Shown here in pieces: positions 1-64,000 of a stretch of DNA of 64,000 nt. The DNA is from Chiloscyllium plagiosum (taxonomy: Eukaryota). The stretch is from contig NC_057719.1 of NCBI RefSeq assembly GCF_004010195.1, positions 23,183,686-23,247,685 of the forward strand. The letters run 5' to 3'. Position 1 is the stretch's first letter. Each line of letters begins with the position of its first letter. The notes under the pieces are model-generated. The model was not told where the DNA came from. It did not search any database and saw only the letters and a list, made by a program, of their open reading frames with translations. The position numbers were made by a program, and so were the translations under genes.

Positions 1-974
1 TTCCACAAGGATCTGTTTTGGGACCACTGCTGTTTGTCATTTTTATAAATGACTTAGACGCAGGCACAGGTGGATGGATTAGTAAATTTGCAGACAACAC
101 TAAAGTCAGTGGAGTAGTGGACAGTTTGAAAGAATGTTACAGATTGCAGGGGGACTTGGATAAACTGTAGAATTGGGCTGAGAAGTGGCAAATGGAGTTC
201 AATGCAGCTAAATGTGAGGTGATGCACTTTGGGAAGAATAACAGGATGGCAGAGTACTTGGTCAATGGAAAGATTCTTGGTAGTGTGGATGTGCAGAGGG
301 ATCTTGGAGTCCATGTACATAGATCCCTGAAAGTTGCCACCCAGGTGGATAGTGCTGTTAAGAAGGCATACGGTGTGTTAGGTTTCCTTGGTAGAGGGTT
401 GAGTTCCGGAACCGCAATATCATGCTGCAACTATACAAAACGCTGGTACGGCCGCACTTGGAATATTGTGTACAGTTCTGATCGCCCCGTTACAGAAAGG
501 ATGTGGAAGCATTGGAAAAGGTGCAGAGGAGATTTACCAGGATGTTGCCTGGTCTGGAAGGAAGGTCTTATGAGGAAAGGCTGAGAGACTTGGGTCTATT
601 CTCATTGGAAAGAAGAAGGCTAAGGGGGGATTTGATAGAGACATACAAGATGATCAGAGGATTAGACAGAGAAAGACTTTTTCTTAGGATGATGACATCA
701 GCCTGTATGAGAGGGCATAACTACGAGTTGAGGGGTGATAGATTTAAGTCAGATGTCAGAGGCAAGTTCTTTACGCAGAGAGTGGTATGGGCGTGGAATG
801 CCCTACCTGCTAATGTAGTCAACTCAGCCACATTAGGGAGATTTAAACAATCCTTAGATAAGCACATGGATGATTTTGGGATAGTGTAGGGGGACGAGCT
901 GAGAATAGTTCACAGGTCGGCACAACATCGAGGGCCGAAGGGCCTGTTCTGCGCTGTATTGTTCTATGTTCTAT
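1..974 (+). mobile_element. CR1-clade LINE 3' portion (RT C-terminus + 3' UTR), frameshifted
   Basis: Encodes PQGSVLGPLLFVIFINDL, FADNTK-like motif, WQMEFN..KCEVMHFG and LERRRLRGDLIETYK; ends in a (GTTCTAT)n tail at ~960-974. Confidence 0.95.
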
Positions 975-1099
975 CCCGATGTTTTGATCAGGATCAGAAA
1001 CCCTGTTTCCTCCCTGAGACAAAATTAAAACTGACCCACTTTTGCTGATTTAGATAAATGGTTTGGAGGTGGTGCTAAGCCAGGGAGAATTGTCAATGG

Positions 1100-1460
1100 T
1101 GAGGATATCCCTGAGCAACTTCAGAGGGACACTGACAAGTTGGTCAAATGGGTAGACAGCTGGAGGATCAATTTAAAGGCAGAAAAATGTGAGATAATAC
1201 ATTTTGGTTGAAGAAACATGGACAGACATCACAGGCTCAATGGTCCAACTTTGAGGGGAGTACAGGAGCAGAGCCTGATTCTGTGAAGCTGGCCATGCAG
1301 CTGTTAAGAAAGTTTCTGGATTCTTGTGTTTATAAACAGATGCACAGAGTATAAAAGCTAGAAAGTGGTGCTATACCTCTACAAATGATTTGTCAGAACA
1401 CGTTTGAAATATTGTGTTCAGTTCTGGGCACCTTATTTGAAGAAGACAGTTAAACCCGAA
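1100..1460 (+). mobile_element. Degraded CR1 RT fragment
   Basis: Decayed match to the LQRDxDKL..W and EYCVQFWAP regions of the other CR1 copies here. Confidence 0.65.
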
Positions 1461-1840
1461 CTGGATGAGAGATCAGCAGGGAGGCTGGAGCTGTAGCCAA
1501 CCAAACCAGCAACTTTCCTGAACACCTATTAGCTTACATGAATTGTGCCCTCTGAAGCCTCCAACTTTAATGGACTCTTTCGAGAGTTCCAAATGTCAAT
1601 TAATTAGTCGTTGGAAAAGTCAATTTTCTCCATAATTCCCTCAAAAGGTTCTGTGTCAGAATTTCCACATGGTCCCAATATGCAGCTTTAGTTCACACTG
1701 TTTCAATGACTCTGTGGTCATTGGAATATCTGGGCTGATGTTTTAGTAGTATTGGGAATTCATACTATGGACAGCGCCATGCGTTATCTTGCTGCTGTCT
1801 CAATACCTTATACTGAACCTGGTCACATTATTTCCTCAGA

Positions 1841-1997
1841 CGTTAAAATTCACACAACCCCAGATTATAGTCTACCTGACAAAGGAGCAGAACTCTGAAA
1901 GCTAGTACTTTAAATAAACATGTTGGACTATAACCTGGTGTTGTATGATTTTTAACTTTGTCCACCCCAGTCCAGCACCAGCTCCTCTACATCATGC
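1841..1997 (+). mobile_element. Short PLE 3'-end insertion (family B) with a partial inverted arm and a decayed hammerhead
   Basis: Matches the 22917-23256 element; ctgacaaaggagcagaactctgaaagctagta; flanked by TTCCTCAGA direct repeats. Confidence 0.75.
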
Positions 1998-2121
1998 TTC
2001 CTCAGAATGTTGTGGTCTGAAACCTCACTTTGTGATATGAACCAGTGGCTATCTTGTTTATTTGCCAAGTTACATGGAGTATTATGAAATACATTCAATT
2101 TCACTGAAAGTTGCATTTCGC

Positions 2122-2560
2122 AGAGGTGATGCCTAGTGATAATGACAATGAACTAGGGAATCCAAAATCGCAGCCTAAAGTTCTGGGGACAATGGTTTGA
2201 ATCCTGCCATGGTAAGCAGTGAAATTTGAATTCACTTAAAGTCTAGAATTAAATAGCTGGACCTAATAGTGACCATCTAGTCACTGTCAATTGTTGAAGC
2301 AAATTTAGTTCCCAAATGTCTTTTAGGGGAGGAAATCTGCCACTCTGTTCTGAGGAAGGGTCACTGGACCTGAAATGTTAACTTTGATTCTCTCACAGAT
2401 GCTGCCAGACCTTTTGAACCTTTCCAGCAACTTCTGTTTTTGAATCTGCCACCCTTACCTGGTTTGGCCTACATATCAAGATGCACATCAATATGGCTGA
2501 ATCTTAACTGCAATAAACACTGGTCTGGTCAGCAATATTTACATCCCATGATTTTTTTTT
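2122..2560 (+). mobile_element. tRNA-derived SINE family 2, interrupted by a PLE end
   Basis: A/B-box-like head (tagtgataat...ggtttgaatcc); body shared with 21316, 35325, 40715 and 63005. Confidence 0.75.
2344..2442 (+). mobile_element. PLE 3'-end insertion (family C) carrying a hammerhead motif
   Basis: gtt CTGAGGA a gggtc actg gacct GAAATGTT aac; TSD AATCTGCCAC at 2334-2343 and 2443-2452. Confidence 0.8.
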
Positions 2561-2924
2561 AAATTGTGCTTTGACTACAATAAGTGGCTTCCTTGCTTTA
2601 CAAGAAAGCTGGGCCCAGTATGATACTGAGTCCATTAAAACTGAAAACCTGTGAGACTATTTTCTGACTGACCTCTTTATTTATTTTCTTTTCTGGCAGT
2701 GAATCTTCCAAGCAGCTTTAAGTTACCATTATCCCATTAGTCAAGCAGCAGCTCACCCCTATGTAAAGGTCGTTGATGCTCTATTCAAGCACTGAGAGGT
2801 TCAAAATTATCTCAGTGGAGTTTACTAAGCAAGCAGAGCTAGTAATTCAATTCTACAAATTTGTGCAAGGAGCAATTGATGAAACACATATGTCATTCAG
2901 AGTCCCATTTATTAATAGCAGGGA

Positions 2925-3410
2925 GATCATTATGGTGTGGTAAAGTACTAGTCTAATGCTTGACTACCATTCTGTAGGCATGCATTCAAATAATTACATG
3001 ACAGTTTATGAGTTCAAACTTGGTTTTAAAAATCCTGACCATCTTATCACTCAACATTTCAGATTCCCCCATCACCATTCTTGGGAATGTCCTGTGCTAT
3101 TGAGATGTGGATGTCACTGGCAAGGCAAGTAAGTTTTACCTAGACACCCTGGGAGAAAGCCTTCTTTTCAAACTGCTTTTGTCCTTCATAACATTTTAAA
3201 ACAACCAAGTGTCTTCATTTACAAAGCTGGCCTCGTGGCGAGCGTGTAATCACTGCTGCCTATTGTAAAAACTAATTTTTCACTAATCCATCCTCCCCTG
3301 TTATGGTTTACATGTGAATCCAGACTTCTAGCAAGGTGATTGGTTCTTATCTGGACTCTGGACAATTTGGGATGCGCAATAAATGCCAACATCTTGTGAA
3401 CATTTTTTTT
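2925..3410 (+). mobile_element. Degraded, interrupted SINE family 2
   Basis: Head remnant at ~2930-3030; body/tail (acatgtgaatccagac...gggatgcgcaataaatgcc) at 3250-3400. Confidence 0.55.
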
Positions 3411-4554
3411 AAAATTTCAGAGCATGCTTGGTGTGAATATAGTGGATTTTACAATAATCAAATATTATGATTATATTTACTCATACCAGCTTAATGTATC
3501 AGATTTTATTAAACTGGTTTCAAATTCTCCATCTGCTATGTTGGGATTTGAATTAAAATTCATTAAATTATTTGTCCAGCTCCCTGAATTGCTATTTCAA
3601 TAAAATAGCTACTACCTTGCTGAGCCTCTATATTATATAAATGTTTGCTACGTGGGAAACTGTTATGACACTTTGATCCTCTAACAGCAGCTCAAAGCTG
3701 TGCAGCAGGCTGGTTGATTGATGATCAAGATATTCCCTGCAGTCAAGGCTAATATTTCCAGCATAGATAGGAGAAGAAATATAATGAGACCCATGAGATA
3801 ACAAAAAAAACACAATAAAACACCTTAATGATAATCTGAAGTCTTGTTTACGTGACTTCAAAATCTCGTGGCGTCCAGTGAGAATGCCAGAATCATTGGA
3901 GCTTGTTCCTTAATGCTGAGGTGAAAAAAGGTTTTTTAGTTTCTGAAGATGAAGAGCCTAGTGATGAACTAGGGGCTGGTCTTTCACCTCTATTAAACAG
4001 TGTCCTTGAAACCAGAAATGATAATTAAAAGATGCATGAACACAGACCCAGAGAAATGAGGTGTTGCCTTATTACTGATAACTTTTTAAAAATTGCAGGT
4101 AAATGGGAAAATAAAGAAGAATTCTATGCTCAAAATGCAGGTTTGGCCAAAATCTATCAGACTTGTTAAGATCTGGGATCACCCAAGAACCTCCACTTTG
4201 CCTAAGTAAACAAAACCTCACTTTTTCCCATTATACATAAGAAAACATCATAGAGAATGTACATTGAATTTTGATTGCAACTAAAAATTGTGCAAAAAAT
4301 TGAAAAGATACATATCAAGAGACTGTCTAAAACAATTTTGTCAATTTTGTCAGAAATCACCCCCTCTGAAGTCAGTCTTGAGCCTTTCCCTAGAAAATAG
4401 ACTGATCACTGTATACAGCTGGCCAAAATAGGAAGAAAATGTAAAACAATTGAAACAAATAAAATAATAAAACAAGAGTGCTAAAAGTATATCGTTATGA
4501 AATTATAACGTTATGAAATAAAATATTTTTATAACTCTGCAAATATGAAAGATG

Positions 4555-4708
4555 GATCAGTGGTGCTGGAAGAGCACAGCAGTTCAGGCAGCATCGAGGA
4601 GCTTCAGCATTTTGCTGAAGCTCCTTGGATGCTGCCTGAACTGCTGTGCTCTTCCAGCACCACTGATCCAGAATCTGGTTTCCAGCATCTGCAGTCATTG
4701 TTTTTACT
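4555..4708 (+). mobile_element. Hairpin mini-PLE (family A)
   Basis: Near-perfect inverted arms centred at ~4610, tail on the right only, 14-bp TSD AAATATGAAAGATG at 4541-4554 and 4709-4722. Confidence 0.9.
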
Positions 4709-4804
4709 AAATATGAAAGATGTTCAATTCTAATACATCTCAATGTCAGCAAATGACAAATTGTCTGTGGACATGTAAAAGAATCAGGAAAAAATGTCAG
4801 GGCC

Positions 4805-4940
4805 ACTTATCTCTTCCACCCTGGATGCTCCCTGCCTTCAGTCCTGATGAAGGGCTTTTGCCCGAAACGTCGATTTTGCTGCTCCTTGGATGCTGCCTGA
4901 CTGGCTGTGCTTTTCCAGCACCACTCTAATCTAGACTCTC
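4805..4940 (+). mobile_element. Neptune-type PLE 3' end (family A)
   Basis: Same sequence as the 3' end of the 23605-24240 PLE fragment. Confidence 0.85.
4840..4875 (+). ncRNA. Minimal type I hammerhead ribozyme motif
   Basis: agtc CTGATGA a gggc tttt gccc GAA ACGT C gatt: intact core, stem II, palindromic stem III, stem I agtc/gatt; predicted cleavage after C4871. Confidence 0.8.
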
Positions 4941-5950
4941 ATTTATCCTGTACTCCCAGTCATGGGAAATATGCATGTTGTGAATCTAAATAATGCTAAA
5001 TAATGCAATCAATGAAATGAGTGACTATTTCAGGAAGAATTCCTTTGCACTCTTTCTTTAATTTCTTAAGTCAATAGGCAAGTTTAATCTACAAGCTGAT
5101 ATATGTGGTTTGTGAAAAATTAAGCACTGGTATAACTTCCAATCCTGGTCTTGTGTTGAATTTGGGTTAAACTTACTCCTCATATTCCTGAGCCCCATGT
5201 AGTTTTCTGGCTTGACAACATTTTTAAAAAATCTTTCACGACAGCTCTCTCTAAATTAATCTTAATAGATCTTTGAAATATTTCTGGCATTTTGAAAGCA
5301 CAGAGTTTATTCTCGAAAAAAAATGTCAGAAGGCTTTGAGGGCAGGTTCAATTTTTAACAGAAGCAAACTTTTGTCAAATCTGGAAATCTAAAGTAAAAA
5401 CAGAAAATATTGGAAATATGCAGCAGGTCAACCTTGAACTGAAAGGTGAGTCCATGGTCTGAATTTTTCCTACTTGGAGACGGGGGCTGAGAAAAGAGTG
5501 CGAGCTATGTCAAAATTGTTCTCTCGGGCTTTGTTGAGCTGCAATTAGAATCAGTTCCTGCTTCATGGCAGCAGACAACTAATTAAGATGGTTAAGGCAC
5601 CAATTGGGGCAATTTTACAATTTTTAGCCAATGCAGAGGTTCTTGGGCCATGTGGAAAATCAATGGAGATGGTTTAATTGCAGCAGGGCAGAGGGGTCTC
5701 TCAGCTGAAGGCCCATGCTCTAGTAGTCAATCTCTGCAAGCAACTGAGTCATCAGACAGTTTCTCTGGAGTGTTTTCCCGTGCCCTCTGTGGAGCATACC
5801 TGTTTTGGCTATCGTCATGTTTTTCTTTCAGGCCACCCCTATGAGGGTATTTCTAGGTTGAGGAGTCCCCATGGTCCCAGAGTTAGTTCAGCAGCAACAA
5901 CTTGTCCCAGTACAGCTGGCAACTCTCTGATTGGGCCAGCAGCATCAGAG

Positions 5951-6091
5951 TTTAGATCAGAATGATGCTGGAAAAGCACAGCAGGTCAGGCAGCATCCTG
6001 CTCCTCGGATGCTGCCTGACCTGCTGTGCTTTTCCAGCACCACTCTGATCTAAACTCTGGTTTCCAGCATCTGCAATCCTCACTTTTGCCT
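5951..6091 (+). mobile_element. Hairpin mini-PLE (family A)
   Basis: Inverted arms centred at ~6002; 13-bp TSD AGCAGCATCAGAG at 5938-5950 and 6092-6104. Confidence 0.9.
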
Positions 6092-6227
6092 AGCAGCATC
6101 AGAGCTTACCCACTGTCCTTAACAAGCAACTAATTAGAAGGGCACCTAATTTGGGGAAAGTTGGTGCCAATTGGCATGCAGCCAGTAAATGCAGGATCAG
6201 CACCTCCATTTAGTCCCCACATCACAG

Positions 6228-6860
6228 AGGATAGTGAAGGCACCATTTGGTATGCTTACCTTTATTGGTCAGTGTATTGGGTATGGGAGTTCGGAGGTCA
6301 TGTCACAGCTGTACAGGACATTGGTTAGGCCACTTTTGGAATATTGTGTGCAGTTTTGGTCTCCCTGCTTTAGGAAGGATATTGTGAAAAGATTCAGAAA
6401 AGATGTACAACTATGTTGCCAGGGTTGGAGGATTTGAGCTATAGGGAGAGGCTGAACAGGCTGGGGCTATTTTCCCTGGAGTATTGGAAGCTGAGAGGTG
6501 TCCTTACAGAGGTTTATAAACTCATGGGGGGGTATCGATAGGGTAAATAGACAAAGTCTTTTCCCTAAGGGTAGCCAGTCCAGCATAGGTTTAAGGTGAG
6601 AAGGGCAAGATTTAAAAGGGACCTAAGGGGCAACATTTTCATGCAGTGTACAGAATGAGTTGCCAGTGGAAGTCATAGAGGCTGGTACAATTACAACATT
6701 TAAAAGGCATCTGAATGAGTGTATGAATAAGGAGCATTTACAGACATATGAGCCAAATGCTGGCAAATGGGACTCGATTAATTTAGGATGTCTAGTCAGT
6801 GTGCACGGGTTGGACTGAAAGGTCTGGTTCCATGCTGTTCATCTCTATGACTCTATGACT
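6228..6860 (+). mobile_element. CR1 (HER1-like) 3' fragment
   Basis: LYRTLVRPLLEYCVQFWSP; (CTCTATGA)n tail. Confidence 0.92.
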
Positions 6861-7549
6861 TTATCACATTCCTACAGCCTATAGCAAAATCCAGTCCACT
6901 ATTTCCAATTGATCCAAGGACACCAACTTGAAACTCGCATTCTATTTCTCTCTTTACATGTGCTGGATGACCTATTGAGGCTTTGCTGTTCATCTCAATT
7001 CTACTTTACTGTCAGTCTAAAATTATAGAAAAAACTTTTAACTGCTAGACCTCCTCAAAGAAATGGGAAACCAAACTTAAAACATTTCTTTTATGAAAGA
7101 AATCTAGTTATGATTTCAACACCGTTATAATTCCAAGCATAGAATGATATTTATTTTGGTTGGAAATCATGCGTCTGTCATTGGAATTGAATTGATATGA
7201 ACCAATGGGATGAAGTTTCAATGACAATCAGCCAAGATTCAAAGACAATCCAGAGACAACAGTCTGTTGAAAATCTCTAGACACTGGTTTCGATTTACAG
7301 CGATGCTGACCTTCAAACGCTGCTGATGAAATATATTAAAGGAAAGGAAGAACTTTAATGCCTATGAGAGAAAACCTCAACAAAATATTCTGTATGTGGA
7401 ATGGAATGGTGGTGTAAATGAGTGCCAGATCCCAGACTCAGAATTACAAAACTGCACTTGGTAAAAGTAAATGGTCTGATATTGATGTATCAGTAAAATA
7501 CTGTTTTGTTTCTCCTTGAATATTGTGGTCTCCAGTAAACGAGAGCATC

Positions 7550-7822
7550 AAAGGGTGAGAGGGGAAAGATTTAAAAGGGACCTTAGGGGCAACGTTTTCA
7601 TGTAGAGGGTGGTGCGTGTATGGAATGAGCTGCCAGAGGAAGTGATGGAGGTTCGTACAATTACAACATTTAAAAAGGCATCTGGAAGAATATATGGATA
7701 AGAAGGGTTTAGAGGGATATAGGCCAAATTCTGGGAAATGGGAGTAGATTAATTAAGATATCTGGTCAGCATGAATGAACTGGACCGAAGGGTCTGTTTC
7801 TGTACATCTCTATGACTCTATG
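7550..7822 (+). mobile_element. CR1 (HER1-like) 3' end
   Basis: FFxxRVVRVWNELP region and ctctatgactctatg tail. Confidence 0.88.
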
Positions 7823-7824
7823 GT

Positions 7825-8490
7825 GTGTATTTTCAAAGATCCGTGAAGGCAGCACAACACAAAGATAAAGTGTTTATGAAAGCATATGAGATACTTGGCT
7901 TTATCAGACAAGGCATTGAATACAAAACCAAGAAGTTTATGTTGGAGCTGTGTGTAACATGATTTAGATCACAGTGCAGTTCTGGTCACCACACCATAAG
8001 AAGGATGTGATCGTACAAGGGAGGGTACAGTAGAAATACACGAGGATGTTGCCTTTCTTCAAATATGAAGAAAGATTGGATAGGCTAGGGTCATTTTCCC
8101 TGGAGCAAAGGAGGCTGAGGGGCACCTGATTGAGGTGTACAAAGTTCTAAGGGGCATAGACATATAGATAGGGAGAAACTTTTCCCCTTAGTAGAGGGGT
8201 CAATAAACAGGGGGAACAGTTTCAAGGTAAGGAGAAGGCAGTTCAGAGTGGATTTGGGAAAAAGATTTCTCACCCACAAGATGGTGGGTATCTGGAACTC
8301 ACCATGTGAATGGCCGGTCGAGGAAGGGAACCCTCAAGATGTTGAAAAGTTATTTACATGAACACTTGAAACACCATGGTATGCAAGGTTTGGCCAATAC
8401 TGGAAAATGGAATTAGAATTATTTGATGACTGGCATAGATACAATGGACTGAAGGGCCTCTTTCAGTTCAGCCAAAACTCTATAACTCAA
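7825..8490 (+). mobile_element. Older CR1 3' fragment
   Basis: KAYxILGFI, QFWSP and LExRRLRG remnants; ggactgaagggcct 3' motif. Confidence 0.8.
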
Positions 8491-9159
8491 AAAATACATA
8501 GCTGGTAAGTCATCCTTTAAACTGTGTTGTGGTTAAACGCCTAACTAGCTTTCTCGATATAATAAGTCCAAACAAATCACTTTAATATTCATTTGCATGT
8601 CACAATTATCTCGGATTCAATTTCCAGGACTCTAGCTATGTGACTTATAGACTCAGCACTAGCAGCATTGTCTAAAACCACTAATTTGAAGATTAAATGA
8701 AAACAAGAGGAACTGAACAAGAAATAAGTATTTTCTTGTCCCAGCAATCATAATCATTTTCTTTCTGCCATGTATTCCTCTCATGTGTTTGAACTTGTCA
8801 AAAACTTATTTGCCCAGTTTAACGTGATCGAATTTCCACTTTATTCTCTCTTCAAACCTCTTTATTTCACAGATTGTTGTATACAATTCAACAATTCTAT
8901 GATTGATGTACTAAATATACCCACTAGGTGATGCACAAGAGTAATTCAGGCAACTTCCGCTGGTAAAGTACCTGCTTCCACTTGACAAAGAACGATCCTC
9001 TTTCTTTGTTCTTCAGTGCAAAGTTAGTGCAAACTCTCCAACATGTTTTCAAAAAATGTTGTCTGTTAGTGTCCACTTCCTATCAATGCAGCATTTTTCA
9101 TGCTTTGTAACCTTTCACAAATACCAACATAAGTCCTTTGTCTCCCTTAACCTTGTATT

Positions 9160-9300
9160 CTGGATTCGAGTGGTGCTGCAAGAGCACAGCAGTTCAGGCA
9201 GCATCCGAGGATGCTGCCTGAACTGCTGTGTTCTTCCAGCACCACTCGAATCAAGAATCTGGTTTCCAGCAACTGCAGTCATTGTTTTTACCTAGTTGAT
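9160..9300 (+). mobile_element. Hairpin mini-PLE (family A)
   Basis: Inverted arms centred at ~9207; 14-bp TSD CTTAACCTTGTATT at 9146-9159 and 9301-9314. Confidence 0.9.
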
Positions 9301-9569
9301 CTTAACCTTGTATTGCAAGGGTAAAGGTTATGATTAAGAGGGTGCAAAACAGAAGGGCCAGAAATCACAGACCATTTGCGACCAAGGATGCAGGAAATAG
9401 AAGCCTGAAGTCTTTGAGTCAGAGTTTTGGGAGCTTGAGAAGAGGTTAAAAAGCACAGCCAATGAAGAACAATTTCTGTTCCTTTTTTCCCAGTGCCACA
9501 CAGTAGCAAGTATAGAAATAACAGGATAAACTAGATTTATATGTTCCAACTGGGATTATATCTCAGTAT

Positions 9570-9696
9570 TCCTGAAGAAGGGCTAATGCCCGAAACGTCG
9601 ATTCTCCTGTTCCCTAGATGCTGCCTGACCTGCTGCGCTTTTCCAGCAACACATTTCCATCTCTGATCTCCAGCATCTGCAGACCTCACTTTCTCC
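9570..9696 (+). mobile_element. Mini-PLE starting at the hammerhead core
   Basis: CTGAAGA a gggc taat gccc GAAACGTC (9572-9599); 14-bp TSD TTATATCTCAGTAT at 9556-9569 and 9697-9710. Confidence 0.9.
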
Positions 9697-9779
9697 TTAT
9701 ATCTCAGTATGACATACTAGCGAGAAATGGAAGATGGTGAGGTTAATGGGAGGTTTGAAGCATAATGGAAGAGTGAAGC

Positions 9780-9995
9780 TAACCTGTGCTTGAGGATTTA
9801 GGATATCTGTGGCAAAAAGCACCTATTCAAAAGGGATGGTTTGCACCTCATAGATAAGAGAGACCAAATGGCCCTCTTCTGAGCTATACCAGTTCTGTGG
9901 CTATAAAAGTGAAGCAGGAAATTGGGCATTAGATTCCTGGGGAACTGGGACCAGCTCTGGAGCAAAAGAGCCTATTCAAGATGGATGGATTGGTA
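9780..9995 (+). mobile_element. Fossil CR1 ORF1 esterase C-terminal fragments
   Basis: ttcaaaagggatggtttgcacctc = FKRDGLHL; a similar decayed copy lies at ~9930-9990. Confidence 0.45.
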
Positions 9996-10957
9996 GACAA
10001 AATAGAAATTGAATGACAGGAGACGTTCAATGAAGGAAGTGTGAGTTGGGAGTAGATATATTCTTATGAGAGATAAAGAAAAGTCTAGACCTCCTTGAAT
10101 GATGAAAGATGATAGAGATTAAAATTAAACAAAAAAAGTATGATAAAAGTAGCACTCACTATACAGTAGAAAATCATGCTGAGCACATAGACAGAGCTAT
10201 AAAAGTAGAGGTGTAGTTCTCTCTGGCCAGGTTATTCAAAAGTCTACCTGTCTGAAGGGTCAGTGAATATCATTCAATCATTCTATGATTTTCCATATAT
10301 CAAATTGCTTTTTGGCCTTTTTGTTCCGAGTTCCTTTTGTGTGTTTAGCTTGATGGCCTTTCACAAATTCCATTTGCTTTTCCATCCTTATTAGTCTGAA
10401 AAAAACATCAAAATGTGAGTTAATAATACAATTTGAAGTACCTTTAAAGTTTATGTGCTCAATAAGCAATTACAAACAAAGGCTTTGACACTGAGATTAT
10501 GGTGCTTACAATCTGTGTGAGATTCATTTTAATGAATTAAACGTTTTGGAAACATTAGTGAAGTGTACATCAATAAATACTTCATACAAGAAAGTTGTGT
10601 CACAGTAAAAAGGCACAGTATTACAGGGAATTGCTGTAAACTCAATTACAGTAATAAACCACTGCATTTGTACTCTTGTCGAAACCTTTGTTTTCAACTT
10701 GTTGCAGTATCACTTTGTTGAGAATTGCCACTAGTAGCAAACTGGGAACAAGCATTTTGTACAGAACTTCTGATGCTACTTCACTCCAGTGCAATAAACT
10801 AATTGGAATACACACAAGAACATGTATCCTGTATGGAGTATCTGGAAACACTTCACCATGGTTCAAAGTTTGGGACACGATTTGTAGCTCGGGTGCTCGT
10901 TGTTGTGGTTCTGTTCACCGAGCTGGGAATTTGTGTTGCAGACGTTTCGTCCCCTGT

Positions 10958-12476
10958 CTAGGTGACATCCTCGGTGCTTGGGACCCTCCTGTGAACCACT
11001 TCTGTGATCTTTCCTCCACCATTTGTAGTGGTTTGAATCTGCCGCTTCCGGTTGTTAGTTCCAGCTGTCCGTTGTAGTGACCGGTATATTGAGTCCAGGT
11101 CAATGTGCTTATTGATTGAATCTGTGGATGAGTGCCATGCCTCTAGGAATTCCCTGGCTGTTCTCTGTTTGGCTTGTCCTATAATAGTAGTGTTGTCCCA
11201 GTCGAATTCCTGTTGCTTGTCATCTGTGTGTGTGGCTACTAAGGATAGCTGGTTGTGTCGTTTCGTGGCTAGTTGGTGTTCATGGATGCGGATCGTTAGC
11301 TGTCTTCCTGTTGGTCCTATGTAGTGTTTTGTGCAGTCCTTGCATGGGATTTTGTACACTACATTGGTTTTGCTCATGTTGGGTATCGGGTCCTTCGTTC
11401 TGGTGAGTTGTTGTCTGAGAGTGGCTGTTGGTTTGTGTGCTGTTATGAGTCCTAGTGGTCGCTGTAGTCTGGCTTTCAGTTCGGAAATGCTCCTGATGTA
11501 TGGTAGTGTGGCTAGTCCTTTGGGTTGTGGCATGTCCTCGTTCCATTGTCTTTCCCTTAGGCATCTGTTGATGAAATTGCGCGGGTATCCGTTTTTGGCG
11601 AATACATTGAATAGGTGTTCTTCTTCCTCTTTTTGCAGTTCTGGTGTACTGCAGTGTGTTGTGGCCCTTTTGAATAGTGTCTTGATGCAACTTCTTTTGT
11701 GTGTGTTGGGGTGGTTGCTTTCGTAGTTCAGGACTTGGTCTGTCTGTGTGGCTTTCCTGTATACCTTTGTGGTGAATTCTCCATTTAGGTGTTCTCTGCA
11801 CCATCACGTCTAGAAATGGGAGTTGGTTGTCCTTTTCTTCCTCTCTAGTGAATCGGATTCCTGTGAGTGTGGCGTTGATGATCCGGTGTGTGTTCTCTGT
11901 TTCAGTGTTTTTAATGATTACAAAGGTGTCATCCACATATCTGACCCAGAGTTTGGGTTGAATTTGCGGTAAGACTGTTTGTTCTAATTTTTGCATTACC
12001 ACTTCTGCTATGAGTCCAGAGATGGGTGAGCCCATGGGTGTGCCATTGATTTGTTCATATATTTGGTTGTTGAATGTGAAGTGTGTTGTGAGGCACAGGT
12101 CCAGTAGTTTGAGTATGCAGTCTTTGTTGATAGGTTCCTGTTGTCTGTTCTGTATGTCCAGCAGGTTGGCTATTGTTTCTCTGGCTAGGGTTTTGTCGAT
12201 AGAGGTGAACAGTGCTGTTACATCGAATGAGACCATGGTTTCTTCCTTGTCTGGGTGTATATTTCTGATGATGTCCAAGAATTCCTGTGTTTACTGTATA
12301 GAATGTCTGGATCTGCTGATCAGGTGTTTCAATTTCTGCTGTAGTTCTTTAGCCAGTTTGTGTGATGGTGTCCCTGGTAGTGATACTATGGGTCTGAGTG
12401 GGATGTCTGGTTTGTGCACTTTAGGTAGTCCATAGAATTGGGGGTGTTGTTGCTTTCAGGTTTCATTCTTTGTAAC
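10958..12476 (-). pseudogene. PLE reverse transcriptase + GIY-YIG endonuclease ORF, 5'-truncated and frameshifted near 11785
   Basis: MVSFDVTALFTSI, QINGTPMGSPIS, WVRYVDDTF and LPFLDV; then VVYKIPCKDCTKHYIG.TGR...RIHEH and REFLEAWHS. Confidence 0.95.
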
Positions 12477-13104
12477 ATACCCGCGCAATTTCATCAACAG
12501 ATGCCTAAGGGAAAGACAACGGAACGAGGACATGCCGCAACCCAAAGGACTAGCCACACTACCATACATCAAGAGCATTTCCGAACTGACAGCCAGACTA
12601 CTGCGACCATTAGGACTCATAACAGCACACAAACCAACAGCCACTCTCGGGCAACAACTCACCAGGACGAAGGACCCGATACCCAGCATGAGCAAAACCA
12701 ACGTAGTGTACAAAATCCCATGCAACGACTGCACAAAACACTACATAGGACAAACAGGAAGACAGCTAACGATCCGCATCCATGAACACCAACTAGCCAC
12801 GAAACGACACGACCAGCGATCCTTAGTAGCCACACACACAGATGACAAGCAACATGAATTCGACTGGGACAACACTACTATTATAGGACAAGCCAAACAG
12901 AGAACAGCCAGGGAATTCTAGAGGCATGGCACTCATCCACAGATTCAATCAATAAGCACATTGACCTGGACCCAATATACCGGCCACTGCAACGGACAGC
13001 TGGAACTAACAACCGGAAGCAGCAGATTCAAACCATTACAAATGGTGGAGGAAAGATCACAGAAGTGGATCACAGGAGGGTCCCAAGCACCGAGGATGTC
13101 ACCT
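12477..13104 (+). pseudogene. Inverted duplicate of the GIY-YIG endonuclease region
   Basis: VVYKIPCNDCTKHYIGQTGRQLTIRIHEH; a 1-bp deletion at ~12918 truncates it at AREF*. Confidence 0.93.
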
Positions 13105-13126
13105 AGACAGGGGACGAAACGTCTGC
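13087..13126 (+). ncRNA. Variant minimal hammerhead (mirror copy at 10938-10977, -)
   Basis: gca CCGAGGA t gtc a cct agac agg g gac GAA ACGT C tgc; stem I gca/tgc; the core has C in place of U4. Confidence 0.65.
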
Positions 13127-14027
13127 AACACAAATTCCCAGCTCGGTGAACAGAACCACAACAACTTCACCATGGTAACAAGACATGAGCTGGAGCACCA
13201 TTATGAAAAGGAAAGTGAGTAGCATTGGTGGGAGCATGTATTGAGGGAAATCAAAATCTGGACTAGCATTTCAGGAAAAGCAGAACAGCGACTATCAGTA
13301 TTAACTGAAAAAATTTGCAGAATGGGCTGCAGTTGTGAATGTTATAGACACAATAAGTTCATACTAGGATGCAACTTTCAGCACTTATTTCCAATGGCAT
13401 TTCCACACAATAGTAAGTCTAAATACTAAAGATATTGAGGGTAAACGGTATTCTCATTGTCAGAGAGGAATCACTTCAAGACAATAATTGTATTTCATCA
13501 ATTGAAGGTCTGATCTACTTTTTTTTGTGGATCTTTCATGATTTCTGGTGATATTCCTTTGCTACTGCTGATCCAAAAAAATGCTCTAAATGTTACAATC
13601 GTTAACAAGAATGAGAATACTTTTATGATCAAGTTAGGAATTGGTACCTCTTCTATTTAAAGAGATAAACTTGAAATACCAATTGCTTAGTAAAAGAATA
13701 AAGCCACAAAATTCCACAATTTTAAATGAACAGATGAAATTTAACTATACAAGAAATAAAAAGCAGGGGTCATGATTTATCTGATGTTCTAACATCTAGA
13801 ATTAATAGGCAAAATATGTTAAACACATAACAGACTGCATATTAAATGGCAGACAGAACCAAGATAGGTCCCACAAATTTCTTAGCAACTCACGCAGACA
13901 TGAATGAAGACTTTAATTCACAATTTGTTTCCAGAACTTCCTTCCGAAGGACAAGAACAGTCAATCTCTTTTGAAGATAGCTCTGTTTCCTGCATCAGCA
14001 ACATCAACTTAGACAGATCCAACCACC

Positions 14028-14219
14028 TAGGAGAAAGTGAGGACTGCAGATGCTGGAGATCAGCGTCGAAGAGTGTGGTGTTGGAAAAGCACAGCAGGTC
14101 AGGCAGCATCCAAGGAGCAGGAGAGTCAACATCTTGAACAGCTTATGCTCGAAACGTCAATTCACCTGCTCCTCAGATGCTGCCTAACCAGCTGTACTTT
14201 TCTAGCACCACACTCTTCG
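14028..14219 (-). mobile_element. Hairpin mini-PLE (family A)
   Basis: Inverted arms with the tail on the left; TSD AGATCCAA(C/T)CACC at 14015-14027 and 14220-14232. Confidence 0.88.
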
Positions 14220-14482
14220 AGATCCAATCACCACTCATTTTTCAGTTGTTCAATCTCTTCACTCCCAAGACTGAGTGCCACTGGAGCGAGAAGGATGCAT
14301 TCTAGCCATTAACCCCAGCATAATGCAAGCTCGACAGCATAAAACCACTTTTCATGGGCATTGAGTTTGCTGACCTGCCAGCTTCACAGAACACACAGCT
14401 TGATTTCACTGAGAGGGAAACTGCTCCTGGTCTACTCTAAGCTCCAGTCCATGATTTGCGTGGAGCTATCAACAATTACTGG

Positions 14483-14558
14483 GCTTCTCTGCGGCCCAGT
14501 TCTCGTGGAGTTTCTCTGAGGCCCAGTTCTCATGGTACTGTTCTGAGGTCCAGCTGCA
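14483..14558. repeat. Imperfect ~27-bp tandem repeat (x3)
   Basis: ttctctgcggcccagttctcgtgg / ttctctgaggcccagttctcatgg / ttctgaggtccagctgc. Confidence 0.7.
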
Positions 14559-14842
14559 TAAAGCTCCTGACAGCACTTCAGTTGCACAGACCTAGTGACA
14601 TTCTCCTTCATCTGTTCTCTACCAATCATGTTGCATTGTTCCTTTCTGTGCTGCACACTCAGTCCCAATGATTGTGTTTTTTTGCCACAAACTAAGTCAC
14701 ATGTGAAAACCTTCTGCATCGTCCCAGGTCCCACAGTTGTGGTATCAGTAAAACAAACACTTTCAGCACTCTTTCACAAATGCTTGGCTTATCTTCCTTC
14801 CCCTTTCTGCACTTATGCTAGGGTTTCAAGCATAGTTTGAGA

Positions 14843-14967
14843 CAAAAAAAACTGCAGATGCTGGAATCCGAAAGTTCCAGGCAGGAGACTGGAAGAACAC
14901 AGCAAGCCAAGTAGCCTCAGGAGCTGGAGAAGTTGACATTTTGTTTGTAATCCTTCTTCAGGACTGA
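14843..14967 (-). mobile_element. PLE 3' end with a decayed hammerhead
   Basis: ctgcagatgctgga tail; the reverse complement reads gtcCTGAAGAagg... Confidence 0.65.
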
Positions 14968-16859
14968 GTTTCAAGCATGTCAGGAATTCCAGAGCTTGAT
15001 TATCTCCCCAGCCATCTTGCAAAGGTGCACTGTGACTACTCCCCTCTGCACCCCTTCCCATAGCATGATACAGACTGGCAAGCAGCATTACCAGATTCCC
15101 ACACAATCTACTCAGTAAGGAGCTAAACCAAGTGGACTGGGAAAATGAAGGATTTGATCGCAATGTGGCTTTAATCAGCCATTGACAGCCCAGAAAACTA
15201 TTAGAATGATGCAATTATTGGTTAACTTCAGATGCCTGGGGACAGGAAAATATCCATGAGATTATATTTAGCAGTTATATTTGATGAAGCTCAAAAGAGT
15301 TGGCCTGTTTCAATGCTGTAGCATTTTACATGGCATTAATGAAACCGACTCTAAAGTTGCTACATGGGGCTAAATAGGAGGAGGGAGGGTGGATGAAGGC
15401 ATGGCCCAGTTTGACCTGGAACCAGGAAACAAAGCTCAGATCACAGGAAGAAGGGAACGAAACATCATTTTGAATTAACTGGAGAGAAGAGTGTGCATGG
15501 AATGTTTCCCTTTCAAGAGGTGTGAATCCAGAACGGGAGAGAGCTTACTAAATTCAGCCTGTCCAAACGCCTGCCCGTTTCCGCTCCACAGTTACACCAG
15601 CGAAGGTTGGCACATCAGACAATTCGCCGACTGTAGTGAGTTAATTGATGTGCTTCGGGAGGTAATTAATTCCCAATTAAGGGCTTCATCCTGCCCTTTG
15701 GAGAGATACCTGCTAAGCACCAGTTCAAAAGGCTTTCCTGTGTCAGCTGATGACACAGTTGTAAGAAGGTCCCTCCTTAACAGACTTCCTGAGTCTATTG
15801 GAAACCGATCATCACCAAACGTGTAACTCCTCACCCTTCCCCTCACCCAGGTTCCCTTTTCCCTGGTCCTTCACTATAGTTTCTAGACTTTGATTGGTCA
15901 TCAGCTCAATGGGGCAGCACTTCTTGTCCCTAAAGGAAAGACATCCCACCTCCATTCTATGGGACAGCTCTTTTGCCCTGGGTTGGTTCATCCATAGCAC
16001 TTTAACCCCAGGCCAAGGTGCATTCCAGTGTGATGTGCAAATATTGGAGGAAACAGGAGTTTATCTGTAAACTTGGCAACAGAGTTGGAGGGGAAGCAAG
16101 TCTGTAAAGAGTAGAGTACCTTCTGAAATGAATAGAAAGTGATTTGTGGGAGGTGATGTTCTGGTTGATCTGCAGCTAAGCTTTATTTTATTATGATATA
16201 CAATATATTAGAGAAGTATATGAGTATTTCAGATTAACTAAAGGCATTGCATTGATATCCTCCTTACTTCATCTGCAAATGTGTCAGAAGTTGATATGAC
16301 CATGAGGAAAGTATCCTAGAAAATGAAATAGCCTGAAATAATCGGAAACGTGAGGAGCAAGGAAGACAAACACTGAAGATGAAGCATGCACGGTTCTAAA
16401 TTTGCTGCGACAGTTCTTGTTAAAAGAATCAATAAAATACACTTTGAATCGCCAATTTGCTACTTGGTCTTTTTTTATGAAAAGAACGTGAGTTACATGT
16501 TTTATTTCGAAAAATCAATTGTTTTCTGTTGCCAGGAGAAGGAAGTTATAAACTATAAAGAAAAATATTTTGTTCCAAAATAGAAAATTGAAAGTAGATT
16601 TCAATGAAATTCCATGGAATGTACAACAAGAAAGAGGCCATTGATCCAAGTTTCAACAAATGCAACTTCTAAAGATAAGCAAACCTGCTTTGCTCTCTTT
16701 CACAATATTTTATTGAGATCAATCTATAGTTGCAGTATCCCAACAGTTTTCCTGGCTGCCATTACTTAACTTGACCAAACTGGGATCAAAGTAGGGATTT
16801 TCACAAGTTTATTTGACTGACCTATTCACTGTTTAAATTTAAGAGTTGTGAGGGGAGTA

Positions 16860-17170
16860 GTAGGTGTTGTGATTGCAACCAGAGTAGCTGGCATGGTGAT
16901 TGCTGATGACCTGAACAAAAATGGAATGGAACTGTTTCCTTTTGATGGATCTTGCAGTGTTGTGAGATGGCTCTCTCAATATCAGTTGTGTGTAGTCTAT
17001 GGCACCCTGCACCTGGGAGGCCCAGTGAAGTCTCCAAATCCTCCAGCTCGGGCTGCAGCACTAACCTTCAGACAAAATGAACCTGGTGTGATCTTCCTTA
17101 GATGGCATGAGGCATTGTTCTAATGCATTTGTCAGGTCCCATGCATGTCACCTATCACTGCTTGGAAGGT
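16860..17170 (-). pseudogene. PIF/Harbinger (HARBI1-like) DDE transposase fossil
   Basis: Manual translation across stops and frameshifts: SFQAVIGD..., ARAGGF..., QVQGAIDYTQLILREP...IKRKQFHSIFVQVISNH, matching the Harbinger GAIDCTH / NRKGFHSINVQ motifs. Confidence 0.75.
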
Positions 17171-17194
17171 GTCAGTTGCATCGAAGTTCAAATA

Positions 17195-17315
17195 AAAGGT
17201 AAATACTGGAAATCTGAAATAAAAAGAGAAAGGGCTGGAGAAACTCAGCAGGTCTGACAGCATCCATGAAACAGAATTAATTTTTAAGTCTGTTATGACT
17301 CTTATTCAGAACTGT
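17195..17315 (-). mobile_element. Degraded PLE 3' end
   Basis: ctggaaatctgaaataaaaa...ctcagcaggtctgacagcatc...ttcagaact; similar remnants at ~5365-5435, 22800-22915 and 52695-52785. Confidence 0.6.
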
Positions 17316-17334
17316 GTTTTAAATGTTTTTAAGT

Positions 17335-18488
17335 AGCAAAATAGATGTGACACCTTACAAAATGTCCATATTACAGAGAAGGAAGTGCTGGATGTCTTGA
17401 AACACATAAAGATGGATAAATCCCCAGGACCTGATCAGGTGTACCCGAGAACTTTGTAGGAAGCTAGAGAAGTGATTGCTGGGCGTCTTGCTGAGATATT
17501 TGTATCATCAATAGTCACAGGTGAGGTGCCGGATGCGAGCATAAAAGATACAGTTAATAAGTTTGCAGATGACATCAAAATTGGAGGTGTAGTGGACAGC
17601 GAAGAAGGTTACCCTCAGATTATAACAGGATCTTGATCAGATGGGTCAATGGGCTGAGAAGTGTCAAATGGAGTTTAATTCAGATAAATGCAAGATACTG
17701 CATTTTGGGAAAGCAAATCTTAGCAGGACTTATATACTTAATGGTAAGGTCCTAGAAGGTGTTGCTGAACAAAGAGACCTTGGAGTGCAGGTTCATAGCT
17801 CCTTGAAAGTGGAGTTGCAGGTAGATAGGATAGTGAATAAGGCATTTGGTATGCTTTCCTTTGTTGGTCAGAGTATTGAGTACAGGAGTTAGGACGTCAT
17901 GTTGCAGCTGTACAGGACATTGGTTAGACCACTGTTGGAATATTGCTTGCAATTCTGGTCTCCTTCCTATCGGAAAGATGTTGTGAAACTTGAAAGAGTT
18001 CAGAAAAGACTTACAAGGATGTTGCCAGGGTTGGAGAATTTGAGCTATAGGGAGAGGCTGAACAGGCTGGGGGCTGTTATCCCTCTAGCGTCGGAGGCTG
18101 AGAGGTGACCTTATAGAGGTTTACAAAATGATGAGGAGCATGGATAGGATAAGTAGACAAAGTCTTTTTCCCTGGGGTCGGGGAGTCCAGAACTAGAGGG
18201 CGTAGGTTTGGGGTGAGAGGGGAAAGATATAAAAAGGACCTAAGGGGCAACTTTTTCATGCAGAGGGTGGTACAGGTATGGAATGAGCTGCCAGAGGAAG
18301 TAGTGGAGGCTGGTACAATTGCAACATTTAAAAGGCATTTGAATGGGTAGATGAATAGGAAGGGTTTGGAGGGATATGGGCCGGGTGCTGGCAGGTGGGA
18401 CTAGATTGGGTTGGGATATCTGGTTGGCATGGACGGGTCGGACTGAAGGGTCTGTTTCCATGCTGTACATCTCTATGATTCTACGACT
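17335..18488 (+). mobile_element. CR1 (HER1-like) LINE 3' part with an internal deletion
   Basis: DKSPGPDQVYPR, FADD.K and LYRTLVRPLLEYC; the RT core is deleted at ~17533 relative to the 28632-32470 copy. Confidence 0.95.
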
Positions 18489-18628
18489 CTGTTTAAAGTT
18501 CATAATTTCCCCAAATGGCAATTTACTGTTGCCAGTGAGAAACTCACCTCACTGCTCAGCAAAGTCATGAAAAAATGCAGAGAGTTGCTCCCAACTTTCT
18601 AATAGGCCCAACCAGACTTTTGCTGAAA

Positions 18629-18916
18629 TGATTAGATTCCCTACAGTGTGGAAACAGGCCCTTCAGCCCAACAAGTCCACACCGACCCTCCGAAGAGTAA
18701 CCGACCCAGACCCATTCCCCTACATTTACCCCTGTCTAATTCACTGTGGGCAATTTAGCATGACCAATTCACCTGACCTCCACATCTTTGGATTGTGCGA
18801 GGAAACCCACACAGACATGGGGAGAATGTGCAAACTCTACACAGACAGTCACCCGAGATGGGAATTGAATCTGGGTCCGTGAGGCAGCATTGCTAACCAC
18901 TGAGCCACCATGCCAC
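18629..18916 (-). mobile_element. HE1-like tRNA-derived V-SINE
   Basis: Reverse complement gtggcatggtggctcagtggttagc head, central domain, CR1-like tail. Confidence 0.92.
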
Positions 18917-20111
18917 ATAATCTGTTACAAATCTTGCCATAGTCAACACTGCTCTGGCCATAAGGTTCTGCTCAGTGGGACCGATCATGAATATCTATTT
19001 AATGTAGATTAGTTAATGTGTGGGAACTCAAGCAGATACAAATATTGAAAGCTGTATCCAAGTACATATCTTTTACCTAATGTGGATATTATTGGAATGC
19101 TGATAAACTTCAGGGGTAGAGACATGACAGTGCATCTGAAAATCTAATCCCCTATGGGTAGTGTTGTCATCAGAAAGAAAGCAATGTAAGCTGACTGTTG
19201 TAATTTCTTCTGCTTTCCATGTTTGTATGAGACTTGTAAAAGCTAACATAGTGAAAATAGATTCTAAGATAATGGTCTAGATTTTGAATTTGACAAGAAT
19301 GATATGGCTAACAGAATTCACCGCTATTACACGCTAATCCCGACAGCAATTTCCAGAATATTCACATGCACAGGAAATGTGAAAGTTACAGTCCAAGGTA
19401 ACTGGGTGGTCCAAAAGTTGTAATAAAATTCAACTCTTTCATCATGTGGCTTGGTGCCATGCTGAGTTTGGGATTTTTACAGACTGTTTGAGGTAAAGGC
19501 ACATTGTAGCACTGTCTTCAGGTTTAGGTTTCAAAGTACACTATTAAATTATACTTCCATATTAAATACTGCTGCATGCAGTAATCAGAAATATACCAGG
19601 TCCTGATTATAGTTACATCATTAAGTAAGGACCAATCTTGCTACTTTGTGTGCTCATGTCTATATACCTGTGCTCTCAGGACTCTAATTTACTTGCAGCA
19701 ATGTCCCTTTCCTTCAAGATGAAGGGCTGAATGATACTTTACCACAGGGGACTCTGAGCTGGAAGGAGTACATTTGGGAAAATTTGTAACTGCTTTTGAA
19801 GATGCACTTATTCGTGCTGCAACACCATTGGGATAATATCCTGCATATACTGTATACAGAGGGTAATGATAAGAGTTACAATGTTGCATCTACTGCATAA
19901 CCCACCCAAAAAAAGGCCTGAAATGTAAGACAAGAATTGCAAAAACATGACAGGGTAAGTGGAGAAAATGCCAATGAGAAAGTTGCAGTGATACCAATGA
20001 CTCTAAGTGGTTCCCAATTTGCTTATTCCAGATACATTCTAATGAAAATGTCAATTCTTCAGGGGGAGGCGATGACTTCATGGTCTTATCAGTGAACGAA
20101 CAGGCTAGTAG

Positions 20112-21316
20112 ACTGGATGAGATTGAGGTTCACAAGGAGGGAGGCATTAGTGATTCTGGAAAGTGTGAAAATAGATAAGACTCCTGGACTGGATGGGACT
20201 TATCCTAGGATTGTCTGGGAAGCCAGGGAGGAGATTGCCGAGCCTTTGGCTTTAATCTTTATGTCGTCATTGTCTACAGAAATAGCGTCAGAAAACTGGA
20301 GGATAGCAAATGTTGTCCCCTTGTTTACGAAGGGAAGCAGATACAACTCTGGTAATTATAGACCAGTCAGCCTTAATTCGATTGTGGGTAAAGTGTTGGA
20401 AAGAGATATGATATATAAACATTGAGAAAAAGATAACTTAATTAGGGATAGTCAACACAGTTTTGTGAAGGGTAGGTTGTGCCTCACAAACCTGATTGAG
20501 TTCTTTGAGATGGTGACCAAACAGGTGGGTGAGGGTAAAGCGGTTGATATGGTGTATATGAATTTCAGTAAGGTGTTTGATAAGGTTCCCCATGGTAGGC
20601 TATTGCACAAAATACAGAGGCATGTGATTTGGTAGTTTGGATCAGAAGAAGACAGAGGGTGGTGGTTGATGGGAAATATTCATCCTGGTATTCAGTTACT
20701 AGTGGTGCCCCACAAGGATCTGTTTTGGGTTCACTGCTGTTTGTCATTTTTATAAATGACCTAGGTAAGGGTGTAGAAGGATGTGTTAGTAAATTTGTGG
20801 ATGATACTAATGTCGGTGGAGTGAGGATATTGCAGAAGGATGTTGCAGGTTACAGGGGAGGGTTCAGAGGAAGTTTACTCGGATGTTGCCTGAGATGGAG
20901 GGAAGGTCTTATGAGGAAAAGGTGAGGGACCTGAGGCTGTTTTTGTTAGAGAGAAGAAGGTTGAGCGGTGACTTATTGAGACATATAAGATGATCAGAGA
21001 GTTAGATAGGATGGACAGTGAGACCCTTTTTCCTCGAATGTTGATGGCTAGCACAAGGGGACATTGCTATAAATTGAGGGGTGATAGATAGATGTCAGAG
21101 GTAGTTTCTTTACTCACAGAGTAGTAGGGACATAGACCACACTGCCTGCAACAGTAGTAGAATCGGCAAGTTTAAGGGCATTTAAATGGTCATTGGATAA
21201 ACATATGATGAAATGGAATAGTGGAGGTTCGATAAGCTTCAGATTGGTTCCACAGGTTGGCGCAGCATTGAGAGCTGAATGGCCCGTACTCGCTGTAATG
21301 TTCTATGTTCTATGTT
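20112..21316 (+). mobile_element. CR1 LINE RT fragment inserted in a SINE family 2 head
   Basis: WRIANVVPLF.KG, NYRPVSL and PQGSVLG; (TTCTATG)n tail; SINE head at 20066-20100 resumes at 21316. Confidence 0.93.
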
Positions 21317-21785
21317 AATCCAGAGACCCAGATAATGTTCAGGGGGCTCTGGGTTTGAATCCCACTACAGCAGATGGCGGAATTTGAACTTTTTTAAAAA
21401 ATCCAGAATTAAGAATTGAATAATGACCATGAATTTATTGTCGATTGTCGGAGAAACACATTTGGTCCACTAATGTCTCTTTAGGGAAGGGATTCTGCCA
21501 TTCTTATCTTGTCTGACCCACATGTGACTCCAGACCCACAGCAATGTGGTTAATGCTTAATTGCCCTCTGGTGTCGTGGCTACAGTCTGTGTGCTCCTGC
21601 TGATACTCTGTGTTTTGGAGGAGGAGAGTTTTCTTTTTCTTTCTCCGCCTGTTTCCAGAGGAGACATTTGTTCTTTTCTGTTTATCTTTATTGTTTTCTG
21701 TGTATATTTGTTTTTCCTTTAAAAAATAAATAAATAAATGCTGTCATGGCCAACTATGGCCTCATCCCGTGAATGTATAAAAACA
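21316..21785 (+). mobile_element. SINE family 2 body with an unrelated T-rich insert (21571-21735)
   Basis: taatccagagacccag...gggtttgaatccc...acatgtgactccagacccacagcaatgtgg. Confidence 0.8.
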
Positions 21786-22916
21786 AAGTAATTTGGAACA
21801 AACCAAATCTACCAAAGAACTGTGCCAAATCTATGTTGTCAATAAGTTTCTTTCTCAGCTAATTGAGTGAAATTTAGTAATTTTTTAATTCCAAATCTTA
21901 AATTTTTAAAATTGATCACACAGCTTGAAGCTTCAGCCAATGACACTGCGATTAAAAGTGCCATGATCCATCAACTGAGTAACCAAGTAGCACATGATTT
22001 GAATCAATTAAACCTTGTCAGCAAGGTGAATTGCAAACATCATTCCTTCATTGCAGAGCACATAATCCAGGACATGACAATTTCAAGTCATTGAAGAGTA
22101 GAGACCTGTCCTGTTTAAAATCATACTATTTTGAAATACATTTTAATTGTGCTGTCTGGGGAATTGCCTGTGAGAACAGTCAATTGGCAGGAAGCTCAAT
22201 CCAATTAGGGATCCTATTGAATTCTTCTCTTCTTTAATTGAAATGCAAGGATAAGTATGTTGCCTCTGGTGTTAGGGTGTGACCATATCTACTAGATTTT
22301 TCTTTGAGCAGCTGAATGCTCAGGTAAAAATAAAGGGAAATTCTAGCCAGCTTTATTTAATTTCAGACTGACTTAATTCCTGAAGTGAATTATCATTTTT
22401 AGTGACTAAAATTTAAATCATTGATGAGCAGCATGAAAGTTAGCACTGAAGAAATTAATTCTGTTTAAAATTTTAATAGTATTCAAATAATAGTACATGT
22501 GATATTGAAAAAAAATATTAAAATCATATTCCTTCATGCAGGCAACCATTTATATATTTAATACTTCTCAAGGTAGTATAATAATTTTGAAAGGAGTTTA
22601 CAAAGGAGGATGAAAGTGAAAAATAGATGATAGTCAACATAGCTTTTTGCATAATTTATTATTTAGCCAAAAAAAAGCAGGGACAATGATAACTTGATTA
22701 TTTAATATTTAGTAAACTAGTGGGATGAACATATCAAATGGGAACAGTGGGGAAGTGTACTGTTGTCTGCACAGACGTCTTGTCAAAAAAAAGCCTAACA
22801 CTGCAAATGCTAAAAATCTATAATAAAAACAGAAAGTTTCAGAAAAGGTCAGTGGGTCTGTCAATAATCAGTGGAGAGAGAAACAGAGTTTTGAGTTGAA
22901 TGTCACTCTTCTTTGA

Positions 22917-23256
22917 TTTGGAGATGCCGGTGTTGGACGGGGGTGTACCAAGTTAAAAATCAATACCAGGTTATAGTCCAACAGGTTTAATTGGAAGCAC
23001 ACTAACTTTCGGAGTGTCGTTCCTTCATCAGGTGATAGTGGAGGACACAATTGTAAGGCACAGAATGAAAGACTCACAGACAATCAAGGTATTTTTCAAT
23101 GTATAATTTCAGTTACATCACACTGTAAATTCTTGCTATAAATTCTGTGCCTTACAATTGTGTCCTCCACAATCACCTGATGAAGGAGTGGTGCTCCGAA
23201 AGCTAATGTGCTTCCAATTAAACCTGTTGGACTATAACCTGGTGTTGTGATTTTTA
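22917..23256 (-). mobile_element. Hairpin mini-PLE (family B) with two opposed hammerheads
   Basis: Arms ~22950-23066 and ~23143-23258; cac CTGATGA a ggagt ggt gctcc GAA AGCT A at 23174-23205; 12-bp TSD ACTCTTCTTTGA at 22905-22916 and 23257-23268. Confidence 0.9.
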
Positions 23257-23604
23257 ACTCTTCTTTGACTTGGTGAATGCTACATTGGACACATTACTGA
23301 AAACAACCAATGCTGGAGATCACAGCAAGTCAGACAGCATTCAGAAAGAGAGAGGAAGCTAACATTTCAAGTCTAGATGATGCTTCATCAGAGTTGAAGT
23401 GAAGTGTGGAGGGGATAGCATTTATGCTGCAGTTTGGAGGAAGTGGAGTAGTGGGTGAAGGGTACAGGTGGAGAAAAGGTATTGACAGTTCAGATTAAGT
23501 GAGAATGGTAGGACAATGGTGTGTCTCCTGCCACTTGAAAGGACAGACTGGGGTGGGGGAGGAGAGAGAGAGGAAATGATAACAAGCTAAAAGAAAGGAA
23601 AGGA

Positions 23605-24240
23605 ATGCGCCCCCCCTCCAACCGTAACAAGGACAGAACGCCCCTGGTGCTCACCTTCCACCCTACCAACCTTCACATAAACCAAATCATCCGCCGACAT
23701 TTCCGCCACCTCCAAACAGACCCACTACCAGGGGTATATTTCCCTCCCCACCCCTTTCTGCCTTCCGCAAAGACTGTTCCCTCCATAACTACTGGTCAGG
23801 TCCACGCCCCCCAACAACCCACCCTCCCCTGGCACTTTCCCCTGCCACCACAGGAATTGCAAAACCTGCGCCCAAACCTCCTCCCTCACCTTCATATAAG
23901 GCCCTAAAGGAGCCTTCCACATCCATCAAAGTTTTACCTGCACATCCACCAATATAATTTATTGTATCCATTGCTCCCGATGCGGTCTCCTCTACATTGT
24001 ATCCATTGCTCCCTCACCACCAGACGCGTGGAGGAAGAACGCCACATCTTCGGCCTTGGAACACTTCAACCCCATGGCATCAATGTGGACTTCAACACCC
24101 CCTCCTCTCACTTATCTCTCCACCCTTCAGGCTCTCTGCCTGTATTCCTGATGAAGGACCTTTGCCCGAAACGTCGATTTTATTGCTCCTTGGATGCTGC
24201 CTGAACTGCTGTGCTCTTCCAGCACCACTAATCCAGAATC
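23605..24240 (+). mobile_element. Neptune-type PLE fragment (family A), RT thumb/linker/GIY-YIG remnant + 3' end
   Basis: PLVLTFHPTNLHINQIIRRHFRHLQTDP, Cys linker, IIYCI.CSRCGLLYI and IFGLGTLQPHGINVDF; hammerhead core at 24148. Confidence 0.88.
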
Positions 24241-24387
24241 ATAATTTGAAGACGTTGAACTCAGTATTAAATCCAGACGGCTGTAACGATGAGCTGTCGT
24301 TCCTCCAGTTTGCGCTGTGATTCACTGGAACACTGTAGCATGCCGCAGACAGATCTGGGCATACGGGCAGAACACTGCGTTAATATG

Positions 24388-24577
24388 GAGAAAGTGAGGA
24401 CTACAGATGCTGGAGATCAAAGTTGAGAGTTAGTGCTGGAAAAGTACAGCAGGTCAGGTAGCATCCGCAGAGTAGGAGACTCGAGGTTTCGGGCATTCCT
24501 GATGAAGGCCTTATGGCCAAAATGTCGATTCTCCTGTTCCTCGGATGCTGCCTGACCTGCTGTGCATTTCCAGCACA
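24388..24577 (-). mobile_element. Hairpin mini-PLE (family A)
   Basis: Inverted arms; hammerhead remnant CTGATGAaggccttatggccaaaatgtc at 24499. Confidence 0.85.
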
Positions 24578-24854
24578 ACTGGAAGGTCGGGGTCATGCTT
24601 GTGCACAAACTGGAGCTATTCTGCAAAGTGGTCATAGAGTCTGCGTTTGGTTCTCCATTGTAGAGTAGAGGTGCAGTGAATACAATATACAGATTAGAGG
24701 AGCCAAAGATAAAATGCTGCTTCACCTGGAAAGACTGTTTAGGCCTTTAGATGGTGTGCAGGGATGAGGGGAAGGGGCAGATGTTGCATCTTCTATAGTT
24801 ACATGGGAAGATGTTGTGGATTCTGGTCTCAGTCTCTGGCTTGCTTCTTACAAT

Positions 24855-25305
24855 TAACATCACACAGCACCAGGCTATAGTGCAACAGGTTTATTTGGAA
24901 GTATTAGCTTTCAGAGTGCTGCTCCTTCGTCAGGTAACTAGTGGGGCAAGATCATAAGACACTGAATTTAGAGAAAAAGATCACAGTGTCATGCAATTAA
25001 AATGATATATATCATTTCTTACAGATAGATTATTAATCAAGCAATCAAATTAGTCCCGAAATTCCAAAAGCATTTGTCACCATTCTGAATTTTTCTCCAC
25101 AACATTTCCATATATGTCGTTTTGATTGTCTGATACTGTGATCATTTGCTATAAAATCTGTGTCTTATGAACCTGCCCCACTAACCACCTGATGAAGGAG
25201 CCACACTCTGAAAGCTAGTACTTCCAAATAAACCTGTAGGACTATAACCCGTGTTGTGTGATTTTTAACTTTGTCCACTCCAACCCAATACTGGCATCTT
25301 CACGT
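24855..25305 (+). mobile_element. Hairpin mini-PLE (family B)
   Basis: ~130-bp inverted arms; cac CTGATGA aggag..ctct GAAAGCTA at 25186-25217; tail on the right only. Confidence 0.85.
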
Positions 25306-26814
25306 TAGTGCTTTTTAAAGATGGTGTCTAACAGGAAGAGAAAGGAAGACTTCAGTTCTCTAGGAACAGGGCTTTGCCTCGCTAGAAAAATGAAAATTGT
25401 TTGATGAAGCACTATACTATAAAATGAGCTCAGCCGTATAGTTCAGAGCAATAGGCTGTGCAGAGTTAAATGAGGCACAATTGAAAGAACAGAAATCCTG
25501 AAGGTTGGATCTGGGAACAGGGAAAAGAAAAGTTCTATTACTTTGTAGGAACGGATTAATCAGGATTGACTGTTTCGTAGAGGACTGTGGCCATGGGAAC
25601 TCGCTTTGTCGACCATGGCTGTCAGGGAACCTCAGTGGTTGGATCTTGTATGGAGGAAGGAACTGGAATTCTATTTGAGAAAGCCAGACTCTGAATTACT
25701 TTGTAAACCACGGTTTCATTTTGCTTGGAAGATTACCAATAAATCTCTGAGATCGATCTCTGGTACATCTGTTATTTAAAGTAGAGTTTGTAGTTTATAT
25801 TTATTATAAGACATTTGTTAGTTCATGTTTACTCAAGGTTAATTTTGGTTTGATTGTTAAGTAAAAGCTTGGTAAAGTGAAATCCTACTGTCTGTTTTCC
25901 CATTTGGTTCTTTTAGTTTGTTGAACTCCATAGGAATTGTCATATCAGAGGCCAAATCATTTATCAATTTACAATTTAGGAATTCATTGATATTTCTTGT
26001 GAAAAGTATGACACCAAAAATGGATCTGTATTCGTATTTATAACTAATTGATTTACACATTATGGAGCTTTTGGTACTTGGTTCATCTTACATAGTCTGA
26101 TTGAGTGAAACCGATTCATTCACAATTTGGCTATCACCATGAGCAAAGTACAGTAACTGGGTTGAAAGCTCATGTCAGGTATATATATATGATTTCTAAA
26201 ACTTGACAAATTTAAGCCAATAGACAAACCTCTGAAACAGTCTTGAAACCTCCTGAAATTTCTTGACATCTAAGTTTTGCCACTATTAGCAATAGTTGTA
26301 TAACGCTCAACTTCACTGGATTTATTGTTACAAAGCAGTAAGTGGGACACAAAAGAGTTCAAATATAGACAAATTGACCTTATTTTGAGTTTTAATCCAA
26401 AATGACTTCTGGAGTTTGGTTATGCAAGGGAACAAAACTCTTAGTACTGACTGGGCCATTGAAGGAGAAAAAGACTCTGGAAAATGTTATGAATGTGTCA
26501 GTGTTCCTAAATTTTTATTCGTATTCATGACAAATCACAATTTCCATGGATGAAACTAAATTCTTAATAAACTGAAGGCTATAATTTAATTGTACAATGA
26601 ATGAGAATAACATGCCTCAAGCTAACAATGGAAGCTGATACATTCAGATTAAGCACCTGAGGTCAGCTGAATACAAATCATACGTTCCCTCACTCTTTAA
26701 TAGTTGGACAATCGCCATACTGCCAACAACAAATACTTTCATTTATTATTTGTCAGAAATATATGTTCCTATCCCCAGCAAGGAACCTGAAACCAGAATA
26801 ACTAAATTTACTCA

Positions 26815-27095
26815 TTTTTTTAATGGGATGTAGATGTTGTTAGCTCAGCCAGGATTTATTGCCCATCCCGACCTATGCTGGAGAAGGTGTCAGTGAGCTA
26901 CTCCACGAGCTCCAACATCCTGATGGTGTAGGGGCACCCACTGTGTTGTTAGGAAGTGAATGCTAGGATTTTGATGCAGTGACAAAGAAGGAAAAGTGAT
27001 ACAGTTCCAAATCAAGATGTTGTGTGACTTAATGAGAACTTGAAGGTGCAATTGTACCTATGGATCTACTGCCATTGAACTTCTAGGACTTAGGA
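26815..27095 (-). mobile_element. 3' end of a second LINE family (LINE-B, CR1/L2/Jockey group)
   Basis: Reverse complement of the 39400-39660 and 32745-32895 sequence. Confidence 0.7.
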
Positions 27096-27412
27096 GATGC
27101 ATTAAATCTCCGAAGGCTTCAAAGATTTGTCACAACTGGCTTATGCAGAGGGTTTTGTCCAGTGAAGCAACAATGTTGCAGAGCTGCCAAAGTTTAACTG
27201 ATCAAATTCTTGTGGTACTTAATGATTCAGTTGGTGGGTATTAGCACTTTTAATCAGTGTCAGTGCCTCAAGCCTCATGCTATGTGAACAATTTTAAAAA
27301 TGTAGTGTTTGAAATAAGAAATTATTAAATTTTACTCAATTACCTGCAAAAGAAACTTATAGATGACATACTTGGTCACAGTTCTTTAACAGATGGTTTG
27401 TTCCAAAATTAA

Positions 27413-27702
27413 TTAGATTCCCTACAGTGAGGAAAAGGCCATTCAGCCCAAGAAGTCCACATCGACCCTCCGAAGATTAATTCACCAAGACCCATTCCCC
27501 TATATTTACCCCTGACTAATGCACCTAACACTGTGGACAATTTAGTATGGCCCATTCACCTGATCTGCACATCTTTGGACTGTGAGAGGATACCCACACA
27601 AACACAGGGAGACGTCACACAGACAGTCGCCCAAGGTGGGAATCAAACCCAGGTCTCTGGCACTGTGAGGCAGCAGTGCTAACCACTGAGCCACTGTGCC
27701 AC
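27413..27702 (-). mobile_element. HE1-like V-SINE
   Basis: Same architecture as 18629-18916. Confidence 0.92.
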
Positions 27703-29082
27703 ATTAGTAGGGTATGGAATGGTAGAATTGGCATTTTCTTTGGAATGCATCTGAATTTAGCAGATAGGGAACTGGTTATTGCCATTGACATTGACGCTAC
27801 CTTCTCTTTGGCATTGTCTCCTCTTACCCTGTCATTTATTTGCTATTCTAGTCTTGCATTTCAGGTATTTTGTAATCCTTATCACTGCCTTTGCATATAT
27901 GCAGGATGTTATCATAATAATATTGCAACACTAGTACAAGCATCTTCAAAAGAAATTATCAATTTTCCTGAATGTGTTATTTCCAACTCAAAGGGAGTCA
28001 CTTGTGATAAAGCAGCCTTAGGCCCTTCATAGGAGTGGCAGGTGGCAAGTAACATTCATGCCATACAGGTGACAGGCCATGACCATCGCCAACACAAGTA
28101 AATCTAGCTGTCAGTCTTTGATATTTAATGACGTGACCCTGACTGAATCACCCACTATCACATTCTGAGAGTCACCATGAACTGTGACAACAAAAAACAA
28201 TTGTGGCTTCAAGAGCAGGCTAGAGGCTAGGAACTCTGCAGAGACTAACTCACCTCCTGACTCCTCAGATCTTGTCCACCACCGACAAGGCACAAGTCAG
28301 GAGTATAATGAAATATTTCTCACTTGACTGGCTAAGTGAAAATCAAACAGCTAATATCATCCAGGCCAAAACAGTCTCCTTGAATGATACCATTTCAAAA
28401 AATATTCACTCCCTCCAACATGACTGCCCAGTAACAACAGTGTTTATTATCGAGAAGATATACTCCAGAAATTCACCAAGGCTCCCTCAACACACCTTCC
28501 AAATCCATCACCTAAGAGGCCAAAGGTACATGAGAACATCACTGCCTGCAAGTTCCCTTCTACACCACTCACTATCATGGCTTGGAAATGCACGGTGGCT
28601 CAGTGGTTAGAACTGCTGCCTCACAGCACCAGAGAGTCATAGAGACGTACAGCATGGAAACAGACCCTTCGGTCCAACCCGTCCATGCCGACCAGATATC
28701 CCAACCCAATCTAGTCCCACCTGCCAGCACCTGGCCCATATCCCTCCAAACCCTTCCTATTCATATACCCATCCAAATGCCTCTTAAATGCTGCAATTGT
28801 ACCAACCTCCATCACTTCCTCTGGCAGCTCATTCCATACATGTACCACTCTCTGTGTGAAAAAGTTGTTCCATAGGTTTCTTTTATATCTTTCTCCTCTC
28901 ACCTTAAACCTATGCCCTCTAGTTCTGGACTCCCCGACACCAAGGAAAAGACTTTGCCTATTCACCCGATCCATGCTCCTCAGCCTCCGACACTCAAGGA
29001 AAAACAGCCCCAGCCTGTTCAGCCTCTCCCTGTAGCTCATATCCTCCAACCCTGGCAACATCCTTGTAAATCTTTTCTGAAC

Positions 29083-29220
29083 NNNNNNNNNNNNNNNNNN
29101 NNNNNNNNNNNNNNNNNNNNNNNNNNNNNNNNNNNNNNNNNNNNNNNNNNNNNNNNNNNNNNNNNNNNNNNNNNNNNNNNNNNNNNNNNNNNNNNNNNNN
29201 NNNNNNNNNNNNNNNNNNNN
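29083..29220. other. Assembly gap (138 N) inside the CR1
   Basis: Run of n. Confidence 1.
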
Positions 29221-32200
29221 TTACCATTAAGTGTATAAGTCCTGCTAAGATTTGCTTTCCCAAAATGCAGCACCTCGTATTTATCTGAATTAAACTCCAT
29301 CTGCCATTTCTTAGCTCATTAGCCCATCTGGTCCAGATCCTGTTGTAATCTGAAGTAACCTTCTTCGCTGTCCACTACACCTCCAATTTTGGTGTCATCT
29401 GCAAACTTACTAACTGTACCTCTATTACTCGCATCCAAATCATGTATGTAAATGTCAAAATGTAGGGGACCCAGTGCTGATCCTTGTGGCACTCCACTGG
29501 TCACAGGCCTCCAGTCTGAAAAACAACCCTCCACCACCATCCTCTGTCTTCTACCTTTGAGCCAGTTCTGTATCCAAATGGCTAGTTCTCCCTGTATTCC
29601 ATGAGATCTAACCTTGCTAATCAGTCTCCCATGGGGAACCTTGTCGAATGCCTTACTGAAGTCCATATAAATCATATTTACTGCTCTGTCCTCTTTGTTA
29701 CTTCCTCAAAAAACTCTATCAAGTTTGTGAGACATGATTTTGCATGCACAAAGCCATGTTGACTATCCCTAATCAGTTCTTGCCTTTCCAAATACATGTA
29801 CATCCTGCCCCTCAGGATTCCCTCTGACAACTTGCCACCACCGGCGTCAGGCTCACCGGTCTATAGTTCCCTGGCTTGTCTTTACCGCCCTTCTTAAACA
29901 GTGGTACCACCTTAGCCAATCTCCAGTCTTCCGGCACCTCACCTGTGACTATCGATGATACAAATATCTCAGCCAGAGGCCCAACGATCACTTCTCTAGC
30001 TTCCGACAGTTATCTCGGGTATGCCTGATCGGGTCCTGGAGATTTATTCATCTTTACCCGTTTCAAGACTCCAGCACTTCCTCCTCTGTAATATGGACAT
30101 TTTACAATATGTCACCATCTATATTCCTACAGTCAGTATCTTCCATATCCTTTTCCACAGTAAATACTGATGCAAGATACTCATTTAGTATCTCCCCCAT
30201 TTTCTGCAGCTCTACACAAAGGCAACCTTGCTGATCTTTGAGGGGCCCTATTCTCTCCCTAGTTGCCCTTTTGTCCTTAATGTATTTGTAAAAACTCTTT
30301 GGATTCTCCTTAATTCTATTTGCCAAAGCTATCTCACGTCCCCTTTTTGTCCTCCTGATTTCCCTCTTAAGTATACTCCTACTTCCTTTATACTCTCCTG
30401 AGGATTCACTCGATCTATCCTGTCTATACCTTACATACGCTTCCTTCTTTTTCTTAACCAAACTCTCAATTTCTTTAGTCATCCAGCATTTCCTATAGTT
30501 ACCAGTCTTCCCTTTCACCCTAACAGGAATATACTTTCTCTGGATTCTTGTTAACTCATTTCTGAAAGCTTCCCATTTTCCAGCCATCCCTTTACCTGCG
30601 AAGTTCTGCCTCCAATCAGCTTTCGAAAGTTTTTGCCTAATACCATCAAAAGTGGCCTTTCTCCAATGTAGAACTTCAACTTTTACGTCTGGTCTATCCT
30701 TTTCCATCATTACTTTTAATCTAATAGAATTATGGTCACTGGCCCCAAAGTGATCCCCCACTGACACCTCAGTCACCTGCCCTGCCTTATTTCCCAAGAG
30801 TAGGTCAAGTTTTACACCTTCTCAAGCAGGTACATCCACATACTGAATCAGAAAATTGTCTTGTACACACTTTACAAATTCCTCTCCATCTAAACCTTTA
30901 ACACTCTGGCAGTCCCAGTCTATGTTTGGAAAGTTAAAATCCCCTACCATAACCAGTCTATTAGCTGAGATCTCCTTACAAGTTTATTTTTCAATTTCCC
31001 TCTGACTATTAGGGGGTCTATGATACAATCCCAATAAGGTGATCATCCCTTTCTTATTTCTCAGTTCCGCCCACATAACTTCCCTGGATGTATTTCCAGG
31101 AATATCCTCCCTTAGCACTGGTGTAATGCTATCCCTTATCAAAAATGCTACACCCCCTCCTCTCTTTCCTTTCGGATATGTATCCTGGACCATTAAGCTG
31201 CCAGTCCTGCCCATCCTTGAGCCATGTTTCTGTAATTACAATGATATCCTAGTCCCATGTTCCTAACCATGCCCTGAGTTCATCTGCCTTCCCTGTTAGG
31301 CCCCTTGCATTGAAATAAATGCAGTTTAATTTATTAGTCCTACCTTGTCCCTGCCTGCCCTGACTGTTTGACTCGCTTCTGTTCTCAACTGTCCCAGTCT
31401 CAGATTGATCTCTTTCCTCACTATCTCCCTGAGTCCCACTACCCCCCCCACACGCACCTCTACCAATTTGAATCCTCCCGAACAGCTGTAGCAAATTACC
31501 CTGCCAGTATATTAGTCCCCTTCCAATTTAGGTGCAATCCGTCCTTCTTGTACAGGTCTCTTCTACCCCAAAAAAGATTCCAATGATCCAAAAATGTGAA
31601 TCCTTCTCCCATACACCAGCTCCTGACTAGAGAATCCCCTAACACAATTGATCTCTTGGAACCCGACGTACCCCTTGTTGCATTAGAGCCAGTCTCATTA
31701 CCAGAAACTTGGCTGTTTGTGCTCTAATCGAGAATCCATCACCCTCTACATTTTCCAAAACAGCATACCTGTTTGAAATGGGTATAGCCACAAAAGACTC
31801 CTGCACTAGCTGCCTACCTTTCTTAGCTTTCCTGGAGTTAACCCATCTATGTGACTGTATCTGAGACTCCTCCCTCCCCGCCTTCTTATAACTGCTATCC
31901 ACCACATACTGTTGCTGTTGCAAGTTCCTCATTGCTTCTAACTGTCTCGCCAACCGATCCATTCGATCTGATAAGATTCGCAGCCAACAGCAATTATGGC
32001 AGATATAATCCGCAGTAATCCTTAAACTCTCCTTAGACTCCCACATCTGACAAGAAGTACATATCGCTCTATTAAAGCCATTTTTGCTCCTTCACAGTCT
32101 ACAGACCCAAAAAATAACACCATCTTATTCCTCTATAAACACTGCCCAGGTTAATTTAATAGTTATGGCTTATACTTTAAGTTTAAATAAGAGACATATC

Positions 32201-32423
32201 TCCAAAAACATATAATCAAGAAAGAACCTACTCCACTCACTACTACAGATTCTCTGTAGGCCACACTTAAAACAACGATTAATTTATCTGATTCTGTGCT
32301 GTGAACTTTGCCCAACAGTTCCTTCTAGATCAGTTGTGAATTTCACTGTTTTTAATTTTCCCAGATGCACACCGATGTCCAATGATACATGAATTCAAAC
32401 AGCAAAGGCAGTAACTGTGCAGT

Positions 32424-32451
32424 TCTCTCTCTCTCTCTCTCTCTCTCTCTC
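32424..32451. repeat. (CT)n microsatellite in the CR1 5' UTR
   Basis: Direct reading. Confidence 0.95.
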
Positions 32452-32944
32452 CTGCAATAACCTCAACATGTGCTTTCCAAGGTTTGATCCCAGCCTCGGG
32501 TGACTGTCTATGTGGAGTTTACACGTTCTCCCCCGTGTCTGTGTGGGTTTCCTCCGGGTGCTCCGGTTTCCTCCCACAATCCAAAGATGTGCAGGTTAGG
32601 TGATTGGCCATGCTAAATTGTCCATAGTGTTAGGTGTATTAGTCAGAGGGAAATGGATTCTGGGTCAGTTTGTCTTTGGAGGGTCGGTGTGGATTGGTTG
32701 GGCCAAAGGACCTGTTTCCACACTGTTAAGAATCTAAAAAAAAAGTTCCTTCCTAATGGCATAATGGATGCACCTACACCAAATGGACAGCAGTGGTTCA
32801 AGAGGCAGCTCACCGCCACCTTCTCAAGGGTAACTAGAGATGGGCAATAACTGCTGGCCCGGCCTCTAAAGTCCCAGTCCTGAATGAATAAACAAAAGGC
32901 AACATTTACAGCAGATAACAAGAAAGTGGTCAAATTGGTAAATT

Positions 32945-33380
32945 CTTAAAAGTAGACTCGTGAAGAAGTTTAGGGAGGCAATTCCCAACCTTTGGGCCTC
33001 AGTAACTAAAGACGTATCGAGCAGTGTTGCAAATGACTAAAATTCAGGTTCCTTGCAATGTAAGAATTCACAGAGTGTACATATCTAGGGCAACTGTAGG
33101 GATGGAAGAGATTGAAGAAAGAGGGAGAGTACAGATCAGGAAGGGATTTTAAAGCAAGAATGAGACTATGAAATTGTGGTATTGCTTATCAGGGAGCCCA
33201 TATAGATCAGTAAGCCTAGGAATGAAGAGTAAATGGAACTTAGAACATATGTAGCAAAGATTTAGATGGTTTTACAATTGTAGAGTTTAGAATGTTGGAG
33301 TCAAGTCTATTCAAGTCTGGGAATAACAAACTCAAGAATGAGGATTTCACTAACTAATAAACAGTAGCAAGGACAGAGGG
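32945..33380 (-). mobile_element. Old L2-like LINE fragment
   Basis: Resembles 46490-46730 and the reverse of 39055-39310; family call from general appearance only. Confidence 0.45.
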
Positions 33381-34695
33381 TAAGTGAAACTGTGAATCAA
33401 ATTTGTTAGAAGAAAGTAATTCACACCAAGGTAAAATAATAAATGGCTGCACATTGTACTGTATACCTGACAATATTCTGAATTAAATCAATCCACTCCA
33501 CAGTTTGAGGATTGTCTGCCAAAATTTTTAAAGAGAGAGATTTCATGCTGTTTTTCTTCAAATGCATCTTTGCACATCACAGCACAAAATAAAAATGCAG
33601 TTAACTTTAATGACCTGAAGATCATCAGATTGCTGTTTTCATTGAAGTAGACACCAGTTCCCTTGAAGACCATAAGTTGTTTCTTCCTCAACAGGCTAGT
33701 AATTATAATCTTAATTAGTTCCATAACTGAATGGTAGCTCCCATCTCTAACTGGAATGATGTATGTATATATACATAAGGATCAGATTTAATTCAAAACC
33801 TTTTGAAATTTCTATCTCACTATGTTAATAATTCTCCCAATCATAAATGAATGAGGCAAACAGGTATAACATAAAAAAAGGACAAATTTGTATATGTTAA
33901 CACTCTCAAACTCTTAAGTGGATAAATATTGTCTCATCAATATTTTGTACAACATTATCTGCAGATCCTGAAACAGAGAGATACATTATGAATGTACATT
34001 AGCAACATAAGAATATACAAAGGAGTATATTTGAAATATTGTTGTAGTTGAAGTGACTTCGTTGAATCTGCTGGTGCTAATACGAAGAGTTAATAGGTTA
34101 TAAAACATTATTTTATTTGCATTTTATTGGTCCCGTTTAAATAGAAAACAAGGGGTTTTATGTAAATGTGGTCATATATTTATTGCTAGCATCATGGAGA
34201 CCACATTTAAACTAGACGTCATAAAATGTTACTGTGTACTTAGTTCTCATCAAGCAAATATAAGAAACTTTATAAGAAGAATGAATCTTTTTAATCTTAT
34301 AGCAATTACCATTAAAATGCGAGAAACTTGCAATATTTAGTACCATAATATTCCCTCTTCAACAGTTAGGTCAAGCTGAGCCTAGAGACAGCTTCAGAGA
34401 GAAATCCAAATCTGAAATGGCCTTGAGGCTGCAAGGAGAGAACATGGGGATCAAAGTGAGAGAAAAACTGCAGAATGGATGAATTAGACCAACAAGGACC
34501 AAACTAAAGGGGTGTATCTGGTTGTCTAGATCTTTGTTTAAGTATTTAGAGATTGTTATGTTTCCTCTGTTTGTAATAAAAACACTGCAGGAGGATCCAT
34601 TATCTCATACATTCACCTTGAATTGCCCCCAACAGAAAACTTCAAACATCAGAATGCTGCACAGGCACTTCTGTAGCAAATTAGTGCATACATCA

Positions 34696-35036
34696 TAGAG
34701 ACCCTACAATATGGAAGCAGGCCATTCAGCCTATAACGTTCACACCAGCCCTCCAGAGAACTTCCCACCAAGATCCTCCCCGTCTCTGTAACCCTGCATT
34801 TCCCATGGTTAATCCACACAGCCTTGGACACTATGAGCAATTTAGCATGGCCAGCCTACCTAACATGCACATCTTTGGACTGTATGAAGAAACTGGAGCA
34901 CCCTGAGGACACCCACGCAGAGAGAGGGACAACACAGGTGCACACTCCACACAGACAGTCACCCAAGGCTGGAATCAAACCTGGGTCCCTAGTGCTGTGA
35001 GGCATCAGTGCTAACCACTGAGCTACCATGCTGCCC
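34696..35036 (-). mobile_element. HE1-like V-SINE
   Basis: tRNA-like head at 34975-35036 and conserved central domain. Confidence 0.9.
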
Positions 35037-35321
35037 TGGTGAAATAGTTTACATTACTATGGTTATACATTTCTTAAGAATAATGACTTTTACAATGACA
35101 CGCAGCATTTAAAAGCTACATCATAAATATGTTTGCATGGATATACTAAGTAAGTATATATTTGTATGCCAATATAGTGTCAATATTCAGTCAGGAACTC
35201 ATACTTCCAGATTCATTTTGAAGTGTTTTCCAACAAAAGTAATGCTAGGCATTCAAGAGGTGATCACAAATTGAATGAATGCAATTGAAGATATAACTGT
35301 TATATTAAACCTTTGTACAGT

Positions 35322-35660
35322 GTATCGTGGTAATATCACTGCACTAGTAATTCAAGACCCCAGGCTAATGTTCTGGGACAAAGTTTCGAGTCGGAATAGT
35401 AGATGATCGAAATAGAAATCTATAAGCATCAGAAATTAAAAGCTGGCCAAGAGGGCGCCATACAACCACTGTCATTTGTTGTAAAATCCCTTCCAATCCA
35501 CTAATGCCCTTTCTAGAAGAAAACCTATCATCCTTACCTCATTTACATGTGACTCCAGACTTATTGCACTGTAGTTAAATCTTAATTATTCTCTGGACAA
35601 TTTGGGTGGGGCAATAAACAGCTAGTGATGCCCACATCCAACAAACAAATAATAAAATCT
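35322..35660 (+). mobile_element. SINE family 2
   Basis: gtggtaatatcactgcactagtaatt...acatgtgactccagac...ggcaataaa...cccacatcc. Confidence 0.8.
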
Positions 35661-35679
35661 TGCTGATTAAAAATAGCTT

Positions 35680-35840
35680 ACATAAGAAACTGAAGCAGAA
35701 ATTCAGCTCCTCTTGCCTCCACCACCATTTATAAGATCATGGCTGATCTGCCTTCAAGCCTCAAGTCCTTTTTCATGCCAAGTTCTTCATTGCCTTCAAC
35801 TCCTTAATGTTTTAACAATCTATCTACCTTTTCTTTAAAT
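35680..35840 (-). mobile_element. CR1 3' end remnant
   Basis: cataagaa...ataagatcatggctgatc, as in 47812-47900. Confidence 0.6.
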
Positions 35841-36103
35841 CCTCCTTTCAATGCCCAATTTAGATCTGAACTTCACTGGAACTAGGTAAATAGCAGACTT
35901 GCAGTGGTTGTACAGAGATAACAGAACTGAACTTCAATATTATAGTGAAATGCAAATTTCTTCTATCCCTCAGCGAAGTGCTACTTCCATTTGGTCTGGT
36001 GTGTAGATGACACTACACTACATGATAGACTACATCAGTGTCTGATGCAGCCCAGCAAAATATATAAGCGTACAAACAGTTGCCTGACATTCCCAAAAAT
36101 ACA

Positions 36104-36340
36104 CTAGATAAAAACAAGGACTGCAGATGCTGGAAACCAGAGTCTAGATTAGAGTGGTGCTGGAAAAGCACAGCAGGTCAGGCAGCATCCAAGGAGCAGG
36201 AAAATCAACATTTCGGGCAAAAGCCCTTCATCAGGAATAGAGGCAAGGTGCCTGCAGAGTGGAGAGATTATCAAAACATCGATTTTCCTGCTCCTCGGAT
36301 GCTGCCTGACCTGCTGTGCTTTTCCAGCACCACTCTAATC
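36104..36340 (-). mobile_element. Hairpin mini-PLE (family A) with a hammerhead
   Basis: Reverse complement CTGATGAagggcttttgcccGAAA at 36210-36235; 16-bp TSD CATT(C/T)CCAAAAATACA at 36088-36103 and 36341-36356. Confidence 0.9.
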
Positions 36341-39329
36341 CATTTCCAAAAATACAGGCAATACTTTAGTCCTGTCGTAATTGCTGACATCCCAAAAACA
36401 CTTACAAATCAGAGCTGATAGAAGAGAGATCTGCTGTAAACTAATCCCAGTAATAATTCTGTGACATTTCAACTCTGCCCCTCCCTGTATCTATCTGTGG
36501 GAAAATCTGCAAGTGACTTCTGGATGCAGGTAGTAAGAAAACAATGATGATCTTCTCAACCAAATATCTTGCCAACAGTCTATTGACCAAGGTTACATGT
36601 AAAGAATGGTAGCTTGCATTAAATACCAAACGATTAGGATGCTCATTGAATTGCACCTCAGCAGCAGTTATTACTTCAAAATGAAGGAGAGAAAGGGAGG
36701 AAGGTTGTTTTGACAAAAATAAGAACAAAGGGAGACAATTAAAAAGAGCTAAGATTATATCCAGCTTTAATTAATTGGTTGTAAGCTCTAAATGGCCAGA
36801 TAAACTTCAAAATTAAAAGAAAATCCTCTAACACATCGAACACATGGAACAATATATGTACTCAGTTTTGACTATATCTCTTTGCTTCATTCTTTTCAGA
36901 GACTCATGTAGCTTTTATTCTGACTCAATTTTCTCTGCTCTGTTCAGTGACTGAATTTATTACTATCCAAACACTCTTTGTGCCTGCCTAGGTAATAGGT
37001 TATTAATAGAATATAATAGTTAAAATCATAATAACAATCTTTGGCAAGTTATATGTTAATTGTTGCGATGTGTTTGTCAAAGCCATCACACTCTATTGCT
37101 TGGACCATTTGTTCTCTTTCTACTTACAACTTGTCTGTTTCTCTTCTCTGGCTCTTTGGTCTGTATTTACCTCTGGTCATCTAACCAATTTGGCATTCAA
37201 CTCCTAGTTATTTCTATCTTGCCTTCGCACTGTGCCTTCCTCGTGTTTCCTTGCAGTTCCACTTCCAGCATTATCTTCTATCCTTATTCTGTCACATTCA
37301 ATCTCTAATACTGGTCCATTCTTTCCTGTTCCATGGTTCTGATGCAAGTTTCATTATATTTTTACAGATAATGATTTCCTGAACATTTTTTATTGTCTTT
37401 CATGTGTGTCATCTGACTGCTAATACAAAATAAGCCCAGCAACACTGACAACTGAATCTCGTCAGGTAATTCCCACAAGAATTACAATTTGGAATATTCA
37501 AACTCTGGGGAAACAAAGTCTGCATAAAGTAAGCAAACTTTCATGAACAATGTGATAATAATGAAGCAAATTCAGCAAAAAAATGTACACTACATCCGTA
37601 TAAATGGAATACATACTGAGACTGTGCAGAATAATGAAAAGTAATGTCTTGTAGAATGATGTCTGTCAGTTCATAAATTATACAGCAATAGTTTATCTCC
37701 CATCTCCTATTATTTCATGACTGTCTAGTTTATTTCCATAGACTAAATAAAAATAAAGTAATTGGACTTCACAGTTTGATGAAGTGATAATGTATGCACT
37801 GTAAAATCCATTATGAAAACAGAAAAGGATGGAAATATGCAACACATCATTAAACATCAGAAAGAGAAAGATAAATAACATTTCAGGTGTTAGTTCTAAT
37901 TAAATCCCTTTTGGGTAAAGTCACAAGATGGACTCCTATTTCAATTAGTTTCAAATCAATCGTAAACATTGAACAGATCAATTTTGCAGTCTGGGTCTCA
38001 TCTGCATGAATTTAGTGAATGACAGACAAAAACCCTGCCCTATTGTGTGATGCAGATTTGAGAATTTTGATCATCTTTCAAGATCCTTTGATGCTGCCTC
38101 CTGACTGAGCAAGGATAGAAACATCCCACCTCTGGCAGTGAGCCAGTTATCAGTTTGGTCATCGAGTATTTGTGTTTTTGTACAGTCATACAACAAATGC
38201 TGCACAAACTTGTACTAAAAAAATTACAGATCAAAATTGGTTAGGATCATTTCACAGAAAAAAGTGCAGTGTTCGCTTCCTGTTCAGTGAGAGAGGCTAT
38301 TCAATTCACACATTAAAAGGAACACTCACAAAATAACACATTATATATGGATGCTACCCAAAATAGCTGAGCATTACAATTGTCCATCTAAAGGCCCCAG
38401 CCAATTTTGCGATCACTAGAGAGCCAGCAATAAATAGAGTAATATGTAACTTATGCCAGTTTTAGTTTATCAGCAGCTCATTTATGCCAAGAAACCAGTT
38501 AAAATCAACCCTAGGAGTGGGAGAATCTCCAAAACAATTCACCCCCCCCCCCCCCCCCCCCCAGCAACTTCACACCATGAACAAAAACAGGCATCTATAA
38601 ATTTCAGTCACTCTGCTATGTCCTCTCTCACATGAATAACTGCATCTGTACTGGGGATGCTGTGCATAATGTATTGTGATAAACCAAAAATAACACACAT
38701 TATAAAGGATGTATGCAAAATTAGATGGAATTATTAATGCTGTTTCAATCACTAGAATTGATTTCCACCAAATCAATCCTCTGAAGATAATCTCTGTGAG
38801 GATTGTCCACATATCAGAAAGAAAAGACCAACCATTTCCTATCTACCCTTGCAGTCAAGTTCAGTACAATGATGAAGCATGGGTTGTTAAATATATGATT
38901 GTGTCAATATGATGTGCTTCAATTTGTTCAATTATTCTTAAAGAAGGTTTCTTCGAGAAGAGGAAGTAACTATAAATTGATATTTTACTGCATTTTAGCA
39001 ACTTTTTAGCAAGCTCTGTAAACATTACAGCCCAATAGCTCACTGAGATATTTGTACTCATCTAATTTGCACCTCTTGAGCATCTCTGATGTTAATTGTT
39101 CCACCATTGGTCTTTGGGCCTTCAATTTCTAAGGCCTAAGCTAAACCTCTCCACCTATCTTTCCTCCTTTAATACATCTCATAAAATTTATCTTATTGAA
39201 TTTCTACTTTAATTTCCTCTTACGTGATTTGGTGTCAAATTTAGCTTTATGAGGCTTTTATAGAATTCTTTATGTTAGTTTGTGTTAAAAGCATTAAATA
39301 AGCAAAACTTATATAGCAGTAGTGGCATC

Positions 39330-40320
39330 TTCGGCATCACTACAACTGTTTGCATTTCAAAAATAGATACACTGCAGAAGTTCACCAAATTTCCTTAGAT
39401 AGCACCTTCTAAACTCACAACCACATATTTTTCGAAGGACAAGGGCAGCAGACATATGGGAATAACACAACCTTTAAATTCACCTCCAAACCACTCATTA
39501 ACCTGACTTGGAAATATATCACCATTCCTTCACTGTTGCTGGGTCAAATTCCTGGAATCCCCTCCCTAATGGCATTGTGGGTCAACCCACAGCAGGTGGA
39601 CTGCAGTGGTTCAAGAAGGCAGCTCACCACCACTTTCTCAAGGGCAACTAAGGATGGGCACAACACCATAAGAGCATAAAACATAGGAGTAGAAGTAAGG
39701 CCATTCGGCCCATCGAGTCGACTCCGCCATTCAATCGTGGCTGATGGGCATTTCAATTCCACTTACCTGCACTCTCCCTGTATCCCTTAATTCCTTGTGA
39801 GATTAAGAATTTATCAATCTCTGGCTTGAAGACATTTAACGTCCCGGCCTCCACTGTGCTCCATGGTATTGAATTCCACAGGCTCACCACTCTCTGGCTG
39901 AAGAGTTATCTCCTCATTTCTGCTTTAAATTGACCGCCTCTAATTCTAAGGCTATGCCCATGGGTCCTATTATCCCCGCTTTACGTAAACAAATTCCCAG
40001 CGTCCACCCTTTCTTAGCCATGCATTATCTTGTAAGTTTCTATTAGATCTCCCCTCAAACTTTTAAACTCTAATGAATACAATCCCCGGATCCTCAGCCG
40101 TTCATCGTATGTTAGGTCTACCATTCCAGGGAACATCCATATGAATCTCTGCTGGGCACACTCCAGTGCCAGTATGTCCTTCCTCAGGTGGATACAGTAT
40201 TCTAAAAGGGGCCTAATCAGAGCTTGATAAAGTCCCAGTAGCACATCGCTGCTTTTACATTCCAACCCTCTTAATGTTGGTCAGCCAGCAACACCTATAT
40301 CCCACAAATAAATAAATCCT
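39330..40320 (+). mobile_element. LINE-B 3' end split by a CR1 fragment
   Basis: 39330-39661 continues at 40272-40320 (aatgttggtcagccagc...cccac..ataaataaa). Confidence 0.8.
39667..40272 (-). mobile_element. CR1 3' fragment
   Basis: LYQALIRPLLEYC and LRGDLIETYK. Confidence 0.92.
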
Positions 40321-40396
40321 TAAAAATTATTACCAATAATGAAATATTCTATTGTTTTATGTTTTCAAACTTCCAAATATTGTTTTGAATTACATA

Positions 40397-40713
40397 GGGT
40401 GGCACGGTGGCTCAGTGGTTAGCACTGCTGCCTCACAGCATCAGGGTCCCAGATTCGATTCCAACCTTGGGTGACTGTGTGGAGTTTGCACATTCTCTCC
40501 GTGTCTATGTGGGTTTCCTCTGGGTGCTTTCCTCCCACAGTCCAAAAATGTGCAGGTCAGGTGAATTGGCCATGCTAAATTGCCCGTAGTGTTAGGTGAA
40601 GGGGTAAATATAGGGGAATGGGTCTGGGTGGATTGCTCTTCGAGGGTCGGTGTGGACTTGTTGGGCTGAAGGGCCTGTTTCCACACTAAGTAATCTAATC
40701 TAATCTAATCTAA
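40397..40713 (+). mobile_element. HE1-like V-SINE with a (TAATC)n tail
   Basis: A box TGGCTCAGTGG, B-box-like GATTCGATTCC, V-domain, tail. Confidence 0.95.
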
Positions 40714-41005
40714 TTGTCCAGAGGACAGTTAATGGTTAATCACATTGCTGTGGGTCTGGAGTTAATTGTAGGCCAGACCAGGTAAGGATGGCAGTTTCCT
40801 TCCCTAAAGGACATTAGCAAACCAGATGGAGCTTTCCTGATAATTGACAATGGATGCATGGTCATCATTAGATCGTAATTCCAGGTTTTTATTGAATTTA
40901 AATTTCACCATCTACCAAAACGGTATTCATTTCTTGGTCCCCAGAACATTACCTGGATCTCTGGATTAATAGTCTTGAAAAAAATAACAGTAGGCCATTG
41001 TCTTC
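40714..41005 (-). mobile_element. SINE family 2
   Basis: Reverse complement of the 21316-21570 sequence. Confidence 0.82.
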
Positions 41006-41540
41006 TTTAACTGATTAAACTGCTCCACTAGTCAGGTATTAAGTCCATTAAAATTGAAAATCATAGTCGGTTGATGTATATTTGAAACATTTTTGGACTA
41101 AATAGAGAAATGTGTGTTTAAGCTCCAACTAACTGCCAAACCAAAGGGATCTCTAAGATACAATTCCTTTTTATTTCTGTTGGCCTGAGAGCAGAATGAA
41201 TGCTTCTCAGGCTTCTCAAATTTCGCCTGGGTCCTTGCTTCAGATTATTCCCACTCCAGACAACATGGGGCCCACCACAAGGCTATATTACACTGCCCAA
41301 TGCCCTTCGCATCCAATACACACTCATATCCTCATTTACCATCTTTCATTCCAGAAACTAGATGATCTAATGTGAGTCCAGTGCAGTTGCTTTCTCTGAG
41401 GGCACAGCAAGCCTTCTTTGCGCTAATGAAAAAAACTTAGTAATAGACAAACTGAATCTATTTAAAATAGAATTTCTACAAAGTATAAAAAACAGAACTC
41501 GCAATGAAATACTCTCTTGATATAAGCAGAAATGTTTCTA

Positions 41541-42441
41541 TTGGTTAGCACTGCTGCCTTGCAGCACCAGGGACCCAGGTTCAATTCCAGCCTTGGGCAA
41601 TTGTCTGTGTGGAGTATGCACATTCTCCCCGTGTCTGCGTGGGTTTCCTCTGGGTGCTCTGGTTTCCTCCCACAATCCAAAGATATGCAGGTCAGGTAAA
41701 TTGGCCATACTAAATTGCCCGTAGTATTCGGTGCATTGGTCAGAGGGAAATGAGTCTGGCTGGGTTACACTTTAATGGGCTGCACAGTGGCATAGTAGTT
41801 AGTGCTGCTGCCTCACAGCGCCAGAGACCCGGGTTCAATTCCCATCTCAGGCAACTGTCTGTGTGGAGTTTGTACATTCTCCCCATGTCTGCGTGGGTTT
41901 CCTCCGGGTGCTCTGGTTTCCTCCCACAGTCCAAAAATGTGCAGGTTAGGTGAATTGGCCATGCTAAATTGCCCGTAGTGTTAGGTGAATGGGGAAATGT
42001 AGGGGAATGGGTCTGGGTGGATTGCTCTTCGAGGGTCAATGTGGACTTGTTGGGCCGAAAGGCCTGTTTCCACACTGTAAGTAATCTAATCTAAAAAACA
42101 CAATAAGTTGAGAACAGCCAGATAAATTACCACCAGTATGGTTGCTCAGTGTTTGGCACTGCTGCCTCACAGCACCAGGGACCTGGATTTGATTCCAGCT
42201 TGGGTGACTGTCTGTGTGGAGTTTGCACATTCTGCCCATGTCTGCATGGGTTTTCTCTGGATGCTCCGGTTTCCTCCCCCAGTCCAAAATGTGTTGGTGA
42301 GGTGGATTGGCCATAGGAAATGCAAGGTTTCAGGGATAGGATTGAGAGGTTGGTTTGTATGAGGTGCTCTTTGGTGGGTCAGTGCGGATTCAATAGGCTG
42401 AAAAGCCTGCTTCTACAATGTTGGGATTCTATGATTTCTAT
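41541..42441 (+). mobile_element. Cluster of three HE1-like SINEs (41541-41777, 41778-42092, 42135-42441)
   Basis: Three same-orientation repeats of the head and central domain. Confidence 0.92.
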
Positions 42442-43520
42442 GAATACAAACCGTTCTGAAAAAGTCACTGAGCTAGAAATGGTAACTCTATTTATCTGCT
42501 GTCAGACCTACAGAGGTACACCAGCAATTTCCATTTTAATGCAAACTGTTTCTGCAGTGGAGTGAGGCAAATGAAAAATAGTTAGTTGAAATTAATTATG
42601 CACATAAAATCAATCTCAACAATTTATAACAGTTGATCTTCAGGCATAATTGATAGAATAATCTCCATTCTGGTCTACTGCCTGCAAAAATGCTCTGATA
42701 TCTTAATCTACAGCCCAAAATATCTTAAACCTTCAATATATTATACTCAAATAGATACTCTGTATTTCTAACTTCACAGCTCATAACACACCGTGGAGCA
42801 ACAAATAAATATCTTGCAGGTGTACCTGTGCAGAAAGGCAGAAGTGTCATTTACATTGCCAAATTATTTTTCTGGACGGGAAGTCCTTCATGTAGCTGCG
42901 GTGTTACGTCAGCAAATCAAATCATAGTGCGAGAGACAATACATTTCATCTGCATATAACCTTTCCTGGATAATTGCCGAACATTGAGATGTTGATGTGT
43001 GGATTCCAAAGTAGTTCAGTAAAGCAGAGGTTGGCCTGAATTTCTTTTGTGTCTACTAGTTAGCATATTGTTTAAAAGGTCTGCACAAATTATTGCTGGT
43101 CTGAGTTTGATACAGTTTAAATAATAAAATGCATAAAGTAGAGACTGGAAGGTACATAAACATATTAATTAGAGAAGTGTTGCACTGAGCACATTAAAAT
43201 TTATTAAGACACAAAAATAGACTGATCATTGGTACATTCCATATTATTTGATAAAATCACACTTACTAAGCAATAGGCATAACTCCATTCTGCATTTGTC
43301 ATGCGAAAGTGAATGTAGCTGCTAATTTTATGCATTGTAATTACAACAATTACAACTATTTCCTGAATGTGCTGACATGAAACTATCCCAATATTGTTCT
43401 GTTCAAACCGTGAGCAGTGTACTTATCAGCTGAGCTACCCAGGAACCAATTATTTTTACACTTATTTAGTGTTAAAAATCAACAGATACAGCATTCATGA
43501 GTTAGGATGTTACACTTTAT

Positions 43521-44170
43521 GGGCTGAATCTTACTTATTTCAGCTAGGTCTGAATTAGATTTAGTTTTTTGGAGCTTTTTTTCACTGCAAGGCTGAGTGA
43601 GTTTTCATATTCTATCGGGCCAAATCCATCTCATTAATTAGTTATTGTACCCCATGGTGTCTCTTAGTTCTGCTATCATCCACACCATCTTACCACATGC
43701 TTTTACCTCTACAACTTGCCACTCAGCAAATATATGCCAAAGGACTGGCATGCCTTGAATCGTGCTATGTTGAAATGGTTGCTGTAGACCTGGGTGAGCA
43801 CTTGCATTCCAAAACTGCCCTGCTCCGTAGAGGACACAGGTGGAACATAGTAGTAAAGAGGAAGTTGGCACTGTGATTCCACAAGAGGGATCTGGTGGAT
43901 TGGCTGATTCAAAAGAAACCTGTCCTCTTCCCAGAAGATGGGCAGAGGAGGTTGTGCCAGCAGTGACGGCCAGTCTGGTCCAAGGTTGCCAACTGTGTAA
44001 GTATCATCTCCAGGATGTGGAAAAAATGGCTAGTAGTGCCACAACAAGGTCAACGGCCTGATTCATTTACACCAGGTTAAGTGCCACATTCTGGTCTCTG
44101 CTGGTCTCACAGTCAATCTCTCTGTCTGCCACTACATCTACCTCCCACCAACACTCATCCTCTACCACTC
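43521..44170 (+). mobile_element. Harbinger-derived element with a Myb/SANT-like ORF fossil
   Basis: TIR-like GGGCTGAATCTTAC; 43870-44060 translates to F...DL...VLFPEDGQRR...W.KVA..VS and, after a frameshift, C.NKVNGL. Confidence 0.6.
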
Positions 44171-44174
44171 TGAT

Positions 44175-44570
44175 TGGAGTTTAGAAGAGTGAGAGGGGAT
44201 CTTTTTGAAATGTGGAACAACTTGACAGGACTGATGTGCTAGATGCAAGGATGGTGATTCCCCTGCCTGACTGGTCTAGAACAAGGGGTCACAGTTTAAT
44301 GATATGTAAGTAGGCCAATTAGGATTGAGATGAGGAGAAATGTCTTCACAGGTAATGAACCCAAGGAATTTTCTACTTCAGAAGATTGTGGAGGCCAAGT
44401 TGCTAAAAATTATTAAGAAAGCAATAGAAAGGTTTCTTGACTCATCAAGGGCTATAAGGAGAGAACATGTGTACGGTGTTGAATCAGAGGATCAGCCATG
44501 GCCATATTGAATGATGGAGTAGGCTCAATTCACTGATGGTCTACTCCTGCTCCTATTTACTATGTTTCTT
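44175..44570 (+). mobile_element. CR1 3' fragment
   Basis: LEFRRVRGDL remnant; 3' UTR atcagccatg...ctactcctgctcct. Confidence 0.85.
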
Positions 44571-46087
44571 TCTAACCTCTAGTTACATATCATGGATCTA
44601 TTTGCTTGACTTTGGGTAATTGGCCTGTCCATGATAGGAATACGGCAGCAATCATATTGCCAAGAGAAAGGATTTTTATCACAGAAATAAAAAGACCTAA
44701 GTTCTAAGGGCTGGGTTTCAATTTGAGCAATCCTTTATTGCAATTTTGTATCTTTTAGTCATACACATTTCAGCATCATAACTGGCTCTCCAAAGATTTA
44801 AGCAATATATTAAAAATGTGTTCCAAGTAATTCATCATTTAGGCCTGCTCTAAAGGTTAAATCATGTTTCATAATAAATTGCTGTATAATAACACATATG
44901 TCACTCAGATTGTTAATTATGAAAAGAATGCCATCTTACAGTAATACATTGATTATTATTCATAATCTCTGATTGCTTTTCATTACTTGACATAGTTTAA
45001 TTAAAATTATAATATTGGCGTGTCCTACTACCCAAAACAGCAGGAACATTAAACAATGGAAGGCAGTGTATTATAAAGATGATATGTTCTTCAATTTTTA
45101 AAAGGATTAACGTGTTGGAAATGCTGCTGTCCAAGCCAATGCAGCATCTCACACCCTCCCTATGACTGTAAATACTTATGAACCAATTCATCATAAATCA
45201 TTGCACTGAACACCTTAATACTATAATATTGTATAACATAGATCTACACAGTGTACAAGAAATTTAAATCAATTAACTACATGAAGGGATTGAGGCATGG
45301 TGGCTAAATTTACAGATGACACAAAATTCAGCTACTAATTCATATATTCATTACCTTGCAAAAATACATTTGATTAAATCAAGCAATTTATATATATAAT
45401 AAATAACTGGAGCCCAAACATTGATCCCTGCAAAACCCCACTAGCACTCTCCACTCAAAAAAAGACACAATTATTCTTATTCTTTGTTTTCTGTTTGCTA
45501 CCCAATACTCAATCTATTGTTGAATCAATCTCAATCCATCACAGTTCCTTGTACTTTAACTTGCACACCTGACCTCATATGGTTGAGGTGAACTCCACGG
45601 AATTGTCCCAGAGCAGAAGGGAACTATTCAGCATTGTGTTGAGTTTGGCAAAACACAGTAAGAAAATGAACTTGGTTTTGCAAAGTTCCCAGAAAAAGTC
45701 AATGAATCTCAGACTTAGCCAGAAAGACAGAAGATTCAGCCTGACATCTTGCAAACTGCTCAACATCCTTGCCACTATATGTGTGATACTTAGGGCCTGG
45801 CTCCCAATCAGGAGTTGGTGTCTGAACATTATCTCTTTTGACATTTTTTAACAATACATTTAATTTTTCTAATACTAACTTTAAGCACTACACAAAATCT
45901 TGAGCATGAATAAATTCTGCAAATAACATCCAGTATGAAGCAAATAACAAGAATTAAACGCCTTGTCAAAAAAAATTCAAAAGCTAGTTACTTAAACCAC
46001 TGACTATGAGAAAAAAACATAAAAGACTTATCTTGGAGTTTTTGTTCAGTGGAAGCATATCAATGTTAAAGAAAAACATGGAGGGAC

Positions 46088-46330
46088 TTAGAGTCATAGA
46101 GTTGTATAGCACAGAAACAAACCGTTCAGCCCAACTCGTCCATGCCACCCAGATAACCTAAATTAATTGAGCCCCATTTGTCAATTCCATTTTATCATAT
46201 CACTTTAAACCCTTTCTATTCATATACCCATCATTGTACCAGTATCCACCACTTCCTCTGGCAGGTCATTTCAGACACACGCCACTCTCTGAGTGAAAAA
46301 ATTGCCCCTTAGGTCATTTTTAAATCTTTT
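46088..46330 (-). mobile_element. CR1 (HER1-like) 3' end
   Basis: tagagtcatagag tail; matches 28632-28890. Confidence 0.85.
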
Positions 46331-47807
46331 TATTTAAAAAAATGTAACCTGTGATCGAAGAGTAAAACATTTACTCATTTGCGATTTCCTTAGATGTCTT
46401 CATCTCTTAGAATATCAATCTCTATTCACGCTTGGAGGCCCTTCAGAAATACAAGCATCATGGACAGTATGATGGTAGAAAATGGTAGATAAGCAAAAAT
46501 TTGGTTGAAGAAGTCAACTTTAAAGAGCATTGGAAATGAGGAAAGTGAAGTAAAGACACAAATAGATTGATAGACACACGGTTGTCAACAATAGAAGATT
46601 AAAATTAGGGAGGCTCAAATGGCCCAAATTGGAAGAGCATAGATTTCTCAGAGGGTTTTATGGTTGTAGGAGATTATAGAAATGGGCAGAGACAAGGTCA
46701 TGGAGGGATTTCAAAACAGAGGGAAATAATTATATGTTTATATATTTATATATGCAGTCTGGATTGTTTGAGTTTCAAGTTTAGTTCAGTATTCTACGTC
46801 AGTTTGAAAAAAATGTAAAACTTAAAACTTACAATGCAGCTGAATTGTGTATCTACCAGTTCCTGGGTTAACCAATTAGACTTTTTATTTTCTTCTTATA
46901 TTTTGTGACACTGAAAACATTGCTAATTTAATGATACAGAAATAATAGCAATAACTCATTCTTCAGCCTTTTCATTGCTGCTTGATTAATCTTAAACTAC
47001 TTCAATACATTGGACACGATTTACTTAAAAATTGAAAGGCATGGTAGAGCTAACTGACTTTGGCAGCTGTGCAGTCAAATAAGTGAACAGAGGACTTCAG
47101 GATCTTATTTCCCCTGAGGGGCATTTCAGGAGATGGTTTTCCTCAAGATATCAGTGGCGAAGTGCCAAACATCAGTGGCTGCCATCTGTGAAGCTGGATG
47201 CCACATATGGCATTATTTATGGCAATGGTTTTCACTTTGCTGAACTGTCTACTGTTCTTCCAACATCAAGAAATATCCTCAACAGGGCAATGAAAGGAGT
47301 GATGTTGATTGAAATCCAGCCCAAAGGGGGAATAAGTGGGAGTTTGGAAAAGGTGGAAGTTTTTACCACTAGAAGCCAATGTAGAAAAGTTCTTCATCAC
47401 ATAAACTTGCTGGAATTTAGTAAAAATGTTGTCTCTGTTTCACAGCAACTTATTTTATCCATTAAATAAATCTTCCATTGTTACTTAATGAAAGGACTGG
47501 TGCTACTTGCAGAGTGGCCAATGAACTTGAAATATAATTACACAATAAACAATTAGGGAATGGTAAAGTTACAAACTGTGCATGTCAGTCAAACTTTGCC
47601 AAAGCATCTTGGATATAAAAGAATTAACTTACATGTTGGTGGGATATAACAACAGCAAAATGTTGATAGTAATAATCAATTTCAGTAGCTTTAAGTTAAT
47701 CTGATAGAATTCTATTTAGTCATTTTTTAACGGACAAGTGTACATAACTCAATAATACCTGAGATGTTCTTCCATATGTTAAGTGAAATTATTATTCAGT
47801 GAATGCC

Positions 47808-48235
47808 TTAGAAGCATAGAAAATAGGTGCAGGAGTAGGCCATTTGTCCTTCAAGCCTACACCAGCATTCAATATGATCATGGCTGATCATGCAATCTCA
47901 GTATCCCATTCCCACCCTCTTTCCATATCCCTTGACCTCTTTAGCTGCAAGGGCCACATCCAGCTCTCTTTTGAATATGACAGAAGTGGGTACTGCAGAT
48001 GCTGGAGATTAGTGTCAAGATTAGAGTGGTGTTGGAAAAGCACAGCAGGACAGGCAGCATCCAAGGAGCAGAAAAAATGACATTCATCCTGATGCTGCCT
48101 GCCCTATTGTACTTTTCCAGCACCACTCTAATCTTGACTCCCTCTTGAATAGCTTTCCACAGATTTACAATTCTTTGAGTGAAGAAATTCTGCCTCATCT
48201 CAGTCCTGAATGGCTTACCTCTTTATTCTTAGACT
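47808..48235 (-). mobile_element. CR1 3' end containing a hairpin mini-PLE (47978-48137)
   Basis: NFFTQRIVNLW; hairpin flanked by imperfect CTC.CT.TTGAATA repeats at 47964-47977 and 48138-48151. Confidence 0.85.
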
Positions 48236-48279
48236 CCTTTTGTATGAATTGTGTGCGCCAAGGTTAAGGGGGATATCAC

Positions 48280-48583
48280 AGAAGCATTCAGCCCATCCAG
48301 TCCACATTGACGGTCCAAAGGCATTGCACTAGACTTACCTCCCTACTCTAACTATCCCTGTAATAGCATGGCTAATCCATCTAACCTGGATATCCCTGGA
48401 CACTATGGGCAATTTAGCATGGCCAATGCATTTAACATGCACATCTTTGGAGTGTGGGAGGAAACTGGAGCACCCAGAGGAAACCCACTCAGACACAGGG
48501 AGAATATGCAGACTCCATCCAATCACTGAATGCTGGGATTGAACCCAGGCCCTTAGTGCTGTGAGGCAGCAGTGCTAACCACT
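48280..48583 (-). mobile_element. HE1-like V-SINE
   Basis: Head and central domain match the other copies. Confidence 0.88.
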
Positions 48584-48789
48584 GTTAACCATTAATCTGT
48601 TAATGCCTGTTAAGGTACAATTACTTTTTTTATCAAAGGGTTGAAAAACAAGCCTTGTTATTCATTGTGTTGAATGTGTATTAGCTTTGTGCTGGGAGAT
48701 GAGAAGTAAGGACTTGAGGCAGAATATACATTTACTTGGTGCCTTTCACATTTTTAAGACCTCTTACAGCAGTTCAGTTATAAGTGAGA

Positions 48790-49662
48790 TAATCATCCTC
48801 CATCATTTACACCACCTACAAACAGACCCCACCACAAGAGATATATTTCCCTCCCCACCCCTTTCTGCATTCCACAGAGACCATTTCCTCTGCAACTCCC
48901 CCATACTAAGTCCATGCCCCACACCAACCCACCCTCCACTCCTGGCACCTTCCCTTGCCACCACAAGAGGTATAAAACCTGTGCCCAACCACCCCCCCCA
49001 CCCACCTCCGTCCAAGGCCCTAAAGGATCCTTCCACGTCTGGCAGAGATTTTCTTGCACCTCCACGCACGTCACCTACTGTATCCGTTGCTCCCGATGTG
49101 GTCTCCTTTATATTGAGGAGATAGGGTGGCAACTTGTGGAACGTTTCTGAGAACATCTCTGGGACATATGCACTAAACAATCCCACTGCCCTATGGCCGA
49201 ACACTTCAGCTCTCCCTCCCACTCCGCCAAGTACATGCAGGTCCTGGGCCTCCTAGATTCTAGCTACCCAACGCCTGGAGGAAGAACATCTCATCTTCCA
49301 CCTTGGCACCCTCCAATCACAAGGAATCAATGTTGATTTCAGCAGTTTTTTCATCTCCTCTCACCCCACCTTATCACAGATCCAACCCCCCAACCTGGCA
49401 CCGCCCTCTTGATCTGTTCTACCTGTCCATCTTCCATTCAACCTATCCACTTCCCCCACCCCCGACCTTTTACCATCACTTCCCACGTTCATCTACCTAT
49501 CACATTCCCAGCTACATTCCCCCCAGTCTCAACCCCTCCCATTTACGTCTCAGCGCCCTTGGGCCTCCCCTACACTCCTGATGAAGAGCGTATGAAGAGC
49601 GGCTCTCCTGCTCCTCGGATGCTGCCTGACCAGTTGTACCAATCCAGTAAAACACTTTTTGA
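48790..49662 (+). mobile_element. Neptune-type PLE 3' fragment
   Basis: LQTDPTTRDIFPSPPLSAF, PGTFPC...KTCA and FSCTSTHVTYCIRCSRCGLLYIEE...ERF (Cys linker + GIY-YIG); family A 3' end. Confidence 0.9.
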
Positions 49663-49677
49663 CAACTACCTGAATAA

Positions 49678-49885
49678 GGAGAAAGTAAACACTGTAGATG
49701 CTGGAGATCAGAGTCGAGAGTGTAGTGCTGGAAAAGCACAGCAGGTCAGGTTGGAGGGTTACAAGGTGAAAGATAAAGCATTTTTTTCCTCCATTGCTGA
49801 TAAAGGGCTTATGCCCGAAACAATGATTCTCCTGGTCCTCGGATGCTGCCTGACCTACTATGCTTTTCCAGCACCACACTCTTGG
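49678..49885 (-). mobile_element. Hairpin mini-PLE (family A)
   Basis: 15-bp TSD CAACTACCTGAATAA at 49663-49677 and 49886-49900; hammerhead remnant at 49797-49822. Confidence 0.88.
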
Positions 49886-50084
49886 CAACTACCTGAATAA
49901 CCCTTCCTCAGTACATACACTGGTTGAGGTGGCAATTACTGGAAGGTAATAAGAGTGGGAAAACACAACAGAATATTGAAGATATATTCAGCTTGATATT
50001 TGACTCTATTCGGCTGTATTCTGATCATATCTTCACTGGCCATAATGTCCTGGAGTTGGACAAGCCCAGAGAACACTCTAAATC

Positions 50085-50863
50085 CATATAGAATCATACA
50101 GCACACAGAGGAGACCCTTTGGCCCATTGAGTCTGCACTGACCTATCTACACTGATCCCACTTTCCAGGACCTGGTCTATAGCCTTGATGTCATAACATT
50201 TCAAGTCCTTATCCACATACCTTTTAAAGATTGAGGTTTCCCACCTCTATTACTCTCCTAGATAGTGGAAATTCCCGCACAACCATCTTGGCAAAAAGTC
50301 CCTCAAATCCCTCTCCATCTCCTGCCCTTCACCTCCAATAAATGGGAACTGTTGAATGGGAATCCAACCTGTTCAGACCCCTTTTATTTTATTTGCCTCA
50401 ATCAGTTTACCCCTCAGATTCCACTGCCCTAAAGAAAACAACCCAAGTCTCTTCATAGGTAACATTCTCCAAACCAGGCAACATCCTGCTGAGCCTCCCA
50501 TATAATCCTTGTGTGCCTGTAATCTATGAAGAAGGGCTCATGCCCGAAACGTCGATTCTCCTGCTCCTTGGATGCTGCCTGACCTGCTGCGCTTTTCCAG
50601 CAACACATTTTCAGCTGTAATCTATGCCATGATTGACAAAGACAAGTGTCCTTCATGCCACTTTAACTACCCTATTAACTTGTTTTGCTGCTTTAAGGAA
50701 TCTGTAGTCAAGCACCCCAAGAGTTTTCTGTTCCGCTGTTACTGCTTCCTAGTGTCCTGCCACTCCATTATCCTGTTGCATCTTCCAAGTGTATCTACTT
50801 CACAATTTTCAAGATTGAATTCCATTTGCCACTGACCTGCCCTTCTAACCAACCATCTATATC
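50085..50863 (-). mobile_element. Old CR1 3' fragment containing a mini-PLE
   Basis: atagaatcatacagcacac tail; ttgaattccatttgccac = WQMEFN. Confidence 0.75.
50529..50614 (+). mobile_element. Mini-PLE beginning inside the hammerhead core
   Basis: 12-bp TSD CTGTAATCTATG at 50517-50528 and 50615-50626; (tg)aagaagggctcatgcccGAAACGTC. Confidence 0.9.
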
Positions 50864-51176
50864 TTGATTAAATTCCCTACAGTATGGAAACAGACCATTT
50901 GGCCAAACAAGTTCACATGACCCTCCGAAGAGTAACCCACCCAGACCCATACCCTATATTTTTCTATGACTAATGCACCTAACACTATGGGCAATTTAGC
51001 ATGGCCAATTCACCTGACCTGCACATTTTGGACTGTGGGAGGAAACCAGAGAACCTGGAGGAAACCCGCGCAGACATGGGGAGAATGTGCAAACTCCACA
51101 CAGGAGCCCGAGGCAGGAATCGAACCCGGATCCTTGGCACTATGAGGCAGCAGTGCTAACCACTGAGCCACCTTGC
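50864..51176 (-). mobile_element. HE1-like V-SINE
   Basis: Full head, central domain and tail. Confidence 0.92.
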
Positions 51177-51181
51177 TGACC

Positions 51182-52681
51182 CAATAACTCATGACAGTTT
51201 GAAGGGGTAGAGGTAATAGAGTGTTCTTCTATCCATTTTGTTCCATCTTCCATCTGAAGCAGGCATTTGTCTGATGCAGGCTGCCTGAAAAGGGCTGTCT
51301 GGAGAGGATTCTCCCTGACTCTGAGCATTTTATGATAAAGTGTATTTCTAACAGCTGGTAGTTAATGCTGTTGTCAATCCTCTATTTGAAACCTTTCAGT
51401 GGATACTGAAAGTGTCATTACTGTAATATAAGATTTTGTTCCCACATTATTAAGCACCTGGCCAATCTTTGTGTCAATCTTATTATCACCACCCACATTC
51501 TAATCCATATTGTTTATATATGTCACGAACAACAAAGAGCAACACTGATCCCTGTGGTACGTCCTGTTACACAACATTGAAGACCAGTCTAGGAATGGTG
51601 GCAAACAACAGTGGAGTAGATTAAACTGGAAACAAAACCTTGTTTTCAGCAGAAAATACTAAGTCTCCTGCATAAACTATAAAAATTTATGATAGATATA
51701 GGTCAGATGTCAGGGGTAGTTTCTTTAATCAGAGAATAGTAGGGGCATGGAACAGACTGCCTGAAACATTGGTAGACTTGCCAACTTTAAGGGCATTTAA
51801 ATGGTCATTGGATAGACACATGGACAAAAATGGAATAGGGTAGGTTGGATGGGCTTTAGATTGGTTTCACAGGTCGACACAGCATCGAGTGCTGACGGGC
51901 CTGTACCTCGTATGTTTACTGAGTGAAGGCAAGGGCCTATGGTAAGTGTGCGGTTAGCATGAAAGGTAATTAGGAAAGGGGGCATGGGTGAGGTTGGTAG
52001 GGATGGGTAGAGGGTCAGGTGGGTGAGAGGATTAGCTTGGCAGGTGGATGAGGTTGCATATGTTGACAAGTGGGTGAGGGGATAGGGTGTGAAATAAATG
52101 AATGCATACGTAGGGTAGGGCCAGGATTTAGGGTATGTCAGGCTGTGTTGAATCTGACAGGATTGAGGTAGGATCGGTAGGTGGGTACATACATTTTGTA
52201 GTACTTTCTGTGCAGTGGGAAATCTGATATAATTGCTTGTACCACAGCAAATGGCCTTATCCAAATGTTCAAAAACAATTCTCAGAAATCAAGACGAAAG
52301 GAAGGTAGAAAAAAATCACATGAATTGTCACATCATTGAGGCCATGATATTCGATTTTCTGATGTCTAGATTTATCCAGTTTTTTTCTTCAACAAAATGA
52401 CAACTAATCCTCAGATGATGATGGCAATGGTCATTCTGACATCTTGAATGGCATCCCATCCACTGAAATGTTTCAAATAGAGGATTGACAACAACATTAA
52501 CTACCAGCTGTTAGAAATACACGTTATCATAAAATGCTCCGAGTCAGGCAGCAATCCTCTCCAGACAGTCCTTTTTAGGCAGTCTGCATCAGATAGATGC
52601 CTGCTTCAGATGGAAGATGGAACAGAAGGGATGGAAGAACACTGAATTACCTCCAGCCCTTCAAACTGTCATGGGTTATTG
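51182..52681. repeat. ~225-bp diverged inverted repeat pair (51182-51404 / 52458-52681)
   Basis: e.g. tatttctaacagctggtagttaatg vs cattaactaccagctgttagaaata. Confidence 0.9.
51688..51920 (+). mobile_element. CR1 3' end
   Basis: Matches 21080-21300. Confidence 0.85.
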
Positions 52682-53667
52682 AACAAACACATGATTTTTT
52701 GGAGAAACCCAGCAGGTCTGGCAGCATCTGTGGAGAGAAACTATAGTCAACATTTCAAAAGTCCAGTGACCCTTCATCAGAACCTGTAGGTCTTGGTTTT
52801 ATGTTTTGGGTCACAGCCATTTCTGTCGAATTAGCTGACCTATTCTCTTGAAATCATGCTTCTTAGCAAAGCTGATAAAGTATTTGAAAAACCTTCACAA
52901 GTGGTCGATTGCCTGCATTAAGTAACTATGGTAACATGAAATCTCAAAATCGCGCAAGGAATGGAGTCACATTGGGTGTTGTAGATGGGTTTGATACTGT
53001 CAGGTTTGATGAGCTTGGGGTTGGTGATGGATCAGAAGAGTTTTGGATTGTGGGAGGGTGGCAAGTGAGGGGGAGGGTGCTTGGTCAGGAGGGTGTCAGT
53101 AGTTGGAGGGGTATCATTAAGAGTTGATTTGAATGGCTACCGAGTCGTAAAAGCAGGTTTTAAAGCCTCTATTTTTTTGTTGGGTAACTTTTAGGCTTAA
53201 GTGAATCAGAACACTCCAAAATTTCTGATTCAAACAATGAGTTGAGGATTGTTTTGGAGGAATCCAAATTGCTGGGTAATCAAATCTTATGGAATCGGCT
53301 GAATTAGGATTTCTGCTTGGGTCTTCACACACTGTTCCAATCTATGCTGCCGTAAACTTTCTGAGCTATCACCTTTCCAACAGTCACAGTTGCACTTCAG
53401 TATTTTTTGAAAACATTTTTGCGTTTTTTGTTGTACAGTTTCCTTATATAGCTCTGTGAATGGGAAGCAATATTTTATTTTTTTCTGGATGCAAATATTC
53501 TGGATATAAACCAAGCCACTGCTCTCTCCATAATGTTTATGAAATTAAGTCAATTCCAGAGGAAATCACAAACGCATTAATCCCATAGAATGGCCATTGA
53601 TTACTATAAAAGTATTATCACTGATCTTATAAAAATGATGTAATGTTCAGCAAGTTAAATGCAGACC

Positions 53668-54147
53668 ATGCTGTAGGAAAGATGTTGTTAAGCATGAAAG
53701 TGTTCAGAAAATATTTACAAGGAATTTGCCAAGTTGCAGGTTGGAGCTATTTTCCCTGGACCATCAGAGGTTGAAGGGTGACTTCATAGAAATTTATAAA
53801 GTCATGAGGGGCATTGATAGGGTGGATAGTCAATGTCTTTTCCCAAGGGTAAGGGAGTCCAAAGCTAGAGGGCATGGGTTTAAAGTGAGAGAGGAAAAAT
53901 TTAAAAAGGACCCAAGGGGCAATTATTCCATGCAGAGGGTGATGCATGTTTGGAATGAGCTGCCAGAGAAAGTGATGAAGGCTGGTACAATTATAGCATT
54001 TAAAAGACATGGGTATATGAATAAGAAGGGTTTAGAGAAATACGGACCAAATGCTGGCAAAGGGAAAAGATTAATATGGGATATCTGTTGGCATGGACAA
54101 GTGGGCCAAAGGGGCCTGTTTCCATGCTGTACATCTCTATAACTCTA
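53668..54147 (+). mobile_element. CR1 (HER1-like) 3' fragment
   Basis: RLKGDFIEIYK and QRVMHVWNELP; tail. Confidence 0.92.
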
Positions 54148-54484
54148 TTTGAAAACTACTGATGACCAACCGTTGACTAATCTCTATTGAACAAACAGCA
54201 AGGCTCCTTTGATGTCTAGGAAGAGACATACTTGGCAGCAGAAACATTGGACCTGAATTAATCAATCCAGTGACAATCCATGCTATGTTCGCTACACAGA
54301 TCTGTGTTGCTGGATCTTCCTTTGTCAAAAGCTTCTGTCCTAACATCAGTCATCTCAATTTCTCTTCTCCATCTTCTCACTGTAATCTGCCTCTCGCTGG
54401 ATATACTGCATTCTTTGCTCAAAGGTCTGAGCACAAAATTGTCATCTAACTTGCTGACATCTTCTCCTATATCCTCAACTGGAT

Positions 54485-54650
54485 AGAGGTTTACAGCATG
54501 GAAACAGGCCCTTCATTCCGGCTTGTCCTTACTGCCCAGTTTTCACAATTAAACTAGTATCATTTGCTTGCATTTGGTCCATATCCATCCATACCTATCC
54601 CATCTATGCATCTGTCCAAATGTTTCTTAAATGACAAAATTGTAACCTGC
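54485..54650 (-). mobile_element. CR1 3' end
   Basis: atagaggtttacagcatggaaacaggccc. Confidence 0.75.
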
Positions 54651-54659
54651 CACCAAGTC

Positions 54660-55460
54660 AGTCACCACTGCTTCATCTCCTTCCAATGCAATGCCACCAC
54701 TGATCACATCTTCCCCTTCCTTTCCCTTTCAGAATTCTGAAGGCACTATTCCCTCCCTGACATCCTGACCAGTTCCTCAGTCAGCTGAACACTCTGTTCC
54801 CTTCCCAGGGCATGTTTCCATATCAGCACAAGAAAGGTAACATCTCCCTTCTTATGTCATCTTTCCTCACCTTCCATGACCCTTAACGATCCTTCCAAGT
54901 GAAACAGAAATTTACATGTACTTTTTTAAATTTACTCGATTGTACTTGCTGCTCACAATGTATTTGGACCTACACTGGGGAGATCAAATTTGACTGGGTA
55001 AATGTTTTGCAGAACACCTCCATTCAGTCCACTAGAGTTAACCCAAACATCAAATTGCCCGTCACTTTAATTCTCCAGCCTGTTCTCACACTGACATCTG
55101 AAGCTCCATATTAGTTCACAGAGCATGACTGTACTCTTTGATTTGTAACATTCCAGACTAAACATAAAGCTTAACGATTTCAGACCAAACATTCTGGACT
55201 CATTTCATTCCTTTTTATTCTTGTAGGTTTGTATTTTACTCTTATTTTTTCCCCAGTTCTGCTTTTGGACAGCAGTTAGACATTATTCTGCCATGTACTC
55301 TTCCTAAGCACCCATCATTTGTTTCATTACTTGGCCCACTACTATGCTCTTTAGCTCTGCTCAACCAACTCTTCTGTCATTTAAGCTCATTCACATTCCT
55401 CACTTTTGATCTTTTGCCTGCCTTCTCACTTATCGGTTCCTTAAAACCTACTGACAAGGA
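54660..55460 (+). mobile_element. Old Neptune-type PLE fragment
   Basis: KQKFTCTFLNLLDCTCCSQC..YTGE resembles the GIY-YIG start at 49040-49130. Confidence 0.7.
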
Positions 55461-56102
55461 TTTATCATAGAGGCAGTAGACCCTCTCATAAGCTCGAGAG
55501 GTGGGACTGAGACTGCTCCTGCTAGCTCTGGGAGGGGTGGAGGGGGGTGGTTCCACGACCACAGTTGACATATGCCAGAAAAATTCTTACCTGAACGTAT
55601 GGCTGCCACATCACCCCATCCCAGCGGGGTATCCCACCTCCAAGAGTTGCCACCAATTAGATGGCTAGCAGCTCTTCAGTCTCAACAATGCCACTGGAAA
55701 CAGTGGCCACTCCTAATACTGCCATCAATCCTTGACAGGGAGCAGAGGCGAATTGCCAGACAAGCAGTTAAGTGGGCCTTCTTCTCAGATGTAGCCTGAC
55801 CTACTGAGCATTTTTTTGCAGTTTCTATTTTACTTACCATACATACCCAAGTAATGGTCACCTTTTTTGACAATTATTTAAGGTTAAAGTTATGGAGTCA
55901 ACTATTACTACTACTTTTGAGGCGCTGAAATTCATGCCTGTCAAAATTCGTACCGTATCATTTGCATAAGTCCAACTGATCTCTGAATGAATAAAGATAA
56001 AAAAACGCAATAAGATTATGGGAATTCTCAAAACCCGAAGCGGAAGTGAACAACCGGCAGACTGACTCATGAATGTTGATCTGTTGTCTGCAAAAAACCA
56101 AG

Positions 56103-56328
56103 CTGAAAATGTGTTGCTGGAAAAGCGCAGCAGGTCAGGCAGCATCCAGGGAACAGGAGAATCGACGTTTCGGGCATAAGCCCTTCTTCAGGAATGAGGC
56201 ATTCCTGAAGAAGGGCTTATGCCCGAAACGTCGATTTTCCTGTTCCCTGGATGCTGCCTGACCTGCTGCGCTTTTCCAGCAACACATTTTCACCTCTGAT
56301 CTCCAGCATCTGCAGACCTCACTTTCTC
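56103..56328 (+). mobile_element. Young hairpin mini-PLE with back-to-back intact hammerhead cores
   Basis: ~92-bp arms with about one mismatch around a 3-nt loop (56197-56199); CTGAAGA at 56205-56211, GAAACGTC at 56225-56232; TSD ctgcaaaaaa(a)cYaag. Confidence 0.93.
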
Positions 56329-56614
56329 CTGCAAAAAAACTAAGGTCCACTTTCACATGGAAATATGTGGAAAATTCCAGATTCGTTTGGCCAAAAATAG
56401 AGGGTCAATGTTTAATGAGATCGACTATTACTCGAGAATATGCAGTGCATTTTCAGCCTCTGCTGTTTTACTGCTATAAAGTAGACTTGTCAGACACCAA
56501 CTGTCCAAAGGAAACAAAAGTTAGTAATATGAAGAAATAAGTCACAAGAATCTCTATGAATCAATACAACCTGAACTGGTGGGTGAGGTCAGTAAGGGAG
56601 TGTGATTGAGAGAC

Positions 56615-57070
56615 AGTACAATGAAGGTTCCCCAGGCCAGTTCCTAAGATTGTAGACCCATCCTTTGAGAACAGATTGAGGTGACTGGTTCTGTACATTT
56701 CAGAGTTTGGAAGAATGAGAGGTGATCTCATTAAAAAATACAAAATTCTTACAGAGCTCAGAGGGGTAAATGTGGGGAGAATGCATCCCCCTGGCAGAAG
56801 GGACCAGTACTGGGGAGAACATAGCCTCGGAACTGAGGAAAAAAAAGAATGCTGCCATTTGGAATGTGGTGAATCTTTGGAATTCTACTCCTAAGTGTGC
56901 TATCGGAGCTCAGTCATTGGGTACTTTCAACAGTTTTCTAAATATTAAATGCATCAGGCACTGGGGATAGTGTGAGAAAATAGCATTGAGGCAGAGGATT
57001 GGTCCTGATCTAGCTGAATGACAGAATAGGCTCGATGGACCAAATAGCCAACTCTTGCTCCTATTTCCTG
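56615..57070 (+). mobile_element. CR1 3' fragment
   Basis: EFGRMRGDLI..YKIL and VVNLWNS.P. Confidence 0.82.
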
Positions 57071-57871
57071 CATTTAGCGATTGCACTGGATGCTTAAAAA
57101 GTTTACTTGGTTCAGGCCTGGTTAGCCAAATGATGCTACTATTAACTTACATGAAAGAAGCCATGGGGATATTATTGTTAGGCGGTATGTTTGTGGTTTT
57201 CTCTGTGGAAGTGTTCACATGCTGTTTTAATTTCCTCACTACATGTCTACATCTGTATCGTGTCAGAAAAGGTCTATGTTTGGCTGATCTAATGATTCTC
57301 TGCAAACCCTAAGGAGAATTGTAGACAAGATACTTGAATGTTGTACAATTTATTCATTCACCTAGTCCATTAAAGGAAAGTAATAGTGACAGCCTGTACT
57401 TTGCCACCGAATGCAAGCCATTACAGCAACAGAGTATTGTGTTGCCTTTTTAAAATCTAATTCTCTGGGACAATGGATACATGTGAGACAGTTGCAACAA
57501 CAAAAGACAACCAGGAGGCAACCAGTTAATTAATATCATCTTCACCCCGAGATTGTTCAATGCCCATAACTCTCTCTTGGGCATTTTTTATATTAATATT
57601 CAATGCACAACACATACATAATTCATTTCCCATCACTGATATATAGCCTTACCAAAGCAATTGTGGTCATACAGTGATATAATAGGCACTAAAACTATTG
57701 TTATATGCTGTTCTTCATTTCTGCTTAGGAACGTGGTTGACCAGGTCCCAAATGCTGAGAGGTATAAGGTGAACTTGAAGTCACTGCACTGTTGTTTTCA
57801 AATTAGAGAAAGAAATGACTGGTGGTTTAATTTAACAGTCCCCATGCCTTTTGTGAGGACTGAGGTGGAGA

Positions 57872-58556
57872 AGGAAACCTCGATTATCCGAACGAGATGG
57901 ACGGGCATTATTCCGTTTGGATAATTGATTATTCCGTTAATTGATTGAATGCCTCTCCTCTGGGGCTCGGAGTTTTCTATTAAGTCTGCACCCTGTTCAG
58001 GAGACCCCAACCACCCCCCAACCCCATCCAGCAGCACCGCCCCCTGTGCACCCCCTTTCCGCGACCATTCCGCCCACCTCTCTGGGACACCTGGACTAGA
58101 CACCAACAACAAGACTGCTGCTGCTGCCTTTTGTTGGGGGGGGTGGGGGTGGGGGTGAGTCTCCAAATACTGTGCGCGCGCATACACACACACAGACACA
58201 CACACAGACAACGTTTTACTGCAACTATTTGACAAGTTCCACCTTTGCCCTGTAAAGGACAATGTTGGAGAAATTATCTGGGGAAGCGGGGTTTAGAGTA
58301 CATGCCTGTGCAAAACTCCAGGGAAAGTGTAGGGAGAGAGAGAGGGCAGGCGGTCAGTTATTTGGAGATGGTGCCTGGGGTCCCATCGATGTCCAGGACT
58401 GTTCTTGGCAGTACTTCAGTAAGCCGAGTTCATTTTTAATCACTGTAAATAGAAGACACGATCAGTGTTGGAAACATGTCTTTGATGTAATGTTTCCATC
58501 AGGACCTCAAGATTTCCTTCGGATAATCTAATATTCGGATAATTGATATTCTCCTG
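57872..58556. mobile_element. Non-autonomous Tc1/mariner (pogo/Tigger-like) element
   Basis: TIRs aacctcgattatccgaa / ttcggataattgatattctcctg followed by TA; appears inserted in a short tRNA-like SINE (57790-57872 + 58560-58655, -). Confidence 0.7.
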
Positions 58557-58959
58557 TATAGCAAACTCAGCTAGTGTGGGAATGGAACCCAAAGTGTTGG
58601 TATCACTTCATATTCAGAAACCAGCAGTCCAGCCAACTGAACTATCTCAACCCCAGACTCAGAGGTATACATGGTAAAGACACAAGTATGCTGTCTGACT
58701 TAAGGCCATGAGTACAGTAAATAGAATGCAGAATAAGGTTTTTCTTTCTCCCTGCAACCTTGGATACATCTCTGTTTGGATTTCTATACTTAGCATGCTC
58801 AGTTCTAATGCAAAGCAACAATAAAGCAGCAGCTGCTATGTGGAATGTTGATACAGTTGACCTTGTAACATGAGATCCAGACTATTTTATGAAAATAATT
58901 GTGGGGCTCGTTTATATAGGATCCTCCATGTTTCTGTTGGCCACAGGAAGCTTTAGCTA

Positions 58960-59213
58960 TGGCACGGTGGCTCAGTGATCAGCACTGTTGCCAGGGACCT
59001 GGGTTCGATTCCAGTCTCAGATGACTGGCTGTGTGGAGTTTGCACATTCGCCCTGTGTCTGCATGGTTTTCCTCTCACACTCCAAAGATGTGCAGGTTAT
59101 GTGGATTCGCCATGGGATATGCAAGATTACAGGGGTAGGATGGCTCTGGGTGGGAAGCTGTTCAGAGGGTCAGTGTGGCCGAATGGCCTGCTTCCAAACT
59201 GTAGGGATTCTAT
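58960..59213 (+). mobile_element. HE1-like V-SINE
   Basis: tggcacggtggctcagtg...gggttcgattcc. Confidence 0.88.
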
Positions 59214-59414
59214 AGTCAATGAACAGAAGTGAGAAAGCAAGAAACCGCTAGCAATGGGGACACTGTGAAGGGAGGGCTCTGAGAAAGTCAAATAATTAAG
59301 TAATTCTCGGCAAAGCCAAATGTTTCCTTATGAAAGGAATGCCTTTACTCACACCAAGTCCACAGCAGCTTCCTTGTTCAGCTACAGTAAATATTTCAGT
59401 CAGGCCCCACCATC

Positions 59415-59638
59415 AAGGAGCAAATTACTGCAGATGCTGGAATCTGTCCTGAAATCAAAAATGCAGGAGATCACAGCAGGTCAGACAGCATCCATTGAGA
59501 GAGAGCAAACTAACATTTGGAGTCCACCTGACTCTTCATCAGCAGCTGTGATGAAGAATCATCTAGACTTGAAACGTTGGCTTGCTTTCTCTTCATAGAT
59601 GCTGCCTGACCTGTTGCGATCTCCAGCACTTTTTGTTT
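59415..59638 (-). mobile_element. Hairpin mini-PLE (family D) with opposed hammerhead remnants
   Basis: TSD TCAGGCCCCA(C/T)CATC at 59400-59414 and 59639-59653; tgatgaagaatcatctagacttGAAACGTT. Confidence 0.85.
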
Positions 59639-60314
59639 TCAGGCCCCATCATCTGTCAATTAATGAGAGGACCCCACTGGCTTCAGGCAGACACTTTTAC
59701 AATTATTCAGACAAGCAGGTTGAGAGATCAGACCTGTGCGTAAGCTATCTCAGCAATTTTAGCTGCCTGCAAACTCTCTACCCTTCCATTGTCAGGAAAA
59801 AAAGACACAAGGATTTCTCAGGATTCTCTTCCTTTGCTTTTCAGCAATCTTCATACTTGCTTTCCCAATAATCATCATGGAGTTATGTCCTGAACTTTAA
59901 TCCTGAGATATATTGTGTGCAGAAGTTTGGTGTTATAAGTTAAGCAAATCTGGATGAATGAGTTTCTTATGAGTCTGGCTTGTATTAATTGCAGGGGAAA
60001 GGTAATTGCAGGGGAGTCCTATTATTCATGTTTCTGTGTCATTCCAACCCATTCCAGCAGCCTGTTAGGGAGAAAGAAATCTCTTTTGAGGGTAGCCTGT
60101 TTCACACGTATGTAGGTTATGAGAGCTGGTAAATGTAATGAGGCCATGAGAGAGATCAAATTGGGAGAGGGGTTCCGCTAATTACTTGGTCATGGCCTAA
60201 TCATAATCATGAGAAGTGGTGAGGAGGCTTCCAGTTATTGGAAAGTGGAGGTGGGAGGGCAGACGGAATGGATGGTGGTCACTTGAGGCATCTACAGGTG
60301 GGGGTTTACTGAAG

Positions 60315-60687
60315 CCGGATTTCTTCTGGCTGCTCCAGTTTCCTCCCACAATCCAAACATGAGTAGGTCAGGTGAATTATGCCCGAGATGTTGATTCTCC
60401 TACTCCTCGGATGCTGCCTGACCTACTGTGCTTTTCCAGCACCACACTCACAACTTTGATCTCCAGCATCTGCAGTCCTCATTTTCTCCGAGGTTAGGCG
60501 TCTTGGCTATGCTAAATTACTCACAGTGTTCGGGGATGTGTAGGTTAGGTGCATTAGTCATGGGTGAATGTAGAGTAATAGTGTAGGGGAATTGGTCTGG
60601 GTGGGTTACTCGTTGGAGGGTCAGTGTGGACTGTTGGACCGAAGAGCCTGTTTCCACACTGTAGGGCTTCTATGATTGTACGATTCT
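60315..60687 (+). mobile_element. HE1-like SINE 3' part split by a mini-PLE (~60376-60490)
   Basis: aggtYaggYg repeated either side of a family A 3' end. Confidence 0.82.
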
Positions 60688-61340
60688 CAGACTGTTTGGG
60701 ATGGAGATGTAGTCTTGTTCTTCTTAGCCCTTAAGAAGTGGTGTGAAGACATTTAGTTTATGGATACAGTACTTCTGTCCTCCTTTGAACTGTTGAGTTT
60801 CGACAAGGATAGGGTCCCAGTCAACATCAATGGATGTTAAAAATAAGGAGGGCAACCTCATTATAATGAAGCTGCTTCTTGAAAGTAGATTAGTTACCCA
60901 TCCCTTGTCATATCACAGTTCAAGCCAGACGTAGATGGATTTTAGGTTAATTGGGCTCCTGTTTCAGATCTTTTGCTTTTTAACCTGTGTTGCAGCTCTA
61001 ACCTGCCTGTGCTTTGGGGGTTAAGATTCTGTCCTATGTGTATGCATCAAAGTCTAAATTATCCCAAAGTCTAAAGGTGGATAGAAAATATCACAGTCAA
61101 TCTTTCCTGAAGAATGTTTGAATTGGTCTTCTAAGTCCTAAGTATTGCACATGTATGGCGCCTCAGCCAACTCATTAAATACGTTCAATGTTCAAATCTG
61201 TCTGCATCCTTTCACTTCTTTTATATCAGATGAGGAATGAATCACTCTCTTGGGAGTGATATCAAGAGAGAACAATGTGCGTTTCATGTTTACCAGGTGA
61301 TCGCTGGGAAGCGGAATAATACCATACACACTTGTAGGTA

Positions 61341-61514
61341 CAGAGAAACTTTGATTATCCGACATTCAATTATCCGAATTTCGGATTATTTGAACAAGAT
61401 TGCAAGGTCCCAGTGCTTGGCTAAACTGTTATCCGGCATTCAATTATCCGAACGTTCTATTATCTGAACAAAATACTCCCCACCCGTGTCATTCGGATAA
61501 TTGAGATTCCTCTA
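61341..61514. mobile_element. ~175-bp pogo/Tigger-like MITE
   Basis: TA flanks; TIRs cagagaaactttgattatccga / tcggataattgagattcctcta; internal ATTATCCGA repeats. Confidence 0.8.
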
Positions 61515-63002
61515 TATTTCATCTAGATGGCAAATGTTGATTATTCATGATGACCTAGCATCTATCTTCTCTGAGAAAGCTATTTACCAGTCTGGAATCT
61601 GTGCTACTTTTACCCATACTGTGCTACTTTTTATACACTTTTCTCATGTCTCATATAATGCAAACTGAAACAAATCCAACGGAAGTCTAACTTAATTAAT
61701 GTAAATTATACTTATGACTGATGATAAAGTATAAATCTAGTCGATTATTAAATTTGAAAAATAATATGGAGAATCACCTATTCCAAGAAAGTTGGACAAG
61801 TGATTTCTTAATTATCTGTTTTCATGTAGTTACAGAGTTCCACAACCAACACCAAATATTATTTCAAGTTAATTATTGATTGGTTAGAAAGTAGAAATCT
61901 GATACAAGCCAGTTTGATTTTAGTAAATGATATTAATCTTTGACTTGAAAATAATCTCCACAATTTCAGAGACTTAAGTATGATATTGAAAAGCCATGAC
62001 ACATTGTTTTATTTGTGCAATGTTTACTTGCAATTACTCCAAATTACCAGAAAAGCTGAATGCATCAGTATGAACTGATTTTGGTCCCTGTTGTCATTTT
62101 GTATAAATATTGATATTGTACTAAATAACAGCTGAGAGCTCTGGAAATTTGGAATGATATTTAATTTTTAGTTTAGATGAAATCAACTATACTGCATGAC
62201 TGCAGGCCCTTAACTTAAACATTTAGCTGTAAGGAAATAGGTGGCACATGATATGGAATGGCAAACAATCAATAGTTTTATTATATTTGTAAAAGTACTC
62301 ATTCACACAATTAAAATGCCCCATTCCTTGAGATTGCCAACTGAACCAATCAAGCAACTTACCAAGTACATATAAAAAATGGGTATCCTACTCACAGTGG
62401 AATGAACCTACAGCACTTTTCTGTAAGCTTGCTATCACTCTCTAATGAGGAATAGTTCTGAGAGTAGTTGTCTTTCCAAAATAATTCTGTACAAATGTCA
62501 TTGCCTCAGTGATGCATTATTGTCCTATAGATTTCTCTAGGTCAGTGATTTCACCAAACAACATTTCAGGAGTCATTAGCAGAACAATATGGCCTGAAAA
62601 TTCCCTACTTTACATGGCATTTGTGGGTAGAAGGAAGTTGAAACCATTCTGTTTACCTTGATAGAGTCTCAGGTTTAGTGTGGTAAAGGAATAAACAGTA
62701 ATGAGTCTTAACAAGAAGAGGGTCTTGTCTTAACAGATGTAGTTTGTTGTATGATAGCAATTAGGTACAAATAGCACAATTATATTAGTAAATTAGACAT
62801 TGTTACTAATACATTTAGGAGGCCATAGATAACCTATCTGCATCCTTTACGATCCAAGGATATTCTCCCAATTTCCCTACCCAAGTCGCATGATGTTGTT
62901 TAATTTGGGGGAAGAGTAGTGCAGTCTCCAACATTAATTCATTGAGAATAATTCACTTATATAATATCCAAGTTTCAATCACCTTAAGTGGGACTCAGTG
63001 CC

Positions 63003-63430
63003 CTTGTGGTATTGCTGCCGGACTATTTAATCCAGAAGCTCAGCTAATGTTCTCGGTTTGAACCTCACCAGCAGGTGGTGGAATTTGAATTCAATGAAAA
63101 AAATCTGAAATTAAGAATCCTCTGATCACCATAAAACCATTACCAATTGTCAGGAAAAGTCCACCTAACTAGTGCTAACTAGGAAATCTGCCATCTTCGC
63201 CTAGTAGATTACATGTGACTCCAGACCCAAGCTATGTAGTTGACTCTCAACTGAATTGAATTGAATTTATTGTCACGTGTACCGAGGCACAGTGAAAAAC
63301 TTTGTCTTGTAAGCAATACAGGCAAATCACAGTGTTAACTGCCCACCGAAATGACCTAGCAAGTACTCAGTTCAAGGGCAGCTAGGATTAGGCAATAAAT
63401 ACTGGCAAGTCAGAGACACTCATGAGTGAA
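63003..63430 (+). mobile_element. SINE family 2 with a short LINE tail inserted (63252-63335, -)
   Basis: SINE body as above; insert starts (TGAAT)n ttattgtcac. Confidence 0.8.
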
Positions 63431-64000
63431 CAATATTTGCGCAGTATATTAAGATGAAAATGATTCCTCTTCCTATTATAGATCCAAAGGTTAGTGAAGT
63501 TACTGACATTTAGCAGACATTAGACATATGTGTCCATGACAGAAGAGCAGCTGTTTAGTCTTCCTAATGTAGAAAAGGGTCAATATGAGCAACAAACTTA
63601 TTAAGTTGAAATATTTACAACTTTCAGAGAAAACTCCCAACCAATTTACTTTTTCATCTGGAAGGAATGTTCAGGATGTTAGAAGATGAGAACAGAAGAG
63701 GTAAAACATATTCTATGATTATATTGATAAGCTTTAACCATGTTCTTTATGAAGTCCAGTGTGCTACTTTCCAGTAACCTGTGTACTTCAACATGCAACA
63801 CAGAATTAATTGTTCAATTATTGTAGCTCAGTCGTATTGGAGTTGACCAGAAGCTACTTCTAGTTGTATCTTCTGCAGGAAATTATGTTCACTATGAAGC
63901 AGTTCGAACAGCTGTTCATTGGCTTACAATAATCTTTTATTATCATATTGGGTCCAAATTATATTCATCCATTACCCCATTCACTTGTGATACTGTATTA

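Follow-up and report, generated by a model that had tools for sequence, protein, structure and literature searches.

The window analysed here is a stretch of 64,000 nt from the shark Chiloscyllium plagiosum (GCF_004010195.1, NC_057719.1, forward strand, 23,183,686–23,247,685). It contains 15 core-intact minimal hammerhead motifs, counted from the sequence, in which CYGANGA...GAAANNUH is unbroken. Given as the position of C3, they lie at 2350, 4844, 9572, 13090, 23177, 24148, 25189 and 56205 on the + strand, and at 10974, 23031, 23391, 24933, 36234, 52780 and 56191 on the − strand. At least seven decayed motifs are also found (1876+, 14961−, 24499+, 49577+, 50526+, 59535− and 59548+). This bears out the claim of a sequence-only reading of this DNA that the 64 kb hold well over ten motifs, and the eleven sites cited there are all present. 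A loose structured scan yielded 19 matches versus 2.4 per dinucleotide shuffle, and a strict one (perfect core plus two 3-bp stems) 4 matches versus 0.05, with 20 shuffles each. The published min-HHR descriptor (CUGANGA, helix II of 3–7 bp, GAAANNUH, helix I of 3–7 bp) is passed only by the motifs at 2350+, 4844+, 23031− and 52780−, and failed by the other 11 of the 15. The hammerhead family appears in none of the 14 matches (E up to 5) of an Rfam search of the window, where no canonical type I hammerhead, with a stable helix III and a match to the Rfam model, was found.

All 14 representative motifs have an additional base inserted between positions 9 and 10.1; their first helix II pair (10.1–11.1) is G-C in nine, G-U in four and A-U in one. 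As stated by the earlier reading, helix III is replaced by a 4-nt palindrome, ACGT in families A, C, D and E and AGCT in B, which is CpG-decayed in many copies; its 4-bp self-duplex is worth −1.7 kcal/mol. Stem covariation between families is visible by comparing these hand-picked representatives, which stand for few independent lineages.

The motifs are of a kind already known, the minimal hammerheads that Penelope-like elements (PLEs) carry. Each one lies beyond the end of a PLE ORF and is followed by a 3′ end of two possible lengths, about 35 nt apart. Sequence comparison places them in three lineages, namely Neptune-type A (whose tail is common with C and D), Neptune-type B and Poseidon-type E. 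The "five distinct families" proposed previously thus reduce to three unrelated lineages, and the attribution of minimal type I motifs to PLE ends is sustained through an ORF link for A, B and E. A same-strand PLE ORF lies within 1.5 kb upstream of the motif in 23 of 24 E rows and in 11 of 53 A rows, nine of the latter ORFs ending 106–279 nt from the motif. The B parent ORF ends 550–650 nt upstream of the motif (three loci); its homologs in sharks have PF26215, a CX4CxxC linker and a GIY-YIG region, with a BLASTP match of 3e-10 to the A parent. For C and D, none of 13 rows has a convincing ORF of its own, the PLE link being provided by the tail common with A. Clades were assigned by motif comparison, Neptune being recognized by a CX2-5CxxC linker between RT and endonuclease. 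This linker is present in the A parent (23844 region of the window) and in the B parent homologs; it is absent in E, which is therefore placed with Penelope/Poseidon. Among 18 retrieved stretches, several of them interrupted by assembly gaps, none holds an intact pLTR–ORF–pLTR copy.

The window contains a 5′-truncated Poseidon-type PLE (10862..13163, −), with an RT at 11280–12290 (Pfam RVT_1, E 1.7e-10) and an HTH/GIY-YIG region at 10958–11803. The endonuclease domain was missed by the Pfam search of this element. The atlas look-alikes of the element (0.95–0.96) carry HTH_animal and GIY-YIG (19–27% of members), and the VYxIxC...YIG endonuclease motif is visible in the PLE sequences, so that the order typical of EN+ PLEs, RT then C-terminal GIY-YIG endonuclease, is found. 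Two further EN+ traits are an optional 30–40 nt tail and an inverted 5′-truncated copy at the 5′ end: the element is joined back-to-back to an inverted copy (12436–13163, +), with a 12–13 bp target duplication, a long tail on the − arm and a short one on the + arm. Its family E hammerhead (10938..10977, −, C3 10974) has U4 changed to C and the stop codon of the ORF in loop II. The mirror copy (13087..13126, +, C3 13090) has the same U4 change, and its TATA box reads TACAAA (13037–13042). The CCGAGGA core given earlier for the Poseidon type is real at both sites and limited to that insertion: 20 of 24 E rows read CTGA, and the four CCGA rows are this insertion entered twice.

Two Neptune-type remnants lie further downstream on the + strand. 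The 3′ remnant at 23566..24240 retains the CX4CxxC linker, a GIY-YIG region and a short tail, together with a CTTATCT box (24111–24117), a putative +1 A at 24144 and a family A hammerhead (C3 24148). Stem II of the latter is broken, which corrects its previous listing; loose RNA ends are seen at 24144 in raw RNA reads. The second remnant (48645..49660) carries a frameshift, and its family A hammerhead, near 49577, is destroyed. Further family A copies lie elsewhere in the window. The hammerhead at 4840..4875 (+, C3 4844) begins at a putative +1 A (4840), with a 4-bp helix I and a predicted cut after C4871. The short insertion at 9568..9696 (+, C3 9572) starts at its presumed +1 A within a 14-bp target duplication (9556–9569, 9697–9710), the last 2 nt of which overlap the element start. 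The hammerhead at 36203..36238 (−, C3 36234), with a decayed palindrome, belongs to a back-to-back unit with an 11-bp duplication. The back-to-back unit at 56098..56328 joins a short and a long arm (hammerheads 56160–56195, −, and 56201–56236, +) within a 10-bp duplication; its transcript is predicted to fold into a single hairpin, with zero hammerhead pairing. The agtc/gatt helix I formerly ascribed to family A holds at 4840, while the copies at 9572, 24148, 36234− and 56205 read attc/gatt, in which the third helix I pair is a U-U mismatch.

Family B is represented by two back-to-back units. The first comprises a left-arm hammerhead (23000..23034, −) with a 12-bp target duplication, a TATAAA (23137–23142) 32 nt ahead of the putative +1 A (23169) on the + strand, and a right-arm hammerhead (23174..23208, +, C3 23177) whose helix I is broken by a G to A change. 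The second has a left arm at 24902..24936 (−, C3 24933) and a right arm at 25150..25220 (+), with TATAAA at 25150–25155 and a hammerhead at 25186–25220 (C3 25189). Family C hammerheads occur at 2347..2382 (+, C3 2350, predicted cut after 2379) and at 52746..52783 (−, C3 52780), the latter missing from the earlier list. The family D hammerhead at 23358..23394 (−, C3 23391) has decayed stems, and both cores of the back-to-back D unit at 59472..59618 are mutated (59548+, where C3 is lost, and 59535−). The D stem as previously written is in neither of these window copies; one copy elsewhere (L035) has it.

The genome as a whole is very rich in such motifs, as had been suggested, since random-sample scans lie far above shuffles. 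The estimate above control is about 285,000 core-intact motifs, or one per ~12 kb; with the published descriptor the number is roughly 113,000. This descriptor gave 18 matches in 564,360 random bases versus 0–1 in 20 shuffles, a density of ~32 per Mb (95% range 19–50), and it is failed by the commonest A variant, with its U-U in helix I. Matches to the A and B tails number 172,810 and 72,639, respectively. The motif density looks higher than in the published counts compared here. Set against genome size, those of 2014 amount to ~6 per Mb in Xenopus tropicalis and 1.4 per Mb in the coelacanth. They correspond to ~9,000 and 4,000 min-HHR (Cervera and de la Pena 2014, PMC4209133), and 126,247 motifs, about 4.5 per Mb, are reported in axolotl (Cervera 2020, PMC7229834; Li et al. 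2026, bioRxiv 10.64898/2026.07.22.740005). The idea of an undescribed density stands in so far as these reported figures appear to be exceeded; the 2014 work already described this kind of motif, its diversification into several families and its thousands of solo copies in a genome.

The motifs themselves belong to a known class, ordinary apart from density, and the ends of the copies matter more. At the 3′ side, ends are bimodal in all three lineages, at about +95/+128 in A (n=133), +88/+122 in B (n=41) and +72/+110 in E (n=14). An inverted partner is found within 330 nt upstream of 48/134 A, 43/91 B and 4/34 E copies. Back-to-back A pairs combine a long and a short arm in 22 of 25 cases, long copies being 70/133 overall. 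Whole units are bordered by 10–14 bp target duplications, and short copies have duplications too. Among the neighbours within 1 kb of 58 randomly sampled motifs, six were back-to-back and five on the same strand, no same-strand pair having matching motif sequences. No hammerhead-bearing tandem array, as expected of non-LTR retrozymes, was found in the window.

At the 5′ side, a pile-up is observed at the front edge of the motif rather than at its cut site, which is a new observation. Ends at −10..+2 were found in 55/130 A and 30/90 B copies, a rate of ~7.5% and 4.7% per nt versus 0.8–1.0% on both sides; those at the cut site (+25..+31) are 2/130 in A, 1/90 in B and 2/34 in E. The pile-up falls on a single initiator-like A, which is the first base of helix I in family A and precedes that helix by 5 nt in family B. 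A TATA or TTTATCT/CTTATCT box lies 30–33 nt ahead of this A in 21 of 25 long A copies, these TATA-like words having been picked after inspection of the data, and a TATA-type box is present in 12 of 19 long B copies. In family C, a box lies 29 nt ahead in 2 of 10 rows, the two with common upstream sequence. Family E, with a box at −53 (21 TATAAA and one TACAAA of 22), shows no sharp pile-up (0/34 at −10..+2, 5/34 between −35 and −17).

The base preceding the start A is frequently a G. Among the purines at this position, 41% of which are expected to be G, hand counts gave 68 G:32 A in family A (first 100 of 18,079 genome matches) and 84 G:16 A in family B (first 100 of 1,938); in the retrieved copies the ratios were 7 G:1 A for family A and 5 G:0 A for family B. 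Restricting the count to host-flank rows, separated by eye from inverted-arm rows, left 30:18 and 27:12 (p 0.003 and 0.0005). Compared with the next base upstream, the host-flank excess is not significant (57:30 vs 20:20, p 0.12). A control junction gave 7 G:17 A, or 7:7 without rows ending GA (p 0.37 vs pooled). An extra G is reported to mark capping at full-length L1 junctions (PMC11702581). Microhomology at +1 is encountered as well, with 2 nt common to the target duplication at 9568.

Taken together, the motifs are probably best described as the hammerheads of three PLE lineages, most copies of the two largest families being short run-off cDNAs of the capped, uncleaved 5′ end. The pile-up A would be the capped transcription start, driven by the TATA(-like) box 30–33 nt upstream in the pseudo-LTR, and the element RNA would therefore begin with its own hammerhead. 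RT would prime at two internal tail sites, as it does in vitro for the anole element, and, on the 5′-most repeat or on any TATA-retaining copy, run off the capped end after 95–135 nt. In many cases it would place a C opposite the cap, read as the extra G on the top strand. Both nicked strands could be primed, one per tail site, generating the long plus short back-to-back pairs. The resulting 95–135 nt copies would be dead, promoterless without their TATA box. Because the templates would be uncleaved, cleavage would not be the step behind these insertions. The hammerhead would be kept by selection in active lineages. It is rather plausible that transcription of the two unrelated shark Neptune lineages opens with the hammerhead, from a capped start at helix I base 1 (A, C) or 5 nt before (B), that tens of thousands of insertions are such run-off cDNAs, and that head-to-head repeats are two of them on opposite strands from two tail sites. 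As for the hammerhead itself, our best guess is a slow switch, dependent on protein or dimerization, removing the cap and the first 31–37 nt from protein-bound RNA, or trimming of tandem read-through; decapping would act on RNA already bound by the element's protein.

According to the 2014 proposal, cleavage of dimers, perhaps with circularisation, makes the RNA to be reverse transcribed, and the genome would be full of working ribozymes. Core and stems are indeed kept across lineages with compensatory changes, helix III is self-complementary, Schistosoma min-HHR dimers are reported to cut weakly in vitro (PMC4209133), and a rolling-circle template need not end at the cut. However, only 5 of 254 ends over three families lie at the cut, matching same-strand neighbours are missing from the random sample and tandem arrays from the window, the commonest A variant fails the descriptor, and back-to-back transcripts give zero predicted hammerhead pairing; we regard this reading as unlikely. 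The very large ribozyme-bearing population put forward earlier is correct as a number of motifs, but a large population of working ribozymes is improbable, because most copies are decayed, solo or back-to-back with an antisense arm of their own, and the cut is not where insertions begin. Similarly unlikely is a pile-up due to RT stalling or to a joining preference (microhomology, or cutting of ATT by the endonuclease) immediately beyond the hammerhead, rather than to an RNA end. The anole endonuclease is reported to favour ATT (PMC11167929), with which A copies begin, and both the microhomology at 9568 and the imperfect G controls are in its favour; yet B piles up at another sequence (ACAA) and offset (−8), the TATA spacing fits in A and B, and the extra G is strongest in B.

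The very high number of tail matches could also evoke a self-propagating non-autonomous family, SINE-like or a monomeric retrozyme, with its own internal promoter, all the more so as the Drosophila Penelope promoter is described as internal (PMC2377424) and retrozymes derive from pLTRs. Short copies begin past the TATA box, their flanks are unique, the window has no tandem arrays, and ragged 5′ ends run on into long ORF-bearing copies, which makes this quite improbable. Motifs are found in polyA RNA on both strands, as host-domesticated regulatory ribozymes might be, but window copies CpG-decay like neutral DNA and no host exon was detected by Pfam in 99 non-repeat ORFs of at least 62 aa, a search that short exons would escape; domestication of some copies appears very improbable. 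As a point against the preferred reading, no read-start pile-up at +1, nor any at the cut, was seen in one informative polyA single-cell run, 98% of whose reads continue into host sequence; such data show cleavage products poorly.

The preferred reading, of a capped sense template, can be set against known systems. The min-HHR described in 2014 (PMC4209133) share the core, the extra base after A9, the G-C first helix II pair, the 4-nt palindrome for helix III, a short helix I, Poseidon and Neptune hosts, and several families per genome, mostly solo or in opposite-strand pairs; they differ in that no shark is reported there, supplement file 1 apart, and in that the commonest shark A variant falls outside their descriptor. 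PAc, the green anole Poseidon (Frangieh et al. 2024, PMC11167929), is reported to have two internal priming sites, which give the tail, both strands being extended from uncleaved RNA; hammerhead cleavage is not needed, and the hammerhead cuts only with protein. An ATG at the start of stem II is common with family E. The PAc data were obtained in vitro from uncapped templates, with no transcription start mapped in that report, whereas the shark evidence comes from the genome and suggests, for two Neptune lineages, that the hammerhead is where the capped RNA starts. Drosophila virilis Penelope (Schostak 2008, PMC2377424) and rotifer pLTRs (Arkhipova 2013, PMC3846280) similarly have a pseudo-LTR promoter starting shortly upstream of the hammerhead, and head-to-head palindromes; a putative TATA and initiator are described in a rotifer pLTR, whereas in the fly the promoter lacks a TATA box, is internal and comes with an intron. 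An antisense template is favoured for head-to-head repeats in the rotifer paper (PMC3846280), while in the shark the extra G and the long plus short arms speak for a sense template that is capped, with priming on both strands.

The role of the PLE hammerhead, the template strand and the origin of head-to-head repeats are stated as open in the literature. If true, the present reading would provide fossil evidence that a capped sense template is used in vivo and account for the record hammerhead density, the PLE hammerhead being a conditional self-decapping switch and not a template-making tool. The genome holds hundreds of thousands of insertion junctions, allowing base-precise predictions (start site, extra G, no cut-site ends, long plus short arms), and frog, lizard and fish genomes lend themselves to the same junction count. 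Non-LTR retrozymes (Cervera 2020, PMC7229834; Li et al. 2026) likewise carry type I hammerheads in short non-coding pLTR-related repeats, tandem ones being reported in one chondrichthyan (Li et al. 2026, bioRxiv 10.64898/2026.07.22.740005). These are head-to-tail arrays of mostly canonical hammerheads, whereas the units of the window are solo or back-to-back with target duplications.

All eleven hammerhead sites proposed in the sequence-only reading were found in the window, and the presence of such motifs is confirmed, since a structured scan gave 19 loose matches against 2.4 per shuffle and a strict scan 4 matches against 0.05 in shuffles. The core is intact in 15 motifs; seven or more others have decayed. 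Two sites do not hold as listed, stem II being broken at 24148 (family A) and C3, the core C that serves here as position 0, being missing at 59548; the other family A sites exist, but a U-U mismatch interrupts helix I at four of the five A sites. Only four motifs of the window passed the descriptor of Cervera and de la Pena, and no Rfam match to a hammerhead model was obtained there. A fuzzy motif census overlooked known motifs and was never relied on alone. The motifs are further representatives of the known minimal hammerhead kind of Penelope-like elements (PLEs), at unusually high density. Helix I pair 3 separates subfamilies of family A, namely U-A, G-C, G-U and U-U (L031:9036, L043:2934, 4840, 56205; L numbers denote other stretches of the same genome), the U-U variant being the most common A type in a random sample. 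At least two more families were also seen (14961 (-), L038:522, L041:317, L035:4344), one of them Poseidon-like with a stem II of 5-7 bp and another related to A with a short loop II.

The earlier interpretation is partly supported: very many motifs do exist in the genome, but its five families (A to E) reduce to three lineages because C and D share the tail of A; no separate ORF turned up for either of them. All three lineages have the two 3' ends, spaced by about 35 nt, that characterise PLE tails, and their clade names are based on the linker motif and not on a tree. Family E closes a Poseidon-type element at 10862-13163, with a reverse transcriptase (RT), an HTH/GIY-YIG region, an inverted truncated copy and a target duplication of 12-13 bp; GIY-YIG domains were undetected by Pfam. 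An ORF lies directly upstream in 23 of 24 family E rows, and its stop codon sits within hammerhead loop II (10938-10977 (-), 13087-13126 (+)), while stem II begins with an ATG in a different frame, as it does in an anole element. The CCGA core of family E is confined to this insertion. Both E arms have the same U4-to-C core change and TATA-to-TACA change, suggesting that the template already carried them.

A Neptune-type ORF precedes the family A motif within 106-279 nt in 9 of 53 rows (23566-24240 in the window), and a second one lies 550-650 nt before the family B motif; the 3' region that separates them is CA-rich, with a block of low complexity situated between ORF stop and TATA box (L016:1500-2350, L214:80-1000, L011). 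Direct BLASTP of the 54-aa end of the B ORF against the A parent gave no link; the two were tied via longer homologs, and the named relatives of the B ORF come from carpet sharks and a houndshark. The same ORF end occurs inside two annotated shark proteins (P0005 and P0010, a PPP1R12A-like and a GPCR-domain model), which is probably annotation read-through and possibly exonisation. No full-length tandem element was found in the fetched stretches. Assembly gaps often lie within or beside PLE inverted repeats (L045, L104, L107, L113, L114, L118, L211), so that the counts of long copies and of back-to-back copies are probably too low.

The interest of the finding lies mostly in the junctions of these copies. 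The tail alone served to gather copies, whose 5' ends were then placed on long non-inverted copies; 4 A rows and 1 B row close to gaps or edges were excluded, and a few C-type rows persist in the A set. The 5' ends of 55 of 130 family A copies and of 30 of 90 family B copies fall at -10 to +2, a rate of 7.5% (A) and 4.7% (B) per nt compared with 0.8-1.0% on either side. This supersedes a preliminary map (41/136 at -9 to +1) in which C, D and older families were mixed. Ends are not concentrated at the cut site (2/130 A, 1/90 B, 2/34 E), and the pile-up copies are bordered either by an inverted arm or by unrelated host sequence. Starts are most frequent at an A whose surroundings resemble the initiator consensus: it is the first helix I base in family A and lies 8 nt before C3 in family B. 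Most long B copies (12 of 19) have a TATA box 30-32 nt upstream of it, and most long A copies (21 of 25) a TTTATCT/CTTATCT box, words picked after inspection, at a distance of 30-33 nt; in both C rows with common upstream sequence, a box lies at 29 nt. Family E has a TATA box at -53, yet no sharp 5' pile-up.

The base before the peak A was also considered. Where it is a purine, the first 100 genome matches of each family have G and A in ratios of 68:32 (family A) and 84:16 (family B), for an expected G share of 41%. When only the rows with host flanks, sorted by eye, are considered, the ratios are 30:18 for A (p 0.003) and 27:12 for B (p 0.0005). Two comparisons weigh against this G excess: the next base upstream gave 20 G:20 A (p 0.12 against the pooled 57:30), and a control junction at +32 gave 7 G:17 A, or 7:7 without ambiguous rows. 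At junctions of full-length L1 copies, an extra G is described as the sign of a cap (PMC11702581). Untemplated C added where the RT runs off would leave the same trace, and would also imply a real RNA end. In about 13 of 100 control-junction matches listed, the sequence from stem II onward to a point shortly beyond the cut is missing, and the ends are joined at a 2-nt repeat, a recurrent jump across the hammerhead hairpin.

Many copies are arranged as inverted pairs, with a partner just upstream in 48 of 134 cases for family A and in 43 of 91 for family B. Flanking duplications measure 10-14 bp, which indicates that each unit is one event; of the 13 units in the window, 7 (a solo copy included) show duplications of at least 10 bp. 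The two arms differ in length, one long and one short, in 22 of 25 A pairs, of which one is a spurious pairing. A transcript across such a unit folds as a single hairpin with zero hammerhead pairing. In some A units truncated within the tail the hammerhead is gone (4560-4680, 5950-6093, 9160-9295, 47990-48140); these account for the spurious Rfam miRNA matches of the window, which are hairpins of back-to-back units and not miRNAs.

Promoters have been described in the pseudo-LTRs of PLEs (Schostak 2008, PMC2377424; Arkhipova 2013, PMC3846280), and Frangieh et al. 2024 (PMC11167929) describe two internal RT starts with both strands extended, cleavage being unneeded and protein-assisted. Element transcripts would begin at the hammerhead, and RT primed in the 5'-most tail would reach the capped end and run off after 95-135 nt; priming on both strands would give the long and short pairs, and run-off products, devoid of a TATA box, would be dead. 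We consider this run-off origin from uncleaved RNA likely. An RT start 60-100 nt past the cut, combined with transcription beginning a few bases ahead of the core, would place a whole hammerhead in nearly every short insertion, which would explain the density without host benefit. Cutting would take off the cap and 31-37 nt. As to the role of the hammerhead, our guess is that the best fit is a conditional switch retiring protein-bound RNA, or the trimming of tandem read-through RNA. The openly available papers and preprint main texts searched contain no account of the start-site or cap signature, nor of a capped run-off origin. None of the listed sequencing runs that contain the stretch is recorded as RNA; two raw RNA runs were used, of which one gave 1,819 placed reads and the other none. 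In polyA RNA, the loose ends of 208 reads lie at 24144, the same boundary as the copy starts, and no pile-up of read starts or ends was seen anywhere.

The very large population of ribozyme motifs postulated from the window is borne out genome-wide, a loose core pattern (B excluded) giving 293,074 matches against 8,035 for its reversed control. Exact patterns gave 80,723 matches for A, 20,114 for B and 287 for the CpG-intact form of C, and tails with one mismatch allowed 172,810 (A), 72,639 (B) and 13,608 (E). In 60 stretches chosen by round coordinates (564,360 called bases), the published descriptor detected 18 motifs against 0-1 in shuffles; extrapolated from these stretches, this corresponds to about 32 per Mb and 113,000 per genome (95% range 67,000-179,000). 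Published counts are about 9,000 in Xenopus tropicalis and 4,000 in coelacanth (Cervera and de la Pena 2014, PMC4209133), more than 6,000 in a coral and, for the axolotl with its 28-Gb genome, 126,247 motifs of the canonical type (Cervera 2020, PMC7229834; Li et al. 2026, bioRxiv 10.64898/2026.07.22.740005). With approximate genome sizes, and not from a side-by-side comparison, the shark density is about 2-5 times the highest of these. No description of the density of PLE hammerheads in sharks was found in the openly available papers and preprint main texts searched.

Covariation of stems between families had also been proposed. Two-sided changes are indeed visible at helix I pairs 1-3 and helix II pairs 1-4 among 14 hand-picked representatives, pair 3 of helix I being G-C in 5, C-G in 4, U-A in 2, and A-U, G-U and U-U in one each, but the independent lineages are few. 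The pattern would fit selection in active lineages, which, again, are few, and copies within families show CpG decay. Pairs were read from anchors, and a MAFFT alignment of 10 motifs, in which family B was shifted by one column, was left out.

The window also contains LINE fragments that we take to be of CR1 type, including an ORF1-like piece (171-889, 28711-30821, 31639-32091, 53639-54142; RVT_1 match at 29319-29705), and a short, highly repeated family whose head resembles a tRNA (D6-D8, D10, D13, D17; 40397-42321, 27529-27699, 50983-51176 and others), presumably a shark SINE. No tRNA gene was found in the window, and no host exon by Pfam. Elsewhere in the genome, an open frame of 339 aa (L003:131-1148 (-)) resembles part of an LTR-element or retroviral pol, and a C2H2 zinc-finger array ORF lies beside a Neptune remnant at L111:4554-5445 (-).

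Follow-up and report, generated by a model that had tools for sequence, protein, structure and literature searches.

The short fold-back units of the window, that is, the whole 64-kb stretch of DNA analysed here, appear to be dead-on-arrival, strongly 5'-truncated insertions of endonuclease-bearing Penelope-like elements (PLEs), in the 'inverted copy plus tail' form that is usual for this class (probability about 0.9). This geometry, in which an inverted truncated copy is combined with a one-sided tail and a TSD, is already published for PLEs, and the main value of the units is therefore practical and mechanistic. The structure itself is ordinary, and the junctions represent a modest, testable clue to the mechanism of head-to-head PLE insertion, which is still described as undefined (PMC8557442).

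Census and structure of the inverted units

Self-BLAST and an inverted-repeat search of the window recovered all 12 short fold-backs listed in an earlier sequence-only reading, as well as the large unit at 10863-13163, and an additional short hairpin that had been overlooked was found at 1841-1997, giving 13 short units and one large one (Table 1). The short units sum to 2,810 bp, or 4.4% of the window, and arm-to-arm identity across the inverted units ranges from 79.7 to 98.9%. Folding of three hairpins gave z-scores of -13.8 to -18.5, with 0 of 200 shuffles equally stable in each case, and single arms alone folded no better than shuffles (z about -0.5). This sample of 14 units comes from one 64-kb window and its arm ends were curated by hand.

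The fold-back point had been claimed to differ in every copy, and the 14 centres are indeed all distinct, which supports the proposal that each hairpin arose anew at insertion rather than by copying of a MITE. The geometry is common to the short hairpins and the large element, as had also been suggested. A 43-nt endonuclease-coding piece sits in the centre of the unit at 49678, and that at 24856 has a central filler of ~90 nt with no match within the window. The possibility that all centres coincide with the cleavage site of the hammerhead was rejected, with arm 5' ends ranging from -35 to +44. A non-autonomous palindromic element, be it a MITE or a retrozyme-like master, that copies itself whole would account for units that are small, hairpin-shaped and abundant (depth on repeat bins exceeds that on unique flanks by 4-5 orders of magnitude, a figure that does not represent copy number). 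Such an origin is nonetheless very improbable and, for the copies in this window, largely refuted, as no two centres are alike, three families are involved, the ends are asymmetric, TSDs vary from 9 to 16 bp and the same ends run on into endonuclease-coding copies. The uniform length and interior, symmetric terminal repeats and fixed short TSD of a MITE were not found, and this class was rejected on the 14 centres, the one-sided tail and the TSD range.

Table 1. Inverted units and related single-arm and long copies in the window
Feature	Position	Strand	Arms, junctions and TSD
Hairpin E0, family B	1841..1997	+	tail-less arm 33 nt, tail 40 nt; TSD 1832-1840/1998-2006, 9 bp
Hairpin E1, family A	4555..4708	+	arms 98% identical, loop 3 nt; TSD 4541-4554/4709-4722, 14 bp
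Hairpin E2, family A	5951..6091	+	tailed arm +11 nt; central microhomology 3 nt; TSD 13 bp
Hairpin E3, family A	9160..9300	+	tail-less arm +5 nt; central microhomology 3 nt; TSD 14 bp
Single-arm tailed copy, family A, putative hammerhead core	9570..9696	+	TSD 9556-9569/9697-9710; organism B site empty
Large unit, Penelope/Poseidon type by sequence	10863..13163	-	RT and GIY-YIG remnant; inverted arms 690 bp; tail 38 nt; TSD 13 bp
Hairpin E4, family A, old	14028..14219	-	tail-less arm ~5 nt longer; TSD 13 bp, 1 mismatch
Single-arm tailed copy	14834..14967	-	TSD 11 bp
Hairpin E5, family B	22917..23256	-	tail-less arm ~75 nt longer; TSD 12 bp
Long family A copy	23614..24240	+	Neptune-type endonuclease remnant joined to hammerhead and shared 3' end
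Hairpin E6, family A	24386..24580	-	within older endonuclease remnant; tail-less arm +19 nt; central microhomology 3 nt; no TSD
Hairpin E7, family B	24856..25290	+	central filler ~90 nt; no TSD
Hairpin E8, family A	36104..36340	-	tailed arm +54 nt; TSD 16 bp, 1 mismatch
Hairpin E9, family A	47978..48137	-	tailed arm +22 nt; TSD 14 bp, 2 mismatches
Long family A copy	48819..49650	+	endonuclease remnant, 3' UTR, hammerhead-like end
Hairpin E10, family A	49678..49885	-	tailed arm jumps to 43-nt endonuclease-coding piece; TSD 15 bp
Single-arm tail-less copy	50529..50614	+	own TSD 12 bp
Hairpin E11, family A	56103..56328	+	arms 98.9% identical, putative hammerhead core in each; tail-less arm +3 nt; TSD 10 bp exact, ~15 bp with indel
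Hairpin E12, family A4, old	59415..59638	-	arms about equal; TSD 15 bp, 1 mismatch
Single-arm tailed copy	60378..60490	+	inside another repeat; paralogues of host repeat span empty site

Tails, TSDs and empty sites

The tail is confined to one arm in 14 of 14 units, in agreement with the previous description, and measures 35-45 nt in the 12 units that bear a TSD. A TSD scan gave a score of at least 8 in these proportions: 12 of 14 units and 1 of 298 random boundary pairs. With regard to the TSDs of 12-16 bp that had been reported, they are present in 10 of the 12 listed hairpins and missing at 24386 and 24856, where none was detected even with the search extended further out.

The single-arm copy at 9570 has a corresponding empty site, with one TSD copy, in the sister organism B, from which the hairpin at 4555 is probably absent as well, leaving an empty site. 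The tail of the 1841 hairpin is present in organism B, and contigs of another organism run into the hairpins at 5951 and 9160. A test for empty sites based on host repeats in the window was informative for one of 16 inserts (60378), a second spanning match being rejected as the 49678 unit matching itself. Assembly artefacts, or the chance adjacency of two copies, could be suspected in a very abundant family whose palindromes trouble assemblers. This explanation is scarcely credible and is refuted on two counts: one TSD pair encloses both arms in 12 of 14 units, and contigs of another organism enter 5951 and 9160. The arms have, in addition, diverged by up to 20%.

Families and parent elements

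The description of the units as 'mini-Penelope' insertions holds insofar as they are PLE 3' ends, but none is a reduced version of the large element, whose family differs from the three families of short units. Ten short units belong to the Neptune-type families A and A4, and three to family B. Family A matches the protein P0001 at 84%; this protein aligns to the long copies at E 1e-41 and gives GIY-YIG and RVT_1 matches (E 2.5e-4 and 0.008, respectively) that are both below the Pfam cut-offs. A CX2-5CxxC linker precedes GIY-YIG in family A, and likewise in an old copy beside an A4 end; by this motif, families A and A4 are classified as Neptune (or Nematis) type. The large unit, which matches the shark protein P0002 at 93%, has RVT_1 at E 1.7e-10 and GIY-YIG at only E 0.042 (Pfam). 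It lacks the linker motif, with a gap of ~40 residues relative to P0001 at the linker and 22% identity overall, and is assigned by sequence to the Penelope/Poseidon type. The RT with C-terminal GIY-YIG that characterises the parents of EN+ PLEs is thus found in the large unit and, via P0001, in family A. No copy of family B (1841, 22917 and 24856) in the window extends into coding sequence, and the family is tentatively placed by its hammerhead core, tail and geometry only.

A putative minimal hammerhead ribozyme lies in the terminal repeat, with seven strict motif matches in the window and degenerate forms in older copies; no hammerhead was listed in an Rfam search of the window. A Pfam search of the family A frames returned no family, one degenerate endonuclease frame used as a query for homologues had no match, and the window contains neither a full-length nor a partial-tandem (pLTR-ORF-pLTR) source copy. 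Scans for the copy pattern gave 0 matches in viral contigs and 0 in metagenome contigs, and three matches in one bacterial genus were taken as chance.

Arm asymmetry and the mechanism of insertion

The general mechanism initially suggested was cDNA fold-back or template switch, in which one tailed cDNA would fold back or switch template onto itself, copy itself up to the tail boundary and join the other target end. Near-symmetric centres with loops of 2-8 nt (4555, 5951, 9160, 56103 and 59415) are consistent with this, and the tailed arm is longer in 6 of the 14 units, as it needs to be, with three more ambiguous. Furthermore, the arms best match their own partners (in family A hairpins the tail-less arm is closest to its partner in 7 of 9, one as a tie), and in 6 of 10 family A/A4 units the arms are within 11 nt of each other (permutation P = 0.027, for a threshold picked after seeing the data). 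However, fold-back is not supported as the general mechanism, because the tail-less arm must be contained in the tailed arm and this rule is broken in five of the 14 units (by 3 to ~75 nt; Table 1), one of which has arms 98.9% identical. A later central deletion would have to be invoked for these cases. The model also gives no reason for the constant stop at the tail boundary, the tail-less end being fixed at 35-45 nt from the end of the tail in spite of the variable centres, nor for solo tail-less copies with a TSD, and it seems unlikely overall.

The best model, at somewhat better than even odds, is two-ended priming at known RT start sites, with truncated cDNAs joined head-to-head. The GIY-YIG enzyme would nick both target strands 9-16 bp apart, a spacing that would give rise to the TSD, and each 3'-OH would pair with the RNA over 1-5 nt and prime reverse transcription. 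The tailed arm would start at the distal RT start site and the tail-less arm at a site ~38 nt upstream. Both cDNAs would terminate early, and their 3' ends would be joined head-to-head, either bluntly, through 1-3 nt of microhomology or with filler; both primings would presumably belong to one event. Priming from one end only would lead to a single-arm copy, tailed or tail-less, and two-ended priming is supported by the solo tail-less copy at 50529 with its own TSD, by the five units whose tail-less arm extends further 5', by the fixed position of the tail-less end and by the closeness of tail-less arms to their own partners. The hairpins at 5951 and 9160 have an identical 3-nt central microhomology with the arms swapped, and target-element microhomology at the tail-less end amounts to 26 nt summed over 12 units, compared with a null mean of 4.1 (reached by 0 of 2000 draws). 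A PLE protein, predicted to form a dimer, has been found to cleave and extend both target strands, and two RT start sites delimit the tail (PMC11167929).

Several observations speak against two-ended priming. Independent truncation would be expected to leave less symmetric arms than those observed, symmetry being a direct prediction of fold-back, and three of the five differences in favour of the tail-less arm are just 3-5 nt, while later deletion at the palindrome centre could yield any of the five; the unit at 49678 demonstrates that internal sequence can be lost from arms. The microhomology at the tail-less end equally fits end-joining after fold-back. Moreover, the strict one-sidedness (14 of 14) requires a coupling that is absent from in vitro work, where no strand difference in start site was seen (PMC11167929).

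A stricter form, held tentatively, is that two-ended priming is obligate: one dimeric RNP would position an RT site at each of the start sites on either side of the tail, leaving exactly one tail per inverted unit. The tiny hairpins would then represent run-off synthesis on RNAs that begin a short distance upstream of the hammerhead. This model was not found in the literature searched, subscription papers (e.g. Arkhipova 2006, the D. virilis work) being outside its reach. If true, it would connect the start sites mapped in vitro with a head-to-head structure that lacks an explanation, and sharks would offer a very large natural data set for two-ended priming.

Comparison with known systems

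EN+ PLE insertion units have an adjacent inverted 5'-truncated copy and a one-sided tail of 30-40 bp (Craig et al. 2021, PMC8557442; Arkhipova et al. 2013, PMC3846280). The present units share with them the head-to-head inverted copy, the tail at one end, the variable TSD, a terminal-repeat hammerhead and parents with GIY-YIG and RT. In contrast, they are mostly 140-435 bp, have no ORF between the arms and are dense in the window; the TSD, at 9-16 bp, is longer than the 8-10 bp of the rotifer paper, and the longer arm can be the tailed or the tail-less one. Such head-to-head structures, with their palindromic junctions, have been proposed to arise when an antisense template primes itself, leading to an inverted intermediate whose resolution by the endonuclease leaves the one-sided tail (Arkhipova 2013; Craig 2021). 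Such a pathway would account for the strict one-sidedness, but appears doubtful here, as the 14 centre positions differ with no fixed palindrome, filler and template-jump centres resemble end-joining, and in later in vitro work the tail maps to a pair of RT start sites on sense RNA. With many young shark copies in hand, arm lengths and junctions could be enough to tell two-ended priming from fold-back and from antisense self-priming, with no need for an experiment.

In the Anolis Poseidon element PAc, the tail likewise lies between two RT start sites, downstream of the hammerhead, and both target strands are cut and extended, whereas most short units described here are of the Neptune type (Frangieh et al. 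2024, PMC11167929). Inverted insertions are not discussed in that paper, the sole 'inverted' referring to a reagent, and the text of three of its supplements has no such mention. The terminal-repeat core CTGAnGA...GAAACGTC is shared with the minimal metazoan PLE hammerheads, for which dual motifs on opposite strands, at a distance of 100-700 bp, have been noted in Schistosoma (Cervera and de la Pena 2014, PMC4209133). By comparison, the motif is found in both arms of some hairpins only, and its cleavage is putative.

In LINE-1 twin priming, synthesis likewise starts from both nicked strands, and microhomology joins the resulting cDNAs within a single TSD; the two pieces represent separate parts of the element, and the position of the second priming is variable. 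Under two-ended priming of PLEs, by contrast, the two cDNAs would cover one and the same 3' end, each begun at its own fixed site, and a hairpin would result.

Resemblance to miRNA genes, RNA reads and uses

One raw RNA run, of which ~2% was read, has reads from both strands on the repeat bins and near zero on unique flanks. In this run, 97% of the reads continue into unlike sequence, and the A>G counts are dominated by paralogous copies; the run is uninformative on expression or editing of these loci. The risk of misannotation as miRNA precursors that had been pointed out is plausible: the best Rfam match, to mir-3622, has an E of 2.8e-8 and is sub-threshold at 58.1 bits against a 78-bit cut-off. 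A miRNA gene was rejected, all nine Rfam matches in the window being under the gathering score. The units, which fill 4.4% of the window, can be mistaken for MITEs or miRNA hairpins, and their species-specific copies are usable as phylogenetic markers.

Inverted PLE units and their families

The hairpins are a real, dense and known insertion pattern of shark Penelope-like element (PLE) families. Self-comparison of the window recovered all 12 short fold-backs listed in the sequence-only reading, along with the large unit, and a family search of the window added unit 1841, absent from that list. The 13 short units, named by start position, together occupy 2,810 bp. Each unit comprises two inverted copies of a PLE 3’ end, with the tail confined to one arm in 14 of 14, as had been claimed, and measuring 35–45 nt in the 12 units that bear TSDs. 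TSDs, reported earlier as clean in most copies, are present in those 12 units (score ≥8, against 1 of 298 random boundary pairs); for units 24386 and 24856 none was found even with the search widened further out. Arm identity spans 79.7–98.9%, so insertion was spread over a long time.

Earlier publications describe an inverted 5’-truncated copy beside the element, with a 30–40-bp tail at one end, as typical of PLEs (PMC8557442), inverted PLE units with 9–10-bp TSDs and a self-priming model (PMC3846280), and close opposite-strand hammerhead pairs in Schistosoma (PMC4209133). A published description of these shark families was not found in literature listings, most repeat databases being outside the search scope.

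Principal features (window coordinates)
Feature	Position	Strand	Remark
Short unit 1841	1841-1997		
Large PLE unit	10863-13163		
Long copies sharing the short-unit 3’ end	23614-24240; 48819-49650		
Apparent long copy, family of unit 59415	24854-23300	minus	putative nested cluster
Centre of hairpin 24856	24999-25110		
Centre of hairpin 49678	49751-49793		43 nt
Match to centre of 49678	49276-49316		79%, E 5e-5
Segments with predicted tail pairing	56200-56328; 9570-9696		
Decayed Neptune-type endonuclease remnant	54731-55098	plus	
Assembly gap	29083-29220		138 N
Unrelated inverted repeat pair	51182-51404; 52458-52681		91.5% identical

Pfam matches in the large unit comprise an RT (E 1.7e-10) and a weak GIY-YIG hit; 93% identity to a bamboo-shark protein indicates that the window comes from a close relative. 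The large unit lacks the CX2-5CxxC linker and is therefore of Penelope/Poseidon type, following the definition in PMC8557442. Two long copies, encoding an endonuclease remnant that matches P0001, a shark protein with RT, linker and GIY-YIG, have the same 3’ end as nine of the short units (family A); judged from sequence, these nine are Neptune-type. A related, older family (A4) includes unit 59415; from adjacency, the long copy of that family appears to run leftwards from 24854. In the nested cluster that would result, a long family A copy and hairpin 24386 interrupt an old Neptune-type copy, which has its end at hairpin 24856. The third family (units 1841, 22917 and 24856) has a hammerhead core and tail with no coding link within the window. 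The minimal core lies ~65–95 nt upstream of the tail, depending on the family, like the PLE terminal repeats described in PMC4209133. A further decayed endonuclease remnant was also observed.

Origin of the hairpins

The sequence-only reading proposed that every hairpin formed anew at integration by cDNA fold-back or template switch. Formation per insertion stands, the fold-back point differing in each copy as had been noted (14 distinct centres), while simple cDNA fold-back fits the arms poorly, their extents having been mapped by placing both on other window copies. If a single cDNA folded onto itself to give both arms, the tail-less arm could hold only sequence found in the tailed arm, yet it is the longer in 5 of the 14 units (by 3, 5, 5, 19 and ~75 nt). 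The tailed arm is longer in six, and the comparison is ambiguous in units 24856 (filler), 49678 (internal jump) and 59415 (approximately equal). This asymmetry in both directions is a useful residue that argues against simple fold-back; later deletion at palindrome centres may also have produced it. Conversely, arm lengths are more alike than random pairing would give, as fold-back predicts (arms differing by no more than 11 nt in 6 of 10 units; P = 0.027 for a threshold set after the data), a likeness that counts against two-ended priming and could also reflect shared stop points, such as the cluster of arm ends described below.

Clean centres are blunt or have 1–3 nt in common, and units 5951 and 9160 carry an identical 3-nt word, the two arms having exchanged roles. 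Hairpin 49678 contains at its centre 43 nt from its family’s endonuclease C-terminal coding region, either a template jump or a later deletion in the tailed arm. The centre of 24856 resembles snap-back plus filler DNA: ~90 nt unmatched elsewhere in the window come after a short perfect palindrome. The tail-less end is fixed in position, and across 12 units its microhomology with the target adds up to 26 nt, against a null mean of 4.1 (a total reached in 0 of 2000 draws). Solo copies with TSDs are found both tailed (9570 and 14834) and tail-less (50529).

Frangieh et al. (PMC11167929) show that a PLE protein cleaves both strands of the target and extends them, and that the tail spans the interval from one RT start site to a second. 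Combined with this biochemistry, the arm asymmetry, centres, tail-less-end microhomology and solo copies favour two-ended priming at separate start sites: both target ends would prime reverse transcription, each using a different site, and end-joining would then unite the products. Nevertheless, the strict one-tail rule requires an assumed coupling under two-ended priming. L1 twin priming offers a comparison system. No model explaining PLE inversions by two-ended priming turned up in the literature searched, which excluded most subscription papers.

Empty sites

Presence was compared over region 1700-10800 in 4 of 24 listed runs, among them two from organism B, a sister organism whose contigs are ~3–4% divergent from the window. 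One organism B contig joins 9555 straight to 9697, omitting exactly a 127-nt single-arm copy and one copy of its 14-bp TSD; a run from a different study agrees, its left piece being out of view. In both organism B runs the contig ends at 4540, leaving over 113 and 124 letters respectively; this is the base preceding the TSD of the near-perfect hairpin 4555. Since this stop matches the pattern at 9555/9697, it suggests that hairpin 4555 is absent from organism B. Of the empty sites that were to be looked for, that of single-arm copy 9570 is seen as a direct junction, and that of hairpin 4555 is inferred. Units 1841, 5951 and 9160 are common to both organisms. Single-arm copy 60378 is inserted in another repeat, paralogues of which span the empty site.

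Arm ends, folding and annotation

The curated set of 24 arm ends from families A and A4 leaves out the jumped arm of 49678 and, besides that, three long copies and three single copies that are old. Eight of the 24 fall within a stretch 4–8 nt upstream of the core of the hammerhead, possibly marking the RNA start (P = 0.002, for a stretch chosen afterwards). Family A arm 5’ ends upstream of the core (e.g. 56200, 24494, 49790, 14967 and 9570) often fall at TCA(G/T)TC, a word that may resemble an initiator. In the folds predicted for two segments, base pairing joins the tail to a motif lying ~45 nt downstream of the core, which would place the tail-less start site in a loop; three arm 5’ ends lie at the edge of this predicted stem, and overall folding of the two segments is no better than that of shuffles.

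The three hairpins that were folded are predicted to be very stable (z = -13.8 to -18.5) and one has a sub-threshold miRNA-family match, so the mis-annotation anticipated earlier is a real risk. A dsRNA role is speculation; no host exon was identified in the window from the ORF listing.

A 23-nt repeat pattern exact in three Algoriphagus genomes was taken as a chance match. The assembly gap falls within a LINE-like RT region, and the unrelated inverted repeats, 224 bp each, lie ~1.05 kb apart.
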